Part shown: piece after piece, positions 1 to 64,000 of the stretch | Position numbering within the stretch: position 1 is the first letter of the stretch | Layout of the letters: each line of letters starts with the position of its first letter | Source of the DNA: Candidatus Caldarchaeum sp. | Lineage (GTDB): Archaea > Thermoproteota > Nitrososphaeria_A > Caldarchaeales > Caldarchaeaceae | Reading direction: 5' to 3' | Assembly: GCA_033580815.1 (NCBI GenBank) | Contig: JAVQUC010000002.1 | Coordinates: forward strand, 4,259 to 68,258 | Length of the DNA: 64,000 nucleotides | Translations under genes and position numbers: made by a program | The notes under the pieces: generated by a model | Told to the model about the DNA's origin: nothing | What the model saw: the letters and a program-made list of their open reading frames with translations, nothing else | Database searches by the model: none

Positions 1-762
1 AGCGGTAGGCTCGAGGAGATGCCGGCGGAAGAGGGCTACCCAAGCTACCTAGCCAGCCGGCTCGCCGAATTCTATGAAAGAGCTGGAAGAGTTGTTACGG
101 TCGGCAGGCCGGAAAGAATCGGCAGCGTCACGCTTGTTGGCGCCGTAAGCCCACCGGGCGGAGACTTCACCGAGCCTGTCACGACGCACACCATGAGGTT
201 CATACGAACCTTCTGGGCCCTCGACGCGAGCTTAGCCTACACCCGTCACTACCCGGCCATCAACTGGATAACATCTTACTCCGCTTATGTCGAGACGGTC
301 AGGAGATGGTGGGCTGAAAATGTCTCACTCGACTGGTTCGAACAACGTTATCAAGCTTACAGGCTTCTGCAGAGGGAGGCTGAGCTTCTCGAGCTTGTGA
401 GGCTTTTGGGGCCCGAGGCCCTGCCCGACGAGGAGAAACTCATCATCGACGTAGCCCGCATGATCAGAGAGGGATTTCTCCAGCAAAACGCCTACGACGA
501 GGTCGACGCCTACTGCCCACCGGCCAAACAATACAAGCTCCTCCGCCTGTTCGTAAAATTCTACACCTTGGCGGACGAAGCACTACGCAAAGGAATTCCG
601 CTCAAGGCAATCAGGACGATGCCTTTAATATCCAAGCTGATCAGAGCCAAATACGAAATCCCCAACGACAAGCTCGAACAACTCGACGCCTTGGAAAAAG
701 CCTTGGAGGAAAGCTTCGAAAAGCTTGTTCTCGGCGAGAGGCTGGAGGTGGGGGCGCGTTGA
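1..762 (+). CDS. atpA: A-type (archaeal V-type) ATP synthase subunit A, C-terminal part. The gene starts upstream of the window.
   Basis: The translation (…[19 protein letters not shown]… INWITSYS…) matches the conserved C-terminal region of A/V-ATPase catalytic subunit A. It is followed directly by subunit B. Confidence 0.85.
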
Positions 763-2156
763 CTTTGGAAAAATCTGGGATTGAATACCTCTCGGTTCAA
801 GAGATTAGAGGTCCTTTAATGATTGTCGGAGGTGTCTCGGGCGTCGCTTACGATGAATTAGTTGAGATCGAGACCGCCGAAGGTGAAAGAAGGCTTGGCA
901 GAGTCATCGAAGTCGGTGAAGGAAGGGCGGTGGTCCAGGTTTTCGAAGGAACTCAGGGCCTCGGTATCGAGGGGACTAAGGCACGTTTCCTCGGCAGGAC
1001 GATGGAAATACCTGTTTCGGCTGAGATGCTTGGAAGAGTTTTTGACGGCCTCGGCAAGCCGTTGGACGGTCTTCCCGACCCGATAGCCGAGGAAGTCCTC
1101 GACGTCAACGGGGAGCCCATCAACCCGCAACAGCGAGAATACCCGTCCGACTTCATACAGACAGGCATATCTGCCATCGACGGAATGAACAGCCTGGTTA
1201 GGGGTCAGAAACTTCCTATCTTTTCGGGCGCGGGCCTTCCACACAACTTCCTCGCGGCGCAGATAGCGAGGCAGGCGACTGTTCCCGGAAAGGAGGAGGA
1301 GTTCGCCGTCATCTTCGCCGCCGTCGGTGTTCAAAACGACGAAGCCCGCTATTTCCGACGAAGCCTCGAAGAGAGCGGAGCCATCAAACGAAGTGCTCTG
1401 TTCCTCAACCTAGCGGACGACCCGGCCATCGAAAGAATAGTGACACCCAGAATAGCCCTCACTCTCGCAGAATACCTCGCCTACAAACAAGGATACCATG
1501 TGCTCGTCATCATAACGGACATAACCAACTACGCGGAAGCCCTCAGAGAAGTGAGCGCAGCCCGTGAGGAAGTGCCCGGGCGCAAAGGCTACCCGGGGTA
1601 CATGTACACAGACTTGGCGTCGCTGTATGAAAGGGCTGGAAGGCTGCGGGGCTTGAGGGGGAGCTTGACTCAGATGCCGATACTGAGCATGCCGAGCGAC
1701 GACATTACGCATCCGATTCCAGACCTCACGGGATACATCACCGAAGGCCAGATAGTTCTTTCACGAGACCTCTACCGGAAGGGAATTTACCCGCCCATCA
1801 ACGTGTTGATGAGCCTTAGCAGGCTTATGGGCCCTGGAATAATTTCGCAGAAGAAAACAAGGCCCGACCATGGAGACGTCAGCAACCAACTCTATGCAGC
1901 CTATGCGAGGGCGGTGCAGCTGAGAAGCCTCGCCGAAATCGTCGGTAAGTCAGGACTTTCCGAGACTGACCTGAAATACCTCGAGTTCGGAGACCTGTTT
2001 GAGCAGAGGTTCCTCCGCCAAGGATACACCGAGAACAGGACGCTTGACCAGACCATCGACATAGCATGGGACATCTTGTCAAACCTCCCGGAAGCCGAGC
2101 TGACTAAAATCAAGGAGGAACACATCAGGAAACATTACCGAAGGAGGACGGCGTAA
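759..2156 (+). CDS. atpB: A-type ATP synthase subunit B (465 aa)
   Basis: TTG start overlaps the atpA stop. The sequence ([11 protein letters not shown]…, [26 protein letters not shown]) is typical of the V/A-ATPase non-catalytic B subunit. Confidence 0.9.
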
Positions 2157-2163
2157 ATTCTCG

Positions 2164-3306
2164 TTGCAGACGAGCTCAAAATGGGTTCTCCTATCATGGC
2201 TATTCGTCGACCGCATCGTCTACACGCTTAACTGGCTTTCCATCTCGCCGGCCCAGCCCTTCATAGCCAGTGAATTCGGGGTAGGTCTTACGTCGCTCGG
2301 AGTGCTGGGAACGGTTTTCCTCGTCGGAATAGGAACCTTCCAGATTCCAGCCGGCTTACTAGCGACGAAATACGGCCCAAAGAAAATCGCCCTGACAGGG
2401 CTTTTCCTCTCATCGCTTTTCGCGGGCCTTTGTAGTTTGGCTCCCAACTTCGAATCGCTCCTGGTTCTCAGGTTTTTGACTGGAGTGTTTCTTAGTTTTT
2501 TCTTCGGTCCGGGGATCTCGTTCTTCACACCGCTCTTCGGCGTCAGGGAAAGAGGCACTGCTTTAGGCATCTACAACGCGGGCTTTCATGTCGGCACGCT
2601 GCTCGCCATCGGAGTCTGGCCGACTTTGATTACCCAGGTAGGGTGGCGCTTGGGTCTTTTGATTCCCGGCGTGATTGGGTTAGTTCTTACAGGCGTCACC
2701 TACGGTGTCTCGCGCTGGGTGAACGACAGAACCAACAACGAGGAATATGGGTTGTCAGCTATCAAAAACACTGCAGTGATCAGCTCAGCGTTGGGCCTTG
2801 CCCTAGCCGGGGCTGCATGGTATCCGCTTACACAGTTTGGAATCCTCTATCTGGATTTGGAGAAGGATGTTGGGTTTGAGGCCGCCGGTGCCTTGATATC
2901 GGTTCTTTCTGTTGGAAGCGTCTTCGGCGCGCCCCTTTCCGGAAGAATTTTCGACAGAGCGCGAAACCGCAAACTATTGCTGTATCTCCTCAATGTCTTA
3001 AGCGCGCTAGCCTTGTCGGCCTTCGTCTTCACACCAGTCGCTCTGATACCTTTGGTGATGTTTGTTATCGGATTTCTTTACACCTCCTCCAACAGCCTGT
3101 TCTACCTCGTCCCCATGTCTCTCCTTCCCGAAGAGAAGGTGGCGGTGGCCGTCGCCATGGTCAACTCTGTTCATCTGCTGGCGGCCTCGGTCATTCCATT
3201 CGTGTTCGCGAACCTTGTCGAATCGCTGGGATACGTCGTAGGATGGCTGTCAATGTCTGCACTCTGTGCTTCTGCCCTTGTCTGCATTCGAGGAATGAAA
3301 GTTTAA
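2164..3306 (+). CDS. MFS-family transporter (380 aa)
   Basis: About 12 predicted hydrophobic helices. The length and G/A/L-rich composition are typical of the major facilitator superfamily. Confidence 0.6.
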   Translation: MQTSSKWVLLSWLFVDRIVYTLNWLSISPAQPFIASEFGVGLTSLGVLGTVFLVGIGTFQIPAGLLATKYGPKKIALTGLFLSSLFAGLCSLAPNFESLLVLRFLTGVFLSFFFGPGISFFTPLFGVRERGTALGIYNAGFHVGTLLAIGVWPTLITQVGWRLGLLIPGVIGLVLTGVTYGVSRWVNDRTNNEEYGLSAIKNTAVISSALGLALAGAAWYPLTQFGILYLDLEKDVGFEAAGALISVLSVGSVFGAPLSGRIFDRARNRKLLLYLLNVLSALALSAFVFTPVALIPLVMFVIGFLYTSSNSLFYLVPMSLLPEEKVAVAVAMVNSVHLLAASVIPFVFANLVESLGYVVGWLSMSALCASALVCIRGMKV

Positions 3307-3324
3307 CCACTGTGAAGTGGTTAA
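3303..3324 (+). terminator. Perfect palindrome TTAACCACT-GTGA-AGTGGTTAA overlapping the MFS stop codon, followed by an A-rich tract. Possible terminator or protein-binding site.
   Basis: 9-bp inverted repeat with a 4-nt loop, read directly from the sequence. Confidence 0.3.
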
Positions 3325-3357
3325 AAACTTAAATAATCAAAGTCCAAACCCACAACC

Positions 3358-3831
3358 ATGGATGTTTTTAGCGCGGCGGAGGAGATCATGGAGAACGCGC
3401 TGGTCTCCTCCCTCAGCTACGTCACATCATCGGGTGAAGTTTCAACTCATCCGATGCTTCCGCTCTACAGCAGAGAAAGAAAGAAGCTGTACATGACCTC
3501 AAGCATACTGTTCAGCAAAAAAATCGAGCACATAAAGAGGAACCCTAAGGTCGGTGTGCTGTTTAGCGGCCGGCAGTTCATCAGAACACCAACCTACTCC
3601 GCTTTACATCTCAAAGGCGATGCAAAGATCTACGAGGAAGACCTTCACAAGGGCTGGGAATGGCTCGTCGACCTCTGGCGTAAGAAGGAACCCTACATCG
3701 ATTCTTTCCTCAAACAGCGAATAGCATTGCCGCTCTTCTGGGAACGCGTGATCATCGAAATCACTCCCCGTGAACTGCTGCTTTGGAAAGACGGCGACAT
3801 AAGCACAGAGCCGCTGAGGTGGAGGGCATGA
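3358..3831 (+). CDS. Pyridoxamine-5'-phosphate-oxidase-like (FMN-binding split-barrel) protein, 157 aa
   Basis: Size and motif pattern (…KRNPKVGVLFSG… HLKGDAKIYEED…) of the PNPOx-like family. Its stop TGA overlaps the ATG of the next gene (ATGA). Confidence 0.5.
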   Translation: MDVFSAAEEIMENALVSSLSYVTSSGEVSTHPMLPLYSRERKKLYMTSSILFSKKIEHIKRNPKVGVLFSGRQFIRTPTYSALHLKGDAKIYEEDLHKGWEWLVDLWRKKEPYIDSFLKQRIALPLFWERVIIEITPRELLLWKDGDISTEPLRWRA

Positions 3832-5150
3832 CGGTCGAACGAGAGCTGGAGGAATTCAGCGACGTAGTCGTTTCATACTTGGATGACGACGGCTATCCCA
3901 TGAGCTATTCGACAACGGCGAGGAAGCACGAGGGAAAACTAATCCTCGAAAAACCACCCTACCTTAAGGTTAAACCACGTGTTACCGTTTTGCTCAACCA
4001 CATAACACCACTCCCCACAGGAGGCTACACCGATCGAAGGTACGTCATGATGAGAGGGCGTGCAGAGGTCGAAAGACGAACGGTCTTATTCACGCCGGAG
4101 AAAACCTACGGCTGGGACGAAAAAACAAAGCCCTTCTTCCAATATTGCGAGGAAAGGGTGCCGCAGGCGAGGAGGTATCTCACGGTACTGAGTGAAAGCG
4201 TTGGACGCGTCATCAAGGCGCGGCTGCCGACTGTTCAACTGCTTTTCAGAGCAACGAGGTTCCCGTTTCTGACAGCGACCGTCGCTCCCGTTTTGATCGG
4301 CGTCGGCTCAGCGGCCTATCTGGGATTCTTCGACCCGATTCTCTTCATCCTTACGCTGGTCGGCGCTAGCCTCATCCACCTAGGCCTAAACATGACGAAC
4401 GACTACTATGACTCGAAGCTGGGAGCGGACGAAGCGAACATCACGCCAACACCGTTCAGTGGGGGGTCGAGAATGATCCAGTATGGCTTGCTGTCGCCGA
4501 GACAAGTTGCGACGGCAGCGGCTCTGTTCTATCTTTTCGGGGGATTGATAGGAGTTTTCCTTGCTTTGACCCGTGGTCTAATACCGGTTTTGACTGTGAT
4601 GGCCATCGGCATCTTCATCAGCTACGCCTACACCGCCCCGCCTTTCAAGCTCGCCTACAGAGGAATGGGAGAATTGGCCGTTGGCATAGGCTTCGGCCCC
4701 GTAATCGTACTCGGAAGCCACTACGTCCAAACTCAAACCTTCTCTTTAGAGGCCGCTGTAGCCTCTATTCCCATAGGCATAATGATAGCACTAATCCTGT
4801 ACATCAACGAAATACCCGACGCACCCTACGACACCGTAGCAGGCAAACGAACCATCGTGACAAGGCTTTCGAAACCCGCCGTGCTTACCTTGTACAAAAT
4901 TCTCCTCGGGCTGGCGTACGCGTTCATAGTTGGTTCTGTCGTGTCGGGTCTGGCTCCTCCGACGGTTTTGCTGGGTCTGCTGACGATTCCGAAAGCGGTC
5001 AAAACAGTTCGGCTTGTGTCACAGACTTACGGCAGTCCGTATTTGATGATTCCTGCTCTCGCATCAAACATCCAGGTTGCGACTTTGACAGGGTTTTTGA
5101 TGGCCGCTGGTTTCTTCCTCTGGGCTGTGGTGCGGCTGTTGTTGCCGTAA
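3828..5150 (+). CDS. Fusion protein: an N-terminal PNPOx-like soluble domain of about 130 aa joined to a UbiA-family aromatic/isoprenoid prenyltransferase with about 8 TM helices
   Basis: GGAGG Shine-Dalgarno sequence 8 nt upstream of the ATG at 3828. The C-terminal part carries the UbiA signature NDYYDSKLGAD (NDxxDxxxD) plus many TM helices. The N-terminal part (VVVSYLDDDGYPMSYS… VTVLLNH…) resembles a second split-barrel domain. Confidence 0.6.
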   Translation: MTVERELEEFSDVVVSYLDDDGYPMSYSTTARKHEGKLILEKPPYLKVKPRVTVLLNHITPLPTGGYTDRRYVMMRGRAEVERRTVLFTPEKTYGWDEKTKPFFQYCEERVPQARRYLTVLSESVGRVIKARLPTVQLLFRATRFPFLTATVAPVLIGVGSAAYLGFFDPILFILTLVGASLIHLGLNMTNDYYDSKLGADEANITPTPFSGGSRMIQYGLLSPRQVATAAALFYLFGGLIGVFLALTRGLIPVLTVMAIGIFISYAYTAPPFKLAYRGMGELAVGIGFGPVIVLGSHYVQTQTFSLEAAVASIPIGIMIALILYINEIPDAPYDTVAGKRTIVTRLSKPAVLTLYKILLGLAYAFIVGSVVSGLAPPTVLLGLLTIPKAVKTVRLVSQTYGSPYLMIPALASNIQVATLTGFLMAAGFFLWAVVRLLLP

Positions 5151-5187
5151 CAAAGTTAAAATCGCTGTTTTTTCACCATAGCCCGAA

Positions 5188-6264
5188 ATGGTGAGACGCA
5201 GAGCAGCTGCCAAACCAGCGTACATTGGTTCCCTCCGTGGCAGAGATTTCCTCAACACGAACGACTTCAGTCAGGAGGAAATTAACAACATCCTCAAAGC
5301 CGCAAGAGATTTGCGTGAAAAATTCAAAGCCCGTAAACCAACTGAGTACTTGAGAGGCCAAACGCTTTTCATGATCTTCTACAACCGCTCCCTCAGAACA
5401 CGCAACTCCTTCGAAGCGGGAATCTATCAACTTGGTGGTCACGCCCACTTCCTCAGCCCATCAGACGTCTACACACCAACCCTACCCGAAGATATGATCC
5501 CTTACCAAACGGAATCAATCGCTGATGTGGCCCGTGTTCTCAGCACATACGGTGACGCCATCGCCGTGAGAATCTACGGAGACGCGGCCAAATGGCATAT
5601 CGGAAGAGGCCACAGGGTTATTCAAGAGTTCGCGAAATGGAGTACCATTCCCGTTCTGAACATGGAAGACGACATCTACCATCCCTTCCAAGCGCTCGCA
5701 GACATGATGGCTATAACGGATGTAGCCCCAAAGCCGAGGGGTAAGAAATTCGTCGTCTCCTACGCCTACTCAGGAGGTCTTAAACCGCTTGCAGTCCCCC
5801 AAAGCTGTATTCTAATCGGAACACAGTTTGGGATGGATGTTGTGTTGGCTCATCCACCTGGGTTTGAGCTTGAAGACCACGTCATCCAGGCATGTAAGAA
5901 AAACGTGGAGCAGTACGGCGGCTCGTTCAAAATAACAAACAACATGAAGGAGGCTTTTGAGGGTGCAGACTTTGTTTATCCGAAGGCATGGTCGCCGAAA
6001 AAATTCTTCCCACCTTATAACAATACCGTTGACAAGGAGGGGGCAACTCGATACCAAGACGAGTTCAAGGCATGGATAACGACTCCGGAGCTGATGGACT
6101 TAACCAACAAGGGCAAATACATGCACTGCGGCCCAGCCGACAGAGGACAAGAGGTCGTCGACGAAGTCATCGACAACCCAAACTATTCACTATACTTTCA
6201 ACAAGCCGAAAACCGACTTCACGTCCAGAAGGCCGTGATGTCGATGACGATGGGAAAGAGATGA
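5188..6264 (+). CDS. OTC/ATC-superfamily transcarbamylase of unassigned specificity (358 aa), possibly YgeW/oxamate- or putrescine-carbamoyltransferase-like
   Basis: STRTRNSFE (carbamoyl-phosphate binding), HPFQALAD (HPxQ) and a C-terminal HCGPADRGQEV (HCLP-like) are present. The classical ornithine (DxxxSMG) and aspartate motifs are missing. It is a paralog of 10083..11102. Confidence 0.65.
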   Translation: MVRRRAAAKPAYIGSLRGRDFLNTNDFSQEEINNILKAARDLREKFKARKPTEYLRGQTLFMIFYNRSLRTRNSFEAGIYQLGGHAHFLSPSDVYTPTLPEDMIPYQTESIADVARVLSTYGDAIAVRIYGDAAKWHIGRGHRVIQEFAKWSTIPVLNMEDDIYHPFQALADMMAITDVAPKPRGKKFVVSYAYSGGLKPLAVPQSCILIGTQFGMDVVLAHPPGFELEDHVIQACKKNVEQYGGSFKITNNMKEAFEGADFVYPKAWSPKKFFPPYNNTVDKEGATRYQDEFKAWITTPELMDLTNKGKYMHCGPADRGQEVVDEVIDNPNYSLYFQQAENRLHVQKAVMSMTMGKR

Positions 6265-7289
6265 AAACAGGGGAAGACATCCTCGAGCTAATCGGTAACA
6301 CACCCCTTCTCCGACTCAGGAACATAGAGAAACACGCGGGCATCGAGTCGGAGCTCTGGGCCAAGCTTGAGTTTTACAACCCCTCGGGAAGCCTCAAAGA
6401 CCGGATATACCGCGAAATGATAACGAAGGCCATCGAAAGAGGAGATTTGAGGCCGGGGATGGAAATACTCGAAGTGTCGACTGGAAACGCGGGGATTGCG
6501 TGTTCTTTCGTCGGCTCCCACCTCGGATACAAGGTCACAATCGTCATGCCTGAAGGAATGAGCGAGGAGCGGAAGCAGCTCATCAAGGCGTTCGGCGGCC
6601 AGCTGGTTTTTACTCCCGGGGCAGAAAGCGATGTTGACATTAGCCTTAGGAAAGCGGAGGAGATGATGCAGCGGAACCCGGGGAAGTACTGGTTTCCCAA
6701 CCAATTCACCAACCCGGACAACATCCAAGCACACATCAAGACCACCGGCCCCGAAATATGGGAGCAGACCAAGGGCACCGTGGATTGTTTCGTGATGTCG
6801 CAGGGAAGCGGAGGAACAGTATCAGGAGTTGGTAAATTCCTCAAAGAGAAAAAACCCGGTGTGAAAATATACACGGTCGAACCGGCTGAAGCTCCGATAA
6901 TCAGCGAAGGAAGATGGGGGACTCACAGAATCGAAGGAATCGGAGACGGGTTCATCCCCCGCAACCTCGACCTTTCCGTATGTGACGGAGTGGTGACGAC
7001 GACTTCGGAGGAGGCAATAGAAACAGCGAGAACACTCGCCCGTCTGGAGGGAATATTCGGAGGAATTTCCTCCGGATGCAACGTAGCCGCGGCAGTGAAA
7101 GTTGCTAGGAAATACAAGAAGCTGAGAAAGATAGTAACTCTTATTTGCGACTCAGGCAACAGATACTTGTCCACCGAATTGTACGGTCCGGGTAAGAAAA
7201 CCGAAATCCCAGAGAGGGAACACCCGCTCGACGAGTACACGGTGAGGATGCGGGAAAAACACGCAAGCCGTCTCGAAGTGATAAGGTAA
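6261..7289 (+). CDS. PLP-dependent fold-type II enzyme of the cysteine synthase / cystathionine-beta-synthase family (342 aa)
   Basis: ATG at 6261 overlaps the upstream stop (ATGA). PLP-lysine motif SGSLKDR and glycine loop GSGGT are present. The longer ORF 6072..7289 in the track is an in-frame artefactual extension. Confidence 0.7.
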   Translation: MKTGEDILELIGNTPLLRLRNIEKHAGIESELWAKLEFYNPSGSLKDRIYREMITKAIERGDLRPGMEILEVSTGNAGIACSFVGSHLGYKVTIVMPEGMSEERKQLIKAFGGQLVFTPGAESDVDISLRKAEEMMQRNPGKYWFPNQFTNPDNIQAHIKTTGPEIWEQTKGTVDCFVMSQGSGGTVSGVGKFLKEKKPGVKIYTVEPAEAPIISEGRWGTHRIEGIGDGFIPRNLDLSVCDGVVTTTSEEAIETARTLARLEGIFGGISSGCNVAAAVKVARKYKKLRKIVTLICDSGNRYLSTELYGPGKKTEIPEREHPLDEYTVRMREKHASRLEVIR

Positions 7290-7295
7290 GCAGGA

Positions 7296-7793
7296 ATGGC
7301 GAGCTTCCATTTTGACGAAACCAACGGAGTCGCGTGGGACACCTACTTTGGCGGTCGTGTTTTGGTTCTTTCAGCCAAGCTTATCGGTGAGATGCGGAAG
7401 CTCTTGGCCGGCTCGACATCTGCTGCAGCGGCTGACGCTCTTCTCTGGCACATCGGAAAACGCTATGGTTTAGCGTTGTTGCAGAGAACAGTCGAGATGA
7501 AAAAGAAGCCGTTGGACAGCATAGCCCTACTCGCCGCAAGTGCGCAGAAATCTGGATGGGGCAAAATCTCAGTCGGAAACAAGGTCGATGTAGACCAAAC
7601 ATTCGAAATAGTTTTCGAGAACTGTGCTTTCTGCGAAGGAATCACGGGTGAAAAAAGTCCGTCGTGCTATTTTCTAGCGGGGATCTTGACAGGAATCGCC
7701 GAAGGATTGTTCGGTGAAGGATACAGCGCCAGAGAGACGGAATGCAGGTCTGTCCAAGGAAATGTCTGTCGTTTTTCAGTCGCGAAGTTTTAG
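7296..7793 (+). CDS. V4R (4-vinyl-reductase-like) small-molecule-binding domain protein, 165 aa
   Basis: Conserved Cys pattern CAFCEG … CYFLAGILTGI, typical of V4R/XylR-N-like domains. Confidence 0.5.
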   Translation: MASFHFDETNGVAWDTYFGGRVLVLSAKLIGEMRKLLAGSTSAAAADALLWHIGKRYGLALLQRTVEMKKKPLDSIALLAASAQKSGWGKISVGNKVDVDQTFEIVFENCAFCEGITGEKSPSCYFLAGILTGIAEGLFGEGYSARETECRSVQGNVCRFSVAKF

Positions 7794-7796
7794 CTG

Positions 7797-9056
7797 GTGC
7801 AGGGTTTGTTCGTGGAGAAGATGGTCTGTTCGAGATGCGGTGAATCCTACGACCCCCGTTCTAACCCTATAATGTGTAGAAATAACGACTTCGGCCGGTT
7901 GGATATCTACTATGACTATGACAAGGTCGCTGAATCTTTCAACCGCGCCGAGTTGAGCAAACGTCCTCCGCAGGGTGTATGGCGGTACTGGGAGTTGATG
8001 CCCGTCAACCGCAAGCATTCATCGCCTCTCGCCGAAGGTAACACGCCCCTTCTTAGGGCTTTCCGGCTTGGTCGTGAAATTGGGTTGAAAAACCTGTTCC
8101 TCAAGGACGACACTCGCAACCCGACGGCATCCTTTAAAGACCGGGCGATGTCGGTCGGCGCGGCGAAAGCCCTCGAGACGGGCAAGGTCAACGTGGTCAT
8201 AGCTTCCAGCGGGAACGCTGCATCCTCCTTGGCAGCCTATAGTGCGTCTCTGGGCCTTAACTGTACAGCTTTTGTTCCCGAAGACGTCTCGTTGGGAAAG
8301 GCTTCGCAACTCCTTCTCTACGGCGCCAGAGTTGTCAGGGTCAAGCAGGTTCGGGAGGGGCGCGACCCAACGGTCGAGTTGATGCTCCAGACTGTCCATG
8401 AGATGGGATGGTATCCATGCCCAAGCTTCGGACCCTTCAACCCCTATCAAGTCGAAGGCCCCAAAACAATAGCCTACGAAACAATCGAACAGCTAGAATG
8501 GACAATTCCCGATTTCGTGCTCATCCCCACAGGCTCGGGTTGTTTAGCCGCCGGGATATGGAAGGGCTTCAAAGACTTGAAGACACTGGGTCTGATCGAC
8601 GAATACCCAAAGATCGTCCCGGTCCAGCCTGAAGGAAACATGCCGTTGGTGAGAGCGATAAAGCAGCGCAAAAAATTTGAAGAAATAGAGCCAGAAAAAT
8701 GGCCCCGCTCCATAGCTTCAGGCCTTCTCGACCCCTATCCGTGGGATGGCGACGCAGTCATCGAAGGGGTGAACGCGACGAGAGGAACGGGGGAAACCGT
8801 GACCGAGACCGAAATCAGGGATTCCGTGAAAAAGCTCGCTAACCTTGAGGGTGTCTTCGCCGAACCATCCGGCGCTGTTGGAGTGGCCGCGGCACAGAAG
8901 CTGTTCCATCAAGGTGTAATCGATTCATCGGACGCGGTGGTCATCCTCGTCACCGGCTCGGGACTCAAGGAACCCGAAAAAATGGTCGCTGAGTCCAGCA
9001 TACCGCTGATAACACCGGATATCGAAGAATTCCGCAGACTTTTAGGAAAAAAGTGA
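7797..9056 (+). CDS. Threonine-synthase-like PLP enzyme with an N-terminal Zn ribbon (419 aa)
   Basis: N-terminal C-x2-C … C ribbon (MVCSRCGESY…C), PLP motif SFKDR and a TS-family glycine loop. Confidence 0.7.
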   Translation: MQGLFVEKMVCSRCGESYDPRSNPIMCRNNDFGRLDIYYDYDKVAESFNRAELSKRPPQGVWRYWELMPVNRKHSSPLAEGNTPLLRAFRLGREIGLKNLFLKDDTRNPTASFKDRAMSVGAAKALETGKVNVVIASSGNAASSLAAYSASLGLNCTAFVPEDVSLGKASQLLLYGARVVRVKQVREGRDPTVELMLQTVHEMGWYPCPSFGPFNPYQVEGPKTIAYETIEQLEWTIPDFVLIPTGSGCLAAGIWKGFKDLKTLGLIDEYPKIVPVQPEGNMPLVRAIKQRKKFEEIEPEKWPRSIASGLLDPYPWDGDAVIEGVNATRGTGETVTETEIRDSVKKLANLEGVFAEPSGAVGVAAAQKLFHQGVIDSSDAVVILVTGSGLKEPEKMVAESSIPLITPDIEEFRRLLGKK

Positions 9057-9083
9057 AATTCAAGCTTTATCGTTAACGGTTCT

Positions 9084-10076
9084 TTGAAGTTTTTATTACG
9101 GCGGGACTTGTCATCGCCCATGGATGGCGGAGAGCTTATCGTTGTCGCTTTAGGAGGTAACGCGTTGCTCAGGAGAGGGGACAAGGGCTCGTTCGAAGAA
9201 CAATATAGGAATGTTTCGGAGGCGGCACGCTACCTAGCCGACATCGTCGAAGCAGGCCACAAACTCGTCATCACACATGGCAACGGACCCCAAGTGGGAG
9301 CCACGCTTCTGAGACACGACGCCGGCCAGAAAATCCATGGGATACCGGCCTTCCCGATGGATGCATGCGGCGCCGAAACACAGGGATTAATCGGCTACAT
9401 CATACAGCAAAACCTACGCAACGAGCTCAAACGAAGGGGGATCGACAAATACGTAATCACGGTTGTGACGAGAGTCATCGTCGACAAAGACGACCCTGCC
9501 TTCAAAAACCCAACGAAGCCAATAGGCCCCTTTTACAAAAAAGAGGACCTGGACAAGCTAAAGGCCGAACATCCTGAATACGTCTTCGCCGAAGACAAGG
9601 CTCGCGGCGGATGGAGGCGAGTGGTTCCATCGCCCGACCCAAAAATCATAGCCGAAAGACACGCGATCAAAGCGTTGGTCGACGCGGGTTTCATCGTCGT
9701 CGCAAGCGGTGGGGGCGGCATCCCGATAATCGAGGAGAACGGAAGAGCATCCGGTGTTGAAGCGGTCGTAGACAAAGACCTAGCTGGAGAGAAGCTCGCC
9801 GAGCTGATCAAAGCCGACAGGTTCGTCATCCTGACTGACGTCGACGGAGCATACCTTAACTATGGAAAACCAGACCAGAAAAAGCTGGAAAAAGTGACGG
9901 CCGCTGAAGCGAGAAAATATCTCGAAGAGGGACATTTTGGCTCCGGCTCGATGTTGCCGAAGGTGCTCGCATGCATAAGGTTTGTGGAGTCTGGTGGAAA
10001 AGAGGCGATCATCGCAGAGCTATCGCAGTTCAAGGAGGCTTTCGCGGGAAAAGCCGGCACTCATTTCATTCGGTGA
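9084..10076 (+). CDS. arcC: Carbamate kinase. The true start is probably Met13 at 9120.
   Basis: [10 protein letters not shown] and THGNGPQVG motifs are diagnostic of carbamate kinase in the amino-acid kinase family. Length is about 315 aa. Confidence 0.85.
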
Positions 10077-10082
10077 AATTCT

Positions 10083-11102
10083 TCAGACTTTGCCGGCGAC
10101 GAGTGCGAGTATCGCGGCTCTCACATAGAGAAGGTTTTCGGCCTGGTCGTAAATGACGCTCCGAGGCCCGTCCATCACATCATCGTCAGCCTCCTGACCC
10201 CTGAAAACCGGTAAAACATGCGTGACGACACCGTGTTTGGACATCAAGTCCGTCAGTTCACGGGTAAGCTTCCAGTCCTTGTATTTGTTATGAAGCTCGA
10301 CTTCGCGTTCGCGGCCGAACCTGTTCATTCCGGTTAGGACGCATTCGTGGCTTGCCCAGCTCCGTGGGAAAACTGCGTCCGCGCCCTCTAAAGCTTCCCT
10401 GTAGTCGTGGGAGATTGATAGGCTGCCGCCGCTTTCTTCGGCGTTCTTCTTGGCAATCTTGACGATGTTCTCGTCGATGTCGAAGCCCGGCGGATAAGCG
10501 AGTACGACATCCATTCCGAACCTTGTCGCAATCAACATCTCATCCTGTATGCTGCCCCAGCTTCTGATCCTATCGCTGTAAGCCCACATCAACACATATT
10601 TTTTCTTCTCCACTTTGCCAAGCTTTTCCTTTAACGTGTAAAGGTCTGTTATTGCTTGGCTGGGATGGAACATGTCGTCGGCCATGTTGATGACGGGAAT
10701 TTTCGCATGTTCGGCGTATTCACGGACAACGGCGTTTCCTCTACCGTACACATAGTCGACGGCTGATTCGAGGATGCGGACGCCCAGAACGTGGCCGAGC
10801 CTTTCATACATCTTGGCTATGTCTTTGACCGCTTCTCCTTCAGCGCCGCGTGTCGTGGCAAAGTCGATGAACTGGGCGTGGCCTCCCAGCATCGTCGCCG
10901 CTGCTTCAAAGCTGGCCCTCGTCCTAGTGCTGGTGTTGTAGAAGAGCATGAACATGGTCCTGTTTTTGAAGAGCTCGGGAACGTTCCCGGCCGCCCTCCC
11001 GATTTTCAGGCTGCGCGCAAGCTCCATCGTCGCCGTGATCTCCTCGATTGTCCAATCTTGTGATGAGATGAGGTCCCTTCCGAAAAGCTCTGTCAGGGTC
11101 AT
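10083..11102 (-). CDS. Second OTC/ATC-superfamily transcarbamylase paralog (339 aa), of unassigned specificity
   Basis: STRTRASFE and HPSQ motifs. It shares the unusual WAYS…FGMDVVLAYPPGF segment with 5188..6264 and has a C-terminal HVLPVFRGQE. It lies convergent to carbamate kinase. Confidence 0.65.
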   Translation of the reverse strand: MTLTELFGRDLISSQDWTIEEITATMELARSLKIGRAAGNVPELFKNRTMFMLFYNTSTRTRASFEAAATMLGGHAQFIDFATTRGAEGEAVKDIAKMYERLGHVLGVRILESAVDYVYGRGNAVVREYAEHAKIPVINMADDMFHPSQAITDLYTLKEKLGKVEKKKYVLMWAYSDRIRSWGSIQDEMLIATRFGMDVVLAYPPGFDIDENIVKIAKKNAEESGGSLSISHDYREALEGADAVFPRSWASHECVLTGMNRFGREREVELHNKYKDWKLTRELTDLMSKHGVVTHVLPVFRGQEADDDVMDGPRSVIYDQAENLLYVRAAILALVAGKV

Positions 11103-11126
11103 GCCGCCAACTTTCGATCCGTAAAT

Positions 11127-13478
11127 TTATAGGTGTTTAGCTTTGTACAGTTCTTCGAGGACCCGTGATGGTTTAAGTGGGAGCTCCCGGATGTAAACTC
11201 CCGTCGCATTTGCCACCGCTCCGGCGATGGAAGCAGCTGGGAGAACGACAGGGATTTCGCCCATCGCTTTAGCGCCGAAGACACCGATGCTTCCTTTTAC
11301 CTCCACGATGATGCTGTGTATTTCCTGCGGTGCGTCGGATGCAGTGGGGATGACAAATCGGTGAAGGGATGGGTTGACGAGAACCCCTCCGTCGTGAACA
11401 ATTTCCTCCATCAAGGCGTATCCAAGACCCATTATGCTCCCGCCTTCGTAAGTCGCGACGAGACCCAGCGGGTTTATCGCACGGCCGACGTCGTAGGCTG
11501 CCGTCAGGCGGTCGACTTTCACCACCCCTGTCTCAGTGTCGACAGTAACTTCAGATATCAGGGCGCCGTACGTATACTGATTGTAGGGGGACCCTTGGCC
11601 TGTTTCGGGATCCCATTTGGTGGGAGGCGCGATGTAGTAGCCGACTGCTTTCAGCGGAACGTTCTCTTCAAAACATTGGTTTACGGCCTCTTGCCAGCTG
11701 ACTGATTTACCGTTTGCAGCTGATATCTTTCCGTGCTTAAATTCGAGGTCTGTCGGGTTGGTCGAAAGGGTTTTGGCCACTACGGATGCGATCGTGGCCC
11801 TGATTTTTAGAGCTGCGTCTAGCGCAGCTTGCCCGCCTATTACAGTTGTTCGGGATGCGACGGTCGGCCCGGAGTTGGGAACAGCAGCCGTGTCAGGTCT
11901 TTCGAGCTTCACCATCGAAATCGGTAGCCCGAGGGCCTCGGCGGTGACGATGGCGAGCGAAGTTAGAGCACCGGTTCCGTATTCAGTCAACCCGGTTTGA
12001 ACAACCACTTGCCCGCCCCTCTCCACACGTGTAACGACGTATGCGAAATCATCTCCTTCGGGACCCAGCGTGTTCCCGTGGTATAGGAGAGCGATCCCTA
12101 TACCCTTCTTTATCGAGGTGTTCCGTCGGTTGAACTCCTCGAATTCTCGGGCCTTTCTCCGGTATTCGCTGACTTCGACGGCTTGACGATAGCATCTGAC
12201 GAGGCCGTCGTCCTCGATTTTGTGGCTTGTCGCGGTGAGGGAACCGGGTTTCAGCATGTTGATTTCCCTTATTTCGAGAGGGGACATGTTAAGCTCCTCG
12301 GCGAGCTCGTTCATCGTCATCTCGGCGGCGAAATGAGCTTGTGGTGCGCCAAACCCACGGGTCGAACCAGCCATGGTGTTGTTGGTTATTACGCAGTAGC
12401 CGTCGGCCCAAACATTCGGCACTTCATACGGGCCGGTGCAGTGGAAAGTGGCGCGGCCTATCACTAGGTGGCCTTTTGAGATGTATGCGCCGGTGTCCTC
12501 GTAGAGGGTTGACTTCCAAGCAAGCAGCTTTCCGTTCTGGTCTGCTCCGACGACGTTCGTGATTTCGAAGGGATGTCTTTTGCATTGAACCGTCATCGCC
12601 TCCGCTCGGGTGAAAGCCGCGAGAGCGGGCTTTCCTGTATGGTAGGTCGCTAGGCAAGCGTAAGCAGCAACATCTATGGGTGTTTCGTCGCTTTTCGGCC
12701 CAAACCCTCCACCGGTAGCGGCCTGAACAACCCTCAGCCTATCGTTTGGAACACCGAGAATCCTAAGGACTTTGTTGTATACGTCGTGAAGGTTTTGCAT
12801 CGAGGAGATGCAGTTAATTCTTCCATCGCCGTCTATGAAGGAATACGCAATTTCTATCTCGAGCGGCAGCCCCGTGATAAACTGAGTTCTATAGGTTCTT
12901 TCAATAATGACGTCGGACTTCCTGAAGCCTTCTTCAACATCGCCCTTCCTGATTTTGAAATGAGTGAAGACATTGTCTCTGTCCTGCACGCGTGGTGCAT
13001 TGGGTTTTATCGCTTCACGAGGACTGGTGACCACGGGAAGCGGGTCATAAACAACCTCGACAAACTCCGCGGCCTCTTCTGCGTCCTCGACCGATTCTCC
13101 AACCACCAGCGCCACGGCTTCACCTATGTGGCGGACTTTGTCGAAGGCGAGTAGGGGCCTGTCGGAGATAAGGCTTCCACCGTCGTTGACGCCCGGAATA
13201 TCCTTTGCCGTAATGACTTTAACAACTCCCTTCCTTTTTTCGGCAGGGCTGTAATCGATTTTCCTGATGTATCCATGGGGGATGTTGGAGCGGACGGCCT
13301 TTACGAAAAGAGTTTTTTCAGCCACGAGGTCCGCTGTGTAGACAGGTTTTCCGAGGACTGCGTCGAGGGCGTCGACCCGAGCAACTTTTTTGCCGATGAC
13401 GAAAAACTCTCTCGCCTGAAGGATTTCGGCGAACCGTTTGAGGATTTCCTCACTCACCGTCTTCTCACCCTCTCCCAC
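11127..13478 (-). CDS. Molybdopterin-binding large subunit of a xanthine dehydrogenase / aldehyde oxidase-family molybdoenzyme (783 aa)
   Basis: Length and conserved blocks of the XdhA/CoxL family. It lies in an operon with 2Fe-2S and FAD subunits. Confidence 0.8.
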   Translation of the reverse strand: MGEGEKTVSEEILKRFAEILQAREFFVIGKKVARVDALDAVLGKPVYTADLVAEKTLFVKAVRSNIPHGYIRKIDYSPAEKRKGVVKVITAKDIPGVNDGGSLISDRPLLAFDKVRHIGEAVALVVGESVEDAEEAAEFVEVVYDPLPVVTSPREAIKPNAPRVQDRDNVFTHFKIRKGDVEEGFRKSDVIIERTYRTQFITGLPLEIEIAYSFIDGDGRINCISSMQNLHDVYNKVLRILGVPNDRLRVVQAATGGGFGPKSDETPIDVAAYACLATYHTGKPALAAFTRAEAMTVQCKRHPFEITNVVGADQNGKLLAWKSTLYEDTGAYISKGHLVIGRATFHCTGPYEVPNVWADGYCVITNNTMAGSTRGFGAPQAHFAAEMTMNELAEELNMSPLEIREINMLKPGSLTATSHKIEDDGLVRCYRQAVEVSEYRRKAREFEEFNRRNTSIKKGIGIALLYHGNTLGPEGDDFAYVVTRVERGGQVVVQTGLTEYGTGALTSLAIVTAEALGLPISMVKLERPDTAAVPNSGPTVASRTTVIGGQAALDAALKIRATIASVVAKTLSTNPTDLEFKHGKISAANGKSVSWQEAVNQCFEENVPLKAVGYYIAPPTKWDPETGQGSPYNQYTYGALISEVTVDTETGVVKVDRLTAAYDVGRAINPLGLVATYEGGSIMGLGYALMEEIVHDGGVLVNPSLHRFVIPTASDAPQEIHSIIVEVKGSIGVFGAKAMGEIPVVLPAASIAGAVANATGVYIRELPLKPSRVLEELYKAKHL

Positions 13479-13909
13479 GCCTCTTCAAACCTTATGTAGC
13501 TACCGCACCTACAAAGGACGGTTCTCAGCGCGTGTCTTACCTCTTGCTTCGTCGCCGTGGGTTTTTCGTCGTAGAGGTGTTTGAGAACGAGGAGCGCGGC
13601 CGGTATGCAGAAGCCGCATTGGACGGCGCCGACGTCGATGAAGGCTTGCTGCAGCGGATGAAGTTTCCCACCGTCACCCAACGCTTCGACCGTGGTGATT
13701 TTTAGGCCGTCCACGCGATAAGCTAGGACGAGGCACGAATTGACGGGTTTTCCATCGACCAATACGATGCAGAGCCCGCAGTCACCTGTGCCGCATCCCT
13801 GTTTGACGCTGACCAACCGCAGCTTGTTACGGAGAACGTCGCTAAGCCTCTCATTAGGCTCTACATCCACCGAATACCTGACCCCGTTAACCTCAAAATC
13901 GACTTTCAA
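13454..13909 (-). CDS. [2Fe-2S] small subunit of the molybdo-dehydrogenase (XdhC/CoxS-like), about 151 aa
   Basis: CGTGDCGLC and CGFCIPA cluster motifs. The likely TTG start (MKVDFEVNG…) overlaps the stop of the FAD subunit. The tracked ORF is N-terminally over-extended. Confidence 0.8.
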   Translation of the reverse strand: MKVDFEVNGVRYSVDVEPNERLSDVLRNKLRLVSVKQGCGTGDCGLCIVLVDGKPVNSCLVLAYRVDGLKITTVEALGDGGKLHPLQQAFIDVGAVQCGFCIPAALLVLKHLYDEKPTATKQEVRHALRTVLCRCGSYIRFEEAWERVRRR

Positions 13910-14742
13910 ACGGCACCACCCACAGACCGCTGCAAAAGCCTTTCCAACAAAACCCCAGCCACCTTCTTCCGGTACCAAGATGACGCAAAGACATCGTCTA
14001 CCGGGTTAATCGACTTCGAAAGAAGTTCACCTGCTTTCTCAATGTTTTCCTTTGTCAGAGGCCTGTTTTCGAGGAATTTCTCAACCGAGAAGACCCTTCC
14101 CGGGGTCTCGAAGTCTTTATGGGAAACTGCAACCTTGATGTTCTTTCCGCTCACATCGACGGAAACAGACATCAACGGAAACCTTGATATCCCCATCCAG
14201 AGCTTGTCAAACCAACAGCCAGCGCTCAGCCGGAACGAAACAAACTCCAAGAGTCCTCTAATTTCTAACTTTCGCCGCAAAAACTCGTCAAGGGAAACTC
14301 TTTTTTGCCCCTCCTTGGTTGCGAAGATAAGTTCTGCGTCGAGTGTCAGCAGAATCGGTATGATGTCCTCGGTCGCTCTTTTGAGCATGATGCTTCCCCC
14401 CGTTGTAGCTAGGTAGGACACAGCGGGTGATGAATAGTTCTGGAAAAATGTGTGAAAAGCCGGGATCTGTTTACCGAAGGTCGAAGCCAATTGATGATGC
14501 GTAACGAGTGCTCCGACATTCGCTCTACCGTCAGCCACAACAACGTTCTTCAGTTCGCGGATTTTGCCTATGTCGACGAACTTGCGGGTTCGTCTTTCCC
14601 CGGTCGTTAAGGATGTGATGATTTCTGTTCCCGCGGCCATGATTTCTCTCTCCGGCTCGTCGTCAAGAGCCTTCAAGGCCTGATCCACAGTCTCGGCGAC
14701 CACCACATCTATCCTCGGAATGTTCAAATAGCCGATGATCAT
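13906..14742 (-). CDS. FAD-binding medium subunit of the molybdo-dehydrogenase (XdhB/CoxM-like), 278 aa
   Basis: Typical N-terminus and FAD-binding PCMH-type domain. It overlaps both neighbouring genes. Confidence 0.75.
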   Translation of the reverse strand: MIIGYLNIPRIDVVVAETVDQALKALDDEPEREIMAAGTEIITSLTTGERRTRKFVDIGKIRELKNVVVADGRANVGALVTHHQLASTFGKQIPAFHTFFQNYSSPAVSYLATTGGSIMLKRATEDIIPILLTLDAELIFATKEGQKRVSLDEFLRRKLEIRGLLEFVSFRLSAGCWFDKLWMGISRFPLMSVSVDVSGKNIKVAVSHKDFETPGRVFSVEKFLENRPLTKENIEKAGELLSKSINPVDDVFASSWYRKKVAGVLLERLLQRSVGGAV

Positions 14743-16106
14743 GGTCTCAGCCTCAATGGCTCAACAGCTTCTGAGGGCTCTTCTCCGAGTCTGAGCCAGA
14801 GCTTTTCGACCGTCTTCACGACCGTCGACTCGGCTTTTTCCTTATCAACCTTGGTCAACTGCCTGTTCTCCACGACCTGAACGCCGTCGACGAAAACCTG
14901 TTCAACGTCTCCCCCCTTCACGCCGTTAACCAAATAGCCATAAACATTCCTGTCGATAGGAGTGGCGCAAACTTCGGGTCTTACAACGATGATATCAGCT
15001 CTTTTCCCCAGCTCGAGCGAGCCCAACGATGATAAGCCGTAGGCCTTCGCGGCGTTGACTGTCGCCATCTCAACGACCGTCTGAGGAGAAAGCACGGAAG
15101 GGTCTCTTCGTTCCACGCGGTGTATCAGAAAGGCGGTGCGCATGTTCTCGAACCCGTCGAAAACGTATCCGTCGTTGCCCAAGCCGACGTTGACCCCGGC
15201 CTCAAGCATCTCGGGAAGCTTCATCACACCGACGGCGTTCAACATGTTGCTCATTGGGTTGTGAGCCACGTGCGTACCAGTCGACGCCAGCAGTTGGATT
15301 TCACGTCTGTTTAGGTGAACGCAGTGGGCGAGTACAGAGAATGGCCCTAGTAGACCGGTCTGATGGAGCCTTTCCACAGTCCTTTTTCCATATCTTTCGA
15401 TGTTGTGGTAGACGTCGTTGAGGCCCTCGGAGACGTGAATTGTCAAGGGGGCGTTGAATTTTTTGGCTATGTCGATGCCTCTCGCGATGAGGTCGTCGCT
15501 TACCGTGAAGGAGGCGTGAAGACTCACCATACCTTTTGCAAGACCAACACCACCTCTTTCGAGAAACCGCACGTTCTCATCTAATCCTCTCCTTCCCTCG
15601 TCGACGCTTCTTCTTTCAGTTGCCTCAAAAGAGATCAGCCCTCTTATGCCGACTTCGTTGACGGCTTTGGCTATTGCGTCAAGGCTGCCTTCTGGATTTG
15701 ATGGGGCAGAATAGGTGTCGGCGAAAGTGGTTGTGCCGTTTAGAACCATCTCCATGCATGCAGCTAAGGCGGTTGCGTAGGCGTCGTCGTTGTTCATTTG
15801 TTCGTCGAGAGGCCACCAAATCCGTTGAAGGTTTTCGAGAAAATCTGTCGTGGGCCGAATGCGTAAGGCCGCTCCCCTTAAGGCGATGCCGTAGAGATGG
15901 GTGTGGGCGCAGATGAGTCCAGGCATCACGAACTTTCCGGAAACATCGATGACCCGGTCGAATCGACTTGCTCTTCCGACATCGCCGTTTTTCCCGACAA
16001 AAGTTATCACGCCATCTTCAAACCCGACTGCTCCGTCGACGATGACCCTCCGAACCGAATCCATTGTAACGATAACGCCGCCCTTGAGCAGAACCGAGTC
16101 CGGCAC
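14739..16106 (-). CDS. Amidohydrolase-superfamily deaminase/chlorohydrolase (SsnA / guanine-deaminase-like), 455 aa
   Basis: HTHL metal-binding motif near the N-terminus and the typical length. It lies in an operon with the xdh genes. Confidence 0.65.
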   Translation of the reverse strand: MPDSVLLKGGVIVTMDSVRRVIVDGAVGFEDGVITFVGKNGDVGRASRFDRVIDVSGKFVMPGLICAHTHLYGIALRGAALRIRPTTDFLENLQRIWWPLDEQMNNDDAYATALAACMEMVLNGTTTFADTYSAPSNPEGSLDAIAKAVNEVGIRGLISFEATERRSVDEGRRGLDENVRFLERGGVGLAKGMVSLHASFTVSDDLIARGIDIAKKFNAPLTIHVSEGLNDVYHNIERYGKRTVERLHQTGLLGPFSVLAHCVHLNRREIQLLASTGTHVAHNPMSNMLNAVGVMKLPEMLEAGVNVGLGNDGYVFDGFENMRTAFLIHRVERRDPSVLSPQTVVEMATVNAAKAYGLSSLGSLELGKRADIIVVRPEVCATPIDRNVYGYLVNGVKGGDVEQVFVDGVQVVENRQLTKVDKEKAESTVVKTVEKLWLRLGEEPSEAVEPLRLRP

Positions 16107-16109
16107 GAG

Positions 16110-17111
16110 CTAAACCTCCGCGATGCTCTTGATTAGGTATTCTGGGTCTCCGCTCAAAGGTAGCAGGAGCGGCGAAGTGCATCCATGAGCCATGTATTCC
16201 TTGACCTTTGACACCACGTCTGAAACGGTTCCGGAGGCGCTTATCATTCTGACTATGTCGTCGGGAACGATTTCTGTCGCCTTCTCTATTCCGCCCGGTT
16301 TCGCAGGCCAGCCACCCATGATGCGTTGTACTTCATGAATCAAGTCTTCGCTCACTCCGCTTGCTTTCATGATGTGCGGCTGCTGGCCCAAAGTCATGGT
16401 CACGTGTTTTTTGGCGAGTTTCACAGCCTTATCGGCATCAGGATGCACCGAGCAAGCTATTAATTGCGGCCTGTCTATGTCCTCGAGCCTCCGCCCTGCT
16501 CTTGCTGCACCGATCTTTATGTGTTCCAGCGCTGTGTCGTTGTATTTGGGGGAGACGAGGTAGTTGAGGAGTACTCCGTCGCCGATTTCTCCAGCTAGCT
16601 CCATCATCTTCCATCCGGTAGCACCGATGTAAATGGGGATGTTTCGGGGTTTCTCTCCAGCGCCGTGTAGAACGTCCAAACGAACACCTCGCATTTTCAC
16701 AAACTTTCCTTCAAACGTCACCTCCTCCATGCGGAAAAGCCTGCGAATTACTTCGACGTATTCCCGCATGCATTTAAGAGGCTCGGTCCTCTCTATCCCA
16801 ACCTTCCAAGCAAGCGGGTCCCACCAAGCACCAAGTCCGAGAATAACACGTCCATCGCTCAATTCATCCATCGTCGCGAAAGTCTGAGCGATGAGGGCGG
16901 CGTTACGGGTCCAAGTGTTTATCACACCAGCTCCAACCTTGATTTTGGAAGTGACTGTTGCGATTGCGGTCATGGGAGTCAACGCATCTCTTGCCAGACG
17001 TGATTCGGCTACCCATGCCGATTCGAAATCGTAACGCTCGGCGAGCTGAGCATAACGTACCATCTCACGGACATGCATGTCTTGAAGATATAGACCCCAG
17101 CGAACATCCAT
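16110..17111 (-). CDS. Luciferase-like (LLM) flavin/F420-dependent oxidoreductase, 333 aa
   Basis: TIM-barrel LLM family features (…GLGAWWDP…). First gene of the minus-strand operon. Confidence 0.6.
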   Translation of the reverse strand: MDVRWGLYLQDMHVREMVRYAQLAERYDFESAWVAESRLARDALTPMTAIATVTSKIKVGAGVINTWTRNAALIAQTFATMDELSDGRVILGLGAWWDPLAWKVGIERTEPLKCMREYVEVIRRLFRMEEVTFEGKFVKMRGVRLDVLHGAGEKPRNIPIYIGATGWKMMELAGEIGDGVLLNYLVSPKYNDTALEHIKIGAARAGRRLEDIDRPQLIACSVHPDADKAVKLAKKHVTMTLGQQPHIMKASGVSEDLIHEVQRIMGGWPAKPGGIEKATEIVPDDIVRMISASGTVSDVVSKVKEYMAHGCTSPLLLPLSGDPEYLIKSIAEV

Positions 17112-17199
17112 GCCTATTAGACTTCACAATCGAAGGATGTTTTTATCTGTTTGTGTAAAAAATGTAAGGATATATGGGGCGCCATTTCATTCTGAGTAA

Positions 17200-18987
17200 A
17201 TGAACGCGAGGACAAAGCTACACCTCGTAACTCGTAATCTTGTGAGAACCGCCTTGGGTTTAGAGAAGGCAGACCTTGTGGTCAAAGGTGGTAATCTGGT
17301 TAACGTTCACACCAGGGAAATAATGGAGAACGTTGATGTTGCGGTTCGGTTTGGAAGGGTTGTGTTGGTCGGTGACGCCGACCCTTGCATCGGAGCCGAT
17401 ACGTTTGTCTACGATGCGTCGGAGAAGTTTGTCGTGCCCGGGTTGTTAGACCCACACGTCCACATCGAAAGCTCCATGGTTGTGGTCACTGAATTTGCGC
17501 GAATAGTTCTCCCACACGGAACCACGACGGTGTTTGTCGACCCTCACGAAATTGGGAACGTCTTTGGCCTTGAAGGCGTGAAACTTATGATAGAAGAGTC
17601 AAAAAATCTTCCCTTGAAAGTTTTCATAACGTATCCGTCGTGCGTGCCTGCGGCTCCGGGGTTTGAGACTGCAGGCGCTCATGTGGGGCCGGCGGAAATA
17701 GCGGAGGCGATGAAGTTTGAGGAGGTGATTGCTCTAGGTGAGATGATGAATTTCCCTGGAGTGCTGTCTTGCGATGAAATTGTTCACGCCGAAATAGCTG
17801 AAACCCTCAAAGCCGGTAAGCTGGTCGAAGGACATGATTCCGGCCTTCTTGGCCGGGAGTTGACAGCATACGTGGCCGCCGGGATTACTTCCACACATGA
17901 AAGCGTGACCAAAAGACAGGCCTTGGAAAGGCTGAGGAACGGCATGTACGTCTACCTCCGAGAGGGAAGTGCCTGGCTTGACATCAAGGATACAATAAGG
18001 GCTTACACGGAGACTGGAATAGACCCGCGGCACATCTGTTTATGCACTGACGATAAGGAGCCTGCGTCGATTCTACGCGACGGACACGTCGACCACTGCG
18101 TCCGAAGAGCCATCCAAGAGGGGGTTGACCCTCTGACGGCCATACAGATGGCGACCATAAACCCGGCGGAAAGGTATCGTCTCTCCTACGAGATAGGGAG
18201 CATAGCTCCTGCGAGGATTGCGGACATTCTTGTTATTTCCGATTTGACGAAGTTTCAGGTTGAAGCTGTTTTCGCCGACGGAGAACTTGTGGCCGAAAAC
18301 GGAAAGATGGTTAAGCAGCTTCCAAGCTACAGTTACCCGGAGAAATTCATGAAGAGTGTGAAACTCTCGAGGCCTTTGAAGCCTGAGGATTTTGTGATTC
18401 GGAACGACCGGGAGGGTGAGCAACTGCGTGTTAGGGTTATTCAGGCAATTGAAGGCAGCGTGCTCACCAAGCATCTCATCGACCGCCTCGAGGTCTCCAA
18501 AAACGTCATCCAACCGGATCCCGACAGGAGTATAATGAAGATAGCGGTCATCGAAAGACACGGGAAAACAGGAAACATTAGCCTCGGTTTCACAAAGGGC
18601 TTCGGCTTCAGGGAGGGGGCGGTTTCATCGACGGTGGCGCACGACAGCCACAACTTGATGGTTCTTGGGTATGATGAAAAAGACATGGCTTTGGCGGCTA
18701 ACGAGAACGCGCGGATAGGCGGAGGAATTGTCACAGTAGCGGACGGAAAAATTCTGTCGCGGGTCGAGCTACCTCTTGCGGGGTTGATGTCCACAGAGCC
18801 GGCGGACAAAGTAGCTGAAAAACTCAGCAAAACCTACGAAACATGGCGGAAGCTCGGCTGCGAATGGGTTTCGCCGTTCATGACGATGTCTTTGCTAAGC
18901 TTGAGTGTTATTCCGGAGCTTCGGTTGACCGACAAAGGACTCCTAGACACTGTGACCTTCCAATTCGTAAACTTGATCATCGATTGA
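17200..18987 (+). CDS. ade: Adenine deaminase (595 aa)
   Basis: LLDPHVHIESSMV motif and the length are characteristic of the amidohydrolase-family adenine deaminase. Confidence 0.8.
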   Translation: MNARTKLHLVTRNLVRTALGLEKADLVVKGGNLVNVHTREIMENVDVAVRFGRVVLVGDADPCIGADTFVYDASEKFVVPGLLDPHVHIESSMVVVTEFARIVLPHGTTTVFVDPHEIGNVFGLEGVKLMIEESKNLPLKVFITYPSCVPAAPGFETAGAHVGPAEIAEAMKFEEVIALGEMMNFPGVLSCDEIVHAEIAETLKAGKLVEGHDSGLLGRELTAYVAAGITSTHESVTKRQALERLRNGMYVYLREGSAWLDIKDTIRAYTETGIDPRHICLCTDDKEPASILRDGHVDHCVRRAIQEGVDPLTAIQMATINPAERYRLSYEIGSIAPARIADILVISDLTKFQVEAVFADGELVAENGKMVKQLPSYSYPEKFMKSVKLSRPLKPEDFVIRNDREGEQLRVRVIQAIEGSVLTKHLIDRLEVSKNVIQPDPDRSIMKIAVIERHGKTGNISLGFTKGFGFREGAVSSTVAHDSHNLMVLGYDEKDMALAANENARIGGGIVTVADGKILSRVELPLAGLMSTEPADKVAEKLSKTYETWRKLGCEWVSPFMTMSLLSLSVIPELRLTDKGLLDTVTFQFVNLIID

Positions 18988-19004
18988 TGTATAAAAATAT
19001 ATAG
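18988..19004 (+). promoter_or_regulatory. Archaeal TATA box (TGTATAAAAATATATAG) 17-33 nt upstream of the ATG at 19021
   Basis: Strong AT-rich TATA-like element between the ade stop and the transporter start, read from the sequence. Confidence 0.4.
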
Positions 19005-19020
19005 TTCAAAGACGATATTC

Positions 19021-20322
19021 ATGTTGATGCAGGAAAAAACCCGAGTTTCGAGGAGGAAGTTTCTCGCGGTATCTTCTGGTGTCGCCGCCGGCTCGGTCGC
19101 TGCAGGAGTCGTTGTCGGAGGTTTGGCGGGATACTTTCTCGGTACGACTCAAGCTCCGCCAGCCCAAACCGTAACAGCAACAGTGGCCGCTCCGCCGAAG
19201 CGCCTCAAAGTAGGTTACGTCTATGTCGGACCCGTCGGAGACTACGGCTGGACCTTCGCCCACGACCAGGGAAGGAAATGGGCTGACGCAAGATACAAGA
19301 ACGTCGACAGCATCTACATCGAAAGTGTTCCCGAAGCGCAAGCGCTGGGCGCTATTGAATCGCTGATTAACCAAGGAGCAGAGCTGGTGATCACCACGAG
19401 TTTCGGCTACATGGACGCCACAGCTGAAGCAGCCGCCAAACATCCAGACAAATACTTCGTCCACATATCAGGTTACAGGAGCGGAGCAGCGGGAAATGCT
19501 CCGCAGAACATGAGCAGCGCCTTCGCCGAGTTCTACCAGCTCTACTACCTCAACGGATTGGCCGCCGGAGCGGTGACGCAGACCGGAATCGTAGGATACG
19601 TGGCTGCTTTTCCGATCCCCGAGGTCGTGAGACACATCAATGCCTTCGTCCTCGGCGCAAACTACGCTTACAAAAAACGAACAGGCAAAAACATCCGAGC
19701 TTTCGTCAACTGGCTTTTCGCTTGGTTTGACCCCGGAAAGGCCCGTGAAGCAGCGGTTGCTCTGATAGAACAGTCGAACGCAGATGTTTTGGCCTTCACC
19801 GAAGACACTCCCACCACTCTCCAGGTGGCTGAAGAATTTACCACGCAACGGAACAGAAAGACATGGAGCTTCAGCCATTACAACGACATGTCCAGCTACG
19901 GAAAAACAGCCCATCTGACTGGTCAGATAGTTAACTGGGGTCCAATCTACCTCGATTTCTACCGAATGGTGGGCACAGGCACTTGGCATTCGGTTGACAT
20001 ATGGACGAGGATCGGGGACTACATGCCCTACCGATGGAGGAAGCCCCCCGAACAGAGCACCGCTGGACAGGTCGACGGAACCCTCCAACTAGCCCCGATA
20101 AACCCTGCGGTGCCTAGCGAATGGCAATATGAAATAAAGAGAAGATATGAGGAGATGAAGGAGCTGCTTTTCGAGCCATTCAGCGTCGAAGGAAACCTCG
20201 GAGAACCCATCAAAGACCAGCGGGGCGAAGTCAGGATCAAAGGGACGGAGCGCGCTGACTGGAAGATGCTTTGGGAGATGGACTGGTTCGTCGAACAAGT
20301 CGAAAGCGAGTTGCCGCGTTAA
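19021..20322 (+). CDS. BMP/PnrA-family ABC substrate-binding protein (nucleoside-binding) with a Tat/lipoprotein-type signal, 433 aa
   Basis: N-terminal SRRKFLAVSSGVAAGS plus BMP-family blocks. Followed by a CUT2-type ABC ATPase and two permeases. Confidence 0.7.
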   Translation: MLMQEKTRVSRRKFLAVSSGVAAGSVAAGVVVGGLAGYFLGTTQAPPAQTVTATVAAPPKRLKVGYVYVGPVGDYGWTFAHDQGRKWADARYKNVDSIYIESVPEAQALGAIESLINQGAELVITTSFGYMDATAEAAAKHPDKYFVHISGYRSGAAGNAPQNMSSAFAEFYQLYYLNGLAAGAVTQTGIVGYVAAFPIPEVVRHINAFVLGANYAYKKRTGKNIRAFVNWLFAWFDPGKAREAAVALIEQSNADVLAFTEDTPTTLQVAEEFTTQRNRKTWSFSHYNDMSSYGKTAHLTGQIVNWGPIYLDFYRMVGTGTWHSVDIWTRIGDYMPYRWRKPPEQSTAGQVDGTLQLAPINPAVPSEWQYEIKRRYEEMKELLFEPFSVEGNLGEPIKDQRGEVRIKGTERADWKMLWEMDWFVEQVESELPR

Positions 20323-20362
20323 ACTTCCTTTAAAACCCATAAATTTTTTCCGCATAATTCAA

Positions 20363-21907
20363 TTGGGATGGAAAATGGACGAACATGTAAATCTAGTCGA
20401 GATGAAAGGGATAGTTAAGCGTTTCCCAAACGTTATCGCTAACAACAACGCAAACTTCACGCTTCGAAGGGGTGAGGTCCACGCCCTTCTCGGAGAAAAC
20501 GGGGCGGGAAAATCGACTTTGATGAATGTCTTGTACGGCATCTACAAGCCCGACGCGGGCGAAATCTACGTTGAAGGGAAAAAGGTGGAAATCAAAGGCC
20601 CTAGGGACGCTTTGAAGCTGGGGATAGGAATGGTTCATCAACAGTTCAAGCTCATCCCAGTTCACACCGTGGCCGAGAACGTGATACTAGGGTTGAAGGA
20701 GATGGGTTTCTTTCTCGACAGCCGGAAAATCAACCGCGAACTCGGCCGGGTAATTGCGAGCTATGGATGGAAGATTTCTCCGGAAGCAAAGGTTTGGCAG
20801 TTGTCGGCCGGTGAAAAACAGCAGGTCGAGCTTTTGAAGGCATTGTTCAGAAACGTCAAGATATTGATTCTCGACGAACCGACCTCAGTTCTTACTCCTC
20901 AGGAAACGGTCGTATTTTTTCAAACCCTCCGGAAAATGGCTTCCCAAGGTCTCGGAATAGTTTTGATCACCCACAAACTTGAGGAAGTTTTCTCTGTGGG
21001 TGACAGAGTCACGGTGATGCGTGGGGGAGAGACTGTCGCGACCAAAGACGTCAAGGACACAAACATCGAGGAATTGGTTGAGTTGATGATCGGGCGGCCG
21101 TTGCTGAAAATTGCTCCCGCGCGTAAACTGGTCAAGGACAATCCGGTGTTGCAGGTTTTGAACTTGGTGGTGCTGAACGACAAGGGCCTCGAAGCTGTGC
21201 GAAGGGTTTCCTTCAAGCTTTTCAGGGGCGAGATAATGGGCATAGCAGGTGTTTCGGGAAACGGTCAGCAAGAACTTCTTGAAGCAATTGCGGGCCTCCG
21301 AAAAACCGTGTCTGGGAAGATACTGCTTGACGGAGTCGAAATCACCAACAAGCATCCAGCGGATATCATTTCAGCCGGCGTAAGCTACATCCCCGCCGAG
21401 GCACTAAGATATTGCGCACCAGAAATGACTGTCGCGGAAAACCTCGTCCTCAAAGCCTACCGAAACCCGGATTTCTCGAACAAGCTCCTGATAAACTGGA
21501 AGACCGTCGAAAGAAAATCGTCGGAGCTGGTGAATTACTTCCGAATTGTCACGCCATCGATTAAAAACAGGGTGGGAAATCTATCGGGAGGAAACGTGCA
21601 GAGGCTCGTGCTCGCCCGAGAACTCGGCACCCACCCGAACCTCCGCGTAATCCTCGCGGCCTACCCCACGCGTGGCCTTGACATTGCATCGACGGAGGCA
21701 ATTCATCAAGAATTGATAAGAAGATCTGAGCAGGGTGTTGCGATTCTGCTTGTGTCGGAAGAACTCGAGGAATTGGTTGCGCTGTGCGACCGAATAACGG
21801 TCATGTACAGGGGGGAGTTGGTCGGTGTGGTTGAAAGAGGCCTCTATGACGTAGAGGAAATCGGGCTGATGATGACGGGCGTGAAGAAGATGGAGGTGAG
21901 TGCCTGA
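20363..21907 (+). CDS. ABC transporter ATP-binding protein with duplicated ATPase domains (514 aa)
   Basis: Two Walker A motifs (GENGAGKST; GVSGNGQQE), LSGGxxQ signatures and Walker B ILDEPT. Confidence 0.85.
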   Translation: MGWKMDEHVNLVEMKGIVKRFPNVIANNNANFTLRRGEVHALLGENGAGKSTLMNVLYGIYKPDAGEIYVEGKKVEIKGPRDALKLGIGMVHQQFKLIPVHTVAENVILGLKEMGFFLDSRKINRELGRVIASYGWKISPEAKVWQLSAGEKQQVELLKALFRNVKILILDEPTSVLTPQETVVFFQTLRKMASQGLGIVLITHKLEEVFSVGDRVTVMRGGETVATKDVKDTNIEELVELMIGRPLLKIAPARKLVKDNPVLQVLNLVVLNDKGLEAVRRVSFKLFRGEIMGIAGVSGNGQQELLEAIAGLRKTVSGKILLDGVEITNKHPADIISAGVSYIPAEALRYCAPEMTVAENLVLKAYRNPDFSNKLLINWKTVERKSSELVNYFRIVTPSIKNRVGNLSGGNVQRLVLARELGTHPNLRVILAAYPTRGLDIASTEAIHQELIRRSEQGVAILLVSEELEELVALCDRITVMYRGELVGVVERGLYDVEEIGLMMTGVKKMEVSA

Positions 21908-21910
21908 CGA

Positions 21911-22978
21911 ATGTCTATATCGTTTAAGCTGGAAAGAAGGGGTGAAGTATCCCGGAAATTCTCCGCCATCGTCAGTGCTTTCTTTCTGCTGGCGGGCTTG
22001 CTGTTCGCGAGCTTGATATTCGAACTTCTCGGAGTTAGCGCCGTCGAGACTTTCTCCCGTGTCGTCAGTGTCTTCACGAGTCAGTCATCTTTGATGCAAG
22101 CGATTCTCCGCGGTCTGCCCATAGGGTTTGCAGCGCTAGGGCTCTGCCTTGCTTTCAAAATGAACTTTTGGAACATCGGAGCAGAAGGCCAGATGTACAT
22201 GGGAATGACCGCTGCAACGGGCGTCGTCCTTCTACACGCATACTACGGATACCTCCCAGACTTTCTCGTTTTCCCGGTAATGGTAGCGGCAGCATTCGCG
22301 GCCGGTGGCCTGTACTGCACTTTGCCAGCGTTCTTGAAGGCGAGGTTTGGAGTTAACGAGATTCTACCCACCCTCATGCTCAATTACATCGCGATGCATT
22401 TCGTCAACTTCCTCATCACAGGGCCGTGGAGAGACCCACAAGGGTTTGGGTTCCCGCTCTCCATAGTCTTCCCGCCCTACGCGCGAATGGAGACTTTTCT
22501 AGGCCACGCAAACTACGTCGGCCTGCCGTCGGCTTTCATCGCAGCCGCTCTAATCTTCGGGCTTCTTCAGAAAACGCCCGCTGGGTTCGAAATGCGTGTT
22601 CTCGGACAGAATTTTGAGGCGGCGCGTTATGCAGGTGTTAGAATCGGCCGCACTCTTCTGACGGGCAGCATGATAGCTGGCGGATTAGCGGGAATAGGAG
22701 GCCTCGTGATCGTGAGTGCTCTGCTCGGAAGGCTGAGGCCCGGCGCTCCGGCTGGCTACGGATACACGGCTATAATCATAGCATTCCTAGCATCCTTGAA
22801 CCCATGGCTTGCTGTTCCCGCCGCCATATTTTTCGGAGCCCTTCTGGTCGCCGGCGACGTCATCCAAGCAACCCTAAACCTACCCTTCGCGGCCGTCCAG
22901 ATTTTTCAGTCAACGATATTCTTGATGATAATTCTCGGAGAGTTCTTCAAACGCTATAGGATTAGGGTGATCAGATGA
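21911..22978 (+). CDS. ABC transporter permease (355 aa)
   Basis: Multi-TM protein in the operon. Typical nucleoside/sugar permease arrangement. Confidence 0.7.
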   Translation: MSISFKLERRGEVSRKFSAIVSAFFLLAGLLFASLIFELLGVSAVETFSRVVSVFTSQSSLMQAILRGLPIGFAALGLCLAFKMNFWNIGAEGQMYMGMTAATGVVLLHAYYGYLPDFLVFPVMVAAAFAAGGLYCTLPAFLKARFGVNEILPTLMLNYIAMHFVNFLITGPWRDPQGFGFPLSIVFPPYARMETFLGHANYVGLPSAFIAAALIFGLLQKTPAGFEMRVLGQNFEAARYAGVRIGRTLLTGSMIAGGLAGIGGLVIVSALLGRLRPGAPAGYGYTAIIIAFLASLNPWLAVPAAIFFGALLVAGDVIQATLNLPFAAVQIFQSTIFLMIILGEFFKRYRIRVIR

Positions 22979-23955
22979 TCGACATCGGGTTTGTTGAATC
23001 AGTTCTGGCCGGGGCAGTCGCTGCCGGAACGGTTTTTCTCCTCGCCTCCCTCGGTGAAACCTACGCGGAAAGGGCGGGAGTCCTCAACCTCGGAATGGAG
23101 GGAATGATGATCATGGGAGCGGCGGTTTCATACATTTTCACCAACGCCATGGGGCACGGAGCTGCTTTGCTGATGGTTCTGATAATGGGCGTGTTGATGG
23201 GCCTTCTTCACGCCTTTTTCACCGTCAGCCTCAAGCTAAACCAAGTCGTCGTGGGGTTGGCGGTGACTATTCTCGGTCTCGGGTTGAGCGGGTTGTTGGC
23301 CTCGGCGGAAATACGGGCTCGAATCATACTAGCTTTGAACCCAGAGGCGACGAGGGCTGTTATCGCTTCGCAGGAGGCGCCAAAGTTGCCTCTGATACCG
23401 GTCGCGGGCCTCAAGGACATCCCGATAATCGGTCCGATGTTCTTCAACCACAACGCCCTCGTCTATTTCTCCCTCGTCCTCAGCCTTTTGATGTGGTTCG
23501 TTCTGTTCAAAACGAGGTTTGGTCTGAGCATCCGTTCCTGCGGTGAAAACCCTTCCATGGCAGACACGCTGGGAATAAACGTGTACTTCATGAGGTATGT
23601 TTCAATGGTTGTCTGCGGCATGCTGGGTTGCCTGGCGGGTGCTTACCTCTTCATCGGGTACCAGCCCTTCTGGGTGGAAGGGATGACTCAGGGCCGGGGC
23701 TTCATATCGCTTGCGCTCGTCATCCTAGCGACGTGGAACCCGTTAAGGGCCGTGCTCGGAGCCTATCTCTTTGGAGGCGTGGAAGCACTGCAGTTTCGGC
23801 TACAGGTGCTCGGAGTCGCAGCTCAGCTTCCGTATTTTCTGCTAATGCTCCCCTACGCCGTGACCATCATAACGTTGACGTTGCTATCTCTCGAATCCGT
23901 GAGAAAAAGGGTAGGAGTTCCAGCGGCTTTGGGCATTCCCTACTCCCGTGAATAA
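22975..23955 (+). CDS. ABC transporter permease (326 aa)
   Basis: Multi-TM protein. Its start overlaps the stop of the previous permease. Confidence 0.7.
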   Translation: MIDIGFVESVLAGAVAAGTVFLLASLGETYAERAGVLNLGMEGMMIMGAAVSYIFTNAMGHGAALLMVLIMGVLMGLLHAFFTVSLKLNQVVVGLAVTILGLGLSGLLASAEIRARIILALNPEATRAVIASQEAPKLPLIPVAGLKDIPIIGPMFFNHNALVYFSLVLSLLMWFVLFKTRFGLSIRSCGENPSMADTLGINVYFMRYVSMVVCGMLGCLAGAYLFIGYQPFWVEGMTQGRGFISLALVILATWNPLRAVLGAYLFGGVEALQFRLQVLGVAAQLPYFLLMLPYAVTIITLTLLSLESVRKRVGVPAALGIPYSRE

Positions 23956-23957
23956 AC

Positions 23958-25529
23958 ATGACAGGCGAAGAGAGAATTATCCCTAAAACAATGAGTTCCC
24001 AACACCCGGACAACGTTTCGAGCCCGCCTTGGCTGGACAAACCTCTGATTTCCGGGGACGATGAAGTCGAGGAGGTTTTCCAGAGTTGGACGAGGTTGGG
24101 ATGCATGGAGGCTATGTGGGACGCTGAAGGCAAAGACGTCGACCTCAACGTTGTGCGAAAACTTCTCACGAAACACGGCGATTTCTTCCGTGAAAAGATC
24201 ATCGGCCGTGATTACTTTCTCACGTACAGAATACCCAATCCATCCGTTGAGACAGGCGACAGAAAGGTTTTCTTCGAAACTCTTCAAAGCATACCGAAGC
24301 ATTACGACGTCTGCCAAGCCTTCTACGGCTCAAAGGCCATACCTCCTGTATTCGAGGTCATTCTACCTTTTACGAAATCACATCATCAAATGGTCCAGGT
24401 CCTAAACACCTACAAGAGGGCAGTTGTTCAGCTTGAAGACGTTTTCATCGACTACCCAGACGTAAAGCTGAGGGACGTCATCGGAAAAATCTACCCGGAA
24501 AAAATTGAGGTCATCCCACTCTTCGAAGACCTGGAAAGCATACTCGGCATAGAAACGATCATAGGAAGGTTCATCGAGCTGGCTTCCCCACGTTACCTAC
24601 GCGTTTTTATCGCAAGGTCAGACCCTGCTTTGAACAACGGCCTCGTAGCCGCGACGCTGATGGCCAAGCTCGCCCTTGAAAAAGTTTTCCAAGTCCAAGA
24701 GAACACCGGAATCACCATTTATCCTATAATCGGGGTTGGAACACTGCCCTTCCGAGGAGGCCTCAACCCATTCGACGTAGAAAAATTTCTGAACGACTAC
24801 GGAAAAGTTTCAACCGTAACTATTCAGTCGGCATTCCGCTACGATTATCCCGAGCAAAAAGTTGTCGAAGCCGTTAACTACCTGAACAAGAACCTTCCGA
24901 TCGAAAAATCATCGACCTTCATCGAGAACGAGAATGTTTTGGCGAAAGTCGTTGAAAAAGCTTCGGAGAGTTACCGTGTGTTTGCGGAAGCGGCGGCACC
25001 GACGATAGCCAGCATTTCTGCCCTTGTTCCTCCGAGAAGGATGCGCAAGCTTCACATCGGTGCTTTCGCTTATTCCCGTAGAATCGGCAACGTCGAGCTT
25101 CCGAGGGCCATCCCATACGCATGCAGTTACTACAGCTTGGGTATGCCGCCTGAATTCATAGGGCTCCGTTTTCTCCAAAATTTGTCCGAAGAGGAATACT
25201 CCCTTCTGATCGACTACTACAAAGGCCTTAAAGAGGGTTTACGGAAAGTCGCCCCACTACTATGCTTCGAAAACATCAACCTCCTATTGGGAGGAGAGGC
25301 AAACCACAAAAACGAACTCAAAGCACTGATAGCAGCGCTACCGTACTACGTGGAAGACCTCGAAACGCTCGAAAACATGCTGAACATCAAAACAGGGCCT
25401 CGAACCCTTTCCGAAAGAAAATACAACAACATCGTCAACAACTTCCTGATATCTTACATCGAAAACGACCATCAGTCGGCGCGTCAGGAGCTCCTCAGGG
25501 CTGCTGAAATCAGGAGATGTTTGGGCTAG
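23958..25529 (+). CDS. ppcA: Archaeal-type phosphoenolpyruvate carboxylase (523 aa)
   Basis: N-terminal IPKTMSSQHPDN matches the archaeal PEPC N-terminus (…TMSTQHPDN…). The length is about 500 aa. Confidence 0.75.
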   Translation: MTGEERIIPKTMSSQHPDNVSSPPWLDKPLISGDDEVEEVFQSWTRLGCMEAMWDAEGKDVDLNVVRKLLTKHGDFFREKIIGRDYFLTYRIPNPSVETGDRKVFFETLQSIPKHYDVCQAFYGSKAIPPVFEVILPFTKSHHQMVQVLNTYKRAVVQLEDVFIDYPDVKLRDVIGKIYPEKIEVIPLFEDLESILGIETIIGRFIELASPRYLRVFIARSDPALNNGLVAATLMAKLALEKVFQVQENTGITIYPIIGVGTLPFRGGLNPFDVEKFLNDYGKVSTVTIQSAFRYDYPEQKVVEAVNYLNKNLPIEKSSTFIENENVLAKVVEKASESYRVFAEAAAPTIASISALVPPRRMRKLHIGAFAYSRRIGNVELPRAIPYACSYYSLGMPPEFIGLRFLQNLSEEEYSLLIDYYKGLKEGLRKVAPLLCFENINLLLGGEANHKNELKALIAALPYYVEDLETLENMLNIKTGPRTLSERKYNNIVNNFLISYIENDHQSARQELLRAAEIRRCLG

Positions 25530-26095
25530 CGGGATGCCAAAGCTACCCTTTCTAACTCGGTTTTCTTCTTGACGGCGAAGCTTTTGCTGTCTTTTTCGGA
25601 TGCCAGAATGATTTCGTCGGCCAGACACTCGTCGATGGTTTTTCTGGTCCTGAAAGAGTTCTCTCGAGCAGCTTGAGCTATGTTTCGAAGGGCGAGGTCA
25701 ACGCGACGCTGTGGGCTGATGTCGACTGCCTTAAAATACACTATGCCGCCGTAGCTGAGACGAGTTACATCTTCGAGCGGAGCAGCATTTTCGACAGCTC
25801 TCACCAAAACCTCAACAGGGTTCTTCCCTGTCCGTAGATGAATAATCCACAGAGCATTCTTGACAGCGGACAAAGCCTTAGTTTTCTTACCGCCATTCTT
25901 TCCCGGCCTCATCAACATGTTGGCTAGCCGCTCTACAATGTTCACTTCAGCCTTGGCGAAACGCCTGTGCTCATGCCTGCCGCCTGAATGCGGAACCGCC
26001 ATTGGCTTCAACGAGATGTATTTCTTTAGTCCTTCATCTAGGACTTCGATGCCTTCGACACTCCAGATACCGAAAAGCTTCAGCTGCTCTGACAA
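25526..26095 (-). CDS. rps7: 30S ribosomal protein S7 (uS7)
   Basis: KLFGIWSVEG… HSGGRHE… YGGIVYFKAVDISPQRRVDLALR are typical archaeal S7 blocks. TTG start. Confidence 0.9.
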   Translation of the reverse strand: MSEQLKLFGIWSVEGIEVLDEGLKKYISLKPMAVPHSGGRHEHRRFAKAEVNIVERLANMLMRPGKNGGKKTKALSAVKNALWIIHLRTGKNPVEVLVRAVENAAPLEDVTRLSYGGIVYFKAVDISPQRRVDLALRNIAQAARENSFRTRKTIDECLADEIILASEKDSKSFAVKKKTELERVALASR

Positions 26096-26133
26096 CCTGA
26101 GGAAAAAACCGAACCGCCTTATTTAATTCTATT

Positions 26134-26568
26134 TCACTGGACCGCGACGCTCTCGATGTTGAAATGTCTCTTGGCCAGAAGTCTGGCGAGGTTGATGTTT
26201 TTCCCGTCTTTCCCGATCGCCACCCCTTTGTCCCTCGGGTTGACGGTCACAACCGCTATCTTCTTGCCGTCAGGCCTTTCCGTAAGCCTAACGGGGTCTA
26301 TGACCTCCGCTGGATGAAGGAGGTTCTTGATGAAGGTCGCCGCGTCGGTCGTATACTCGACGACCTTTATCCTTTTTCTGAAAATCCTCACGAGCTCCTT
26401 AATCTTTGCTCCATGACCAGCCAAGGCCTTCCTCAGATCGCCTTGGCGGACAACGAAAGTAAGCAGATCATCATCGTCTACGCAGTCGACCACGGCTGCT
26501 CCAGTCAAAGCTTCAAACATCTGGATGTACTTGATTTCTTTTTCGGTTAGCTTTATTCCCTCTCCCAA
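26134..26568 (-). CDS. nusA: Archaeal NusA-like transcription termination protein (two KH domains), 144 aa
   Basis: Size, KH-type GKDGKNI motif, and position between L30e and S7 in the conserved cluster. Confidence 0.75.
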   Translation of the reverse strand: MGEGIKLTEKEIKYIQMFEALTGAAVVDCVDDDDLLTFVVRQGDLRKALAGHGAKIKELVRIFRKRIKVVEYTTDAATFIKNLLHPAEVIDPVRLTERPDGKKIAVVTVNPRDKGVAIGKDGKNINLARLLAKRHFNIESVAVQ

Positions 26569-26879
26569 CGGTTTTCACTCCTTGCTTTGTCGACGATGTC
26601 GGAACTGCCAGGGTCGAGCACTGCTATGAAAGAGGTTGGGAAGGGTTTTCGGAGGGAGAGACCAAGGTCAGATGGCGTAAGGTCGGTCAGAAGAACCGGG
26701 ACATCCATGGCTTTTGCAAAGACCTGCAGCTTGCTGATGAGGACCGGGTCTGTTCTCTTAGAAGCCACGACCACCAACGCTTTTTTGTCCTCGATTTTCT
26801 TTAGGGCTTCCTTGAAGCCGACGACGTAAGAACCAGTTCTACTGACAACTTGGAGCGACTGCTTCAAGTCCATGCTCAT
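26553..26879 (-). CDS. rpl30e: 50S ribosomal protein L30e
   Basis: 108-aa protein (…SRTGSYVVGFKEALKKIEDKKALVVVAS…) typical of L30e, placed directly after rpoA. Confidence 0.85.
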   Translation of the reverse strand: MSMDLKQSLQVVSRTGSYVVGFKEALKKIEDKKALVVVASKRTDPVLISKLQVFAKAMDVPVLLTDLTPSDLGLSLRKPFPTSFIAVLDPGSSDIVDKARSENRWERE

Positions 26880-29800
26880 CCACCCCTCTCGTGACTCATC
26901 AACAGAGTAACCATGCCGGTGCCAACTGGGATTTCTCTGCCGATAAGGATTCTCTCAACGTTCCCTTTCAGGTTGTCGACCTCTCCTCTTGCTGCAGCCT
27001 CCAGAAGTGTTTGGACGCTGATTTCATAGGCGGCCCTCGCTAACACGCTGCTCTTAAGCTTAACAACACCATGTCTCCCAATTTGCCTCACACTACCGCT
27101 CACAGTCATCATATCGGCCAAAAGCAACAGATGTCTGATGTCAACGTCTAGACCTTGGTCTTCAAGCACCTCCCTCGACTCCTCGACGATGGCGTTGCGA
27201 GCAGCTTCAACACCGAAGACTTCAGCGATTTCGTAGATGTCGTTGGTCTTGATTCTTCTCCAGTCGACTCCAGGAATCTCCATCACTTCTTTGAGGTTCG
27301 ACCCCTCTGTTCTAATGACGTATTCGTCCTTCTCCTTGAAAACGGTCGCCTTCTTTATCCGTCGAATTCCCTTAACTTTAATCAACGAAACTCTTTCCCT
27401 GATCTTGGCGATGTCCGAAAGCCCCTCCTCGTCAAGCTTGACAGATATTATGTAATTATCGGGGTCGTATACTGCTTCGATTCCCTTGATCGCTTTTTCG
27501 ATGTCCTTCTTAGTAACACCGTGTTCTTCTAACAGTTTCGGTTCTACCTTGAATTCCGCGGTGCCTTTTCTGTAGTTGACCACAACTCCTGAAATCAGGT
27601 CGCCGAGCGTAGTGTACTGTATTTGTTTGGCGAGACGCCGGGCCTTCGTCAAGTTGGTCGCGTACTCTGGAGTGAGCGGAATATACATTATAGGTGTAGA
27701 AGGAGTCCGCCGGGCGTCGACAATCTCAATTAGCCTTGGAAGCCCCTTTAGAATGCTCTGCTCACCCACTCCCGCGAAGTGGAAAGTTCTAAGGGTGAGC
27801 TGTGTTCCCGGCTCCCCTATGGACTGGGCCGTCACAACTCCGACAGCGTCTCCGGGCTCGGCCAAGGAGTCCACGAATCTGTTAACTGTTTCGGCGACTA
27901 TTCGGTCGACCGCTTCAGCTGAAGGAATTTTATTCAAAAGCTCCTGCCTTAGTTCTTCGAATATTTTCTTGGGAAGACTACTCTCAACTTCTCCGAGTTT
28001 CTTTGTTATGTATTCCTCGGTGGCTGGCTCGGCCGTTGGTACTTTCGCGAGAACAGAGTTAATTATGTTGGATATCGTGACGGCTTTTCCGTGGTCTGAT
28101 TTTGCAGGGTCGACTCCATCTTCTCCGTAGGCAAATTGGATTATCCTGCCCTCATCAGCGGTCCTGACTGTTCCGTCGTAGTCGATGTAAAGTGACTCAA
28201 GCGCGTTGATTAGTCTCCGCTGCATGTAGCCGCTTTGCTGTGTTCGAACTGCCGTGTCGACCAGCCCGTCTCTTCCACCGACTGCGTGGAAGAAGAACTC
28301 TACCGGGTCGAGGCCCGAAACGAAGGAGTTGTAGACGAAGCCACGGGCTCTAGGCGACATGTCACCCGGCTTGAAAAAGGTCAAAACTCTGCCGCGGAAT
28401 CCCCTGTGAACTCTCTCTCTTCTGACAGACTGCTGTCCAACCACTGCTATCATCTGGTCAAGGTTAAGCATCGTACCTCTGGCACCCGTTTTAGCCATTA
28501 TGAAGGCGGAACTATCCTGGGATATCTTCGACCTGATCAGTCGGCCCGCGGAATCTCTCGCATCGCTCAAGATTTTCAACACGTCGGCTTCAAAAGCCTG
28601 CTGCTCCGTCATTCCCGGTGGAATTTCCTTCTGCCCAGCTTCGTATTCTCCGCGCAGTTTTATGAAAGCGTTTTCGGATTTTCTGAAAATCTGTTGGATG
28701 TCGGATTGGATCTCGGGGGGTACCTGGAGGTCGTCTATTGCGAACGAGAAGCCCTTGATTTCGATGAATGTGTTTGCGAGGCGGACGACGTTGTCTAGAA
28801 ATTCTCTGGCCGTCTCTGGTCCATAGTCCCTTGCAAGCCTGTGGAGAATGCTGTTGGCTTTCTCAACTCCGACTGACCCCTTGTCGATGACGCCGCTGAC
28901 GAGTTCCCCGTTTTTTACCAGAACATCCAAGTTGTTGAATGAAGATTTTGTTACATGGTTGAAATCTTTGGGCAACAGTAGGCTGAAGACCTGCTTGCCT
29001 GTCCACATCGGCTCGGGTGATTTGATGGCCGGCTCCGGAATATCGCCCTTGTACTTGATGGATGCTAAGAGACGGGCCAACTCTGATTTCGTTAGCTTAG
29101 TATCGTCTTTCGTGAGCAGATAAAGTGACGTGAGGAAATCGCGTATCACTCCGATAATGGGTGCTCCGTATCTTGGTGAGATGATGTTGTTTTCCACGAC
29201 GAGTAGTTCGCGCGCTTCCGTCTGTGCTTCTTCGCTCTGGGGGACATGAAGGTTCATTTCGTCTCCGTCGAAGTCGGCGTTGTAGGGGGTGCAAACCGCC
29301 GGGTTGAGCCGGAGCGTCTTGTAGGGTAGAACCTTGACGTAGTGGGCCATGATCGACATTCTGTGAAGAGATGGTTGGCGGTTGAAAAGCACGATGTCCC
29401 CGTCCTGCAGATGTCTTTCCACGATGTAGCCCGGCTCAAGGGCTGCGGCTAGTTCCTCCAAGTTGGATACGAATTTCAGCCTCACTCTTTTGCCGTCAGG
29501 TCTCACGATGTATTTGGCGCCCGGATACTTGTCCGAGCCGTTGCGGACGAGGTTCCTCATTTTTTCGAGGTTCCACACAGTTACTCTTTCAGCAACCGTC
29601 AACTGCATCGCTATTTCGAGGGGAACTCCGACTTCGTTGATTCGGATGTTGGGGTCCGGGGAGATTACCGTGCGGGCCGAGAAGTCAACACGCTTGCCCG
29701 AGAGATTGAGCCGGAACCTTCCCTCCTTTCCTTTAAGTCTTTGTGCAAGGGTTTTCAAAACTCTGCCAGACCTATGTTTCGCAGGGGAAACTCCGACGGC

Positions 29801-30640
29801 CTCGTTGTTGAAATAGGTAGTTACGTGGTATTGAAGTAGGTCGGAAAGTTCTTCAATTACGGGTGAGGGTGAACCTGCACGAATGTTTTCACGAAGTCTC
29901 TGAGTAACCCTCAGGATGTCGACCAGCTTGTGGGTCAAGTCGTCCTCAGACCTGTACCCCGATTCAAGCGTTATCGAGGGTCTGACGTACACGGGTGGAA
30001 CCGGCAGAACAGTCAAAACCATCCATTCAGGTCTTGAAGAACGGGGGTTCACGTCCATAAGGATAAGGTCATCGTCTGGGATTCTTTCGAGCCTTGCGCG
30101 AACCGTGCTAGGGTTCAGCTTCGTCGTCCCGGCTTCGGACATTTCGACGAAAGTCGTCGGTTTCTCCAGTTCGAGCTTAAGCTGTTTCTCGCCGCAGTGC
30201 GGACACGACTGAGTGTTCATCGCCTTTTGCTTAATCCTGTAGATAAGGTTCTTGTATGGGAGGTTGTTTGCACGGAGTCTCTCAAGCTCTTCATGATGTT
30301 TGCGGCATTCGTCCTCGGAAAGGAGAATTCTTCCACACGACCTACAGGTAGACTTTAGAAGTTCAAAGATTGTCTTGGCAAACCCGACGTGTATCACGGG
30401 TATGGGTAGCTCGATTCTTCCGAAATGACCAGGGCATCCGAGGTAAGTGTTGCCGCATGTTTTACAACGTTGTCCAGGCTCCAGCGTTCCCAGCCGCGGG
30501 TCCATCACACTCGTTGGAATAGGCAACCCGTCCTCGTCATAGGTGTCTGGGCTTACAATCTCAGCCACGCTCATCTTCCTTATGATGTCAGGCGAAAGAA
30601 TTCCGAAGCTGATTCCAGAGACAGAAGCAGCGCTGCTCAT
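26876..30640 (-). CDS. rpoA: DNA-directed RNA polymerase subunit A encoded as a single ORF (A' and A'' fused), about 1254 aa
   Basis: The N-terminus carries the A' Zn-binding [16 protein letters not shown]. The C-terminal third carries A'' hallmarks ([21 protein letters not shown] … [10 protein letters not shown]). The reading frame is continuous with no stop. The likely ATG at 30640 overlaps the rpoB stop and has GGAGG 12 nt upstream. Confidence 0.85.
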   Translation of the reverse strand: [1254 protein letters not shown]

Positions 30641-33600
30641 ATCTCGGGCTCCTCCAAAATGATACGCGGGTGTATGCACATGCTCATCATCTCGTTGAGA
30701 AGCAGGTAGAATGCGTAGGACATAGACACCGCCTTAACCCTAACGTCTTTTCCGTCGACAGGACACACGAACCTTTCTTGCTTAAGGTCGTAATAGCAAG
30801 GCAGACCACATCTTTCGCAGAAATACGCTGTGTACTTATCGCTCTGCTCCAACAGCCTGTCAAGCAGGAGATAAGACGCACCATAAGCTATCAAACAGTC
30901 TCTCTCCATTTCTCCGAATTTGAGCCCACCACCCCTAGACCTTCCTTCGGTCGGCTGTCTAGTCAACATCTGGACCTGTCCACGCGAACGGGCGTGGATT
31001 TTGTCGCGGACGAGGTGGTGAAGCCTCTGGTAGTAAACAACGCCGACGAAAATCTCTGCTTCAAGTGGTTTACCAGTGACTCCGTTATAAAGGATTTCGC
31101 GTCCGTTACTCTTGAACCCAAGTGCTTCGAGCTCAGCCCTTAATTCGTTGAGTGGTTTTCCGAGGAAAGGTGTCCCGTCGACGAGCTCGGCTTTCACGCT
31201 TGCCAGTTTTCCCGCGAGGCTTTCGATAAGCTGGCCGATGGTCATCCGTGATGGGAAGGCGTGTGGGTCGATCAGGAGGTCTGGAACTATTCCGTCCTTG
31301 GTGTAGGGCATGTCTTCGTGGGGTAACAACATGCCGACGACCCCTTTCTGCCCGTGTCTCGAGGAAAATTTGTCTCCTATTTCGGTGAAGCAGGTCGAGC
31401 GGACTTTCGCTTTTACCAGCAGGTTTCCTTCGGCGTTGATTGTGATGAAGATGTTTTCGACGTTGCCGGTTTCAGACGGCTGAACGGCCTCTGAAGAGTC
31501 CCTCCACACCATCTCACGTGTCGGAACACGTTGGTATTCTTCGAGGAAACGCGGCGGGCTCATCATTCCGACTATCACCGTTCCGCCCGAGACATCTGAC
31601 TCTATGTGGGCGAACCCGTCTCTGTCAAGAACTTTGTAGAACTGTTCCCCCCTGAAGCCTCTGACAGAAGGGTCTGGTATACCAAATTTATCCCTTTGTC
31701 CTCCAGGAGTCTGCCGTGCCTCGACTTCGTAAATTCTCCAGCTGAGAGAAAGGCCTAAACCTCTCTCTACTGAAGACCGGTTTAATACAACCGCGTCCTC
31801 CATGTTGTAGCCTTGTCCCGTCAGAATGGCTACAACCATGTTCTGCCCAGACGGTCGGGAGTTTAGGCCGATGATGTCGGCTGTCCGCGTTGTTACTATA
31901 GGTTTCTGCGGGTATACGAGAAGATGACTCCGAGAGTCTGTTCGGATGGCGTAATTGGAAGCGAAAACTCCTAAAGCCTGTTTAGCCATGGCCCCTTCGT
32001 AGACGTTCCGCGGAGACTGGTTATGCTCCGCGTATGGGATAACTGAGGCAGCGACGCCGAGCATGGCGAAGGGCGAGATGTCTAGGTGGGTGTGTTCGGC
32101 AGTGACCTTGTCCGGCGATACCGCGACCAATGCGTTTTCCTCCTCTTCGGCGTCTAGATATTCGATGATTCCAAGGCTTACGAGGTCTCTGAATTTTGAA
32201 GTCTTTTTCCTCACAAGCTCGACGTGTTGCTTCTGAAGTAGGGGCTGACCGTTATGCACAACGACCAAAGGCCTTCTAATTCTTCCCTCGTCGGTGTTTA
32301 TCACAACTTCTTGAACATGCGGGTATGTGTAGAGCGCAACGTTGATGTTTTGACTAATTAACCCTTCTCTTCTCAGCCTACGCAGCTCGTTGACGAGCAT
32401 GACCGCGTTTTGATGATATCCTTCAAGAACTCCGTCAATGAAAACCTTAACATTCCGTGGACTTTTCCTCTTCGTTATCACGTCTGTCAAGGTTATGATG
32501 TCGAGCTGGAACAGCTTCTCGAAGAAATCCTTCTTGTTGGCTTGGAAAGATACCTCGGCCGATAGGGCGAGGTTTTTGACTAGTCCAGCGTTACTCCCTT
32601 CAGGCGTCTCGCATGGACACAGCCTTCCCCAATGTGTTCCATGAAGGTCTCTCGCCTCAAAATGCGGCTGACCTCTGCTGAGAGGAGACTGAACCCTTCG
32701 TAGATGGCTGAGCGTGGCCATGTAATTAGTTCTGTTGAGTAGCTGCGTGACCCCAACTCTGCCGCCAGGCCAGTTACCTGTTGCAAGAGCGTGTCGCACA
32801 AACTCAGAAACAATCCCGTGACGCACGTAGGTAGATATCGAGATGGGCTGCCGAGTCGGTATTATTCTCTCAAGCTGATACCTCAGGTCGCGGAGAAGCT
32901 TCACAAAAGCCATCCGATAAAGCTCTGTCAACAATCCAGATTCGAGTTTCAACCTTTTGTTAGCGTAGTGGTCGCGGTCGTCGGGTTCTCGTATGCCAAG
33001 ACTAGTTTCCAAAACCCTTCCAATCATTTCGCAAAGATGAACAGCCTTCTTGAGCCTAGCTGATTTGCTTGTACCGAGATGCAGGAGGAACATGGTGTCG
33101 ATGATTTGCTCGGCCTTCTCCAGCCTGTATTCCTCAGCATATCCGAAGGCGATCCTGCTACCTATGTAGTCGAGGGCTTGGTCGACAGTTTCAACCCCCT
33201 CCGCCTCGCGGAAACTAGGCTCAAGAAGTTCCTGAACCTCCTTAAGCGGAGAAACAAAATTGGCTATCTCCTGGTCTTTGGTCATTCCGAGGGCTCGCAG
33301 CATTATTATGGCCGGAACACCTTTGTAGATGCGTGAAAAATAGACCTTGATGGGTGAGTCTTTTCGGTAGCTTACCTCAACCCTTATCTGTCTTCCATGT
33401 GCCGCTGAAAGAACAACAGCCGAATACTGTGGCCTTCCATCCCCCTCTTTTTTCGTAACAATAATCCTGTTCGGAGCAAGGTCTTCGACGGCCACGATAA
33501 CTCTTTCGGAACCGTTGATGATGAAGTAGCCACCCGGGTCGTTTGGGTCTTCACCGTGGGCGAGAAGCTCGTCATGAGACATTTTGGAGAGGGGACAGAT

Positions 33601-33990
33601 CTCCGATTTGACCATCACAGGAATGTTCCCAATCCAAACGTTCTCGGGCGGAGCTAGTGGTTTGCCGTCGAGAAAGATGCTCATTTTGACATACAGCGGG
33701 GCTTCGTACGTAAGGTTTCGGAGCCTGGCTTCCCATGGATAAAGTGGTTGTGGGTTCGGAGCGTCAATCTCCCTTTTCGTCGGAATGTCCACAAATACTT
33801 GACCGAATTTAACGACTACTGTTCCGTGCTTGGTCTTGATCTCATATTCGCCGATGGATTTGATGAGCTCCTGTAATCCCTCTTTGACAAAATAGTTGAA
33901 TGATTTTATATGGTGTTGGACGAGTCCTTCGTCTTCGAGGTTCGATTTGAAAACATCCCACAAATCGTCCTTGGTTAACGGAGAAGCCAT
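30637..33990 (-). CDS. rpoB: DNA-directed RNA polymerase subunit B (unsplit, about 1117 aa)
   Basis: Full-length Rpb2 homolog with a C-terminal Zn ribbon (CERCGLPCY…CPVDG). The probable start is MASPLTK (33990) rather than the tracked 34032. Confidence 0.9.
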   Translation of the reverse strand: MASPLTKDDLWDVFKSNLEDEGLVQHHIKSFNYFVKEGLQELIKSIGEYEIKTKHGTVVVKFGQVFVDIPTKREIDAPNPQPLYPWEARLRNLTYEAPLYVKMSIFLDGKPLAPPENVWIGNIPVMVKSEICPLSKMSHDELLAHGEDPNDPGGYFIINGSERVIVAVEDLAPNRIIVTKKEGDGRPQYSAVVLSAAHGRQIRVEVSYRKDSPIKVYFSRIYKGVPAIIMLRALGMTKDQEIANFVSPLKEVQELLEPSFREAEGVETVDQALDYIGSRIAFGYAEEYRLEKAEQIIDTMFLLHLGTSKSARLKKAVHLCEMIGRVLETSLGIREPDDRDHYANKRLKLESGLLTELYRMAFVKLLRDLRYQLERIIPTRQPISISTYVRHGIVSEFVRHALATGNWPGGRVGVTQLLNRTNYMATLSHLRRVQSPLSRGQPHFEARDLHGTHWGRLCPCETPEGSNAGLVKNLALSAEVSFQANKKDFFEKLFQLDIITLTDVITKRKSPRNVKVFIDGVLEGYHQNAVMLVNELRRLRREGLISQNINVALYTYPHVQEVVINTDEGRIRRPLVVVHNGQPLLQKQHVELVRKKTSKFRDLVSLGIIEYLDAEEEENALVAVSPDKVTAEHTHLDISPFAMLGVAASVIPYAEHNQSPRNVYEGAMAKQALGVFASNYAIRTDSRSHLLVYPQKPIVTTRTADIIGLNSRPSGQNMVVAILTGQGYNMEDAVVLNRSSVERGLGLSLSWRIYEVEARQTPGGQRDKFGIPDPSVRGFRGEQFYKVLDRDGFAHIESDVSGGTVIVGMMSPPRFLEEYQRVPTREMVWRDSSEAVQPSETGNVENIFITINAEGNLLVKAKVRSTCFTEIGDKFSSRHGQKGVVGMLLPHEDMPYTKDGIVPDLLIDPHAFPSRMTIGQLIESLAGKLASVKAELVDGTPFLGKPLNELRAELEALGFKSNGREILYNGVTGKPLEAEIFVGVVYYQRLHHLVRDKIHARSRGQVQMLTRQPTEGRSRGGGLKFGEMERDCLIAYGASYLLLDRLLEQSDKYTAYFCERCGLPCYYDLKQERFVCPVDGKDVRVKAVSMSYAFYLLLNEMMSMCIHPRIILEEPEI

Positions 33991-33991
33991 T

Positions 33992-34258
33992 TCACGACTC
34001 GCCCCAGACAACCCGATAGTAAACAGTCTCACCAGCAGTGGGGGACTTCCGCGTGATTTTTATTATGTCGCCAACTTTCGCTTTGAGGCGTTTAACCATC
34101 GGGTCGCTTGGAAGGATGTAGGGTAGCCTGTCACGACTAACCCCAAGACGTCTCAACAACTCCTCAGCTTCGTCACTTGGCAGCACTTCGTGCTTCGGGA
34201 CAAGAACATGCTCCGAGATATCAATCTCGATTTTTTCAACCGCTTTTTCCTTTGCCAT
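33992..34258 (-). CDS. rpoH: RNA polymerase subunit H (Rpb5 homolog), 88 aa
   Basis: The C-terminal block …MVKRLKAKVGDIIKITRKSPTAGETVYYRVV is diagnostic. Start taken at MAKEKAV (internal Met of the tracked ORF). Confidence 0.85.
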   Translation of the reverse strand: MAKEKAVEKIEIDISEHVLVPKHEVLPSDEAEELLRRLGVSRDRLPYILPSDPMVKRLKAKVGDIIKITRKSPTAGETVYYRVVWGES

Positions 34259-34294
34259 AGCTTCCACACCTAAAACGATAACGCTGCTATCAAA

Positions 34295-34302
34295 CTTTAA
34301 AC
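34295..34302 (-). promoter_or_regulatory. TATA-like box (TTTAAAG on the minus strand) about 40 nt upstream of the rpoH start
   Basis: AT-rich element in the intergenic region upstream of the rpoH-rpoB-rpoA operon. Confidence 0.3.
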
Positions 34303-34436
34303 GCTCACTAATAAGTGTTGGCTGCAGCGGACGCAGTTTACGCACTGGCGTAATTTACGCCTTGCTTAATGTTCACTTGCTATAGTTAACGGCCTCATAA
34401 CATCTCATCGAAGACAATCGACGGCATCACGTTAAC

Positions 34437-34448
34437 ATATTTAAATTC
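34437..34448 (+). promoter_or_regulatory. TATA box (ATATTTAAATTC) about 25 nt upstream of tRNA-Lys
   Basis: Canonical archaeal TATA spacing relative to the mature tRNA 5' end. Confidence 0.4.
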
Positions 34449-34469
34449 AAACCAATCTCTTAGAACAGC

Positions 34470-34544
34470 GGGCCCATAGCTCAGCCAGGTCAGAGCGGCC
34501 GGCTCTTAACCGGCAGGTCGCGGGATCAAAGCCCGCTGGGCCCG
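34470..34544 (+). tRNA. tRNA-Lys (anticodon CUU), 75 nt, with no encoded CCA
   Basis: 7-bp acceptor stem GGGCCCA/UGGGCCC, D-arm AGCUCAGCCAGG, anticodon loop CU-CUU-AA, T-arm GGGAUCAAAGCCC. Confidence 0.9.
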
Positions 34545-34601
34545 AAAAATCCGTTTGAAAACTTGAGCGTGGTGTATGTCTGCGCTCCATATGTACGAAG
34601 A

Positions 34602-35345
34602 TCAAAGTCTTTTCACCCCGCGAATGATGTCCGACAATTTGTCCAAGCTCTTCTCGGCGGCCGTACCAGTCACGACGATGTCAGCGCCAGCCTTTGCGAC
34701 GTTTGCGGCGTCGGCGGAAGTTCTTATCCCCCCGCCCACCACCAAAGGTATTTCGATGGATTGTTTGACCGCTTGAATTATTTCTGAGGGAAGAGGGGCC
34801 GGTGCTCCCGACCCTGCCTCGAGGTAGAGAAACCGCATCCCAAGATACTGAGCAGCCAACCCATAACAGATAGCTACTTCACGATGGTTCGGAGAAAGAG
34901 GCAGAACACGGCCCATTGCCGCGACGGTGCTTTCATGCCCGAAAACAACGTAGCCCATCGGAATCGCTTCCAGATTGAATGCTCTAACGGTCAAGGCGCC
35001 TTGAAGCTGCGCCCCCACTATGTAATACCAGTCAACGCTGTTGAGAAGACTCATAAACCAAATCGCGTCGGCGTACTTGGAGATCGACTGAACGTTGTTA
35101 GGAAAAATCAGGACGGGAAGGTTTGTCCTGCTCTTTATAGCCAAGATGTATCTGTCAAGATGTTCTTGAGTATGAAGCGTCGAGCCCCCGACCATTATCG
35201 CGTCAGAGCCGGCTTTCTCAACGTATTCCGATATCTCAGCGGCTTTCTCAAGCGAGACGCTTATTGGGTCGATTAGAGTCATGTGAAGCTTTTCTCCCGA
35301 ACCAATCTTAGACAAAACGTAGTTTTCAACCCTGCCCCGCTTCAA
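34602..35345 (-). CDS. Geranylgeranylglyceryl phosphate synthase (GGGPS, PcrB family), 247 aa
   Basis: TIM-barrel PcrB/GGGPS blocks (LHMTLIDP…, VGGGIRT). First committed step of archaeal ether lipid synthesis. Confidence 0.8.
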   Translation of the reverse strand: MKRGRVENYVLSKIGSGEKLHMTLIDPISVSLEKAAEISEYVEKAGSDAIMVGGSTLHTQEHLDRYILAIKSRTNLPVLIFPNNVQSISKYADAIWFMSLLNSVDWYYIVGAQLQGALTVRAFNLEAIPMGYVVFGHESTVAAMGRVLPLSPNHREVAICYGLAAQYLGMRFLYLEAGSGAPAPLPSEIIQAVKQSIEIPLVVGGGIRTSADAANVAKAGADIVVTGTAAEKSLDKLSDIIRGVKRL

Positions 35346-35583
35346 CGGTTTTTTCTCCCCTCATCACAATATCGTACCACTTTGTGTAGGCGTCGACGTT
35401 GCTGTAGGATGGAAACCATGGAACTTCCGCTGTTGCCTTGCAGTTCCCACAAGCAACAGAGGCCTTATCGCTCCCCCTCTCATGAACAACCGTCACAGCA
35501 ACAGCTCCGCAGAGAGGACATGAGAATACGTTTGGAAAAGGCCTCGGCGTCCTCTTGATTATCTTCCTCCTTTTCCTCCCCAT
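35326..35583 (-). CDS. elf1: Transcription elongation factor Elf1 homolog (Zn-ribbon), 85 aa
   Basis: MGRKRRK basic N-terminus and FSCPLCG…CGNC…VDAYTKWYD match the Elf1 family signature (C4 zinc ribbon, DVYS/WID block). Confidence 0.7.
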   Translation of the reverse strand: MGRKRRKIIKRTPRPFPNVFSCPLCGAVAVTVVHERGSDKASVACGNCKATAEVPWFPSYSNVDAYTKWYDIVMRGEKTVEAGQG

Positions 35584-35629
35584 CGTTAGTTCAAGTAAAA
35601 CTTAACACATACGGTGCATTTAAACTCAA

Positions 35630-36268
35630 TTGAAAATGCCTAAACAGGAAGAGATGGCCAAAAAACGGCCCATAATAGCGGTCGTAACTCGAGACCTTCG
35701 GTTCGCAAAGCGAGTAATCGATGAGGCCCGTAGAAGGGGAATCGATGCGAAACATTTCAACAACTTAGAGGAGGTGTCATTATCGGCGCACGCTATCATA
35801 GCAAAAAAGGGCGAAATCGACAACACAACCGACGAACGAGTAGTCCTATTAAACCAAGACATGACACCGACCGCTATCATAGACAAAGCAATCGAAGTAG
35901 GACTCTGCAAGAGAAATGTAAGAAAAGCGGTTGTCGTGATAGACCCAGGCAAGAAAACCGGCGTTGCTTTTTTCGCGGACGAAATTTTACTGAGATCAGA
36001 GACGTACTATCAAAACGACGTCCTTTCACAAGATTTGGCGGATTTTTTCAAAAATCATGTTGACTGCAAAAAATGCATTTACGTCGGAGAAGGAGCACCT
36101 CAATTCCGCGAGCAACTGATCTCACACCTAACATCAAGAATTCCGAAAATAACCCCCGACATGATAAAGATACTCCCTGAAAAAAATTCTTCTCGGCTGG
36201 CCGGGGGAAAAGACGAAATAGCGGCGACCGTCATTTCGAGAATGCGGAGATCGCGTAAGGTGTTGTGA
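35630..36268 (+). CDS. Hypothetical protein with a YqgF/RuvC-like (RNase H-fold) nuclease domain, 212 aa
   Basis: AVVVIDPGKKTGVAFF resembles the YqgF N-terminal catalytic motif (lGlDlGtktiGvA). A later CIYVGEGAP resembles the ivVGlP motif. The gene is 3 nt upstream of the Clp1-like kinase. Confidence 0.4.
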   Translation: MKMPKQEEMAKKRPIIAVVTRDLRFAKRVIDEARRRGIDAKHFNNLEEVSLSAHAIIAKKGEIDNTTDERVVLLNQDMTPTAIIDKAIEVGLCKRNVRKAVVVIDPGKKTGVAFFADEILLRSETYYQNDVLSQDLADFFKNHVDCKKCIYVGEGAPQFREQLISHLTSRIPKITPDMIKILPEKNSSRLAGGKDEIAATVISRMRRSRKVL

Positions 36269-36271
36269 AAG

Positions 36272-37420
36272 TTGGAGATTTCCGGTGGAAAGACACTTTT
36301 GGTTGACGGGCCTGCAGCCATCAAACTTCTTGAAGGAAGTGTATCAGTTTTCGGATGTAGGCTCAAACCCAGAACGACCTACGTTTTAAGACCTTGGAGA
36401 AGATACCCGATATACGCGCTGCAGGATTCAAAAATCGAAATTAACCCAGGAACGGACTCCAAGGCCACTGTCGTTGAGTCAGGGGACACAACTTGTGAAT
36501 GGAAGCAAGTGGTTGAGAAGATTGAAGACAAAAGAATGTTGGCTGTTTGCGGACCTATCGACAGCGGTAAGACATCGTTCACCACGCTGGCCGCGAACAT
36601 CTTTGCCGAAAAACATGGCCAGTGTGTGGTGGTTAGCTTAGACCCCGGGCAGTCCTATTTTACCCCACCGAGCGTGGTGGGAGCAGCCTATCTGCGTGAG
36701 CCGGTTCACGACCTCGTCATGTTAAAGCCCTTTTTCCAATCACCAGTTGGCTCGACATCCGCCGCCGCATGTGCTGAAGCTTTAGCCGAAGCAGCTGAAG
36801 AAATTTTCAAACAAATTCCGAAGGAATTTCCAGTTGTGGTGGACGTGGACGGATGGGTCGAAGGGCCTCTTGCTGTGTCTCACAAAACCTTGGTTTTGAA
36901 AACCTTGGGGTGCGCTAGCGCCGTGATTTTGGGAGAAAATTTTAACCAGTTAAAGAACGCATTCTCACAAGCTGGAATTCAAGTCGAAGAAGTTAATGTT
37001 TCAGCCTACGTTAAACAAAGAGACCAGCTCGAGCGCAGAAAAACCCGCGAATGGCTTTACAGAAAATTCCTTGGAAAACCAACTCTAAAGATAATTCCAT
37101 CAACATGGGTAATTCTCGAAACAGCGTGTAAGAAAATTGACCCGTTGGCCCTCTTGAAGGAATCGGTAGAGGTGCTTGGAAAGACATCAAGCGAAGCAAC
37201 CGCATCTTCTGAACATGCGACCGCGAGGAAAAAAACAGGCCTTATCTCATACTTCTACGATTCGCAGAATCGTTACCAAGGGATTGGGTTGTTTCTCGGT
37301 TTTAACAGGGAAAAAAACGGTTACAAAATTCTCTCAACAGTCGAGAAGGAGATAGGCAAAATAGTGTTGGGAAGGATTGTGTTGTCGGAGGAAGGTGATG
37401 AAATTCTTCAGTTAAACTAG
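36272..37420 (+). CDS. Clp1/Grc3-family polynucleotide 5'-hydroxyl kinase (382 aa)
   Basis: N-terminal beta-sandwich region followed by the P-loop GPIDSGKTSFTT. The overall length matches archaeal Clp1. Confidence 0.65.
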   Translation: MEISGGKTLLVDGPAAIKLLEGSVSVFGCRLKPRTTYVLRPWRRYPIYALQDSKIEINPGTDSKATVVESGDTTCEWKQVVEKIEDKRMLAVCGPIDSGKTSFTTLAANIFAEKHGQCVVVSLDPGQSYFTPPSVVGAAYLREPVHDLVMLKPFFQSPVGSTSAAACAEALAEAAEEIFKQIPKEFPVVVDVDGWVEGPLAVSHKTLVLKTLGCASAVILGENFNQLKNAFSQAGIQVEEVNVSAYVKQRDQLERRKTREWLYRKFLGKPTLKIIPSTWVILETACKKIDPLALLKESVEVLGKTSSEATASSEHATARKKTGLISYFYDSQNRYQGIGLFLGFNREKNGYKILSTVEKEIGKIVLGRIVLSEEGDEILQLN

Positions 37421-37972
37421 CTTAACTAACCTGACGATTTTTTTCTGGACTAGCGCCTGGGCGTTGGCTGGGTAGATTGTTGCCACATCACCCTCTTTGA
37501 ATGGCCCGTAGCTTCTTAAGTCTTCACCAACGAATTTTGGAAAGTCTCTCAAAAAAACCACTATCTCTAGTTTTTCCTCCTCCTCGGCGAGAAGGGATTT
37601 TGGGTTGCTTAAGCTGTTCTTTATCCTTTCGACATGCTGTAAAAGGGTGCGTTGAATATTGTTGAGGGTTCTTTTTTCGAATGGAAGAGTGTTCTCGATG
37701 GAGTATTGGTTGAAAGCTGCTTCAACAATCTTGCTGAACCGTATCCTCAGTAATGATTCTAGAAGATGTGAAATCATTTCTAGTTCGGCTTTTCTGACGT
37801 AGGTGTTCGGTGATTCTCTTTCACTCAACCTGACTTGACGGCGGATGCTGCCGATGTAACTGCATAATTTCTCGAGAAAATCTTCGGGTATCTGCTGAAG
37901 CTCGCGGTCAAGCCTCTCTCTTTTCCAAAGTTCGAGAAGTCTTTCGTAAACATCCTCCATGTCAGACCTCAT
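37412..37972 (-). CDS. Putative GINS subunit Gins15 (Gins51), 186 aa
   Basis: Alpha-helical N-terminal region plus a small C-terminal beta domain. It lies immediately downstream of priS, as in the Sulfolobus gins15-priS arrangement. Assignment is by context and architecture. Confidence 0.45.
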   Translation of the reverse strand: MRSDMEDVYERLLELWKRERLDRELQQIPEDFLEKLCSYIGSIRRQVRLSERESPNTYVRKAELEMISHLLESLLRIRFSKIVEAAFNQYSIENTLPFEKRTLNNIQRTLLQHVERIKNSLSNPKSLLAEEEEKLEIVVFLRDFPKFVGEDLRSYGPFKEGDVATIYPANAQALVQKKIVRLVKLV

Positions 37973-37987
37973 GTCATACCCTGGGTT

Positions 37988-39220
37988 TTATGGGTTTGCC
38001 AAGGTGGCTAAGCCTTTGCACATGAGGTAGACTGCTGCGAAGGCTGGAAGAGTCACGACCTCGTTTTTATAGGGTCCGAACGATTCTTCCCCGAGGACGA
38101 AATGCGGAGAATGAACAACTCTCACCTTTAATCGAGGTTCTTCTGGGATGACGACAGCTTTCTGCAATGGGTTGAAGTCTTGGAATTCATCGACTTTGAC
38201 GACTGCTGCTTTCAAACCAGTTTTCCCGTTCAGTGTATCTGCGAGACGCAGAAGGCGATGAATATCTGTTGTGACCACTGTGTCAACGTGAGAAGATAAA
38301 TTTTCGACGGCTAGAGATACGATCGACTCCAAGACCGCTTTTTTACCGATGCTAAGCATTTCCCATCTGGGTTTATTGGACCAATGGCTAGCTATCCTCT
38401 GAAGCTCTTTCAACCGCCGGGACCCAACCATATTTTCTAACCTTCGATAAACCTGATTTTCACCGTCAGCAAGACTCGCCAAGATTTTTTTGGTCTCCTT
38501 CGCTATTCTCCCGCGCCATCCCGGCTCGGTGGAGTCTAGAGAGAGGCCGCTCGTTTGTGTCACTATTCCATGCATTCTCAAATCCATCCGGCTTCCGGTT
38601 ACGTAGTCGACGATCTCCTGTCTTTCAGCCCTGCCCAACTCGAGCACATCCTCCGACGGAACCGAAAGATGATATCCACGGTTCCCAGAAAAGCTAATGA
38701 CCAGATTCTCCAGACCAAAGTCTTTTTCCATGAATTCGAGGAGTCGCATCATCTCTTTCTTCGTCTTATCCAAACAAATTCCACATGTCATACGGACATC
38801 CACTGTTTCACCACTGCAATAGGGGCATTTCGTGGATTTTTCAACGAGTTTTCGTCCACATGAGGCACAGATTAGGTAGTCATGTTCTTCCTTGCACGAG
38901 GTCTGCAGGTGGTCGGCGTCGATGTCGAAAATGAGTTCAGCGCCCAACCACCCTTTTTCCTCCATCGGAGCCTGTGGATAGTTGTAGATGGCGGCTGATC
39001 GATAGACGTGAAGTGGCGCCTCTTTGACAAGCGTTTTGTGGAATTCCGCATGATTGCGGAAAGAAAGATGCCTTACCATAATTTTCTGTCCGAAAGGAGT
39101 GTAACCTAGTTCCCTCTTTTCGAAATCAAATGGGATAAAAGGGTTTGTGTAGTCCTTCTCGTAGTATCTCCGAAAAAACTGCTGAACCATCTGGGCGTCA
39201 GTGATATTCCTGAAACTCAT
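37988..39220 (-). CDS. priS: DNA primase small (catalytic) subunit PriS, 410 aa
   Basis: Catalytic IFDIDADH (DxD), SFSGNRGYHL and a Zn-knuckle CASCG…CPYCSG. Confidence 0.85.
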   Translation of the reverse strand: MSFRNITDAQMVQQFFRRYYEKDYTNPFIPFDFEKRELGYTPFGQKIMVRHLSFRNHAEFHKTLVKEAPLHVYRSAAIYNYPQAPMEEKGWLGAELIFDIDADHLQTSCKEEHDYLICASCGRKLVEKSTKCPYCSGETVDVRMTCGICLDKTKKEMMRLLEFMEKDFGLENLVISFSGNRGYHLSVPSEDVLELGRAERQEIVDYVTGSRMDLRMHGIVTQTSGLSLDSTEPGWRGRIAKETKKILASLADGENQVYRRLENMVGSRRLKELQRIASHWSNKPRWEMLSIGKKAVLESIVSLAVENLSSHVDTVVTTDIHRLLRLADTLNGKTGLKAAVVKVDEFQDFNPLQKAVVIPEEPRLKVRVVHSPHFVLGEESFGPYKNEVVTLPAFAAVYLMCKGLATLANP

Positions 39221-39351
39221 TCTGAACCTCTCAAGCGACTGTAGATTGCATACAGAGCAACCACCACAAACCCCCCGATTATCAGCCAGTAGGAGGTAGT
39301 GTACAAAAGGTCCACGAACTGCTCAAGAGTCATGACAACCAACGACGACAT
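39217..39351 (-). CDS. Candidate 44-aa small membrane protein (MSSLVVMTLEQFVDLLYTTSYWLIIGGFVVVALYAIYSRLRGSE), translationally coupled to priS (ATGA)
   Basis: The ORF is below the track cutoff. It has one predicted TM helix. Its stop overlaps the priS ATG, and TATATAT lies 14-21 nt upstream. Confidence 0.3.
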   Translation of the reverse strand: MSSLVVMTLEQFVDLLYTTSYWLIIGGFVVVALYAIYSRLRGSE

Positions 39352-39381
39352 TCGACCGCTCGATATATAGTTCTCGTGGTA

Positions 39382-39455
39382 TGGGCCGGGGCGGACTCGA
39401 ACCGCCGACCTCTGCCTCGTAAGGGCAGCGTCCTTCCAGGCTAGACCACCGGCCC
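39382..39455 (-). tRNA. tRNA-Val (anticodon UAC), 74 nt
   Basis: Reverse complement gives GGGCCGG acceptor stem, D-arm UAGCCUGG, anticodon loop CU-UAC-GA, T-arm GGUUCGAGUCC, discriminator A. Confidence 0.85.
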
Positions 39456-39466
39456 GTCATCCTGCG

Positions 39467-39628
39467 CTACCTTTTGATTTCCCTTCTTTTCCATCTTAGG
39501 TTGTAGCTGCGGCATTTACGGCATTTAACTGCTGTCTTTGCATTTCTGGCTCCGCAGTTTCTGCATATTTTGATGATTAACCTTCGACTCTGAGCTAGTT
39601 GTAGTAGTGCAGGGTCTCTTATCGGCAT
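39467..39628 (-). CDS. rpl40e: 50S ribosomal protein L40e (53 aa), not present in the ORF track
   Basis: The minus-strand translation MPIRDPALLQLAQSRRLIIKICRNCGARNAKTAVKCRKCRSYNLRWKRREIKR has the L40e CxxC…CRKC zinc-ribbon pattern. A TATAAATA box lies about 25 nt upstream. Confidence 0.75.
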   Translation of the reverse strand: MPIRDPALLQLAQSRRLIIKICRNCGARNAKTAVKCRKCRSYNLRWKRREIKR

Positions 39629-39649
39629 GCCCCATTACAGTGGTTCGTG

Positions 39650-39660
39650 GATATTTATAC
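39650..39660 (-). promoter_or_regulatory. TATA box (GTATAAATA on the minus strand) for rpl40e
   Basis: Canonical archaeal TATA about 25 nt upstream of the L40e ATG. Confidence 0.45.
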
Positions 39661-39743
39661 GTGTCCAGCCGTCTCGTTCAAACCGATAGATAATCTATTT
39701 ATTGAACTAAATCTCTAAAGCTACGCGTAACGGTGAACAAGTG

Positions 39744-40028
39744 ATGTCCGAGAAACAAATCGCGCCAACGGTTTTGGTAGGGAAGAAACCAGCGATGAGC
39801 TACGTTTTGGCTTGTCTGACGGGCTTCCAGAGCGGTTCGAAAGAGATCGTGGTGAAGGCAAGGGGTAAGGCCATCAGCAGGGCTGTCGACGTGGTGCAGA
39901 TCGTCAAAAACAGGTTTCTGACGAACCTCGTGGTTAAAGACATCCGCCTGGGAACGGAGCAGATAACCGACGAGCAGAACAGGACGGTTAACGTCAGCAC
40001 AATCGAAATTGTGCTGGGGGCTAGCTGA
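39744..40028 (+). CDS. alba: Chromatin protein Alba
   Basis: The 94-aa translation (…[49 protein letters not shown]…) matches the Alba (Sso10b) family. Confidence 0.85.
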
Positions 40029-40049
40029 GGGGCTTCTGATGCCCGTTAG

Positions 40050-40598
40050 GTGCATGGGTTGGAGTTCCCGGTATGTATCTTCGACCTGAAAACCGGTGTC
40101 CTGTGCAGCAAATGCGAGCAGAAACTGCGCGCCGGAGAACTGACGGAGACCGACCTGCAGATAATGCGTTTCTTGGTTGATGCTGAGAAAAAAATTCCCC
40201 AAATTTCATCTTTTGTATACTTTAAAAGTTATAAGACATCCGGATATCTGTTTGTTTTCTTTTTGGAGAGGAGTTTATCATCGTCTCCGGCCAACGTGGT
40301 GGCTGAGTTAGAGAAAGCATTGTCGCAGAAAACTGGGTTGAAGGTGAAGTTGTTGGAGCTCCGTAAAGATTTGAACGTTTTTCTCCAAAACCTCGTCGCT
40401 CCGGCCCGTGTCTTGACAGTCAACAAAGTTTGGCTCCCAGACCAAACCACCGAGCTCAGGGTGTTAGTTGACGACGAAAAGTCTCTAACGGTGTCTCCAG
40501 CCATCTTGTCGGAAGTGGTTAAACACGTCATGAACGTTTCAGTAAGCTTCGAATTCCAGAGAAAAGGCCGTCAACCTCTGACTCGTCCGGCTAGGTGA
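40050..40598 (+). CDS. Hypothetical protein (182 aa) with N-terminal Cys residues that may form a Zn-binding motif. Co-transcribed with aspS.
   Basis: No family recognised. Its stop overlaps the GTG start of AspRS (GTGA). Confidence 0.3.
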   Translation: MHGLEFPVCIFDLKTGVLCSKCEQKLRAGELTETDLQIMRFLVDAEKKIPQISSFVYFKSYKTSGYLFVFFLERSLSSSPANVVAELEKALSQKTGLKVKLLELRKDLNVFLQNLVAPARVLTVNKVWLPDQTTELRVLVDDEKSLTVSPAILSEVVKHVMNVSVSFEFQRKGRQPLTRPAR

Positions 40599-41926
40599 TC
40601 GAGGTGATTGAGCCGCGGATAAAGGAATTCTTGAAAGCACGAGTGATGGCCGGTGACGTGGCTCCGGAGCTCGACGGCCGTCGCGTCAACTTGTTTGGAT
40701 GGGTGCATGAAATCCGGGACCTCGGTAAACTTGTCTTCCTCGTTCTTAGAGATGTTTCGGGGATGTGTCAGATAGTTTTTAGGATGGACGAACTCGGAGA
40801 AAAGGCTAGGTCAGTTGTAAAGGACATCAAAAATGAATCGGTCGTCTACGTCAGCGGTGTGGTTGTTAAACAGCCAAAATCTAGGCTGGGTGTAGAAGTA
40901 GTCGCTGATTCTGTCGAGATTTTGGGACAAGCGGTTCCGAAGCTAGAATACGACCCGACGGGCAAAGTCCCGGCGAGCATGGATGTGAGGCTAAAGCATA
41001 GAGTCCTCGACCTAAGAAGACCAGAAGTTAAGACAGTCTTTATAATTGGCAGCCATGTCCTCAAAGCTCTCAGGGATTTTTTCCACCAAAACGGGTTCGT
41101 CGAGGTGAGGACTCCCAAGATAATCGCGTCTGCTACAGAAGGAGGTGCAGCACTTTTCGAAATAAAATATTTTGACAGGACGGCCTTTCTCGCCCAAAGT
41201 CCGCAGCTCTATAAGGAGCAGCTCACAACTGTTTTCGAGAAGGTCTTCGAAATAGGCCCGTTCTTCAGAGCCGAAGAATCCCATACACGACGGCACATAA
41301 GCGAGTTTACTTCGGTCGACATTGAGCAGGCTTTCGCAGACATGTATGATGTGATGAAGGTTCTGGAGGATGCGGTGGTCTACGTTCATAAGACTATTTT
41401 GGAAAAATGTGACAAGCAGTTGAAGGAACTCGGTGTCACCCTTCGGGTTCCCAAAACTCCCTTCCCTAGAATAACATACGATGAAGCCTTGGAGTTGTTG
41501 AGGCAGGAGGGCGAGACGGTCAAATGGGGTGAAGATTTCAGCACACCACAACTCAGAACACTTGGCAAAAAATTCACCAGCTACTACTTCATCACCGATT
41601 TTCCCTCCGAGATAAAGCCCTTTTACATTCAGGCGAAGGCTGAAAATCCGACTTTGTCCGAGTCTTTCGACCTCATGTTCCAATGGCTTGAGCTTGCGTC
41701 TGGAGGAACTCGCGTCTCCGACCACGATGTTTTGGTGCGTAAGCTGGTTGAGAAGGGTCTTGACCCTAGGATGTTTGAGGACCATTTGAAAGTGTTCCGA
41801 TACGGAATGCCTGTTCACGCAGGATGGGGCCTCGGGTTTGAAAGGCTCTTGATGGTGTTGACCAGAAGAACCAACATAAGGGAGACGGTTTTGTATCCAC
41901 GGGACAGGTTTAGGTTGACTCCTTGA
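40595..41926 (+). CDS. aspS: Aspartyl-tRNA synthetase, archaeal type (443 aa)
   Basis: N-terminal OB anticodon-binding domain and class II motifs (FFRAEES…, GxGxGxER: GWGLGFERLLM). Confidence 0.9.
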   Translation: MIEVIEPRIKEFLKARVMAGDVAPELDGRRVNLFGWVHEIRDLGKLVFLVLRDVSGMCQIVFRMDELGEKARSVVKDIKNESVVYVSGVVVKQPKSRLGVEVVADSVEILGQAVPKLEYDPTGKVPASMDVRLKHRVLDLRRPEVKTVFIIGSHVLKALRDFFHQNGFVEVRTPKIIASATEGGAALFEIKYFDRTAFLAQSPQLYKEQLTTVFEKVFEIGPFFRAEESHTRRHISEFTSVDIEQAFADMYDVMKVLEDAVVYVHKTILEKCDKQLKELGVTLRVPKTPFPRITYDEALELLRQEGETVKWGEDFSTPQLRTLGKKFTSYYFITDFPSEIKPFYIQAKAENPTLSESFDLMFQWLELASGGTRVSDHDVLVRKLVEKGLDPRMFEDHLKVFRYGMPVHAGWGLGFERLLMVLTRRTNIRETVLYPRDRFRLTP

Positions 41927-42392
41927 GTTGAGCCGGTCTGTGGTACTGTCTCTGAAAGTAGATTAGGGGTTGGTCGTTCGAAAGAATCCTAAAGTTTCTG
42001 ACTAGTCCGAGGATTATGTTGTGCGTTGAGGCCTCGATGTGGTTGTAGACTTCGCAGAAAAGAGTACCAATAACTCCCTCGATGACCGGGTAACCGTTTT
42101 CTTCGACACGGTATTTCACCTTCTCGAATCTTTCGTGGTGGGGTGCGTAGGCGAACAGGTCTGATACAAATGATTGTTTTTCGGACAATAGGTTGACGCA
42201 AAAACGTCTGGTTTCAAGAATCTTATTGCACGTCTGGGTCGTTTTCTCGAGCACTACTAGGACTAAGGGAGGGTCCAGGCTAACTGAGGTGAATGAGCTG
42301 ACAGTCATTCCATGAGATTTCACACCGTCATGGGTGGTGACGATAGTGACGGCCTGAGGGACTCTGCGCATAAAATCTCTTAGATCTGTCAT
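41910..42392 (-). CDS. Flavin reductase-like (FMN-binding split-barrel) protein, 160 aa
   Basis: …AVTIVTTHDG…HGMTVSSFTSVSLDPPLV… is the flavin reductase domain signature. Confidence 0.65.
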   Translation of the reverse strand: MTDLRDFMRRVPQAVTIVTTHDGVKSHGMTVSSFTSVSLDPPLVLVVLEKTTQTCNKILETRRFCVNLLSEKQSFVSDLFAYAPHHERFEKVKYRVEENGYPVIEGVIGTLFCEVYNHIEASTHNIILGLVRNFRILSNDQPLIYFQRQYHRPAQLKEST

Positions 42393-42439
42393 TTGAGTGA
42401 AGGCGCTGGCCCTCGAATATTAACCATGAGCCATCTACG

Positions 42440-42943
42440 TCATTCCTTAACAGTGAACATCGTATGGGTCGATGTCATGTTAACCTCGGTTAACAACCAA
42501 AGGCGTTTAAACACCCTGTTGAAGAAGTCGTCTCTCGCCTCCTCTGCGACGCTGACAACAACATCCCAAGTGCCAAACAACTCGTGGGCTTCAAGAACTT
42601 CGTCAATCGAAATTAGATATTTCTCCCAGAGCTTGGGAGCGGATGGCCTCCTCATCTTGATGAAAATGTAAGCACATTTTCTTCTTTTCGAAGCTCCCTC
42701 TTTCTCGAACGATAGACCACCTTCGTTAACTATCAAGCTGTTGGTGTCGGTTACTCCATGTGTTCGCATAGCGTCTAGGATGCTGTTCAGATGTTTGAGG
42801 GATTCTGCCGTTACCTTGGATAAGACATCGTACGGCCCCCATATCAAGTAGCTTTCCTCGATGTTTCTATCGCTTCTTAGGGATGTAATCGTTTCGATTA
42901 ATCCGCTTCGCGTTCCAACTGTTCCAAGAACGAACGCTTTCAT
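42440..42943 (-). CDS. Tandem RAM (Lrp/AsnC C-terminal ligand-binding) domain protein, 167 aa
   Basis: Two roughly 75-aa repeats with the alpha/beta-sandwich pattern of stand-alone RAM domains. Confidence 0.4.
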   Translation of the reverse strand: MKAFVLGTVGTRSGLIETITSLRSDRNIEESYLIWGPYDVLSKVTAESLKHLNSILDAMRTHGVTDTNSLIVNEGGLSFEKEGASKRRKCAYIFIKMRRPSAPKLWEKYLISIDEVLEAHELFGTWDVVVSVAEEARDDFFNRVFKRLWLLTEVNMTSTHTMFTVKE

Positions 42944-42970
42944 GAGTCGAGTATCTTAGCAGAGGATATT

Positions 42971-43870
42971 TTAGCTTTCGGGCCGTCTCATAGCGAGAGC
43001 CGCCGCCCCGAGGAGTGGTGCATCGTTACCGAGTGCCGTGATGGTTATCTTCGCTTTCAAAAGGCCGAATCTTTTGAGAAACCTAACAGGCTTCGCTACT
43101 GTTTCCGTTGGATGGCTAAGGGCCAGGCCTCCACCTACTAATACTATTTCGGGGTCGAAACAGTTGATGACTGAGGCGAAGCCGGCGGCGTTGTAAACCG
43201 CCATTTTTTCGATCACAGCGGAAGCCCGAACGTCTCCCTGCCGTGCTGCTTCGAATATCTCCCTTGAAGTCTTCCAGAGAGGTTTTCTGAACATTTCCTC
43301 GCCCAGCTTGGGCAACCCATTTCCGGAGCACAGACCTTCCCAGTGACCCAGACCGCCGCAGCCACATCTCACTCTGGAGAAGGCATCGACCACGATGTGA
43401 CCGATTTCGACCGCGTTTCCATCCTTGCCAACAAGCAGATGGTCGTCGACAACCGCTCCACCACCTATCCCGGTGCTTAAAGTAATGTACAGTATGTTTT
43501 GAGATTTGCGGCCGGCTCCGAAAGTTCTTTCGCCCCAAGCCGCCGCCGTACAGTCGTTCATCATCACAAAAGGCCCCTTGTGAATATTTTCGACGATATC
43601 CCTCAACTTCACGTTAAACCTTCCGAGGTTAGGTGGATGAACCAAAATTCCCCTCTTAATCGAGAGCGGCCCAACGGTTGCAACCCCGACAGGACTTTTC
43701 TTCGAAATTCCGGATGAGTATAGGAACCTAAAGCCCTGTTCGAAAATACGGTTAATTTCATTAGGCTTCTTCGGTGTCGCGAACACAATCTTTTTAGTGA
43801 TTATGCCTCCGGGTGTGACTATTCCGAACCTCGTGTAGGTTGCGCCAAAATCTATTCCGATGACGTCCAC
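42971..43870 (-). CDS. ROK-family sugar kinase (glucokinase-like), 299 aa
   Basis: N-terminal GIDFGATYTRFGI (ASKHA ATP-binding) and the ROK Zn motif region CGCGGLGHWEGLCSG. Confidence 0.75.
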   Translation of the reverse strand: MDVIGIDFGATYTRFGIVTPGGIITKKIVFATPKKPNEINRIFEQGFRFLYSSGISKKSPVGVATVGPLSIKRGILVHPPNLGRFNVKLRDIVENIHKGPFVMMNDCTAAAWGERTFGAGRKSQNILYITLSTGIGGGAVVDDHLLVGKDGNAVEIGHIVVDAFSRVRCGCGGLGHWEGLCSGNGLPKLGEEMFRKPLWKTSREIFEAARQGDVRASAVIEKMAVYNAAGFASVINCFDPEIVLVGGGLALSHPTETVAKPVRFLKRFGLLKAKITITALGNDAPLLGAAALAMRRPES

Positions 43871-45234
43871 GTCACATCAATGTATTTACCTGGGTTAAGT
43901 ATGTTGTTGGGGTCGAATACTTTCTTCAACCCCTGCATTAGGTAAAGTGTCTGGATTCCGTTGTGAGCTGCGAGCTGTTTGACCAAATCTTTTCTCTTCT
44001 GTAAACCAATTCCATGTTCACCTGTTACCGTTCCGTTTACATCAATCGCGAATTGGACGAGCTCATCAACTGCCTTCTCAAGCTTGGCCACCTCCTCAGG
44101 ATTGTCAGGATCGAAAAGTATTGTTGGATGAATGTTGCCGTCTCCAGCGTGCCCATTTAGGCAGATTTTCAACCCGTATTTTTCTGACAGTTGCCTAACT
44201 TTTCTCAAGTATTCTACTATGCGGTCGATCGGGACGCAAACATCCTCTATAAGAGCCTGCTTTGCCAGTGCTTTGATCGCCAAATACATCGTAGCCCGCA
44301 GCTGCAACAGCATCTCCGCCTCGTCAGGGTCTTCAGCCACCTTCACCATCTTGACGTTATTCTCCCTAAGAATAGAAAGGGTTTTTTCCAGCGCTTTCCC
44401 GTCAAAGTCTTCGACATCGATTAAGAGCATGGCTTCGCTGGCGTAGAGGTTTGTGCCGTGCATCTTGTTAGCGGCCTCCAGCGCGAAGCGGTCGAAGAAT
44501 TCTAACATCCTCGGAATTATGCGGTTTCTTCGGATTTCTATGATAGTCCGCCCTGCATCCTGCCAATCGTCGAACACAGCGTATATCCGGTGTATCGGGA
44601 CTTCGGTTATGGGCGCTATTTTTAACCAAGCTTCGACTATGACGCCTAGAGTTCCTTCGCTTCCGACCATGAGCTGGGCGAGGTTATAGCCGGCCCTGTT
44701 TTTCGCTAATGGCTCTCCGAAAACAACGACCTCTCCCGATGGGAGAACAACCTTAAGTGCTAAGACCCAGTCCTTCACCGTGCCGTATTTGACGCATCTG
44801 AGCCCACCCGCCCCTTCAGCGATTGCGCCGCCGACGGTGCAGATGAAACTGCTCGCTGGGTCTGGAGGGAAGAAGAAACCATGTTTTTCTAATTCTTTGT
44901 TCAGCTCGTCTAGTATGACTCCTGTTTCGACCTGGGCATAGTAGTTGACGGTGTCTATTTTCAAGATTCTATTCATGTTTGAAACGTCCAGAATCAAGCC
45001 TTCTGAAACCACCGCACCTGTCAAACTGGTGCCCGCCCCCCAAACGGTTACGGCTAATCTTTTCTCGTTGCAGTATTTCAGAGTCTTCGAGACATCTTCC
45101 ACACTAAAGGCCTTGACCACGACCGTGGGTTTTTTGGAAAAGCCCCCCATATCGGTCGAATATTTTTGTAGAATCTCCTCATCGCAAAAGACTTTAGATT
45201 CGCCCAAAATTTCTCTCAATTCGTCAACAATCAT
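43852..45234 (-). CDS. FAD-linked oxidase (GlcD / D-lactate dehydrogenase family), 460 aa
   Basis: PCMH-type FAD-binding domain (…VWGAGTSLTG…) plus a C-terminal FAD-oxidase domain. Confidence 0.7.
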   Translation of the reverse strand: MIVDELREILGESKVFCDEEILQKYSTDMGGFSKKPTVVVKAFSVEDVSKTLKYCNEKRLAVTVWGAGTSLTGAVVSEGLILDVSNMNRILKIDTVNYYAQVETGVILDELNKELEKHGFFFPPDPASSFICTVGGAIAEGAGGLRCVKYGTVKDWVLALKVVLPSGEVVVFGEPLAKNRAGYNLAQLMVGSEGTLGVIVEAWLKIAPITEVPIHRIYAVFDDWQDAGRTIIEIRRNRIIPRMLEFFDRFALEAANKMHGTNLYASEAMLLIDVEDFDGKALEKTLSILRENNVKMVKVAEDPDEAEMLLQLRATMYLAIKALAKQALIEDVCVPIDRIVEYLRKVRQLSEKYGLKICLNGHAGDGNIHPTILFDPDNPEEVAKLEKAVDELVQFAIDVNGTVTGEHGIGLQKRKDLVKQLAAHNGIQTLYLMQGLKKVFDPNNILNPGKYIDVTWTSSE

Positions 45235-45284
45235 GCACAGGCACCGAAAACATTGATTTGAATCTGCTAAAAGAGTTTACTGTC

Positions 45285-46040
45285 TCACGGGTCTTTCAGG
45301 GCGTGTTTTATTTCTTCAAGATGTTGTTTCGACCTGTGGAGCTTGTATTTTTTAAGCAGGTCGATCGTGTACGGGTCTTTACTTTTTTGAGGATTGATTT
45401 TGCGAATCAGGAATGATGCGAACGCGGTGACGTTTCGCGGTTTTCTGGTTTGGGAGGCGTGACTGTAGTCTATTATCACGGGCTTCTGAAATGCCGAAAC
45501 TATGACGTGATCTGAAGCGTTTACGAGTTGTCCATGGTCTAAATGGATGCCGTCGAGTCGATAAGTTTGTTCAAAAACTTCGTCGATGACGGCGGCTATG
45601 TTTTCGGAAATACCAGGTTGGATGACTGTTCCCAGGTTCACACCTTCGACATATTCCATCACTATTACGTTTGTAGACCACGTGAGGAGCTTAGGCCCAA
45701 CGTCGATCGTGTTAGCCTTCAGCTGGTTCTCTGCTTCATGCTTCATAGTCTTTACCGCGGCATCTTGTCTGAGAATTTTTACAGCCACGTTTTTTCCGCC
45801 GGCTTGTCCGAGGAACACCATCCCCCGCACTCCTTTCCCAACGAGGAATGGAACCGTGCGGCCAGCTAATTCATGAAAGGCCAACAGCGCGACACCGTCG
45901 TTTAACAACTCGGAAATCATTTGAGAAACTCTTTGGGCACTGCCTGTTGGATAAGCGAGCAGCCTTAGGTCGACGCCTTCACACTCGACCGTAAGGGAAT
46001 CTAGTTCGATGAAACGTATGCCGCCACGTACTGAGGACAT
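45285..46040 (-). CDS. RIO-type atypical serine/threonine protein kinase (251 aa; the start may be internal)
   Basis: Glycine loop and VAVK lysine motif, catalytic HLDHGQL, and a RIO-like IIDYSHAS (IDFxQ) segment. The 5' 40 nt overlaps the CCA gene. Confidence 0.5.
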   Translation of the reverse strand: MSSVRGGIRFIELDSLTVECEGVDLRLLAYPTGSAQRVSQMISELLNDGVALLAFHELAGRTVPFLVGKGVRGMVFLGQAGGKNVAVKILRQDAAVKTMKHEAENQLKANTIDVGPKLLTWSTNVIVMEYVEGVNLGTVIQPGISENIAAVIDEVFEQTYRLDGIHLDHGQLVNASDHVIVSAFQKPVIIDYSHASQTRKPRNVTAFASFLIRKINPQKSKDPYTIDLLKKYKLHRSKQHLEEIKHALKDP

Positions 46041-47353
46041 GTCCGGATAAAATCTCCGAAGAACCCTTTTTCTTCATCGGTTAGTTCACCGAATAAACTA
46101 TTCAAATCGGGATAGATTTTAGCTTGTTTAAGGTATGGCCTCAGTTCTCGGGAAACAGCTGTTTTCCCTCTCTCAATTAGCGAATGCAGTGTTTGAACCG
46201 CGTCGACGTGCTTCCTCTCAAGCAGTGAATACAGTCGGTCGCCTTCAACCCATGGATGAGCCAGCAACCCTCTCTTCTTCAGCTGTTCATCGATGAAATC
46301 AACAGCAGTATCCGCCCAAACCGGAGGCCCCCGATTGAGGTACACTCTTGGTAGATGGTGCGATTCGAGCTCAAACACGAGGAAACCCCTCCTGCTATCG
46401 GCCCAGCGGTCACTTCTCAAAACCCTAAAGCCCGAAAGATCCAAACCTCTACGAATCCCCTCCATAGTTTTGTTAAGCTCACCCCATAGAACATCCGGTG
46501 GTCGGTCGGGCAGTTCCATCACAACCGCTAAAAAATTCCTTCCGTTCATCAATGCCTGAAGTGAGGTTTTCCCGAGGAAGAATTTTCGAGACGGTTTTCT
46601 GAGGAAAAGTTTTGACTTCATTATGAAATTCGATAAAGTGGTTAAGGAGACTGCGGCTGCTGTGTTGCGTTGGGGGTCTACCGGGTCTCGTAGGAACAGA
46701 GGAGCAGCGGCTGGGTATGGTTCTGGGTCTAGCATGACCGGCGGCTTCCAACGGCTCGCCTCTTCGACCAAACCCATGAAAGAGCCAGAACGAAGAATCA
46801 ATAATTCGCAGACATAGCCGCTGAAACCTTTCACCTTAACTTCAGCCCCGTAAAGGCCATCGTTCATCAAAAACGCCTTAAGGAGTCTAACTTCATCCGC
46901 TTTTTGTTCCGTTAGATGTTTTTTGACGTAACGAGTGTGGTATGGTGTGCGGTCGACGGGTGTTATCCATTTGCCGTAGTCGGCGTCGTAACACGGGACT
47001 ATGTTTACACGAATTCCTTCCACGAAGCCCTCGACGTAGGGATGATTGGCGTAGCGAAGCCGGTAGGTGCCGTTCTCGTCGCGAACTGCCTTGACGCCGT
47101 TTTCGACAACCAGCTGACAAGCATTTTCGACAGGGAAAGATTTCTCGAAATGAACGAAAATATCAGCCTCTTCGCGGCCGCGAACCATTGTCCCCTTTGC
47201 GAACGACCCCTCCAATGATATTCTGCCCGCGCCGAACGCCGCCTCAAGCCGTTTTACGAGACGGTCAGCGACCGCCTCGACTTTCTCTATCGTTTCGGGC
47301 AATGGCCGCAACTCTTCCTTAACCTCCTGCAGCAACTGGACTAGGTTTGTCAA
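46001..47353 (-). CDS. cca: Archaeal class I CCA-adding enzyme (tRNA nucleotidyltransferase), 450 aa
   Basis: GSFAKGTMVRGREEADIF (GS…GT…D.D) catalytic motif and the length. Confidence 0.8.
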   Translation of the reverse strand: MTNLVQLLQEVKEELRPLPETIEKVEAVADRLVKRLEAAFGAGRISLEGSFAKGTMVRGREEADIFVHFEKSFPVENACQLVVENGVKAVRDENGTYRLRYANHPYVEGFVEGIRVNIVPCYDADYGKWITPVDRTPYHTRYVKKHLTEQKADEVRLLKAFLMNDGLYGAEVKVKGFSGYVCELLILRSGSFMGLVEEASRWKPPVMLDPEPYPAAAPLFLRDPVDPQRNTAAAVSLTTLSNFIMKSKLFLRKPSRKFFLGKTSLQALMNGRNFLAVVMELPDRPPDVLWGELNKTMEGIRRGLDLSGFRVLRSDRWADSRRGFLVFELESHHLPRVYLNRGPPVWADTAVDFIDEQLKKRGLLAHPWVEGDRLYSLLERKHVDAVQTLHSLIERGKTAVSRELRPYLKQAKIYPDLNSLFGELTDEEKGFFGDFIRTCPQYVAAYVSSN

Positions 47354-47901
47354 ATTTTTTTCACCGCTAAATCCGAATACACCGGACCCGTAGATGTCAG
47401 TACGCTCTTCTTCAAAGATATTTTTTCAACGCGTTGGTTGCCGAAGGTCGTTGGCACATTTTTCGCGATGGCCTCGAGCAGACCTGCCTTGTTTCTGACA
47501 AACTTGACACGGCAAACCGTGAGGTGAGGAACGAATTTGTCATCCTCCAGCCGGAAAGACGGAAGCCTTCTCTTCAGGTTACTGTGGATATTTTTCAGTT
47601 CTTCCACACCACTTCTTATCCCCACCCAGATCACGTTTATTCGACTGCCTCCCGGAAAATATCCCGTCCCTCCAAACTCTATTTCAAAGGACTTTGATTC
47701 GATGGTTTCCAACGCTTTTGCCGCAAGGTTTACTTCGGCTTCGTTTAGTTCCCCTAGGAAAAGAAGTGTGATGTGAAGGTTTTCAGGCTCGACGGGCTTC
47801 AGCCCATTCGCTCCTACTCTTAACAACTCGTTTTGAAAACTAACGATGTTTCTGACGACGGATTCTTCCTCAACGTCGACGGCGAAAAAAGCTCTAACCA
47901 C
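47350..47901 (-). CDS. thpR: RNA 2',3'-cyclic phosphodiesterase ThpR/LigT (2H family), 183 aa
   Basis: Two HxT motifs (HITLLFLG; HLTVCRV). Confidence 0.75.
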   Translation of the reverse strand: MVRAFFAVDVEEESVVRNIVSFQNELLRVGANGLKPVEPENLHITLLFLGELNEAEVNLAAKALETIESKSFEIEFGGTGYFPGGSRINVIWVGIRSGVEELKNIHSNLKRRLPSFRLEDDKFVPHLTVCRVKFVRNKAGLLEAIAKNVPTTFGNQRVEKISLKKSVLTSTGPVYSDLAVKKI

Positions 47902-48568
47902 CTAGGCTTCGCCTCCTCAAGCTGATCAATCTATCAGATATCTCCCGAGAAAGAACGTCAACCATGTTTTCTGGGTTGAAAATTTTCCAAACCTGATGGG
48001 GCCGCCATTCCGAATAGACGTTGTAGTAGTGTTCCACTCTTTCCTGGAGCTCCTCGTCTCTTTCAAACTGGATGTCTGAGGACGGCGTTTTTTGGGCCGT
48101 GCGTTGCTTTCTTGTTTGGGGGTCCACGGTGACTATGATGACGAGGTCGGGCCCGACAAAAACGTTTGTTCCAAGCTCTTCGATCGTCTCGAAAAATTTC
48201 TTGAATTTCTCCGCGTCAAGTAAGCTACTGTTTCTCTTGGCCGTCAACGAAAAACCGTAGACGACTGAACAGAGGTAGTATCGGTCTATGTGGAGAAAAT
48301 CAGGCTTTTTCTCCTCGATCAATCTTCTTATTACCCTGCTGTCGTCCGACGTGTTTGCAAGGAAGAGAAACATCCTAGTTAGTGAATCTATCGTCGGCGT
48401 GTTTCCGTGTTGCTGAGCAAACAATCCGGTAGGGGAATTGCTGGGGGTTTTGTACGTTTCGACAGAGTAGCCGAGCTCAAACTGTCTACGAGCAACGGCA
48501 TTGAGCAAAGTTGTTTTACCTGACCCATCCACACCCTCCCAGACAACGATGAATGTGTTTCCGAGCAT
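47894..48568 (-). CDS. tmk: Thymidylate-kinase-family nucleoside monophosphate kinase (224 aa)
   Basis: P-loop VWEGVDGSGKTT matches the Tmk EGxDGSGK(T/S)T motif. Confidence 0.6.
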   Translation of the reverse strand: MLGNTFIVVWEGVDGSGKTTLLNAVARRQFELGYSVETYKTPSNSPTGLFAQQHGNTPTIDSLTRMFLFLANTSDDSRVIRRLIEEKKPDFLHIDRYYLCSVVYGFSLTAKRNSSLLDAEKFKKFFETIEELGTNVFVGPDLVIIVTVDPQTRKQRTAQKTPSSDIQFERDEELQERVEHYYNVYSEWRPHQVWKIFNPENMVDVLSREISDRLISLRRRSLGG

Positions 48569-48644
48569 CCAAACACTCTTTTAGCCAATTTTTATTAAGT
48601 GTTTGTCGCCGAAAGTTTAAAAACGTCTCAGCTTCAAGATTTAA

Positions 48645-49070
48645 ATGGGCAATATGCCAGTAACTTTACGCGTTAGAGATATCATGGATAAAAAAGTGGT
48701 AGAGGTTGATGAGAATACCTCTATTGCAGATGTCATAAAGGCGATGATGCAGAATGAAGTTTGGTCCGTCGTCGTGACGAGGCATAAGCTTCCAGTTGGA
48801 GTTGTGACTGAACGCGATATAATCCGCAGATGCATCGCAAGGGGCTGCGCCCTGACGATGAAGGTCGGCGAGATCATGTCCTCGCCCATAGAAACCATAT
48901 CACCGGATGCAACTCTTGGTGAGGCAATGGCAAAGCTGGTTGAGAAAAACATCCGCCGGCTGTTTGTCGTAGAGAACGGAAAAATCATAGGCCGGGTTAC
49001 CCAAACGGAGTTGTTTGAGAATACCTTAAACGTCATGATGGTGTTGTCAGCGCTGAAGTCTCAGCTTTGA
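48645..49070 (+). CDS. CBS-domain pair protein (141 aa)
   Basis: Two CBS repeats (…VVVTRHKLPVGVVTERDIIRR… / …LFVVENGKIIGRVTQTEL…). Confidence 0.7.
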   Translation: MGNMPVTLRVRDIMDKKVVEVDENTSIADVIKAMMQNEVWSVVVTRHKLPVGVVTERDIIRRCIARGCALTMKVGEIMSSPIETISPDATLGEAMAKLVEKNIRRLFVVENGKIIGRVTQTELFENTLNVMMVLSALKSQL

Positions 49071-49444
49071 AAGTCGTGGTTTACGCCAGAGCCGTAGTTC
49101 ATCCAACGGAAGATAAACTAAAGGTGACTCAAGCCCTTCTTAACGTTTTTCCCACTGCCTCGATCACTGGCGGAGAAGGCGAGGTATTGGCGAAAATCGA
49201 ATCGTTAAAAGGTTTGGAAAAGATGAAAATGATAATTCGGTCACGTCGGATTAGAAACACGGTGAAAACGCTGCTATCCAGAGGAATCGAAGGAAACAGG
49301 ATAGTCTTCTATTTGAACAAGCAAGCCGCCGCGGCGGGCAAGCTGTCTTTCTATGAAAAGGGTGAGGTGATGGCTCTCGGACCTGTGGAGGTCGTGGTTG
49401 AAACCGACGACCCGTCAGGATTTATCAACTGGTTGACCGAGTAG
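49067..49444 (+). CDS. Conserved archaeal hypothetical protein (125 aa)
   Basis: Coupled to the CBS gene by a stop/start overlap. No family recognised with confidence. Confidence 0.3.
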   Translation: MKVVVYARAVVHPTEDKLKVTQALLNVFPTASITGGEGEVLAKIESLKGLEKMKMIIRSRRIRNTVKTLLSRGIEGNRIVFYLNKQAAAAGKLSFYEKGEVMALGPVEVVVETDDPSGFINWLTE

Positions 49445-49447
49445 AAC

Positions 49448-50362
49448 CTATGGAAAGGGGACAGAGTAGGAGAGGAAATCTTCAGCAACATAAGTCTCAG
49501 GAAAAACAGCACGCGCCTCCAGTAGAAGCATGTCTGTTTCCTCGTATCTTGGGCTGATGTGAAAAAGATACAACCTTTTAACCGCTGCCTTAACAGCTGT
49601 TTTGGCCGCGTCCTCAGCCGTTGAATGGCCTTCCTCTAACGCCTTCGCCCTTAAAGTGCTATCAAAGGTTGAATCGTGGATCAAAACGTCTGCGCCACGG
49701 GATTCTTCAACAACCTGCTGACACGGCCGTGTGTCGCCTGTGTAGACGATTTTTCGACCAGGTCTCGGAGGTTCCATGGCCTCCTCCGGAGTGATCACCC
49801 TTCCCTGGAACTCGATGGAACTTCCTTTCTGAAGCATGCCCCAAAGCGGACCACGGGGAACCTTCAAAGAATCGAGAAATTCGGTTCTCATCCTTCCAGG
49901 CCTTTCATCTTCCTTCAACACAAACCCTAGAGAGAACGAGGTGTGGTCGGTTTTGAAGCATGAAACCGTTGCGTTTTCAATCTTGACCGCGTCGCCTGGC
50001 TTCATCTCCTTTACGACCGTCTTGAAAGTGAGCATGCCTAGCTGCGGTCGCATCACCGCATGGAGGAATTCCGCTGTATTTGGTGGGCCGTATATGTTGA
50101 CGTCCTCTTTTCTTCCGTTCATCGACAGAGTAAACAGCAGTCCTGGAAGGCCTAGGACATGGTCTCCATGGAGATGTGTTAGAAATATGTGGAAACTAGG
50201 TTTAGTCCCTATTCCAGCGTTGATAAACTGTCTCTGGGTGCCCTCTCCACAATCGAGCAACAAAAGAGATGACTTGAGACGGATAGCGATGGCAGGCAGT
50301 CCTCTTTTCTTTGTCGGCATGCCGCCGCTCGTGCCGAGAAACACTAACTTCATCTCACTCAA
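49448..50362 (-). CDS. rnz: Ribonuclease Z (tRNA 3' endonuclease), 304 aa
   Basis: Metallo-beta-lactamase HxHxDH motif (LTHLHGDH) and short-form RNase Z length. Confidence 0.8.
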   Translation of the reverse strand: MSEMKLVFLGTSGGMPTKKRGLPAIAIRLKSSLLLLDCGEGTQRQFINAGIGTKPSFHIFLTHLHGDHVLGLPGLLFTLSMNGRKEDVNIYGPPNTAEFLHAVMRPQLGMLTFKTVVKEMKPGDAVKIENATVSCFKTDHTSFSLGFVLKEDERPGRMRTEFLDSLKVPRGPLWGMLQKGSSIEFQGRVITPEEAMEPPRPGRKIVYTGDTRPCQQVVEESRGADVLIHDSTFDSTLRAKALEEGHSTAEDAAKTAVKAAVKRLYLFHISPRYEETDMLLLEARAVFPETYVAEDFLSYSVPFP

Positions 50363-51374
50363 GAACCATCACCACGACACGTCGGGTCAAGCTCTTGTGA
50401 ACGTAAAGGTCGTGATATTCGACGGGTTTAAAGATGCTGCATGCCTCGAGCAGGTCTGAGAAATGTGTTCTTGGAACTGTTATAGCCATCCGTGCTTTCT
50501 CTTCGAGGGCTTTCACAGCTGCTTCAGAGAACTCCTTGATGAGGTTTTTGAAAGTGGTTCCGCCGAGGGTTGCAGATCGGCCATAGGGCGGGTCGGTAGC
50601 AACCGAGTCGAAAGCCCTGGTGAACGGTAGACGTTTTGCATCCCCTTGGATGACGTGACAGTTGGATGGACTATATGTGTAGACATTTTTCCTCATGCCG
50701 TTCGAAATCCATGTTTTTAGCTCAAGCCCGACGGCCTCATGGCCCATCAACCCAGCTTCGACCACCACGGCACCAGAACCGGCGAAGGGATCTAGAATTC
50801 GGGACCTCTGGCTTCTTATAGAGAGGTTCACAAGACAGCGCGCCAGCTTGGGCTGAAGAGCTGACGGAATTTTGAAAGGCCTTTTGCCCGCCTTTCTGTC
50901 GGCAAAAAACTTCTTCGGCTTGACGGCTAAGCCAAGGCCGACCAAACATATTTTCGGAGAAACAGCGACGAAAAAGGATACGTCAGGTTTCGTGAGGTTA
51001 ACTCGAGCTCCCCGCACATTAGCGATGACCTCTGCCGCAACCCGCTTCTCAACATCGACGGAATTGGCTTGAGCGCCGCCGATCTTGTAGACTGAAACAT
51101 CAAAGCTTTTGAAGGGAGGTAATTTCCCTTCCCATCCAGGTTCGAAAACCAGCTGATCGAGTGAAACCCCTTCTGAAACCAGTTGTCCAGCCAGCTTAGT
51201 GTATGCGGCTCTCTGGACGATTTCGCGTGCCGTGGCCGTGTTGACATCAGAAATAACTATCCGATCGTCTATTCGATACACGAGACTGGTATTGCCTAAG
51301 GTTTCGAGGAGATGTTTCAGCTCGCTGGCAGAAAGAGCTGGGTTTTCGCCTGAAAGGAGGAAGAAAGTCCGCAA
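50355..51374 (-). CDS. trm11: tRNA (guanine10-N2)-methyltransferase Trm11/TrmG10 (THUMP + MTase), 339 aa
   Basis: SAM-binding DPFAGSGAV and catalytic DPPYG motifs after an N-terminal THUMP-like region. Confidence 0.75.
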   Translation of the reverse strand: MRTFFLLSGENPALSASELKHLLETLGNTSLVYRIDDRIVISDVNTATAREIVQRAAYTKLAGQLVSEGVSLDQLVFEPGWEGKLPPFKSFDVSVYKIGGAQANSVDVEKRVAAEVIANVRGARVNLTKPDVSFFVAVSPKICLVGLGLAVKPKKFFADRKAGKRPFKIPSALQPKLARCLVNLSIRSQRSRILDPFAGSGAVVVEAGLMGHEAVGLELKTWISNGMRKNVYTYSPSNCHVIQGDAKRLPFTRAFDSVATDPPYGRSATLGGTTFKNLIKEFSEAAVKALEEKARMAITVPRTHFSDLLEACSIFKPVEYHDLYVHKSLTRRVVVMVLE

Positions 51375-51378
51375 GGCG

Positions 51379-52245
51379 TCAGACTAGATGGGAGGCGATT
51401 AAGCCGGCGACCGATGCGTAGCCGTAGGGGTTTGGTATCGTGTCCGTGGTGAACAATACATCGGCTCCGGCTGATAATATTTTTTCTGCAGCCGAATCGA
51501 TGAAAAGTCCGTGGACTGCTGCGACGATTACCTTACGTGGGGCGAATTTCTTGAGTAGCCGGAGAGATTTTATGATCGTGTTGCCGGTGCTTATCACGTC
51601 GTCGACGAGAACTATCTCCCTGTTCGACGGAATGTTGTCGGCCGTAACGGACACTTCGCCCGTCTCTGGGTCACGTGAAGTTCTCAAAACACCGTGCTCA
51701 GCCTCGAGCACAGACGCCACCGCCTCAGCCATCTCGGCACCCTTTTTTCCCGGCGAAACCACGAAAGGCTTTTCAACGCCAGCTTGGATGATGTAGGATG
51801 CAAGAAGCCCCGACGCATCTATGTTACCAATCATGACCGGCGACTCAGAGACGACCCAAGGCGAATGAATGTTGACCGTGATTATTTTGTGGACTTCAGC
51901 GGTTTTCAAGGCCTTTAATACAGCGTGAATGCTGACTGCTTCACCGTGGAGAAATCTTCTATCTTGTCGAGCATAAGCCATGTAGGGCACGACAGCCTTG
52001 ACTCGTTCTGCCCCGCATCCTTTTGCAGCGTCAGCCAGAAGAAGCAGCCTGATAAAATTGGTGTCTTGTGGAGGATGAAGGCCTTGGACGATGACCGCTT
52101 CTTCGCCGTCAAGGTTTCCAACGATTCTCACGTATGATTCGCCGTCCGGGAAAAGTCGGTCAACAACCTCAACCGCTTCGACGTTAGCGAATTTAGCAAT
52201 CTTTTCCGCGAGCTGTTTGGACGATGGCCCCTTAACTATTTTCAA
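51379..52245 (-). CDS. prs: Ribose-phosphate pyrophosphokinase (PRPP synthetase), 288 aa
   Basis: PRPP-binding loop VLVDDVISTGNT and archaeal Prs length. Confidence 0.8.
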   Translation of the reverse strand: MKIVKGPSSKQLAEKIAKFANVEAVEVVDRLFPDGESYVRIVGNLDGEEAVIVQGLHPPQDTNFIRLLLLADAAKGCGAERVKAVVPYMAYARQDRRFLHGEAVSIHAVLKALKTAEVHKIITVNIHSPWVVSESPVMIGNIDASGLLASYIIQAGVEKPFVVSPGKKGAEMAEAVASVLEAEHGVLRTSRDPETGEVSVTADNIPSNREIVLVDDVISTGNTIIKSLRLLKKFAPRKVIVAAVHGLFIDSAAEKILSAGADVLFTTDTIPNPYGYASVAGLIASHLV

Positions 52246-52343
52246 CGATGAAACAGTCTTGATTAGACCAATTAATAGTTACTCGGCGGTGAATACGCCG
52301 TATTTGGTAAACGCTTAAATAATTTGAGGCTTTTGCTGGTTCC

Positions 52344-52493
52344 ATGCAGGAGAAGCTCGAGCAGAAGGAAATTCCCGAGCCATCGCTTCCGGTCTGCGAA
52401 GCGACCCTCATGCCGGTTTCAGACGAATACACGTTCATACACCACAACTCCATCCAAATCGGAGTCCTGAAATACATCGAGAAGGCACCCTAG
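52344..52493 (+). CDS. Candidate 49-aa small ORF (MQEKLEQKEIPEPSLPVCEATLMPVSDEYTFIHHNSIQIGVLKYIEKAP). Its stop abuts the ATG of the next gene.
   Basis: Read by hand; it is below the ORF-track cutoff. TAG at 52491-93 is immediately followed by ATG at 52494. The competing minus-strand ORF 52232..52477 looks low-complexity. Confidence 0.25.
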   Translation: MQEKLEQKEIPEPSLPVCEATLMPVSDEYTFIHHNSIQIGVLKYIEKAP

Positions 52494-53228
52494 ATGAGCT
52501 ACGGGTTCGACGAATTCGAGTCCAAGTTAGGGCAGTTCATATACACGATGGTGATGTATGAAAGGCTCCGCGACTACCTGCTGGAGAAGCTGAAGGGCAA
52601 GGACCGCTTGTCGGTCCGGATAAACCTCGGAGCGGACAAAACGGGAAACCAAGTGTTCATGGACGTGATACTGACGGCCGTTAAGCCTCAGCTGTTGGTG
52701 AAAACCGAGAAGACCCACGAGCCCTCGAAGAAAACCCTCTTCCTCGTTCTATCCAACGACAAGGTTGCCGGCGAGCGTCGCCACATAGCCTCTGAGATGG
52801 AAAGACTCATCTTAGAGAGCTTGAAGTGGTGGCACGGATATTTCGGGGATAAAGACCGTTTAATGCTGAACGAATGGAGGTCTGAGAAGGCTGAGGTTTT
52901 TGAGGGGAGCGTGGTGGGAGCTGTCGTCGAGATTCCTGTGGGGAAGATCGTTGTTCCACCAACTTTAGCTGCTTCTGTCTCTGAAGAAGAATACGAGGTT
53001 CTCGCGCAGTTTGCTGAGGTGTTGGGGCCGATCATCGTCAGACCATTGGAAAACGCGTTGTTTGAGCTCGTCAGCGGGGCAAAGCTATTCAGCGTTCTCG
53101 TCAACAAACTGGGTTACGAGAAAATCAAGGCAATCGTGCTCGACATGGATGACGAAAGAGCTTCCAGCATAAGGTCGGAGTTTGACGAAAAAACCGAAAA
53201 ATTTGTTAAAGCCGTTTTAAGCAGATGA
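52494..53228 (+). CDS. Hypothetical protein, 244 aa, no recognisable family
   Basis: Long ORF, acidic C-terminus. Followed after 3 nt by a dual-specificity phosphatase. Confidence 0.4.
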   Translation: MSYGFDEFESKLGQFIYTMVMYERLRDYLLEKLKGKDRLSVRINLGADKTGNQVFMDVILTAVKPQLLVKTEKTHEPSKKTLFLVLSNDKVAGERRHIASEMERLILESLKWWHGYFGDKDRLMLNEWRSEKAEVFEGSVVGAVVEIPVGKIVVPPTLAASVSEEEYEVLAQFAEVLGPIIVRPLENALFELVSGAKLFSVLVNKLGYEKIKAIVLDMDDERASSIRSEFDEKTEKFVKAVLSR

Positions 53229-53231
53229 CCC

Positions 53232-53723
53232 GTGCCGCCTATCCTGAGAAAAATTCAGGGATTCTTAATGGGGAGGCCGCCCAACTACCAGGAAATATTC
53301 GAAAGAGTCGTGGCAAGCGGCCTTCCGAGCACGAAAAGACACGTCCGATACCTTCGAGACCGCGGAATAACAGCGATAATCAGCCTAACTGAATTTCCAC
53401 TTCCCAAGAAACTACTTGACGGAACAACCATCAAATACTTCCACTTCCCCCTTGAAGACCATAAGCCAGCAGACCCCAACACAATTCGCGAAATCGTGAA
53501 AACAATCCAAACGCTCGTAAAGTCGGGTGACAAAGTGCTTGTTCACTGCCTTGCCGGTCTCGGCCGGACTGGAATGGTCTTAGCTGCCTACCTGATGATG
53601 GAAGAAAAAATTGATTGGCGGGCTAGTTTGGAGAGGGTGCGTACGTTACGGCCTGGCTCTGTCGAAGCGGGCCAGGAGAAGACGTTGGAAGAACTTGAAA
53701 AAAGAGTCAAACTTGGCTTTTGA
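53232..53723 (+). CDS. Dual-specificity / tyrosine protein phosphatase (163 aa)
   Basis: Catalytic CX5R P-loop VHCLAGLGRTG. Confidence 0.75.
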   Translation: MPPILRKIQGFLMGRPPNYQEIFERVVASGLPSTKRHVRYLRDRGITAIISLTEFPLPKKLLDGTTIKYFHFPLEDHKPADPNTIREIVKTIQTLVKSGDKVLVHCLAGLGRTGMVLAAYLMMEEKIDWRASLERVRTLRPGSVEAGQEKTLEELEKRVKLGF

Positions 53724-55842
53724 TTGAGGACGCTACCTTGGGGCCTATGCTGGGAATTTTCGAAAGCTCTTCGACTGAGGCGTTTCTCAGGTCTTCGATG
53801 CTCTTGTATCCGGCGTTGTAGAGGTTTCGGGCCCGAACTCGGCCGACACCCTGAAGAGCAACCAGCGGAAGAAGCTCCTCCTTCACACCGTTTTCCACGC
53901 GGGACGACAATATATCGAATTGGCGCATCAAATCCCTCTTCCCCAAAATCTGCATCAACTGCGAGGCAGAATATGCAATCCAGCTAGTCCTCTCCCGCAA
54001 AACCGCCAAGTCTCCCGGCTCTACACCGAACCTTTCATACAGCTCCCCTTCTCCTGTTTCGTCTATCCATGCCTTCATCAACACAGCCGTCTTCAGCGAG
54101 TCGAGGAAAAGTTCGTATTCATCCGGGTCTTCGGTCGGATCTGGTATCTCGAAAAACTGTTCACGGTTCTCCTCGACGAACCTCTCGAGCTTCCATTGCT
54201 CCACACGTCTCATCGGAACGGTGGGAACTTCGGAGGTGTTACAGACAACTTGGAGAAGGCCGAGGTCCGTGAAAATTTTTGGCTTTTTTTCGCATGTTTT
54301 GATGATTTTGACGGCGGTCAGAGGGTCGATGTAAAGCTCCGAAACCCTACGGCCTAAACGTGTTGCCTCCAAGACATCGTCCTGTTTTATGAATCCTTCA
54401 CTTTCCAAGAATTCAACTGATGTTTCGAGGGACTTGCGAACCATTGCTGAACCAAACTGATGGCAGAGGAACGTCGATTCGAAGAATCTCACTAAGCCGT
54501 CGAGATTTTTTATGGTTTCAGAAGCGATAACTGCGAGCGCTTGTATGCGTAGATGTTTTTCGCTCCCGAGCCTCGACCATATCCGCTCCGGTTTGCCTTT
54601 CACGTATTTTTCCATTATCAGCTCCAATTCATCCTCGTTACGTGCTATGGTCAAAGCTTCACCGTAGCTGTCGTAGTTGGGCCTTCCAGCCCTTCCGCAA
54701 AACTGCTTATATTCGGTGACGGAAATGCTCCTCACACCCTCTCCAACCTCATAACGTCTGAGCTCAGGTATGATGACCACGCGGGCTGGAAGGTTCACCC
54801 CCGCCGCGAGAGTAGGCGTGGCGCATAAAGCCTTCAAAACCCTCTGCCTAAAGGCGTTCTCTACGTATCGTCTGTGAACAGCGCCGAGGCCTGCGTGGTG
54901 AAAGCAAGCACCCTGTCTTATGAGGGCTGCGACGCGTTCCGTAAAGGAAGATGTTTCGGTCGCCAGTAAAAGCTCATCAGCCAACTGGCTAAGCTGGTAT
55001 TTCTCCTTGTCCGAAACGAGGCCGTGTCGAACGAGTGCTGCGGCAGCTTTCTCAGCGTATTGCTCCGCTCTTTTTCGGGTGTTGGCGAAGATGATGACCT
55101 GCCCGCCGTCGGCAACTGTTTCGACGAGGAGGGATATCGCTGGGTTGTAGTCGTTTTCGTTGACCCTACGCTTTGTCTTGTCTGCGTATGTTATTTCGCC
55201 GTCATGGTATACGCCCTCTTTGAGGGGAACCGGCCTCCAGTTGAGGGCGACTAGTTGTGCGTTGAGCCATTCAGCAAGTTCCTCGGCGTTTGGAGCTGTC
55301 GCACTAAGGGCTAGTAGCTGGGCTCGTGGGTTTTTGTTCCGGAGCCTCGTCAAAGTCATTTCCAAAGTTGGGCCACGGTCAACGTCTCCTATGGTATGCA
55401 CTTCGTCGGCCACCAAGAGAGATATGCTGTCTATCCATGGAGCCCTGTGTCTGAGAAGGCTGTCGGCTTTTTCATTCGTGGCTATAATGACATCGTAAGA
55501 GCCGAGCCATGGGTCGGCGGAGTCGTAGTCGCCTGTACTCGCGACGACCTTGAATTCATCACGCAAAAAATTGGAAAACTCAGCGAACTTCTCGGAAGCT
55601 AGAGCACGCAAGGGGGTCAGATATAGAACTTTTCCCCCTTTTACGAGATGATTGTAAGCCGCCATCATGGCAATCAGGGTTTTTCCAGAGGCTGTCGGGG
55701 TGGCGACCATCAACGCTTTTCCTTCGAGAAGGCCTTTCTCCAGAGCATGCGCTTGAGGGGGGTAGAAACTGGTTATTCCTATTCTTTCGAGGGCTTTACG
55801 GAGGAACGGCGGCGTGTCGGCTGGAGTTCTGAAGGTTGTCAT
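53707..55842 (-). CDS. hel308: Hel308/Hjm Ski2-like DNA helicase (711 aa)
   Basis: SF2 motifs (ATPTASGKT, DEVH, SATAPN), winged-helix and ratchet domains, and a C-terminal HhH (…LQGVGRVRARNLYNAGY…). Confidence 0.85.
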   Translation of the reverse strand: MTTFRTPADTPPFLRKALERIGITSFYPPQAHALEKGLLEGKALMVATPTASGKTLIAMMAAYNHLVKGGKVLYLTPLRALASEKFAEFSNFLRDEFKVVASTGDYDSADPWLGSYDVIIATNEKADSLLRHRAPWIDSISLLVADEVHTIGDVDRGPTLEMTLTRLRNKNPRAQLLALSATAPNAEELAEWLNAQLVALNWRPVPLKEGVYHDGEITYADKTKRRVNENDYNPAISLLVETVADGGQVIIFANTRKRAEQYAEKAAAALVRHGLVSDKEKYQLSQLADELLLATETSSFTERVAALIRQGACFHHAGLGAVHRRYVENAFRQRVLKALCATPTLAAGVNLPARVVIIPELRRYEVGEGVRSISVTEYKQFCGRAGRPNYDSYGEALTIARNEDELELIMEKYVKGKPERIWSRLGSEKHLRIQALAVIASETIKNLDGLVRFFESTFLCHQFGSAMVRKSLETSVEFLESEGFIKQDDVLEATRLGRRVSELYIDPLTAVKIIKTCEKKPKIFTDLGLLQVVCNTSEVPTVPMRRVEQWKLERFVEENREQFFEIPDPTEDPDEYELFLDSLKTAVLMKAWIDETGEGELYERFGVEPGDLAVLRERTSWIAYSASQLMQILGKRDLMRQFDILSSRVENGVKEELLPLVALQGVGRVRARNLYNAGYKSIEDLRNASVEELSKIPSIGPKVASSIKSQV

Positions 55843-57860
55843 GTAACCTTGTAAGCACCCGTTCTGGGCATGAATACGCGGCCGTCGGTAATCAGCCGCG
55901 TAAGAATTTTCGTGATCTCCTCATCAGTCAACCCTTCCTGTAAAAGTGCTGAACGGAGCTCCTGCTCCGCGGCGTATCCGCTTTTCTCCTCAAACCTCTT
56001 TATCATGTCGATGACTGTTTTCATCTTTTCGCGGACGCTTTTGGGCTTTCCCGTCATTATCACGTCGATGTCTGGTTTGCCCGTCTCGATGTCGACACCA
56101 ACCTCCTGAAGGCTTTTCTTCATCAACAGAATTACAGCGGCCGCATCTTCTTCGTCGGCCGTCGTCCTAAGGCGGGCTCTTGCATGAGCTTCCGTCAACC
56201 TGATGAGTGATTCGAACTGCCTAGCGGTAATGCTCACTGTCGAAGTAGTTTCGTACAGCGACCTCATCTTCAGATAAAACTCTTCGAGAAGCCGGAGAGC
56301 CTTGCTCGACACGGTCGGCTCGTATCTCTTTGCGTAGGCAATGTATTTTCGCAACATGTCAGGGGGGATTGGTGGAGCTCTTTCGGGCTCGCCAAGCTGG
56401 TGAAGCGCGGAAATGTGGGCAGAAATTTTTCTGTCGACATCGGGGTTTGGCTCGTCCCGGAGCACAAAGATTAGGTCGAAACGAGAAAGAATCGTTATCG
56501 GAAGGTTTACGTTTTCGGCGAAATTTTTGTATGGGTCGTATCGACCGAATGCAGGGTTCGCCGCCGCGAGGACGGCCGTTCTCGCGTTAAGCGTCGCCAC
56601 GATACCTCCTTTAGCGATGCTCACGGTCTGCTGGGCCATGGCTTCATGAATGGCGACGCGGTCTTCAGGACGCATCTTGTCGATTTCATCGATGCAGCAA
56701 ACACCCATGTCCGCCAAAACCATGGCACCGGCCTCAAGAACCATGCCCCCTTCTTTTTCACGGATGACGGCAGCAGTCAACCCAGCCGCGGTCGACCCCC
56801 TGCCGGAGGTGTAGATTCCGCGCGGAGCGATCGATGCAACGTACTGAAGAATCTGGCTTTTCGCCGTTCCAGGGTCGCCAACCAAAAGCACGTTTATGTC
56901 TCCTCTCACGCGTAGTCCGTCAGGGAAAACTTTGGACCTACCGCCCATGAGGAGTAGTAAAATAGCTTTTTTGACGTGGTCGAGGCCGTAAATCGAAGGC
57001 GCGACCGAGTCAACAAGTTTGTTGATGATGAACGCGTCTTCGGCCATTTTCTTGAAAAGTCTTTCGTCTTCTGGGGAGATGTGGACTGCCTGAGGCTCTT
57101 TGCTCGCCGGCTCGATGCTCACAGCCTCAAGGTATATTCGGAAAGTCTTGAGAGGGCCTTCGCCTCCTCTTTCCTGAATGGATTCCACCACGCCGACACC
57201 AATAACTCTGTCACCGGGCCTGACAACGTCTACCAAATCATCTTTGAGCCTCATCTCGATGACGCGTGGAAGCTGTCCCGGAGGAAGGTCTTCAGGCTTT
57301 TCCTGCACACCGATAACCTGATAATCCATGTAGGCGGACTCCTCTGGGACGAGTTCGAAGCTTGGTCTCCGACTACCCCTGCACGTCTTGTCGAGGCAGG
57401 CTTCAGGAGTTAATAACTTCTGAGAAACCTGTTCAACTTCCTGGGTCAACCCACAGTAACGGCAACGGAAAACACCTATCCTAAGAATGGGCTTTACTGC
57501 AGACGCCTTCGAAACCAACCCGTCAACCATAACGAGTTTCCGCAGGTGCTCAGACCTGACCTCCCTAATCGAAGTGACGGCAGGAAGAGAAACAACTCTG
57601 GCAGTGAACGATTTTATTGAGGCAGCGTATTCAGGGTCCTCTATCTGCAGCTGCCTGTAACAAGCTCTGTTAAGGATGTTGTACATGACTTTAGGCCTGT
57701 TTACAAGCTCAGTCGCAAATCTTTCGTCAAATTTTATTAGATCGGCGAAGTCAACGGGTATGCTTCGTTTCTTTTTAATCGCGGATTCGCGAAGGAGCTC
57801 CCGATACTTTTCAGACTTAAAGAAGGAGACCAGCTTCTCCTCAAGAGGCTGTGACTCCAT
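55839..57860 (-). CDS. mcm: MCM replicative helicase (673 aa, no inteins)
   Basis: Zn finger CRYCG…C…C, Walker A GDPGTAKSQ, Walker B CCIDEIDKM and an arginine-finger region. Confidence 0.9.
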   Translation of the reverse strand: MESQPLEEKLVSFFKSEKYRELLRESAIKKKRSIPVDFADLIKFDERFATELVNRPKVMYNILNRACYRQLQIEDPEYAASIKSFTARVVSLPAVTSIREVRSEHLRKLVMVDGLVSKASAVKPILRIGVFRCRYCGLTQEVEQVSQKLLTPEACLDKTCRGSRRPSFELVPEESAYMDYQVIGVQEKPEDLPPGQLPRVIEMRLKDDLVDVVRPGDRVIGVGVVESIQERGGEGPLKTFRIYLEAVSIEPASKEPQAVHISPEDERLFKKMAEDAFIINKLVDSVAPSIYGLDHVKKAILLLLMGGRSKVFPDGLRVRGDINVLLVGDPGTAKSQILQYVASIAPRGIYTSGRGSTAAGLTAAVIREKEGGMVLEAGAMVLADMGVCCIDEIDKMRPEDRVAIHEAMAQQTVSIAKGGIVATLNARTAVLAAANPAFGRYDPYKNFAENVNLPITILSRFDLIFVLRDEPNPDVDRKISAHISALHQLGEPERAPPIPPDMLRKYIAYAKRYEPTVSSKALRLLEEFYLKMRSLYETTSTVSITARQFESLIRLTEAHARARLRTTADEEDAAAVILLMKKSLQEVGVDIETGKPDIDVIMTGKPKSVREKMKTVIDMIKRFEEKSGYAAEQELRSALLQEGLTDEEITKILTRLITDGRVFMPRTGAYKVT

Positions 57861-58373
57861 CTACCCATCTCCCCTCGACAAAACTGCATTGACCCATTCA
57901 TCCACGATTCGGAACACTCTCCTGTACAAGTTTTCCTCTTCCGGAGTCATTCGACGAACAATATCTCCTTCGAGTCTTTTGGCCGCTATGGAAACTATTT
58001 TGGTCATCCGCATCGTGACGATGTCAAGAAACCTTTTCCTGACGTTATCGTCGTATGCGGCTGTTTTTGAAACTTCGACGTAGAAGTGCTTTGGTATAGA
58101 CTGAAGCTCGGCAGGGTTGTTCTTTTCCCTCCATTCTGTCTGCACCAGCTGACTGGCTACGGTGGGCTTCGACACATGCTCGGCATACCCTTTAGAGACT
58201 AGGATGTCCGCGACCCAATTCCAGACGTTGAGAACAACACCTTTCTTCAAATCCTCATATGATTTACCTCCGAAGCAGAGACGCGGAATATCGGTAGTGA
58301 GAACGATTTTCGTCGTCGAATGAAGATAGTCCAGACGGTTCTCATCAATTACCTCGGCGAAGGCCCGAAACAT
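57861..58373 (-). CDS. Putative GINS subunit Gins23 (170 aa)
   Basis: Lies immediately upstream of and abutting mcm, as in the Sulfolobus gins23-mcm operon. Assignment is by size and context. Confidence 0.45.
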   Translation of the reverse strand: MFRAFAEVIDENRLDYLHSTTKIVLTTDIPRLCFGGKSYEDLKKGVVLNVWNWVADILVSKGYAEHVSKPTVASQLVQTEWREKNNPAELQSIPKHFYVEVSKTAAYDDNVRKRFLDIVTMRMTKIVSIAAKRLEGDIVRRMTPEEENLYRRVFRIVDEWVNAVLSRGDG

Positions 58374-58459
58374 CCACCCATCGACGGGATGAGACTCTAC
58401 TTAAACATAGTTTGGCACGGTAACTTCATATGCCGTGAATGTGAACTGGGATAATATTT

Positions 58460-59497
58460 TTGAGGGCGGCTGGAAAACGGGTAACAGGGATGAAAATAGC
58501 TATAGTGGGCTTGGGTGTGGCAGGGACCTATCTTTTGAGGCGTCTTTCAGTAGAGCATGAAGTGGTTGGGTTTGAAAGGCAGCCTCGCGAAAACTTCATG
58601 GCCATATGTGCGTGGGGTACTTCTCGCAATCACATCAAAAAATTCATGGCCAACGTTGACATAGACTTTGACGATTATCTCCTGCATTTAGGCGAGAACT
58701 TGATTTTGGACAACGGTCGTGAAACCTCTACGATTCCGATAAAAGGTCTCTGTACGTATGACAAAGCTCGTCTTCAGCTTGACATGACAAAGGGTCATAA
58801 AGTTCATTACGGAGTCACTCCAACGGTTGAGGATTTAGCGAAGGATTTTGACCTGATAATAGATGCGACGGGAATTTCGCGGGCGCTCTTGCCCCCGGCC
58901 GAGAGGGATGAAATCGTGCCCTGTTTCGAATACCGGGTGAGGTACAACGGCCGCATGCCCTACGAAGACTTCTACGTCCGTGTCTTCCCAAACACCAGTG
59001 GATACCTCTGGTATTTTCCGCTCAACGAAGGCGAAGTATACGTTGGTGCGGGTCATGTCTCCGGCCGTCACGTGAAAGAGGTGAATGATTTTCTCACAAA
59101 CAACGGCGGTGAGATCGTCGTCCGTTATGGAAAATCGGTGAGACTGGCGCCGCCAGAATTTCTCCAACCTTTCACCGCGGGCAAAGTCGTCGGTGTAGGT
59201 GAATCAATCGGAACCGTCTTCCCCATGCTCGGCGAAGGAATAATCCCAAGCCTAGAATGCGCTGAAATATTTGTCCAAACGCTTGGTGACTTGAAGGAAT
59301 ACGAGAAAGAAGTTCTGAGAACCTTCAAACCTTTTTCGGACATGTACAAGCTCGTCAAGCTCAGGCAGAGGAACGAGCTCAGCTTTTCCAGGCATCTCCC
59401 ACTTATCGTCCGATGCCACCAATACATGAAGAGCCGAGAGGAGAGGTTTGGGCTGACTATCCGGAAAAAGGACCTTTTGCTGATACTCAACGCCTAG
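58460..59497 (+). CDS. FAD/NAD(P)-binding oxidoreductase, geranylgeranyl-reductase-like (345 aa)
   Basis: N-terminal Rossmann GxGxxG (IAIVGLGVAG). Confidence 0.5.
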   Translation: MRAAGKRVTGMKIAIVGLGVAGTYLLRRLSVEHEVVGFERQPRENFMAICAWGTSRNHIKKFMANVDIDFDDYLLHLGENLILDNGRETSTIPIKGLCTYDKARLQLDMTKGHKVHYGVTPTVEDLAKDFDLIIDATGISRALLPPAERDEIVPCFEYRVRYNGRMPYEDFYVRVFPNTSGYLWYFPLNEGEVYVGAGHVSGRHVKEVNDFLTNNGGEIVVRYGKSVRLAPPEFLQPFTAGKVVGVGESIGTVFPMLGEGIIPSLECAEIFVQTLGDLKEYEKEVLRTFKPFSDMYKLVKLRQRNELSFSRHLPLIVRCHQYMKSREERFGLTIRKKDLLLILNA

Positions 59498-59630
59498 CAG
59501 AAGGTTTATAAAAAGCCGTCACATCGCTGGACCAAGGTGGTCGAAACTAAAGCTCGTTTGCAGAAACTGTGGTTCCGAATACCCGAACGAGCTGAGGAAC
59601 GTCTGCGATAAGTGTCTTGGCGCCCTAGAC

Positions 59631-60773
59631 GTGTTATACGAGAAAATAGAACCGGGACTAAGAGCGAGAATCGCAAGCAGCCCAGTCCGTGGGGTATGGC
59701 GTTATGCAGAACTTCTTCCGGTTGAGAAAAAGTTCCGCGTGGATATCGGCGCCGGTGGAACGCCGTTGGTTAAAGCACAAGAGTTGGGGAGAATCTTGAA
59801 CATCAGGAATCTCTACATAAAAAACGACACGGTCAACCCCTCTTTTTCATTCAAAGACAGGCCGGCCTCTGTCGCGGTCTCAAAGGCGAAGGAGTTCGGA
59901 CTTCGAGTTGTCGGATGTGCCTCCACGGGTAACCTTGCTTCGGCGACTGTTGCGCATGCGGCCGCTGCTGGGTTGACGGGGTTCGTCCTCATGCCCGACA
60001 CAGTGGAGCTGCCGAAAGTGAAACAAGCATCAATCTACGGCGGAAAGGTTATTCTCATCGACGGAACTTATGACGACGTTAACAGGCTCGCATACCTGCT
60101 TGTCGATTCATCCGAAGTGGGAATTGTCAACGTCAACCTCAGGCCCTTCTACGTCGAAGGTTCGAAAACCATGATTTACGAAGTCGTTGAAGCGCTCGGA
60201 TGGAGAGCACCGCAGCACATCGTCGTTCCGATGGCCAGCGGAGCTCTGTTCGGAGCCCTGCATAAAGGCTTGGAGGAATTCGAAAAGTTCGACGTGATAC
60301 ATGGACACGAGACAGTTTTCCACGGCGTCCAACCAGTGGGTTGCTCCCCGATATCAACTGCCTTCGAAGAAGGGGCGGACGAAATCAGGCCTGTAAAGAA
60401 ACCTGAAACACTCGTTAAAAGCTTGGCCATAGGGAACCCGGGAGACGGGCTCTATGCTCTAGCCATCGCGAGGAAAACTGGGGGAACATGCCAGAAAATC
60501 CGAGATTCTGAAACGGTCGAGGCCGTCAAACTTCTCGCCAAACACACGGGAATCTTCGCGGAGCCGGGAGGAGCGATAACGGTCGCCGCCGTCAAAAAGA
60601 TGAGAGAGGAAGGAGTCATAGATGAGGGTGACGAAGTGGTCTGCTGCGTTACGGGCGCCGGGTTCAAGGTCGACGAGGTGCTTGAGCAGATAGGCGGTCA
60701 AACCTACGTCGTGCCGGCACGGGTCGACAGGATCATCGAAGTCCTAGAGGGAAAACACTCCGTCTCTATCTAG
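59631..60773 (+). CDS. Second threonine-synthase-like PLP enzyme (380 aa from GTG). An in-frame Zn-ribbon coding segment lies upstream with no canonical start.
   Basis: PLP motif SFKDRPA and a TS-family core. Upstream in frame from 59484 is …KLKLVCRNCGSEYPNELRNVCDKCLGALDV, with no ATG/GTG/TTG codon. Confidence 0.7.
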   Translation: MLYEKIEPGLRARIASSPVRGVWRYAELLPVEKKFRVDIGAGGTPLVKAQELGRILNIRNLYIKNDTVNPSFSFKDRPASVAVSKAKEFGLRVVGCASTGNLASATVAHAAAAGLTGFVLMPDTVELPKVKQASIYGGKVILIDGTYDDVNRLAYLLVDSSEVGIVNVNLRPFYVEGSKTMIYEVVEALGWRAPQHIVVPMASGALFGALHKGLEEFEKFDVIHGHETVFHGVQPVGCSPISTAFEEGADEIRPVKKPETLVKSLAIGNPGDGLYALAIARKTGGTCQKIRDSETVEAVKLLAKHTGIFAEPGGAITVAAVKKMREEGVIDEGDEVVCCVTGAGFKVDEVLEQIGGQTYVVPARVDRIIEVLEGKHSVSI

Positions 60774-61249
60774 ACTTTGAAGATTTTCTCCCTGGGTTTC
60801 GTCGAATAAACAGTGACTACCGACTCTCTGAACCTCTTGTTCGGCACGATGATGATACATTCGTCACCCGATATGATTGTCCGAGTTAACGTGATTTCGA
60901 TAATTTTCCCCTTTTTCCCGTCGACCTCCACTTCGCTTCCGATGTTGATCCTTGGGTCCAGAACAAGCGATATGCCGGCGAAGACGTCGCTGACGTAGGG
61001 CACAAGGGAAAGGGCTAGGAGAAGGCCTAGAGCGCCCGCCGTCGCCAAAACACCGAGCACAAACTCAAAAAGCCGCCAAAGATAGGCGACATAGCCCACG
61101 TATGCGGCCGACAGGAGAACCAACACGGGATAAAGAATCTTCCTAGCCTCCTCCCTAAACCTCCGTTTTAGAAGGTGACGGACCAGAAAGACCACAACAA
61201 CGAACGCAACCGAGGCAACTAGGGTGCCGAAAATTTCAGTTTCGAGCAT
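60770..61249 (-). CDS. Small MscS-family mechanosensitive channel-like protein (159 aa)
   Basis: Three TM helices followed by an MscS beta-domain-like segment (VEVDGKKGKIIEITLTRTIISGDECIIIVPNKRF). Confidence 0.5.
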   Translation of the reverse strand: MLETEIFGTLVASVAFVVVVFLVRHLLKRRFREEARKILYPVLVLLSAAYVGYVAYLWRLFEFVLGVLATAGALGLLLALSLVPYVSDVFAGISLVLDPRINIGSEVEVDGKKGKIIEITLTRTIISGDECIIIVPNKRFRESVVTVYSTKPREKIFKV

Positions 61250-62106
61250 GCATGCAAATCATAGAATGCTGATTTTACCTTTTCCCGGTTCAAGTGCTCG
61301 TAAAAATTCTTTAGTTCGTGACTGCGGGAGCGAAAGTCATCGAGACCTTTTGAACGACGTGGTATAGACGCAGAATTCGATGATTTCCCCCAAAGATAAG
61401 GTGGAAATCGTGATTCGGGCGTGTTAGACATAATCTTCACGGTAATCGCGTTGAAAACTGCACCAAAGCTCAGAGCTCAAGATCCCGATCACGGCTTCAG
61501 CCTGGTCAGACTCATCATCGCGATTATCAGTATTTTACACGAGGTTTTAAGGCTTCGACCGGTTTCCTTCGGTGTTTCTCCGCTTTCGAGCCTTTATGGG
61601 CTAGACGGCAGTTTGCCGCCGGTTTGCCGGTTAATCTTCTCGCTCATGTTTGTTTGGGATTTTTCGCTGGTTCTAGCGCATACACAGGCTGTTAGCAGTT
61701 TTGCTCATGTCCCTTATGTGCGAGTGGCTGCGGAGAGCAAGCGCCGGTGCAGTATATACTAGAGTTGACCATCGGCTTCGTGGTCGGCATGCTGGCGCAC
61801 TTCGCAGCCCGGGGGCTTTGAGGATGATGTGCGCAAAGCAGGGGCCGGATTTCGCAGCTATTCTTGTCGTCACGCTTCCACACGTTCCTGAGCTGGTGCT
61901 CGCAAGGGGCAAGCCTCTTCTCAAACTCTCCGTCCCAGTTAAAGAGGTTCTCGATTGGTGCCCAAACCCTACATAAAGACGCGTGGAAGGCGGGTCACGC
62001 ATTCCATCATGGGTCGGTCGGTAGACTGCAACATCGAGTCTTCGCCGTAGGCATAGGGACATGCTTATTTACTCACGTCGACTCATAGGTCGATTGAGAT
62101 AATGGC

Positions 62107-62412
62107 TTGGGTCGCCGGTTGAAAGCGCTTGCGGCGTGCTTCGCCGCCTTCTTGGTGACTGCTGTACTGGTCCCCATGCTCATCGCCGCGGTGAGGATGC
62201 CGTCGTCCATGCTATATCTTCTACCACCCGACGTTATCAACTGGATAGGCTACATGGTCTGGTTTTTCGGATGGCCTAACATGGCCATGATAGCGGCGTT
62301 GGCGCTCTCCTTCGCATCTGGAAAGCTCAAAATCGCCGTTCCGGCCGGTCTGGCTGCAGGAGCCCTGTCCTACCTAGGTTTCATCGCGATAGTGACGTCG
62401 GTGTTGCCGTGA
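62107..62412 (+). CDS. Hypothetical small membrane protein (101 aa)
   Basis: Three predicted TM helices and a clean ORF. Confidence 0.35.
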   Translation: MGRRLKALAACFAAFLVTAVLVPMLIAAVRMPSSMLYLLPPDVINWIGYMVWFFGWPNMAMIAALALSFASGKLKIAVPAGLAAGALSYLGFIAIVTSVLP

Positions 62413-62570
62413 AAAGAATATACGGATTTTAGAGGAGCCATCCAACGCATAATTTCAGACACATGTGAACAGATGGAGCGGAGCCGCGGTTTCTCTGTTG
62501 CTAGTCTTGAAGCCGATTTAGATGTCTGCCGAGCCGTTTAATAGAAAGCGCGAAAAAATTATTAGAGTTG

Positions 62571-63652
62571 TTAAGCCTTCCACATGTTTTGGGATATTTC
62601 CGTTAGCCTTGTTTTTACGGTTCCCCAGTCGGCTGTTTCGGAAAGTTGATAGCTCAGAGCTGACTTGTTGACCGCGTAGCCTGTTTCCACGAGAAAGTCG
62701 AGATGCGATATTGTTTCGAGGATGGCGAGCCATTTTTCTAGGGGCTTTAAGGTGGCAAATTTTCCGCTCGACCAGCTTATTCGCTCCGCAATTAGCGAGG
62801 GCGTTGTATCACCTTGCGCTAAGGCTTGGGCCGTCTGCGACAATCTTTGATAATGGTGAGAAAATATTTCAGATATCCTCTGACGGCACTCCGTGAAAAC
62901 TTCTCCGTGTGAAGGTAGGAAGAGGTCGACCTTGAGGCTTGCGACATAAACGACGCTTTCAAGATAACTCGATAGTGGATGGTATCCAGTTAGGGGAACG
63001 TAGGCAATGTTTGAAGTGTCGTCCATCAGAATTAGGTCTCCGGTGATGGCCGTGGAGCCGTCTGTTAGTATGATATGTCCGGGCGTGTGACCTGGAGTGT
63101 GAATAACTTTCCATCTACCGATCGAGGTTTGGTCTGAAATCGCATGGTCTGGTTCTGGAAGGTTTCGGATAAAACCCAGAGCCATATTAAAAGCCGCCAT
63201 GTCTCCGACGTCGAAGATATTTGGTAACCAGTCGCCAGCTTGAAGCGCGTATTTGAGGGCCTTCAGCTCGTTTTCATGATAGAGAATTTCTGATTTTGTT
63301 TGTTCTTTGATTTTAGATGCTCCGCCGGCGTGGTCGACGTGGAGATGCGTCAAAACAATTTTCGATACATCGTGTTTTCAACCATAGGGTAAAGTTGGTC
63401 GACCGTGTCCGGGTATCCCGTATCGACCAGAACGTATCCATCGCCATGCGGCAACAGAAAAGCCCTGACGGGCTTATGAACACCAGAATGGAGTTCAACG
63501 ACCTTGACACCGCCTAAAGCCTCCCAAACCTCTACCAACCCATGACGAATGAGACGACGCATTTGATTAAAATTTCTTACAAACACATCCGGAAAGAAAA
63601 GTTGCATACGAAATCTTTGGTCCGGAACAGGAATGACTCCACTTTCGGGCAT
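62571..63652 (-). pseudogene. MBL-fold metallo-hydrolase interrupted by a single frameshift in a T4/A4 homopolymer at about 63352-63355
   Basis: ORFs 63350..63652 (…VLVDTGYPDT…MYRKLF*) and 62571..63353 ((L)THLHVDHAGG…) are N- and C-terminal parts of one MBL protein. Adding one T to the run restores …KLFLTHLHVDH…. Confidence 0.6.
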
Positions 63653-63687
63653 CTCTCAATTTTTTAGCCCGGCAGATGGAGAAATAG

Positions 63688-64000
63688 ATGCGGATGCCGG
63701 TCTTCAAACACGAGGAAAAACTTTCACCGGAATACGTTCCCGAAAAGCTTCTCTTCAGGGAAGGCGAGCTGAAGCTTCTTTTCGCCTTTTTTTCGTCTCT
63801 TTTGACGGACGAAAGGCCTTTTCACGTCAGAGTTTATCTCTCTGGTGCCGTCGGAACGGGGAAGACCAGTTTGGCCAAGATGTTTGGCCAATCAATCGAG
63901 CAAGAGGCGAGGAAACAGGGTAGAAAAATCCGGTTTCTACACATCAACTGCCGCATCCACAAATCCCTATACACCATATTGCGTAAAGTCGTTGAGCAGC
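63688..64000 (+). CDS. cdc6: Orc1/Cdc6 replication initiator, N-terminal part. The gene continues beyond the window.
   Basis: MRMPVFKHEEKLSPEYVPEKLLFREGELKLL… then Walker A LSGAVGTGKTSLAK. Not in the ORF track because there is no stop within the window. Confidence 0.8.
   Translation, partial: MRMPVFKHEEKLSPEYVPEKLLFREGELKLLFAFFSSLLTDERPFHVRVYLSGAVGTGKTSLAKMFGQSIEQEARKQGRKIRFLHINCRIHKSLYTILRKVVEQ

Follow-up and report, generated by a model that had tools for sequence, protein, structure and literature searches.

Two overlapping genes lie on the forward strand of the window, by which we mean the whole 64,000-nucleotide stretch of DNA analysed here. ORF1 (3358..3831, +) encodes a stand-alone PNPOx-like split-barrel protein of 157 amino acids, and ORF2 (3828..5150, +), whose ATG is at 3828, encodes a protein of 440 amino acids. 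They share an ATGA (3828..3831, +) in which the ATG of ORF2 (3828-3830) overlaps the TGA of ORF1 (3829-3831), bearing out a preliminary description of this DNA that had seen a stand-alone split-barrel gene run into a second gene at this point. From its sequence, the start/stop overlap is taken as translational coupling of ORF1 and ORF2. An ORF2 start at 3828 is preferred over a TTG at 3783 because the 440-residue product is 100% identical to a deposited protein from a Candidatus Caldarchaeum sp. MAG.

The signals around the genes were read directly from the DNA. An SD-like GAGGTGGAGGG (3816..3826, +) precedes the ORF2 start within the 3' end of ORF1, and a candidate archaeal TATA box, TTAAATAA (3329..3336, +), lies approximately 25 nt 5' of the ORF1 ATG; a sigma-70 promoter scan of the locus gave no match. 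The TATA candidate would imply a bicistronic transcript, either leaderless or with a short leader, and a run of six thymines (5168..5173, +), 18 nt 3' of the ORF2 stop, is a candidate archaeal terminator for it.

The two split barrels

ORF1 matches the PNPOx_N model of Pfam weakly (E = 5e-5; 24.1 bits against a GA of 28.1) and the NCBIfam model TIGR03618 at E = 2.7e-4, and PF01243 was found by precomputed or direct scans in most of its orthologues (n = 238 homologues). When a profile of the ORF1 family was compared with PDB sequences, it matched 2i02, 3ec6 and E. coli PdxH. The family alignment and a HMMER alignment to PdxH pick out the motif TSSILFSKK (residues 47-55; 3496..3522, +), in which T47, S48, S49, L51, F52, S53 and K55 are largely invariant in the family and after which comes a conserved NPKV. 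In the HMMER alignment (6ylz/1dnl/1g76), TSSILFSKK...NPKV lines up with YTNxxSRK...NPRV of PdxH, the segment that we take to bind the flavin phosphate in PNPOx, with TSSILFSKK as its counterpart. These data suggest that ORF1 is the more canonical PNPOx-like barrel, with the PdxH-type flavin-phosphate motif kept, and they make it a candidate flavin- or F420-binding subunit.

The sequence evidence on which cofactor ORF1 would bind conflicts, and all of the matches lie below cut-off. Per-sequence scans of ORF1 relatives favoured the F420-type models TIGR03618 and TIGR03667, in every case below their cut-offs: 23 of 25 family members matched the F420-type PPOX model TIGR03618, with a best sub-cut-off E value of 3.8e-10, and the ORF1 of the window failed the curated F420-type PPOX cut-off with 21 bits against 79 (TIGR03618/TIGR03667). 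The family profile, on the other hand, favoured FMN/FAD proteins and PdxH among the PDB sequences and did not retrieve Rv1155 from them. F420 is plausible in this host because a Mer-like F420-type LLM gene lies in the same window (16110-17108) and the closest named families of ORF1 are F420-type PPOX. We infer that the cofactor would be either F420 or FMN.

The N-terminal domain of ORF2 (the N-domain; residues 1-135; 3828..4232, +) is a divergent split barrel by AF2, Foldseek and hhalign. Searches with residues 1-138 returned no Pfam or NCBIfam match, and 25 N-domain relatives gave nothing usable against the same two collections, two of them touching Pyridox_ox_2 at E = 0.011. Nor was any PDB sequence matched significantly by an N-domain profile, the returns being Rv2991 (E = 0.73) and a gasdermin, the latter spurious. 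The AF2 model of the domain (pLDDT 89.8) has seven strands and one helix, and its best 50 Foldseek matches in the PDB are all PNPOx-like split barrels (best E = 1.2e-4; TM approximately 0.5), in agreement with the second split-barrel domain that had been suspected at this end of ORF2. BLASTP of ORF1 against the N-domain detected no relation (E = 1.6); their kinship was seen only by profile-profile comparison of the two families, in which hhalign gave a probability of 84% and E = 7.7e-6. Together, the models and alignments indicate that the fold of ORF1 occurs again in the N-domain, where it had not been recognised before.

Alignments of homologues define an N-domain signature, NHITPLPTGGYTDRRY (residues 57-72; 3996..4043, +), in which G66 and Y67 are invariant among 86 homologues and H58, I59, P61, R70, R71 and Y72 are conserved at 90% or more. 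The signature is also retained in N-domain proteins that are not fused to a transferase (for example, at locus L033). The N-domain is variable where ORF1 has TSSxLFSKK and has conserved motifs of its own, GGYTDRRY and WDE; no flavin-phosphate motif was found in it, the segment aligned to the ORF1 motif being variable. Because it is without the flavin-phosphate motif that ORF1 keeps, the N-domain is probably not a flavoprotein alone and probably acts instead as the partner of ORF1.

The prenyltransferase domain of ORF2

The remainder of ORF2 (residues approximately 139-440; 4242..5150 including the stop codon, +) is a predicted prenyltransferase domain of the MenA/UBIAD1 type. The earlier assignment to the UbiA family held, with UbiA PF01040 matching residues 152-391 (E = 1e-25) and the sequence NDYYDSKLGAD at residues 191-201. 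The full-length AF2 model (pLDDT 93.8; pTM 0.88) has not the eight or so transmembrane helices first estimated but nine long ones, all within residues 145-438. So high a pTM in a protein of two domains speaks for a barrel that is docked on the transferase in a fixed position.

ORF2 passed the MenA model TIGR00751 (114.1 bits; cut-off 102.15), failed NF004751 (178 bits; cut-off 264) and reached one of seven MenA equivalog cut-offs, NF004749 and TIGR02235 being among those failed. MenA models matched it at 3e-52 and chlorophyll synthase at 4e-7, a difference of approximately 45 orders of magnitude, and haem O synthase was absent from the 14 NCBIfam families with an ORF2 match at E ≤ 1; on these scores we dropped both the chlorophyll synthase and the haem O synthase identities. 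UBIAD1 is the best solved relative of the transferase by sequence (8djk; E = 2e-11) and, in a Foldseek search with the full-length AF2 model, by fold (8djk_B; TMt 0.78); DGGGPS, AfUbiA and ApUbiA were among the other matches of that model. Because UBIAD1 comes first on both counts, we favour quinone over ether-lipid chemistry. The preliminary description had allowed for either, and the ether-lipid part of that suggestion did not stand, the transferase being MenA/UBIAD1-like and not DGGGP synthase-like.

The first Asp-rich motif, N188-x2-N191-D192-x2-D195-x3-G199-x-D201 (4389..4430, +), lies at the end of TM2 and is invariant in 86 homologues. The second, N327-E-I-P-D331-x3-D335-x4-K340 (4806..4847, +), lies in loop 6-7, and D331, D335 and K340 are invariant in the same number of homologues. 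Loop 2-3 of the ORF2 family carries an invariant, family-specific PTxxSGGSR and a 7-residue insertion relative to UBIAD1. These features indicate that ORF2 is a MenA/UBIAD1-type polyprenyltransferase with intact catalytic motifs, for which the substrate is a prediction. Public records label the ORF2-type protein as 1,4-dihydroxy-2-naphthoate octaprenyltransferase.

Conservation of the barrel pair

The best 120 homologues of ORF2 are all full length (120/120), and the search for the same fusion in other genomes, which the preliminary description had recommended, gave 102 confirmed matches in GTDB species genomes. The architecture had been called non-standard; the fusion is real, but it is not peculiar to this genome and belongs to a conserved family that is usually annotated as plain MenA. 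The N-domain family forms only 168 clusters at 50% identity among 1.84 billion proteins. Of 82 related loci, 81 have an ORF1 orthologue immediately 5' of the gene for the N-domain; the remaining one is cut by a contig end. Carriers of the pair range from hot-spring archaea to soil bacteria and comprise Caldarchaeales/Calditenuaceae, other Thermoproteota, Chloroflexota and Actinomycetota. When 81 loci were scored by the primary start chosen by our script, start and stop overlapped by 4 nt in 41 and by 1 nt in 10, and an alternative start at -4 or -1 was available in most of the remainder. Thirteen soil archaeal MAGs encode a free-standing N-domain, unfused to a transferase, whose gene still overlaps ORF1. 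This persistence of the pairing without a fused transferase indicates that the conserved unit is the pair of barrels.

We found no conserved men, mqn or methyltransferase genes in the neighbourhoods of the examined loci, and clustering of the neighbourhoods of 82 loci returned only shadow ORFs, generic ABC ATPases and MFS transporters. A linked MFS importer was considered and rejected: the gene adjoining the cassette in the window has orthologues only within Caldarchaeum and is fragmented in two such genomes. The MFS gene beside the window cassette is a weak lead. A UbiE-like methyltransferase partner was likewise set aside, the gene being upstream in Gaiellales-type loci only and of low similarity; clade synteny is the more likely explanation for it than functional linkage. 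Single chains that carry both barrels (P0291, P0321, P0324 and others) were not counted as natural fusions, as they look indel-damaged and degrade downstream to nonsense sequence of the kind typical of indel errors.

Other redox domains are found on UbiA-type enzymes. On an Asgard-like contig, an N-domain::PNPOx_N::UbiA protein is encoded downstream of an ORF1 orthologue (37% identity); this triple-barrel variant shows that the barrels may associate in more elaborate ways than as one plain 1:1 heterodimer. A PNPOx_N::UbiA protein, P0391, is encoded on a 7-Mb bacterial contig with no ORF1 partner. A fusion of a Mer-like F420-type LLM domain to a MenA-like transferase, which has at least 506 metagenomic relatives, lies beside the cassette at one locus (L080); it was rejected as a cassette-linked gene, since it adjoins the cassette at none of 80 loci elsewhere. 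In P0391 and in the LLM fusion, a redox domain has been joined to a MenA-like transferase on independent occasions.

A possible redox-coupled prenyltransferase

We tentatively propose, with a probability of roughly 45%, that ORF1 and ORF2 form a bicistronic, coupled operon for one membrane enzyme in which a heterodimer of barrels would carry out ring reduction coupled to prenylation. Split barrels of the PNPOx class act as dimers with the flavin at the subunit interface, and it is for this reason that we propose that ORF1 would pair with the N-domain of ORF2 to give an asymmetric heterodimer. Such a heterodimer would have a single complete cofactor site, for FMN or F420, and would sit immediately above the active site of the transferase, on the cytoplasmic face. 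In the AF2 model, the helix count puts the N-domain and both Asp-rich loops on one side of the membrane, the side that is cytoplasmic in solved UbiA structures.

There, the module would perform a two-electron reduction of the ring coupled to prenylation, a coupling that the preliminary description had raised and that we also infer. It could reduce a naphthoquinone acceptor to the quinol, the prenylatable form, as menadione needs for UBIAD1, or it could keep a demethylmenaquinone product reduced for the next step, as NdbB/NDC1 does in phylloquinone synthesis. The pathway would end in a menaquinone-type prenylated naphthoquinone. A need for pre-reduction is not obvious, since DHNA, which MenA normally uses, is a hydroquinone to begin with. 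The absence of conserved men, mqn and methyltransferase genes from the examined neighbourhoods also weighs against the proposal, as does the conflicting cofactor evidence. UBIAD1 is inactive without a reductant, and menadione requires prior reduction (PMC4398444); in phylloquinone synthesis a dedicated ring reductase acts after MenA (PMC5299476); and Ddn-type split-barrel enzymes reduce menaquinone and menadione with F420H2 (PMC11841060). In a narrower form, which we regard as doubtful, the enzyme would be a membrane 'reductive prenyltransferase' whose asymmetric two-barrel heterodimer, with one barrel soluble and the other fused to the transferase, would use F420H2 (or FMNH2) to convert a naphthoquinone to its quinol directly above a MenA/UBIAD1-type site.

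If the redox coupling holds, it would supply the missing ring-reduction step of menaquinone-type biosynthesis in lineages seen only in metagenomes. The PNPOx/FDOR superfamily would gain its first heterodimer tethered to a membrane, and F420 possibly a new physiological role. The narrower 'reductive prenyltransferase', if true, would link the synthesis or salvage of quinones to the deazaflavin pool in uncultured Aigarchaeota, Chloroflexota and Actinomycetota, and in the LLM::MenA-like and PNPOx::MenA-like fusions the same chemical need would have been answered independently, in parallel.

It is possible, although we consider it unlikely, that the two genes serve a shared pathway without forming a heterodimer. 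ORF1 would then be a homodimeric FMN/F420 oxidoreductase, such as a demethylmenaquinone or DHNA-quinone reductase, and the N-domain a catalytically dead barrel that dimerises or gates the transferase, or binds the aromatic acceptor. The missing phosphate-binding motif of the N-domain would fit this, as would its docking on the transferase with high model confidence when ORF1 is absent and the existence of the partnerless P0391, whose fused barrel presumably pairs with itself. However, a free N-domain that overlaps ORF1 in 13 genomes without a fused transferase is hard to explain if the domain serves the transferase only; conservation of the N-domain motifs equals or exceeds that of the ORF1 motifs, and the 4-nt and 1-nt overlaps suggest matched production of the two proteins. 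An improbable reading is that the barrels are not redox enzymes but carriers of a ligand (haem, another tetrapyrrole or another aromatic compound), like HugZ, HutZ, HupZ and the GluTR-binding protein, and that the substrate of the transferase is not a naphthoquinol. The Foldseek matches of the N-domain do include HutZ, HupZ, alr5027 and the GluTR-binding protein with scores near those of FMN/F420 binders, the transferase has weak ChlG/BchG matches, and men and mqn genes are absent nearby; yet the gap between the MenA and chlorophyll synthase scores, the absence of haem O synthase among the families reported, UBIAD1 as the closest structure and the alignment of ORF1 with PdxH over the flavin-phosphate motif all speak against it.

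We give very little weight to the view, contradicted by the conservation of the N-domain, of the neighbour and of the gene overlap, that ORF2 is simply a MenA whose N-terminal extension has no importance and whose neighbour is unrelated, for which the present annotation would be enough. The public name and the TIGR00751 cut-off agree with it, but ORF2 falls short of six other MenA equivalog models, the extension folds well as a domain and has residues invariant across phyla, and the ORF1 neighbour is kept in all but one of the 82 loci. A plain MenA annotation overlooks this conserved domain, which lies outside all Pfam and NCBIfam models and merits a family model of its own, together with an obligate partner gene. 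Least credible of all, and refuted by the other genomes, is a single gene split by an assembly frameshift error: the frames overlap and some database entries carry both barrels in one chain, but those entries end in indel-like nonsense sequence and the same two-frame arrangement recurs in more than 80 independent assemblies. The preliminary description had named such a split, and an N terminus lacking the split-barrel fold, as the outcomes that would count against it; we found a modelled split barrel and, in 81 of 82 loci, two genes with no frameshift.

The literature that we searched does not describe a UbiA/MenA enzyme bearing a split-barrel or F420-type domain. Like MenA and UBIAD1, ORF2 has the 9-TM UbiA fold and both Asp-rich motifs, and MenA models are its best matches in NCBIfam, but canonical MenA/UBIAD1 enzymes have neither a split-barrel domain nor an obligate barrel partner, and the PTxxSGGSR loop belongs to the ORF2 family. 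The Ddn/FDOR-A F420H2-dependent quinone reductases share the split-barrel fold and act on menaquinone and menadione at the membrane (PMC11841060), although they form another subfamily (PF04075/TIGR00026), unmatched by ORF1 and the N-domain, with a role in respiration or detoxification and not in biosynthesis. Genes of the Ddn/FDOR-A type adjoin the cassette in two actinobacterial loci. The demethylphylloquinone reductase NdbB/NDC1 offers a functional parallel to the module proposed here, in that it reduces the ring in the step immediately following MenA (PMC5299476), but this type II NAD(P)H dehydrogenase has an unrelated fold and is neither fused to nor co-encoded with MenA. The Mer-like LLM::MenA-like fusion resembles ORF2 in carrying an N-terminal flavin/deazaflavin-type oxidoreductase domain on a MenA-like transferase, and differs in its TIM-barrel LLM fold and in having no partner gene. 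The PNPOx-like proteins, including PdxH, general stress protein 26 and F420-dependent PPOX/FDOR-B members such as Rv1155, resemble ORF1 by sequence and the N-domain by fold, although the N-domain falls outside all current Pfam and NCBIfam models. To our knowledge, these proteins have been described as homodimers encoded by a single gene, whereas here two diverged paralogues are always co-encoded, one of them usually fused to a membrane enzyme.

An overlapping gene pair and its surroundings

ORF1, a stand-alone gene for a PNPOx-like split barrel (3358-3831, + strand, 157 amino acids), forms an operon with ORF2 (+ strand, 440 amino acids), which runs from an ATG at 3828 to 5150 and encodes an N-terminal domain (N-domain) followed by a UbiA-family prenyltransferase. 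The ATGA overlap claimed in the preliminary description is present at 3828-3831 (+), with the ORF2 ATG at 3828-3830 and the ORF1 stop TGA at 3829-3831, and a purine-rich GAGGTGGAGGG (3816-3826, +) lies directly 5′ of the ORF2 ATG. An earlier ORF2 start in a mechanical ORF list, TTG 3783, was outweighed by conservation of the start, as all homologues begin at the position equivalent to 3828 in the alignment, and by the deposited 440-amino-acid protein of a Candidatus Caldarchaeum sp. MAG, to which the ORF2 product is 100% identical. By eye we read a candidate archaeal TATA box, TTAAATAA (3329-3336, +), approximately 25 nt 5′ of the ORF1 ATG, and a candidate terminator with a T6 run (5168-5173, +); a scan for bacterial-type promoters of the cassette, as we call the ORF1 and N-domain gene pair, gave no match.

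Directly upstream of the cassette is an MFS transporter gene (2164-3306, +), whose weak best matches are anion and aromatic-acid symporter subfamilies, followed by a hairpin with a perfect 10-bp stem (3302-3325). This transporter is syntenic only within Caldarchaeum, where it is fragmented in two loci (L008 and L009); in Calditenuaceae, a different MFS subfamily is convergent to the cassette. Downstream lies a block of nitrogen and purine catabolism genes (5188-25529). Translation, together with Pfam analysis of a syntenic locus (L088), identified two carbamoyltransferase-like genes, a carbamate kinase, two PALP enzymes, a V4R protein and a xanthine-dehydrogenase-type molybdoenzyme in this block, and a direct Pfam scan of the window found amidohydrolases, an adenine deaminase, a Bmp-type ABC uptake system and an archaeal-type PEP carboxylase.

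Distribution and variants of the cassette

Each of the 120 top-ranking ORF2 homologues spans the whole protein (approximately 435-460 amino acids); their sources are Caldarchaeum, other Nitrososphaerota/Aigarchaeota and Actinomycetota. Scanning one genome per GTDB species with an N-domain profile gave at least 102 confirmed matches, a lower bound because the scan hinges on a single peptide pattern. We retrieved 80 loci, all from MAGs, which by the taxon label of the deposited entry belong to Caldarchaeales, Calditenuaceae and other hot-spring Thermoproteota (23), soil 'Bathyarchaeota/Crenarchaeota' (13), Chloroflexota (12), Actinomycetota (31) and Burkholderiales (1). We ran HMMs of the three modules against the six-frame ORFs from 82 loci, and the two barrels proved to co-occur obligately: an ORF1 orthologue lies directly 5′ of the N-domain gene in 81, and the lone exception is cut by a contig end. 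With the primary start chosen by our script, 41 loci show a 4-nt overlap between the N-domain start and the ORF1 stop and 10 show a 1-nt overlap; an alternative −4 or −1 start is possible in most of the remainder. This adjacency and the recurrent overlaps exclude a single gene split by a frameshift, and the cassette is neither an artefact nor a one-off.

In 13 soil archaeal MAGs (L025, L027, L033, L037, L039, L040, L042, L045, L047, L049, L063, L068 and L076), the N-domain is a free protein of 125-140 amino acids that ends past its C-terminal helix. Its gene still overlaps ORF1 (for example, 5471-5950 and 5851-6360 in L033), no transferase is fused or nearby, and Y106 and E108 of the fused form are substituted. 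As the pair is kept when unfused, the barrel pair is the conserved unit and the transferase an addition. In another variant, three split barrels accompany one transferase: at L084 (7518-9818), an ORF1 orthologue (37% identity) precedes an N-domain::PNPOx_N::UbiA protein (P0389; relatives P0317 and P0388). This locus is on a 2.85-Mb archaeal contig that looks Asgard-like, with eukaryote-like Arf/Ras/Roc-type small GTPase and SNARE-like genes.

A direct PNPOx_N::UbiA fusion (P0391, 501 amino acids; P0390 is similar) is encoded at 8001-9506 of L085, a 7.17-Mb bacterial contig; its transferase is of the ORF2 subtype, and the locus has neither an N-domain nor an upstream ORF1. The second gene upstream of the fusion encodes a quinone reductase of the Flavodoxin_2 type. 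Another redox fold was found in an actinobacterial MAG, 600 nt upstream of its cassette (L080, 2679-4676, +): a 665-amino-acid protein with a Mer-like F420-type luciferase-like oxidoreductase (LLM; residues 9-309) fused to a MenA-like transferase (367-661). For this fusion, at least 506 metagenomic relatives were confirmed, mainly from soil; across the 80 loci kept (L089-L168), identity over the whole protein is 59-78%, and none shows linkage to the split-barrel cassette. Our literature searches turned up no account of this fusion. Together with the cassette variants, these two fusions indicate that a flavin- or deazaflavin-type redox domain has been joined to the N terminus of a MenA-like transferase more than once.

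Two split barrels and a prenyltransferase

ORF1 matches PNPOx_N weakly but genuinely (E = 5e-5; 24.1 bits, gathering score 28.1) and TIGR03618 with E = 2.7e-4. PF01243 is found in most of its 238 database relatives, and a profile of 25 relatives retrieves 2i02, 3ec6 and PdxH, the E. coli PNPOx, from the PDB; by sequence, ORF1 is a member of the PNPOx-like superfamily. Its largely invariant TSSxLFSKK...NPKV aligns with YTNxxSRK...NPRV of PdxH, which we take to be the flavin-phosphate-binding segment of PNPOx. The two barrels are asymmetric here: ORF1 keeps the phosphate motif, whereas the N-domain is variable at this position and has invariant motifs of its own.

Pfam and NCBIfam scans of ORF2 residues 1-138, and of 25 relatives singly, gave no match. 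The N-domain is nevertheless strongly conserved, with alignments revealing the motifs DDDGYP, NHITPLPxGGYTDRRY, GWDE and PFFEYxE, and its AlphaFold model (pLDDT 89.8) has seven strands and a long helix. The best 50 Foldseek matches in the PDB are all PNPOx-like split barrels (best E = 1.2e-4, TM approximately 0.5), including FMN-, FAD-, F420- and haem-binding members, and profile-profile comparison with the ORF1 family gave 84% probability (E = 7.7e-6). The preliminary description was therefore correct in placing a second split barrel at the ORF2 N terminus. No described family fits the N-domain, which is a divergent, undescribed family inside the superfamily and occurs in only 168 of 1.84 billion clusters (50% identity). 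Four actinobacterial relatives (P0297, P0301, P0308 and P0312) have a long Ala/Pro-rich leader, GGFDDRSH in place of GGYTDRRY and a degenerate first Asp-rich motif; their transferases may be inactive or repurposed.

ORF2 residues ~139-440 are a MenA/UBIAD1-type prenyltransferase of the UbiA family (PF01040, E = 1e-25). The top NCBIfam matches, reaching 178 bits, are MenA models without exception, and sequence search retrieves a single solved relative, UBIAD1 (E = 2e-11). The full-length AlphaFold model (86-row alignment; pLDDT 93.8, pTM 0.88) places nine long helices in residues 145-438; UBIAD1 (8djk_B, TMt 0.78) ranks first among its structural matches, ahead of DGGGP synthase and archaeal UbiA homologues. 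Both Asp-rich motifs are intact and invariant across 86 homologues (N188, N191, D192, D195 and D201; D331, D335 and K340).

Cofactor and proposed mechanism

On the F420 side, 23 of 25 ORF1 relatives score best, among named families, with F420-type PPOX classes, all under cut-off, and to our knowledge F420 is known in every phylum with the cassette. The window encodes a Mer-like LLM (16110-17108, −) whose top 16 NCBIfam matches are F420-dependent classes throughout (203 bits for the Mer model, under cut-off), which suggests that the host uses F420. Deazaflavin-dependent quinone-reductase-family genes (PF04075/TIGR00026) also flank the cassette at less than 1 kb in two actinobacterial loci (L087, 6539-8560; L083, 7294-7755); a UbiE-type methyltransferase gene lies 2.2 kb upstream in L087. 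On the FMN side, the ORF1 family profile finds FMN/FAD proteins and PdxH in the PDB and does not retrieve Rv1155, an F420-type split barrel. Elsewhere, the window encodes an HpaC-like NAD(P)H:flavin reductase (41910-42389, −; Flavin_Reduct, E = 2.6e-42), a member of the split-barrel superfamily unrelated to the cassette.

In the ORF2 model, the N-domain precedes TM1 and the Asp-rich motifs lie at the end of TM2 and in loop 6-7, so the N-domain and both motifs are on the same membrane side, which is cytoplasmic in solved UbiA structures. Because PNPOx-type barrels hold their cofactor at the dimer interface, we propose that ORF1 and the N-domain may form a heterodimer in which a single complete site for FMN or F420 sits above the transferase active site, and that this module would link reduction of a naphthoquinone ring to prenylation. 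In the main rival reading, ORF1 would be a conventional homodimeric reductase of the same pathway and the N-domain a dead barrel that serves the transferase. It is also possible that the barrels are non-redox carriers of haem or another ligand, which the fold alone would fit, as haem-binding barrels are among the N-domain matches, but which is a poor fit to a transferase of the MenA/UBIAD1 type. Against our proposal count that DHNA is already a hydroquinone and that inspection of the locus neighbourhoods found no conserved men, mqn or menG genes near the cassette.

Our full-text searches, mostly outside subscription journals, revealed no paper in which a UbiA/MenA enzyme is connected with a domain of the split-barrel or F420 type. 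The interest of the cassette goes beyond a routine correction of annotation, as the barrel pair is kept in more than one domain of life and the hypothesis lends itself to direct testing. Known systems provide precedents for a ring-reduction step: UBIAD1 is inactive without a reductant because menadione must become a quinol first (PMC4398444), phylloquinone synthesis has a dedicated ring reductase, NdbB/NDC1, straight after the MenA step (PMC5299476), and Ddn-type enzymes, which are split barrels, use F420H2 to reduce menaquinone and menadione (PMC11841060). The ORF2 transferase is predicted to work as MenA and UBIAD1 do and probably belongs to their branch. It passes one curated MenA cut-off only (TIGR00751, 114 against 102) and is set apart by a distinctive invariant PTxxSGGSR loop.

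What the first reader, a model, noticed from the sequence alone, without database searches (positions are those of the whole stretch)
5188..23955. Archaeal purine-catabolism locus coupled to carbamoyl-phosphate/carbamate-kinase ATP generation
Seen in sequence: a contiguous ~18.8 kb block encodes the following.
- Two atypical transcarbamylases, a CysK-like and a TS-like PLP enzyme, a V4R ligand-binding protein and carbamate kinase on the plus strand.
- A minus-strand operon with an LLM/F420 oxidoreductase, an SsnA-like amidohydrolase, three-subunit XDH-type molybdoenzyme and a transcarbamylase.
- Adenine deaminase with a BMP-type nucleoside ABC transporter.

Established knowledge, from memory: E. 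coli ygeW-ygeX-ygeY-hyuA-yqeA, xdhABC, ssnA and the purinolytic clostridia combine a YgeW-type (oxamate) transcarbamylase, a fold-type-II PLP lyase, carbamate kinase and a Mo-hydroxylase. They ferment xanthine/urate and make ATP from carbamoyl phosphate.

Inference: this archaeon encodes an analogous anaerobic purine-to-ATP pathway. It differs in having an F420/LLM enzyme, Zn-ribbon threonine-synthase-like enzymes and no hydantoinase or M20 peptidase.
Basis: partly seen in the sequence, partly recalled or inferred. Interest (0 to 1): 0.85.

Follow-up and report, generated by a model that had tools for sequence, protein, structure and literature searches.

The report
Archaeal F420-type purine breakdown gene cluster
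A hot-spring archaeon (Candidatus Caldarchaeum) carries a conserved 19-kb gene cluster that most likely imports and breaks down purines by an archaeal version of the "2,8-dioxopurine" pathway found in gut bacteria in 2025, swapping several enzymes for unrelated ones and probably making ATP from carbamoyl phosphate.

Summary
The gene content is real. There are 16 tightly packed genes at 5188-23955 in a Candidatus Caldarchaeum MAG, and the order is kept in at least 8 other Caldarchaeum/HR01 genomes. E. coli YgeW is not an oxamate enzyme. In the reductive urate (2,8-dioxopurine) pathway published in 2025 it phosphorolyses 2,3-diureidopropionate.

The window looks like an archaeal variant of that pathway:
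- An XDH-family Mo enzyme.
- A Mer-like F420-type LLM fused in operon to an SsnA-like amidohydrolase, in place of YgfK/UacX. In Hadarchaeota and Desulfurococcales a PydA-like reductase sits next to the same amidohydrolase instead.
- Two carbamoyltransferases from two archaeal clades that are neither OTC, AOTC nor YgeW, plus one carbamate kinase.
- A threonine-synthase paralogue lacking the phosphate-binding residues, plus a CysK-type enzyme, where bacteria have YgeX.
- Adenine deaminase and a BMP-type ABC importer.

The "missing" hydantoinase lies elsewhere in what appears to be the same MAG. In C. subterraneum it sits beside a second XDH-type enzyme. No paper in the searched library describes this in archaea; Li et al. 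2025 only predicted an F420 variant in Chloroflexota. Step assignments are inferred, not shown. Verdict: new variant of a known kind, interest about 0.6.

The parts
5188..6264 (+). Carbamoyltransferase TC1, an archaeal clade on the YgeW/AOTC-like side of the family. Predicted phosphorolysis of a ureido group to give carbamoyl phosphate.
   Evidence: Pfam OTCace_N + OTCace. Best NCBIfam model is AOTCase at 283 bits, below its cutoff of 288; YgeW scores 148, cutoff 453. SLRTR and HPFQ motifs are present; YPKAWSP replaces DxxxSMG. The AOTCase determinants E92, W77 and K302 are T, T and E here. The family is 73-86% identical across Nitrososphaerota, Bathyarchaeia, Hadarchaeota and Nezhaarchaeales. 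It forms its own clade in the NJ tree.
6261..7289 (+). CysK-type fold-type-II PLP enzyme whose start overlaps the TC1 stop. Role in the pathway is unassigned; candidates are beta-elimination or beta-replacement on 2,3-diaminopropionate or a ureido-alanine.
   Evidence: PALP domain. TIGR01139 cysK 363 bits, cutoff 351. PDB Geobacillus cysteine synthase 285 bits; the Asn loop reads STGNAG where the aligned enzyme has TSGNTG. It recurs next to TC1, ThrC-like or SsnA-like genes in L016, L030, L040 and L059.
7296..7793 (+). Stand-alone V4R domain protein with no DNA-binding domain. Possibly a small-molecule sensor or carrier.
   Evidence: Pfam V4R, residues 104-162. Only the C-terminal V4R part of MsvR matches. 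It is found only in Caldarchaeum loci and is 35-64% identical there.
7797..9056 (+). Threonine-synthase-like PLP enzyme, a paralogue. Predicted functional replacement of the diaminopropionate ammonia-lyase YgeX.
   Evidence: PALP domain. PRK08197 306.5 bits, cutoff 303. A second ThrC at about 59550-60773 scores higher on TIGR00260 (271 against 189 bits). The motifs ASSGNAA, FGPFNPYQVEGPKT and PTGSGCL are invariant or nearly so in 19 orthologues, where solved threonine synthases have ASTGNT, NSVNPxRxEGQKT and PVGNAGN. The gene is linked to the SsnA-like gene and/or TC1 in Calditenuis, Nitrososphaerales, Hecatella, Desulfurococcales and Hadarchaeaceae.
9084..10076 (+). Carbamate kinase (carbamoyl phosphate + ADP -> ATP + carbamate). 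The start is the TTG at 9084 or the ATG at 9120.
   Evidence: TIGR00746 arcC 432 bits, cutoff 358. A CK gene accompanies TC2 or the TC1/TC2 pair in Nitrososphaerales, Bathyarchaeia, Hecatella and Desulfurococcales loci.
10083..11102 (-). Carbamoyltransferase TC2, a second archaeal clade and the last gene of the minus-strand operon.
   Evidence: OTCace_N + OTCace. All NCBIfam models are below cutoff; the best is AOTC at 227 bits, cutoff 288. STRTR and HPSQ are present; FPRSWAS replaces DxxxSMG. It is 40% identical to TC1 and forms a separate clade. It is 71-74% identical in Nitrososphaerales, where it follows the XDH genes.
11127..13478 (-). Mo-pterin subunit of an XDH-family hydroxylase. It is either a xanthine dehydrogenase or a 2,8-dioxopurine dehydrogenase; this is undecided.
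   Evidence: Ald_Xan_dh_C + MoCoBD_1 + MoCoBD_2. XdhA model 474 bits, cutoff 780. Bovine XDH 313 bits. Bovine equivalents: Q767=Q228, R880=R342, R912=R374, F914=F376, E1261=E741; E802 is S263 and F1009 is L471. It lacks the XdhD insertion that carries E606.
13454..13909 (-). 2Fe-2S subunit of the XDH-family enzyme. The ORF runs to 13978; the likely start is the codon at 13909-13907, which overlaps the FAD-subunit stop.
   Evidence: Fer2 + Fer2_2. Translation. The NCBIfam alignment begins at residue 23-25 of the long ORF.
13906..14742 (-). FAD subunit of the XDH-family enzyme.
   Evidence: FAD_binding_5 + CO_deh_flav_C. Translation.
14739..16106 (-). SsnA-like amidohydrolase, a sister clade of true SsnA. 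Predicted hydrolytic opening of the reduced purine ring.
   Evidence: Amidohydro_1. The best NCBIfam model is SsnA NF005540 at 362 bits (cutoff 444); the next family scores 281. The HxH, HxxE, H and D metal and catalytic residues are invariant in 12 orthologues. It is 31% identical to E. coli SsnA. A true SsnA (555 bits) coexists with this type in Hadarchaeota.
16110..17111 (-). Luciferase-like (LLM) oxidoreductase of the F420 class. Predicted F420H2-dependent dearomatising reductase replacing YgfK/UacX.
   Evidence: Bac_luciferase. The 16 best NCBIfam hits are all F420-class (Mer 203 bits); the best FMN-class model scores 52. PDB Mer 170 bits, Fgd 67, SsuD 54. It lies 3 nt upstream of the SsnA-like gene here and directly upstream in 28 distinct Nitrososphaeria loci. 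A PydA-like reductase takes the neighbouring position in other archaea.
17112..17199 (.). Divergent intergenic region between the LLM operon and the adenine deaminase/transporter operon, with two conserved TATA-like boxes.
   Evidence: An alignment of 10 Caldarchaeum loci keeps TT(A/T)TTAT..TTTG and (A/T)TATAT while the rest of the region varies.
17200..18987 (+). Adenine deaminase (adenine -> hypoxanthine + NH3).
   Evidence: Adenine_deam_C + Amidohydro_1. TIGR01178 567 bits, cutoff 472.
19021..20322 (+). Bmp/PnrA-type substrate-binding protein of an ABC importer (purine base or nucleoside class).
   Evidence: Pfam Bmp. It is syntenic in Caldarchaeales loci at 70-87% identity.
20363..21907 (+). 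Tandem ABC ATPase of the importer.
   Evidence: Two ABC_tran domains. Sugar/B6-type ATPase models score below cutoff.
21911..22978 (+). Permease 1 of the importer.
   Evidence: BPD_transp_2.
22975..23955 (+). Permease 2 of the importer.
   Evidence: BPD_transp_2.

Best explanation
The block is a catabolic purine-utilisation locus of a Candidatus Caldarchaeum archaeon. It is an archaeal variant of the reductive 2,8-dioxopurine (yanthine) pathway described in E. coli and Clostridium in 2025.

Proposed flow (every step is inferred; none is shown):
1. The BMP-type ABC system imports a purine base or nucleoside.
2. Adenine deaminase makes hypoxanthine.
3. The XDH-family Mo enzyme adjusts the oxidation pattern of the ring to 2,8-dioxopurine. 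A second XDH-type enzyme encoded elsewhere in the genus may share this task.
4. The Mer-like LLM uses F420H2 to reduce and dearomatise the ring.
5. The co-translated SsnA-like amidohydrolase opens the ring.
6. An unlinked D-hydantoinase/dihydropyrimidinase opens the second ring, giving 2,3-diureidopropionate.
7. TC1 and TC2 phosphorolyse ureido groups to carbamoyl phosphate.
8. The single carbamate kinase converts the carbamoyl phosphate to ATP, potentially two ATP per purine where E. coli gets one.
9. The threonine-synthase paralogue, possibly with the CysK-type enzyme, deaminates 2,3-diaminopropionate to pyruvate and ammonia in place of YgeX.

From hypoxanthine the overall conversion to pyruvate + 2 CO2 + 4 NH3 is redox-neutral.
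For: Composition: Pfam and NCBIfam identify every part.

Reference pathway: Li et al. 2025 (PMC12507026) and Liu et al. 2025 (bioRxiv 10.1101/2025.04.24.650524) give XdhD/DOPDH, YgfK/UacX, SsnA, HyuA, YgeW + YqeA, YgeY and YgeX.

Operon structure: gaps or overlaps of -4 to 27 nt within each operon.

Synteny:
- The full order is kept in Caldarchaeum/HR01 loci.
- Nitrososphaerales loci combine a 3-subunit XDH, TC2, LLM, SsnA-like, a HyuA-like gene (40% identical to E. coli HyuA), another deaminase-type amidohydrolase, CK and a ThrC-like gene.
- Desulfurococcales L059 combines HyuA-like, Ade-like, TC2, TC1, CK, SsnA-like, PydA-like, CysK-like, ThrC-like and M20 genes.

Reductase swap: LLM lies directly upstream of the SsnA-like gene in 28 distinct Nitrososphaeria loci. 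A PydA/DHODH-like reductase lies directly downstream in 13 Hadarchaeota-type loci and L059, and about 1.4 kb downstream in L046. This mirrors the bacterial YgfK/UacX/LLM swap noted by Li et al..

LLM is F420-class by HMM and PDB ranking. TACK archaea carry F420 biosynthesis genes (PMC8498797).

TC1 and TC2 lack the OTC, ATC and AOTC substrate determinants and share YgeW-type motifs. TC1, TC2 and CK form a recurring trio.

The ThrC-like protein lacks the residues that solved threonine synthases keep, and a more canonical ThrC exists in the same window.

Hydantoinase: dihydropyrimidinase MDW8083797.1 has an accession 33 numbers from the window's SsnA-like MDW8083830.1, which suggests the same MAG. 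In C. subterraneum the orthologue abuts a second XDH-type operon.

Purine context elsewhere: a MocA-like gene and a NUDIX-e2b2 fusion sit next to the SsnA-like gene in Bathyarchaeia; MoeA and MobB sit next to LLM-SsnA in L088.
Against: - No biochemical, transcript or growth data exist for any of these archaeal proteins.
- The SsnA-like protein scores below the SsnA equivalog cutoff. It coexists with a true YgfK-SsnA pair in Hadarchaeota, so its substrate could differ from that of SsnA.
- The Mo subunit is equidistant (about 30% identity) from E. coli XdhA and XdhD and lacks the XdhD E606 loop. Formation of 2,8-dioxopurine is therefore unproven.
- F420 use is inferred from family ranking only.
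- The CysK-type protein passes the cysteine synthase cutoff and may simply make cysteine.
- L059 has two TCases and an M20 peptidase together, so 'TC1 replaces YgeY' is not a clean one-to-one swap.
- Carbamate kinases can work anabolically in some archaea (Thermococcales; from memory).
Confidence: 0.7

Rival explanations
1. The reductase-amidohydrolase-TCase machinery degrades a different N-heterocycle, not 2,8-dioxopurine. Candidates are another oxopurine isomer, a pyrimidine, or a pterin- or nicotinate-type ring. The XDH-family enzyme would hydroxylate that other substrate.
For: The SsnA-like protein is a sister clade scoring below the SsnA cutoff. In Hadarchaeota it sits beside a complete YgfK-SsnA pair, which suggests a non-redundant substrate. 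The adjoining PydA-like and dihydropyrimidinase-like genes are also the enzyme types of reductive pyrimidine degradation. The Mo subunit has Ser and Leu at the bovine E802 and F1009 positions.
Against: Adenine deaminase above its equivalog cutoff sits in the divergent operon here, and an adenine deaminase is also linked in Pelearchaeum and, as an Ade-like gene, in Calditenuis and L059. The Arg880, Arg912, Phe914 and Glu1261 equivalents typical of purine-hydroxylating XDHs are kept. Two TCases plus one CK fit a product with two ureido groups, which only a 2,8-dioxo purine skeleton gives (inference).
Confidence: 0.14
2. The plus-strand operon is anabolic or housekeeping and only happens to lie next to a purine-oxidising operon. 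On this reading the carbamate kinase acts as a carbamoyl-phosphate synthetase, the TCases build ureido compounds, CysK makes cysteine and the TS-like enzyme makes threonine.
For: CysK and ThrC HMM cutoffs are formally met. TC1 is unusually conserved (73-86%) across phyla, as a housekeeping enzyme would be. CK-type CPSases are known in Thermococcales (from memory).
Against: Both TCases lack the ornithine and aspartate binding motifs. A more canonical ThrC is present elsewhere in the window, and the cluster copy lacks the residues that all four solved threonine synthases keep at the phosphate site. TC1, the CysK-like gene and the ThrC-like gene recur next to SsnA-like, HyuA-like or XDH genes in several unrelated archaeal orders.
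Confidence: 0.08
3. The LLM is an FMN- and O2-dependent monooxygenase (RutA-like) that opens the ring oxidatively in an aerobic archaeon. It would not be an F420H2-dependent reductase.
For: RutA of the Rut pyrimidine pathway is an LLM-family enzyme (from memory). Caldarchaeum is described as aerobic or facultative in the literature. A flavin reductase gene lies at 41910-42392 in the window.
Against: F420-class models score 84-203 bits against at most 52 for FMN-class models. Mer and Fgd are the closest solved structures. A PydA-type reductase, not an oxygenase, occupies the equivalent position in Hadarchaeota and Desulfurococcales loci. The flavin reductase gene is 25 kb away and unlinked.
Confidence: 0.04
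4. A plain arginine deiminase or citrulline-type pathway: catabolic OTC plus carbamate kinase.
For: The architecture is an OTC-family protein next to a carbamate kinase. Databases annotate the family as 'ornithine carbamoyltransferase'.
Against: No arginine deiminase was found among the annotated genes of the window. There is no DxxxSMG loop, and Lys or Arg replaces the Asp that binds the ornithine alpha-amino group. All OTC models score below cutoff.
Confidence: 0.02

Closest known systems
Reductive urate / 2,8-dioxopurine pathway of E. coli (xdhD-ygfM, ygfK, ssnA, hyuA, ygeW, yqeA, ygeY, ygeX) and Clostridium sporogenes/difficile (Li et al. 2025, PMC12507026; Liu et al. 2025, bioRxiv 10.1101/2025.04.24.650524)
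   Same: The logic and the enzyme classes match: an XDH-family Mo enzyme, a reductase tightly coupled to an SsnA-type amidohydrolase, a carbamoyltransferase feeding a carbamate kinase, a fold-type-II PLP enzyme at the end, and purine uptake genes alongside.
   Different: - The reductase is a Mer-like LLM, not YgfK or UacX.
- The amidohydrolase belongs to a sister clade below the SsnA model cutoff.
- There are two carbamoyltransferases, from clades distinct from YgeW (31% identity).
- There is no M20 YgeY.
- YgeX is absent, and a threonine-synthase paralogue plus a CysK-type enzyme are present instead.
- The hydantoinase is unlinked.
- The XDH has three separate subunits and lacks the XdhD E606 loop.
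- Adenine deaminase and an ABC importer replace the permeases and guanine deaminase of E. coli.
- The host is an archaeon.
Chloroflexota SsnA neighbourhoods with a PF00296 'putative F420-dependent' luciferase-family enzyme (bioinformatic note in Li et al. 2025)
   Same: The same idea: an LLM/F420 enzyme replaces YgfK/UacX next to SsnA.
   Different: That note covers bacteria only and members of IPR017700. The window's protein scores 336 bits on TIGR03314 (cutoff 455.5), so it probably lies outside that family set. Nothing was tested in either case. I could not determine whether the Chloroflexota and archaeal LLMs are orthologous.
Arginine deiminase pathway (ArcA, catabolic OTC ArcB, carbamate kinase ArcC)
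   Same: ATP is made by phosphorolysis of a ureido compound followed by carbamate kinase.
   Different: There is no ArcA. The carbamoyltransferases lack the ornithine-binding loop.
N-acetylornithine carbamoyltransferase (Xanthomonas AOTCase) and E. coli YgeW, the 'knotted' carbamoyltransferases
   Same: TC1's best PDB and NCBIfam match is AOTCase. TC1 and TC2 share the YxKSW-type loop, the 120s insertion and, for TC1, the KPLxVPQ loop of YgeW.
   Different: The AOTCase determinants E92, W77 and K302 are T, T and E in TC1. All family cutoffs are missed. TC1 and TC2 form two separate clades. The knot itself was not examined.

Membership tests
Reductive 2,8-dioxopurine (uricolytic) gene cluster | XdhD/DOPDH-type Mo enzyme that 6-dehydroxylates urate | tested here: inconclusive
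   An XDH-family three-subunit enzyme is present. It is about 30% identical to both E. coli XdhA and XdhD, and it lacks the XdhD insertion carrying E606.
Reductive 2,8-dioxopurine (uricolytic) gene cluster | YgfK or UacX (PydA-like) dearomatising reductase next to SsnA | tested here: not met
   The window has no YgfK hit, and none of its annotated genes is PydA-like. An LLM occupies the position. PydA-like or YgfK genes are present in other archaeal loci.
Reductive 2,8-dioxopurine (uricolytic) gene cluster | SsnA amidohydrolase (NF005540 / TIGR03314) | tested here: inconclusive
   SsnA is the best-scoring family, but below cutoff: 362 bits (cutoff 444) and 336 bits (cutoff 455.5). A true SsnA in Hadarchaeota scores 555.
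Reductive 2,8-dioxopurine (uricolytic) gene cluster | HyuA-type cyclic amidohydrolase | tested here: inconclusive
   Absent from the locus and from the 64-kb window. A D-hydantoinase equivalog, MDW8083797.1, has an accession adjacent to the window's proteins and so is apparently in the same MAG (the orthologues P0241 and P0268 score 476 and 458 against a cutoff of 393). It is adjacent to the SsnA-like gene in sister lineages.
Reductive 2,8-dioxopurine (uricolytic) gene cluster | Carbamoyltransferase plus carbamate kinase giving ATP | tested here: met
   There are two carbamoyltransferases and one arcC-type carbamate kinase above cutoff. Activity was not tested.
Reductive 2,8-dioxopurine (uricolytic) gene cluster | YgeY (M20) and YgeX (diaminopropionate ammonia-lyase) | tested here: not met
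   The E. coli proteins give no tblastn hit in the window. Other fold-type-II PLP enzymes are present instead.
YgeW knotted carbamoyltransferase (TIGR03316 / NF005538) | Score above the equivalog cutoff | tested here: not met
   TC1 scores 147-148 and TC2 152-158 against cutoffs of 453-500. Identity to YgeW is 31%.
N-acetylornithine carbamoyltransferase | Model cutoff, and the substrate determinants Glu92 and carboxylated Lys302 | tested here: not met
   TC1 scores 283 (cutoff 288) and TC2 227. E92 is T, K302 is E and W77 is T in TC1. The roles of these residues are recalled from the Shi et al. structures.
Ornithine carbamoyltransferase (anabolic or catabolic) | DxxxSMG ornithine-binding loop and family cutoffs | tested here: not met
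   YPKAWSP and FPRSWAS occupy that position. All OTC models score below cutoff.
Threonine synthase | HMM cutoff, and the conserved phosphate-binding residues (T88, N154, S155, R160, N188 in T. thermophilus numbering) | tested here: inconclusive
   The HMM cutoffs are just met (306.5 against 303; 189 against 167). All five positions are replaced (A, G, P, Q, S), and the replacements are invariant across the 19 cluster orthologues compared (N188 position: S in 18, A in 1). The residue roles are from memory of Omi et al. 2003.
Cysteine synthase A (CysK) | TIGR01139 cutoff and the PLP and Asn-loop residues | tested here: met
   363 bits, cutoff 351. It scores 285 bits against a solved cysteine synthase. 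The Asn loop reads STGNAG rather than TSGNTG, and GISSG is kept. This shows family membership; the physiological substrate is unknown.
F420-dependent LLM oxidoreductases | Closest to the F420 class rather than to FMN-class LLMs | tested here: met
   Mer 203 bits and further F420 subfamilies 84-159 bits, against at most 52 for FMN-class models. No single equivalog cutoff is reached. PDB ranking agrees. Cofactor binding was not tested.
Aerobic CO dehydrogenase (CoxL) | Best similarity to CoxL | tested here: not met
   CODH models score 229-271 bits against 474 for XdhA. PDB CODH scores 170-207 against 313 for bovine XDH.

The most novel reading that the evidence does not exclude
Nitrososphaeria run a previously undescribed, F420-dependent and redox-balanced purine fermentation. 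This covers hot-spring Caldarchaeales and abundant soil Nitrososphaerales. With a PydA-type reductase, the same would apply to Hadarchaeota and Desulfurococcales.

In this reading both ureido groups of 2,3-diureidopropionate are released as carbamoyl phosphate by two new carbamoyltransferase families, giving two ATP per purine. A new threonine-synthase-derived lyase finishes the pathway. Archaea would then be significant, overlooked mineralisers of nucleic-acid nitrogen.
Probability: 0.3. Interest if true: 0.78.

Novelty: new variant of a known kind. Interest (0 to 1): 0.6.

Why it matters
Purine catabolism in archaea is essentially uncharted, and the reductive 2,8-dioxopurine pathway has so far been described only in bacteria (2025).

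The locus gives concrete candidates that can be cloned:
- an F420H2-dependent purine-ring reductase;
- two carbamoyltransferase clades with unknown ureido substrates;
- a threonine-synthase-derived lyase.

Pieces of the module occur in Caldarchaeales, soil Nitrososphaerales, Bathyarchaeia, Hadarchaeota, Desulfurococcales and some Asgard MAGs. It could therefore explain how uncultured archaea gain ATP, carbon and ammonia from extracellular nucleic acids.

It also shows why SsnA-family-based surveys would be expected to miss archaea: the archaeal clade scores below the family cutoff.

Tried and rejected
- An exact look-up of the window's SsnA-like protein on contigs returned nothing. The homology search then found it.
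- I tried to decide XDH versus DOPDH from the XdhD E606 loop, active-site residues and pairwise identities among five archaeal and E. coli Mo subunits. All are 27-42% identical to each other and no orthology is visible.
- An Rfam scan of the whole window found only two tRNAs and no purine-type riboswitch.
- The repeat search in the locus gave only chance matches or matches caused by shared coding motifs.
- I did not use the sigma-70 promoter/terminator scan because the host is an archaeon. I aligned the intergenic regions instead.
- The M20 peptidase next to TC2-CK-TC1 in Bathyarchaeia turned out to be a PepT equivalog. It is probably unrelated, so I do not count it as YgeY.
- The 317-aa gene after TC2 in Nitrososphaerales has only faint metallophosphoesterase similarity and is absent from the window.
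- Literature searches for an archaeal version (Aigarchaeota/Caldiarchaeum with xanthine dehydrogenase, carbamate kinase, SsnA; dioxopurine with F420) found nothing beyond Li et al..
- Structure prediction and fold search were not run. Sequence-level matches to solved structures were already unambiguous for fold, and would not settle substrate.

Full report
**What is there**

The stretch 5188-23955 holds 16 closely spaced genes in three transcription units. Pfam and NCBIfam identify them as follows.

Plus strand:
- TC1, a carbamoyltransferase (5188-6264).
- A CysK-type PLP enzyme. Its real start is the ATG at 6261, which overlaps the TC1 stop.
- A V4R-domain protein (7296-7793).
- A threonine-synthase-like PLP enzyme with an N-terminal Cys4 ribbon (7797-9056).
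- Carbamate kinase (9084-10076; TIGR00746 432 bits, cutoff 358).

Minus strand, convergent with the above:
- An LLM oxidoreductase (17111-16110).
- An SsnA-like amidohydrolase (16106-14739).
- The FAD, 2Fe-2S and Mo subunits of an XDH-family enzyme (14742-11127).
- TC2, a second carbamoyltransferase (11102-10083).

Plus strand, divergent from the LLM gene:
- Adenine deaminase (17200-18987; TIGR01178 567 bits, cutoff 472).
- A Bmp-type ABC importer (19021-23955).

There are two carbamoyltransferases in all, one per strand. tblastn with the E. coli K-12 proteins finds no HyuA, YgeY, YgeX or YgfK homologue anywhere in the 64 kb.

**Host**

The SsnA-like protein is 100% identical to MDW8083830.1 of a Candidatus Caldarchaeum sp. 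MAG. The rest of the window encodes A-type ATPase, archaeal RNA polymerase, GGGP synthase, GINS, primase, MCM and Hel308. The archaeal assignment is therefore sound.

**The right reference pathway**

Two 2025 papers have since worked this cluster out.
- XdhD-YgfM (DOPDH in Clostridium) reduces urate to 2,8-dioxopurine.
- YgfK, or the PydA-like UacX, reduces the ring.
- SsnA opens it, giving ureidomethylhydantoin or 5-ureidodihydrouracil.
- HyuA gives 2,3-diureidopropionate.
- YgeW phosphorolyses one ureido group, and YqeA makes ATP from the carbamoyl phosphate.
- YgeY removes the other ureido group.
- YgeX converts 2,3-diaminopropionate to pyruvate and ammonia.

These steps come from PMC12507026 and bioRxiv 10.1101/2025.04.24.650524. 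The papers disagree on which ureido group YgeW removes. Li et al. also note that Chloroflexota SsnA neighbourhoods carry a luciferase-family, putatively F420-dependent enzyme instead of YgfK/UacX. Neither paper mentions archaea.

**Conservation**

I scanned one genome per species with an alignment of SsnA-like proteins. It returned 80 loci, and 79 of them are archaeal. A tblastn matrix with the window's proteins and the E. coli proteins shows the following.
- Caldarchaeum/HR01: the whole gene order is kept in L006-L008, L011, L012, L030 and L043, and partly in L004, L009 and L010.
- Nitrososphaeria: the LLM lies directly upstream of the SsnA-like gene in 28 distinct loci at 73-93% identity.
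- Nitrososphaerales: loci combine a three-subunit XDH, TC2 (about 72% identity), LLM, SsnA-like, a HyuA-like hydantoinase (40% identical to E. coli HyuA), a further deaminase-type amidohydrolase, carbamate kinase and a ThrC-like gene. L016 also has the CysK-like gene and TC1.
- Calditenuis and another thaumarchaeal locus: TC1, LLM, SsnA-like, ThrC-like, HyuA-like and an adenine-deaminase-family gene are linked. L088 adds MoeA and MobB.
- Desulfurococcales L059: HyuA-like, Ade-like, a deaminase, TC2, TC1, CK, SsnA-like, PydA-like, CysK-like, ThrC-like and an M20 peptidase.
- Bathyarchaeia: TC2-like, CK and TC1 are kept together. The SsnA-like gene sits next to a MocA-like nucleotidyltransferase, a cyclic amidohydrolase, a NUDIX-e2b2 fusion and an M20 peptidase.

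**The reductase swap**

In 13 Hadarchaeota-type loci and in L059, the same SsnA-like gene is immediately followed by a PydA/DHODH-like reductase. In L046 the PydA-like gene lies about 1.4 kb downstream. This is the enzyme class of UacX. So the window-type amidohydrolase pairs either with an LLM or with a PydA-like reductase, parallel to the YgfK/UacX/LLM alternatives in bacteria. This is my strongest argument that the LLM is the dearomatising reductase.

The LLM's 16 best NCBIfam matches are all F420-class (Mer 203 bits). The best FMN-class model scores 52 bits. The closest solved structures are Mer (170 bits) and Fgd, while SsuD scores 54. TACK archaea are reported to carry F420 biosynthesis genes (PMC8498797). 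F420 use remains an inference.

One caution applies. Some Hadarchaeota loci also carry, about 1 kb away, a bacterial-type YgfK (40% identical over its full length) next to a true SsnA (555 bits, cutoff 444). The window-type protein scores 362-404 bits. The window's amidohydrolase is thus a sister clade of SsnA and may take a related but different substrate. Its TIGR03314 score (336 bits, cutoff 455.5) probably also explains why the SsnA-family survey in Li et al. would not have included it.

**The Mo enzyme**

XdhA-type models score best (474 bits, against 229-271 for CO dehydrogenase). Bovine XDH is the best solved match (313 bits, against 170-207 for CODH). Mapped on bovine XDH, most key residues are kept and two are not:
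- Kept: Gln767, Arg880, Arg912, Phe914 and the catalytic Glu1261.
- Changed: Glu802 is Ser and Phe1009 is Leu.

The subunit is about 30% identical to both E. coli XdhA and XdhD, and it lacks the XdhD insertion that carries E606. I cannot say whether it is a xanthine dehydrogenase or a 2,8-dioxopurine dehydrogenase. It is not a CO dehydrogenase.

**The carbamoyltransferases**

Both proteins have the carbamoyl-phosphate motifs: S(L/T)RTR and HPxQ. Both lack the OTC DxxxSMG loop and the ATC RxQxER motif. In their place they have YPKAWSP (TC1) and FPRSWAS (TC2), resembling YgeW (YPKSWAP) and AOTCase (YAKSWG). TC1 also shares YgeW's AYS...KPLxVPQ loop.

Every NCBIfam model scores below its cutoff. 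TC1 comes close to the AOTCase model (283 bits, cutoff 288). However, the AOTCase determinants Glu92, Trp77 and Lys302 are Thr, Thr and Glu in TC1 (the residue roles are from memory of the Shi et al. structures).

A crude NJ tree places TC1 and TC2 as two separate archaeal clades on the YgeW/AOTC side of the family, away from ArgI. TC1 homologues are 73-86% identical across several archaeal phyla and are annotated as OTC or AOTC. No arginine deiminase was found among the genes I annotated. The ADI reading is rejected.

**The PLP enzymes**

The window contains a second ThrC at about 59550-60773. It also has a Zn-ribbon, and it scores higher on the thrC model (271 against 189 bits).

The cluster copy has replaced the five positions that all four solved bacterial threonine synthases keep: ASTGNT, NSVNPxRxEGQKT and PVGNAGN become ASSGNAA, FGPFNPYQVEGPKT and PTGSGCL. 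These motifs are invariant or nearly so in 19 orthologues from five lineages. In T. thermophilus threonine synthase these positions (T88, N154, S155, R160, N188) bind the substrate phosphate, as I recall from Omi et al. 2003. A phospho-substrate is therefore unlikely. This is the best candidate for the YgeX-like step.

The CysK-type protein is a close relative of real cysteine synthases (285 bits to a solved enzyme, cysK cutoff met). It recurs with TC1 and the ThrC-like gene in distant lineages. Its role is open.

**The missing hydantoinase**

Caldarchaeum species encode D-hydantoinase/dihydropyrimidinase equivalogs elsewhere in the genome. One of them, MDW8083797.1, has an accession only 33 numbers from the window's MDW8083830.1 and lies on a 188-kb contig. 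I take this to mean the same MAG. In Ca. C. subterraneum the orthologue sits beside a second three-subunit XDH-type operon. The Mo subunit of that operon shares the window enzyme's active-site signature. The genus therefore has two Mo hydroxylases plus a hydantoinase, as the bacterial scheme requires (XDH, DOPDH and HyuA), but unlinked.

**Model and stoichiometry**

With adenine deaminase and an importer in the divergent operon, the likely feedstock is adenine or hypoxanthine. By my own arithmetic, hypoxanthine + 6 H2O -> pyruvate + 2 CO2 + 4 NH3 is redox-neutral. The electrons released by ring hydroxylation could therefore pay for the 6-dehydroxylation and the F420H2-dependent ring reduction.

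Two carbamoyltransferases feeding one carbamate kinase suggest up to two ATP per purine. That L059 has two TCases together with an M20 peptidase warns against a simple one-for-one mapping.

**Other checks**
- Rfam finds no riboswitch.
- Repeats in the locus are chance or coding-motif matches.
- The 88-bp divergent intergenic region has two TATA-like boxes conserved in ten Caldarchaeum loci.
- The PEPC-S7 flank is conserved, and atpAB lies near the cluster in three Nitrososphaeria lineages.

**Verdict**

It is a new variant of a known kind. The host is archaeal, the reductase is F420-type, there are two new carbamoyltransferase clades, and a threonine-synthase-derived enzyme stands in place of YgeX. 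All functional assignments rest on homology and gene context, and none has been tested.

I found no description of this variant in the searchable literature.

Noticed in passing
L061 8294-17119 (also L058, L064, L071, L082, L083): Hadarchaeota carry two reductase-amidohydrolase modules side by side. One is a bacterial-type YgfK (40% identical to E. coli YgfK) with a true SsnA (555 bits). The other is the window-type SsnA-like gene with a PydA/DHODH-like reductase and a cyclic amidohydrolase. This hints at two related ring substrates.
   Followed up: partly
L091 4470-9443 (Ca. Caldarchaeum subterraneum): A second three-subunit XDH-type operon lies directly beside the D-hydantoinase homologue, followed by Memo and the mevalonate-pathway genes MVK, IPK and IDI2. 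Its Mo subunit is 42% identical to the window's and has the same active-site signature.
   Followed up: partly
window 23958-25529: An archaeal-type PEP carboxylase starts 2 nt after the last permease gene and may be co-transcribed with the importer. The PEPC-S7 flank is conserved in six Caldarchaeum loci.
   Followed up: partly
window 59550-60773: A second threonine synthase, also with an N-terminal Cys4 ribbon, scores higher on the thrC model than the cluster copy does. It is presumably the housekeeping enzyme.
   Followed up: yes
window 3358-5150: A MenA-type DHNA prenyltransferase carries an N-terminal extension of about 150 aa with no Pfam match. A small ORF with weak PNPOx-like similarity precedes it. 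Split-barrel proteins of this kind include F420H2-dependent quinone reductases (from memory).
   Followed up: no
window 19-2156; L001 11476-14709; L003 17177-20373: The A-type ATPase A and B subunit genes lie within a few kb of the purine cluster in Caldarchaeum, Pelearchaeum and Nitrososphaerales. This suggests an old, vertically inherited chromosomal position.
   Followed up: partly
window 17112-17199: Two short conserved AT-rich boxes, TT(A/T)TTAT..TTTG and (A/T)TATAT, lie in the divergent LLM/adenine-deaminase intergenic region across ten Caldarchaeum loci. They are likely the two archaeal TATA boxes.
   Followed up: partly
L035 7310-16636 (Bathyarchaeia): The SsnA-like gene is flanked by a MobA/MocA-like nucleotidyltransferase, a cyclic amidohydrolase, a NUDIX-IF-2B (e2b2-type) fusion, an MFS transporter and an M20 peptidase. 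No reductase or XDH lies nearby.
   Followed up: no
L002/L003 5322-6282: A conserved gene of about 317 aa with no clear family (faint metallophosphoesterase similarity) follows TC2 in six Nitrososphaerales loci (seven locus entries; L003 and L021 are the same contig). It is absent from the window.
   Followed up: no
window 41910-45234: A flavin reductase, an AsnC-family regulator, a ROK-family kinase and a GlcD-like FAD-linked oxidase form a minus-strand group. It is not linked to the finding.
   Followed up: no

Follow-up and report, generated by a model that had tools for sequence, protein, structure and literature searches.

A 64,000-nucleotide stretch of DNA (the window) from a Candidatus Caldarchaeum-like archaeon carries two divergent transcarbamylase paralogues, here called TC1 and TC2, at the two ends of a pair of convergent operons. 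Between them lies the gene for a carbamate kinase (CK), which makes ATP from carbamoyl phosphate and ADP (Table 1). The arrangement raises the question of what the two enzymes act on, and why there are two of them. A preliminary description gave ORF coordinates and lengths that proved exact, and had the paralogues flanking CK; CK does lie between them, but as one of four intervening genes.

Table 1. Features of the locus, in window coordinates.
Feature	Position	Strand	Remarks
TC1 transcarbamylase	5188..6264	+	358 aa; knotted-type (AOTCase/YgeW-like); SLRTR, NMEDD, HPFQ, KPLAVPQ loop, YPKAW, HCGP
CysK-like fold-type II PLP enzyme	6261..7289	+	TIGR01139, 364 bits (cutoff 351)
V4R-domain protein	7296..7793	+	165 aa; PF02830; small-molecule-binding or regulatory domain
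ThrC-like PLP enzyme	7797..9056	+	N-terminal Cys-rich stretch
Carbamate kinase (CK)	9084..10076	+	TIGR00746, 432 bits (cutoff 358)
TC2, second transcarbamylase paralogue	10083..11102	-	339 aa; STRTR, NMADD, HPSQ, RSWGSIQ loop, FPRSW, HVLP
Xanthine-dehydrogenase (XDH)-family molybdopterin subunit	11127..13478	-	
XDH [2Fe-2S] subunit	13454..13978	-	
XDH FAD-binding subunit	13906..14742	-	
SsnA-like amidohydrolase (purine ring opening)	14739..16106	-	NF005540, 362 bits (cutoff 444)
F420-type luciferase-like (LLM) oxidoreductase	16110..17111	-	Candidate 2,8-dioxopurine reductase replacing YgfK
Adenine deaminase (pathway entry)	17200..18987	+	TIGR01178, 567 bits (cutoff 472.5)
BMP-family ABC transporter: substrate-binding protein, ATPase, two permeases	19021..23955	+	

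Family assignment and substrate pockets of TC1 and TC2

A domain search found OTCace_N and OTCace domains in both proteins (E about 1e-35 to 1e-41), which share 38% identity (E = 1e-87). Neither reached the curated cutoff of a named family (OTCase, ATCase, AOTCase, PTCase or YgeW). The top family score of the pair was to AOTCase, where TC1, at 283 bits, fell just short of the required 288. The PTCase and OTCase models gave about 207–233 bits (cutoffs 281–500), and the YgeW models 147–158 bits (cutoffs 453 and 500). Public annotations read "ornithine carbamoyltransferase" and "N-acetylornithine carbamoyltransferase". The predicted structures were confident (pLDDT 91 and 95), and the closest solved structures were those of AOTCase for both models (TM 0.85–0.87), together with an E. 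faecalis YgeW homologue for TC2 (TM 0.88). Across a comparison set of 160 related loci, TC1 and TC2 formed separate clades, with bootstrap values of 73 and 100, respectively, in a tree of 118 transcarbamylases. TC1 and TC2 are thus full-length transcarbamylases that cannot be assigned by score to any of the named families, but are related to the knotted AOTCase/YgeW group. The earlier label "YgeW-like" thus fits the group and the gene context, but not the YgeW family proper. Similarly, both proteins have an insertion at the proline-rich loop site and are knotted-type by their loops, but the extended 240's loop of YgeW is absent.

In the alignment, the carbamoyl-phosphate machinery was conserved in TC1 and TC2 alike (SxRT, β4 Arg, HPxQ and Hx(L/G)P). 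HPxQ and the replacement of HCLP were as first described, with Gly at the strained Leu of HxLP in TC1. STRTR, previously ascribed to both, occurs only in TC2; the SOTCase-like SLRTR of TC1 was invariant in 40/40 members of its clade. At the carbamoyl-phosphate-binding Arg position held by most transcarbamylases (AOTCase R322), the TC2 of the window has Leu. As had been noted, neither protein has a DxxxSMG or ATCase-type second-substrate motif. The segment taken as its replacement, (S/W)YAYS...FGMDVVLA(H/Y)PPGF, is indeed common to both, but had been misaligned: it forms the start of the C-terminal domain and includes the insertion site of the proline-rich loop of knotted transcarbamylases. The true equivalents are YPKAWSP in TC1 and FPRSWAS in TC2, with Asp changed to Lys or Arg and SMG gone. 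The OTCase Lys of FxKxSxRT is absent as well.

Carbamate kinase adjacency would suit a catabolic role on ornithine or putrescine, within an arginine-deiminase or agmatine-deiminase pathway. We consider this extremely unlikely: both proteins score far too low for PTCase or OTCase, motifs for ornithine or putrescine are missing, and the annotated neighbors within the window include no deiminase. The putrescine-type activity suggested earlier fails on the same PTCase scores and motifs. The oxamate-type activity suggested with it is reported to belong to an unrelated enzyme, AllFGH (PMC11326118).

The two clades differ in the substrate pocket, here described by the positions Q160/K203/K270 of YgeW. 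YgeW and the single-enzyme bacterial clusters have Q/K/K here, the TC1 clade has E/K/K (E in 39/40) and the TC2 clade A/R/R (32/32). Such near-invariant, clade-specific pockets back two distinct carbamoylated substrates, as far as sequence can indicate.

Gene neighborhood and a probable role in purine catabolism

In the reductive urate (2,8-dioxopurine) pathway, reported in gut bacteria in 2025, the parts are XdhD, YgfK (an F420 LLM in Chloroflexota), SsnA, HyuA, YgeW with YqeA (yielding ATP), YgeY and YgeX. Chloroflexota clusters carry the same LLM family as the window (PMC12507026). YgeW, still an "unknown transcarbamylase" in the preliminary description, has since 2025 been the diureidopropionate-cleaving enzyme of this pathway. 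The window CK is 46% identical to E. coli YqeA. SsnA is the top family match of the amidohydrolase (31% identity to the E. coli protein), which, like the XDH proteins, falls below its curated equivalog cutoff. LLM copies 53–60% identical adjoin SsnA in bacterial and halobacterial loci. The transporter probably serves nucleoside or purine uptake. A hydantoinase was not found in the window, but relatives encode one in-cluster (L008 and 15 metagenome loci).

The likely start of the CysK-like gene is ATG 6261, overlapping the TC1 stop (ATGA), rather than ATG 6072. This gene was found again in other TC1 clusters, and the ThrC-like gene, which is paralogous to the canonical thrC (59631–60773), in archaeal and bacterial transcarbamylase clusters; the V4R gene is kept across Caldarchaeum-type clusters. 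The archaeal clusters have a counterpart for each published step except YgeY and YgeX; what they carry in addition is a transcarbamylase and a pair of PLP enzymes. The clusters represent a modified version of this published pathway.

Our preferred reading, which we regard as probable, though not strongly so, is that both ureido groups of 2,3-diureidopropionate are removed by phosphorolysis, one by TC1 and one by TC2, with TC2 replacing YgeY and the two carbamoyl phosphates yielding two ATP. Both would be catalytically competent enzymes of the AOTCase/YgeW-like branch. Adenine deaminase and XDH would supply and convert purines, the LLM reductase would dearomatize the ring, and the SsnA-like hydrolase would open it. 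A hydantoinase encoded outside the window would then produce 2,3-diureidopropionate, which would lose one ureido group to TC1 and the other to TC2 in the catabolic direction, TC2 taking over the hydrolase step of E. coli YgeY. CK would convert both carbamoyl phosphates, and the remaining 2,3-diaminopropionate may be deaminated by the ThrC-like enzyme, the CysK-like enzyme or both, in place of YgeX. If so, two ATP are possible per intermediate, versus one in E. coli.

The genes could instead be anabolic, with CK making carbamoyl phosphate, its role in Pyrococcus, and the two transcarbamylases carbamoylating biosynthetic acceptors, either ornithine or N-acylornithine for arginine synthesis, as in the public annotations, or a diaminopropionate-derived product. 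The near-cutoff AOTCase score of TC1 and the nearby CysK/SbnA-like gene fit this, and carbamate kinases with an anabolic role are reported from archaea (PMC6022934). Since the AOTCase-defining E92, N185, K302 and W77, DxxxSMG and the OTCase Lys are all missing, and the conserved neighbors are purine-catabolic, we think it highly improbable. Arginine-biosynthesis genes were also not noted among the annotated neighbors, for a query set that held no arg genes.

Distribution of the paired transcarbamylases

The TC1/TC2 pair recurred in 24 genome-scan loci across several archaeal and bacterial phyla, which is beyond chance. In most bacterial loci, the two genes are direct neighbors on one strand, separated by 1–27 nt; in archaea, they lie in different operons or on different strands. 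YgeY was found in none of these 24 loci and in 0/80 TC2-centered metagenome loci, and is usually present in clusters with a single YgeW-type transcarbamylase. Overall, the genome scan gave no loci with TC2 and YgeY, 24 with TC2 but not YgeY and 23 with YgeY but not TC2 (Fisher p = 2.7e-5, uncorrected for phylogeny or shared ancestry). A separate Actinomycetota purine cluster (L082) with two transcarbamylases and no YgeY represents an independent instance.

The tight bacterial spacing might instead reflect a hetero-oligomer of mixed or stacked trimers acting on a single substrate, one paralogue being catalytic and the other structural or regulatory. Active sites in this family lie at subunit interfaces (PMC4581275), and the window TC2 lacks the R322 equivalent. 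This seems to us very unlikely: TC2 has all other carbamoyl-phosphate-binding residues, its pocket triad is distinct and invariant, as expected under selection on catalysis, and the archaeal genes are split. TC1-only and TC2-only loci also occur, which weighs against our preferred reading too; in Conexivisphaerales, ThrC-like, TC2 and CK genes stand together with TC1 absent within 10 kb.

It is less easily dismissed, although still unlikely, that only one paralogue acts on diureidopropionate, most likely TC1 because of its YgeW-like KPL(A/S)VPQ loop and two lysines. TC2 would then merely share CK while acting on an unrelated carbamoyl compound, such as pyrimidine-derived N-carbamoyl-β-alanine or some other ureido acid; the second ureido group would fall to some hydrolase. 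TC2-only modules without purine genes (L003, L005) and a Bathyarchaeia module of TC2, CK and TC1 that has none in its vicinity are consistent with this. So is an ArgE/DapE-type M20 deacylase beside TC1 and TC2 in six Bipolaricaulota/Thermotogae loci, which could be a ureido hydrolase; M20 matches numbered 0/80 in the TC2-centered metagenome sample. However, 62 of these 80 loci had purine markers, most with TC2 directly after the XDH operon (15 of the 80 had a HyuA-type hydantoinase), and the exclusion of YgeY by TC2 also argues against it. Pyrimidine-catabolism genes were not seen, a weak point for a query set without dedicated probes. We therefore retain the idea of two carbamoylated substrates in one pathway, already put forward in the preliminary description, because the distinct invariant pockets, the tight gene pairing and the TC2/YgeY exclusion all point to it. 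That description was largely right, its errors being small ones of motif.

Comparison with known systems

E. coli YgeW (YTCase) belongs to the same superfamily as TC1 and TC2 and, by loop criteria, to the same knotted-type branch, at about 30% identity. Its neighbors likewise include CK, XDH and SsnA, it has in common with TC1 the KPL(A/S)VPQ loop and the lysines at K203 and K270, and its catabolic, ATP-yielding role is the one that we infer here. Unlike YgeW, TC1 and TC2 are paired, occur without YgeY and lack the extended 240's loop and the terminal helices, whereas their 120's loop is five residues longer. At Q160, TC1 has Glu and TC2 has Ala; TC2 also has Arg in place of both lysines.

Xanthomonas campestris AOTCase (PDB 3KZK and related) was the top sequence match of TC1 and the best structural match of both. 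It has the same extended 120's loop, and TC1 also shares its long 80's loop, E144 and K252 equivalents and hydrophobic second SxRT residue. Missing here are E92 (Thr), W77, N185 and K302 (Glu); the sequence after the HCLP position is OTCase-like (ADRGQEV), and the setting is purine catabolism with CK rather than arginine biosynthesis.

The single-transcarbamylase clusters of clade B (Acidobacteriota, Woeseiaceae, Planctomycetota and others) have the same pathway genes, including CysK-like, ThrC-like and often LLM genes. In contrast, they combine one transcarbamylase, with a pocket identical to that of YgeW, with a YgeY orthologue (44–59% identical to E. coli YgeY), and never TC2. In the C. difficile UacY variant, the ureido group that YgeW cleaves is lost by hydrolysis, so that the de-ureidation steps behave as interchangeable modules in evolution; both steps are hydrolytic there, with no ATP, but apparently phosphorolytic here. 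Finally, the ureidoglycine carbamoyltransferase or "pseudo-ATCases" of Rubrobacter and Nocardioides are an earlier example of transcarbamylases that use a diureido compound in purine catabolism and, in Nocardioides, of a second transcarbamylase adjoining a YgeW homologue (PMC4016543), although they fall within the ATCase branch and have an origin unrelated to that of TC2.

Gene content around TC1 and TC2

The two transcarbamylase paralogues, TC1 and TC2, were recovered as ORFs with the positions and lengths that the preliminary description had assigned to them (table below). They are 38% identical (E = 1e-87), and each is closer to the other than to any solved structure. Between them lie four genes, encoding a CysK-like PLP enzyme, a V4R protein, a ThrC-like PLP enzyme and a carbamate kinase (CK), which scored 432 bits against a curated NCBIfam cutoff of 358 and is a bona fide member of its family. 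The minus strand downstream of TC2 encodes a three-subunit enzyme of the xanthine dehydrogenase family (XDH), an SsnA-like amidohydrolase for purine ring opening and an F420-type luciferase-like oxidoreductase (LLM), the LLM gene being directly upstream of the SsnA-like gene. Beyond LLM, adenine deaminase and then a BMP-type ABC transporter are encoded on the plus strand. This order places both transcarbamylase genes where two convergent purine-catabolic operons meet.

Selected features of the window; the LLM is the F420-type luciferase-like oxidoreductase
Feature	Positions	Strand	Description
Unassigned ORF	3358-3831	+	157 aa, no family match
Prenyltransferase	3783-5150	+	MenA/UbiA-type, N-terminal extension of ~150 residues; predicted ORF overlaps 3' end of the 157-aa ORF
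TC1	5188-6264	+	358 aa, transcarbamylase
CysK-like and ThrC-like genes	6261-9056	+	PLP enzymes; in Caldarchaeum a V4R gene separates them
CK	9084-10076	+	carbamate kinase
TC2	10083-11102	-	339 aa, transcarbamylase
LLM	16110-17111	-	oxidoreductase
Canonical threonine synthase	59631-60773	+	TIGR00260, 271 bits (cutoff 167)

The mechanically called ORF of the CysK-like gene begins at 6072, within TC1 (overlap 6072-6264). The CysK-like family alignment begins at the Met of 6261, so the likely start is the ATG at 6261, which overlaps the TC1 stop codon (ATGA) and suggests that the two genes may be translationally coupled.

The reductive urate pathway was elucidated in 2025, in gut bacteria only, in two papers and a commentary. 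Urate is reduced by XdhD to 2,8-dioxopurine, which is dearomatised by YgfK (UacX in C. difficile and a putative F420 luciferase-family enzyme in Chloroflexota), after which one ring is opened by SsnA and the other by HyuA to give 2,3-diureidopropionate. YgeW phosphorolyses one ureido group, with the carbamate kinase YqeA turning carbamoyl phosphate into ATP, the M20 enzyme YgeY hydrolyses the other, and YgeX converts diaminopropionate to pyruvate. The two founding papers disagree on which ureido group is attacked by YgeW and cleaved first. The published survey of the pathway's distribution was confined to bacteria and treated any PF00185 (OTCace-domain) protein as "YgeW".

The window encodes the XDH-family enzyme, the SsnA-like protein, LLM as the candidate dearomatising reductase, a carbamoyltransferase and CK. 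SsnA was the best family match of the SsnA-like protein, at 362 bits against a cutoff of 444, and the XDH proteins scored under the equivalog cutoffs. No homologues of HyuA, YgeY, YgeX or YgfK were detected by tblastn in the 64 kb window. HyuA is thus missing from positions 1-64000, though it is present in the clusters of the Caldarchaeales locus L008, whose hydantoinase scored 445 bits with the HyuA model (cutoff 393), and of the Nitrososphaerales loci L107 and L143. Either the HyuA gene sits elsewhere in the genome or another amidohydrolase substitutes for it.

The window is archaeal, with an archaeal-type PEP carboxylase, a PcrB-family (GGGP-synthase-type) protein, a primase small subunit, an archaeal CCA-adding enzyme and an archaeal-type helicase. 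Proteins from Ca. Caldarchaeum MAGs match TC2 at 92-93% identity, and the same gene order was found in a Caldarchaeum MAG locus (L070).

Relationship of TC1 and TC2 to known transcarbamylases

Both proteins contain the OTCace_N and OTCace domains (Pfam E 1e-35 to 1e-41) and the residues typical of the superfamily: SLRT, HPFQ and the beta4 Arg in TC1, and STRT, HPSQ and the beta4 Arg in TC2. The HPxQ, HCGP (TC1) and HVLP (TC2) motifs were read correctly in the preliminary description; the STRTR that it gave to both proteins holds for TC2, while TC1 has SLRTR. Family residues, taken from a 2015 review, were compared in a 118-sequence alignment that included no SOTCase sequence. Both proteins scored under the curated cutoffs of all NCBIfam transcarbamylase models; the AOTCase model NF003384 came nearest, with 283 and 227 bits for TC1 and TC2, respectively (the order used throughout), against a cutoff of 288.

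As had been suspected from the sequence, the OTCase and ATCase signatures were absent from this alignment. The DxxxSMG motif of the OTCase 240's loop is replaced by YPKAWSP in TC1 and FPRSWAS in TC2, with Lys or Arg for Asp and no SMG; the shared AYS...FGMDVVLAxPPGF block originally put in its place is not the true counterpart. Scores with the OTCase models were 232 and 207 bits (cutoffs 281-306). For ATCase, RxQxER was not visible in the 240's-loop alignment, and the scores were 116 and 125 bits against 237. The third position of FxKxSxRT is Asn in both proteins, not the Lys of OTCase or the Gln of PTCase (FxQxSxRT), and the PTCase model TIGR04384 gave 210 and 207 bits against 500, so the suggested likeness to putrescine transcarbamylase does not hold. 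With such motifs, a classical catabolic OTCase or PTCase is the least plausible of the four alternatives that we weighed. A parallel with oxamate transcarbamylase was likewise dropped, that enzyme being reported to be AllFGH.

The AOTCase residues Glu92, Asn185, Lys302 and Trp77 are missing, TC1 having Thr, Lys, Glu and Thr, and TC2 a gap, Arg, Glu and a gap; according to the review, the first three separate AOTCase from SOTCase. At the AOTCase anchors E144 and K252, TC1 has E and K, whereas TC2 has A and R. B. fragilis SOTCase chains were weak sequence matches (75-91 bits). An AOTCase would be expected in an arginine-biosynthesis cluster; those neighbours of TC1 and TC2 that were annotated are purine-catabolic. 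An anabolic role, with CK working as a synthetase, comes third in plausibility among the alternatives.

With the YgeW/YTCase models, scores were 147-158 bits against cutoffs of 453 (NF005538) and 500 (TIGR03316), and identity to E. coli YgeW was 30-32%. YgeW has an extended 240's loop, insertions after HCLP and extra terminal helices; the alignment shows neither insertion in TC1 or TC2, which are also shorter (358 and 339 aa versus 396 aa). They resemble YgeW in gene context, adjoining CK and purine-catabolic genes. Like the knotted transcarbamylases, and unlike OTCase, both have an extended 120's loop of AOTCase length. Both also carry an insertion at the position of the proline-rich loop. 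This insertion is YSGGLKPLAVPQ in TC1, with two Pro and a YgeW-like motif, and YSDRIRSWGSIQ in the window TC2, with no Pro; the YgeW loop motif is thus matched by KPLAVPQ of TC1 but not by RSWGSIQ of TC2. AlphaFold models were confident (pLDDT 91 and 95) and nearest to AOTCase, and for TC2 also to an E. faecalis YgeW homologue. The initial view, of YgeW-like transcarbamylases of unknown specificity with two substrates in a single pathway, largely stands and can now be stated more specifically.

Distribution and pocket residues of the two clades

The genome scan gave 80 loci from species-representative genomes, in a sample centred on TC1, and their ORFs were searched with the window cluster proteins and the E. 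coli pathway proteins. In a bootstrapped neighbor-joining tree, the TC2-type proteins formed a clade (n = 32) with a bootstrap of 100 and the TC1-type proteins a clade (n = 40) with a bootstrap of 73. A small YgeW clade and 34 bacterial proteins from single-transcarbamylase loci (clade B) fell outside both, and the nodes that join the TC1, TC2, B, YgeW and AOTCase groups were weakly supported (bootstraps 4-57). Members of the TC1, TC2, B and YgeW groups all occur amid SsnA, XDH, YgfK or LLM, HyuA, CK, and CysK-like and ThrC-like enzymes.

At the pocket positions given for YgeW in the 2015 review (Q160, K203 and K270), YgeW and clade B have Q/K/K (Q in 34/34 clade B proteins), the TC1 clade E/K/K (39/40) and the TC2 clade A/R/R (32/32). 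The strained Leu of HxLP is replaced by Gly in 10 of the 40 TC1-type proteins, the other 30 having HCLP; Gly could presumably take on the unusual backbone angles at HCGP. The window TC2 has the motif AENLLY, with Leu where the carbamoyl-phosphate-binding Arg is expected (AOTCase R322, E. coli OTCase R319). At this position the TC2 clade has Arg in 20 proteins, Leu in seven and Gly in four. Leu could lower the affinity for carbamoyl phosphate, which might suit a phosphorolytic enzyme.

TC1 was paired with TC2 in 24 loci of the genome scan and with a YgeY orthologue in none. Conversely, 23 loci had a clade B or YgeW protein together with YgeY (38-59% identity), and none had one together with TC2. 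For the mutual exclusion of TC2 and YgeY, Fisher's test gave p = 2.7e-5, uncorrected for phylogeny. Because the genome sample was centred on TC1, a TC2-only profile was run on metagenome contigs. The resulting 80 TC2-centred loci, often close kin (54 clusters at 95% identity, only 10 at 85%), included 62 with purine markers, 15 with a HyuA-type hydantoinase and 28 with CK, and no M20 match was found in any of the 80. YgeY was found in no TC2-carrying locus of the genome scan or the metagenome sample. ArgE/DapE-type M20 deacylases were present in six Bipolaricaulota/Thermotogae loci. As a hidden YgeY, the Bipolaricaulota M20 protein was rejected, being an ArgE/DapE-family deacylase (YgeY model 176 bits, cutoff 321), and the Bathyarchaeia M20 protein near TC1/TC2 is peptidase T.

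The pair was found in Caldarchaeales, Nitrososphaerales, Bathyarchaeia, Desulfurococcaceae and Asgard archaea, as well as in Bipolaricaulota, Thermotogae-labelled MAGs and Anaerolineae. Bacterial loci mostly have TC1 and TC2 side by side, 1-27 nt apart. A hetero-oligomer of TC1 and TC2 in which one of the subunits is non-catalytic is the second most plausible alternative; the SxRT, HPxQ and beta4 Arg residues are invariant across both clades. Isolated TC1 and TC2 genes also occur, a Bathyarchaeia module has TC2, CK and TC1 without purine neighbours, and a minimal module (L005) consists of TC2, CK and a ThrC-like enzyme. Beside such loci stands the most plausible alternative, that TC2 acts on another carbamoyl substrate; the purine markers of the metagenome loci point the other way.

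The complete set was found on long Nitrososphaerales contigs, in the order XDH set (opposite strand), TC1, CysK-like, ThrC-like, second XDH set, TC2, permease, LLM, SsnA-like, hydantoinase, second amidohydrolase and CK. Five Nitrososphaerales-type metagenome contigs (L107, L126, L143, L156 and L161) encode XDH and the SsnA-like amidohydrolase in duplicate, each XDH set being complete. Between TC2 and LLM they encode a permease of the APC family and a 294-aa protein without annotation.

In many archaeal and bacterial purine clusters (L009, L010, L046, L048, L055 and L107 among others), CysK-like and ThrC-like genes accompany the transcarbamylase. YgeX, the known diaminopropionate ammonia-lyase, was found in just 1 of 34 clade B loci, and the CysK-like enzyme, the ThrC-like enzyme or both probably replace it. 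The canonical threonine synthase of the window is 34% identical to the ThrC-like protein, suggesting that the cluster copy is a specialised paralogue. Copies of LLM with 53-60% identity were found in SsnA-containing clusters of Actinomycetota, Armatimonadota, a Velamenicoccus MAG and a Halobacteriales MAG; to our knowledge, the occurrence of this candidate 2,8-dioxopurine reductase in archaea was previously unreported. An LLM-type enzyme was put forward for this step in Chloroflexota as a guess (PMC12507026).

Comparison with the reductive urate pathway

The absence of YgeY and YgeX from the window, and of YgeY from all TC2 loci, is the basis of the pathway variant proposed here. On the simplest reading, 2,3-diureidopropionate or closely related intermediates would lose one ureido group to TC1 and one to TC2, both by phosphorolysis; TC2 would take over from the YgeY hydrolase, and CK, encoded between them, would harvest two carbamoyl phosphates. 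We give an even chance to this fully phosphorolytic de-ureidation, in which two transcarbamylase families, each specific for one ureido group (at the 2- or the 3-position), replace YgeW and YgeY. As TC1 is the more YgeW-like (loop motif, both lysines) and TC2 occurs in the minimal module, we lean towards TC1 acting first and TC2 second. Our literature search found no description of the archaeal cluster or of a paired-transcarbamylase design lacking YgeY.

If this is correct, a reductive (F420-linked) urate pathway would be described for the first time in archaea, and the pathway would reach several archaeal phyla and deep-branching bacteria. Genes now annotated as "ornithine carbamoyltransferase" or "N-acetylornithine carbamoyltransferase", numbering in the hundreds, would need new assignments, and TC2 would found a functionally new family of transcarbamylases, marked by its A/R/R pocket. 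With a separate enzyme and a distinct pocket for each ureido group, the pair would also offer a clean experimental system for the disputed regiochemistry. Each purine fermented would then give two carbamoyl phosphates and hence two ATP, completing an energy series from hydrolase plus hydrolase (C. difficile, 0 ATP) through transcarbamylase plus hydrolase (E. coli, 1 ATP) to transcarbamylase plus transcarbamylase (window cluster, 2 ATP).

Three bacterial loci, L082 (9027-11900), L056 and L086, have a different second transcarbamylase, which groups with reference OTCase/ATCase sequences in the tree. In L082 (Actinomycetota), the ATCase-like enzyme lies beside a YgeW-type enzyme and CK, with no YgeY; a similar pairing of an ATCase-like second transcarbamylase with a YgeW homologue was described in Nocardioides (PMC4016543). 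The two-transcarbamylase design seems to have arisen independently in the L082-type cluster.

A one-to-one mapping of the Nitrososphaerales set onto the E. coli pathway left YgeY and YgeX as the only E. coli functions without a counterpart, and one transcarbamylase and two PLP enzymes as the only surplus archaeal genes. In C. difficile, a hydrolase stands in place of YgeW. Together with this and the Actinomycetota case, a replacement of YgeY by TC2 would fit a pattern of exchangeable de-ureidation steps, and the archaeal cluster is a variant of the recently described reductive urate pathway rather than a separate kind of system.
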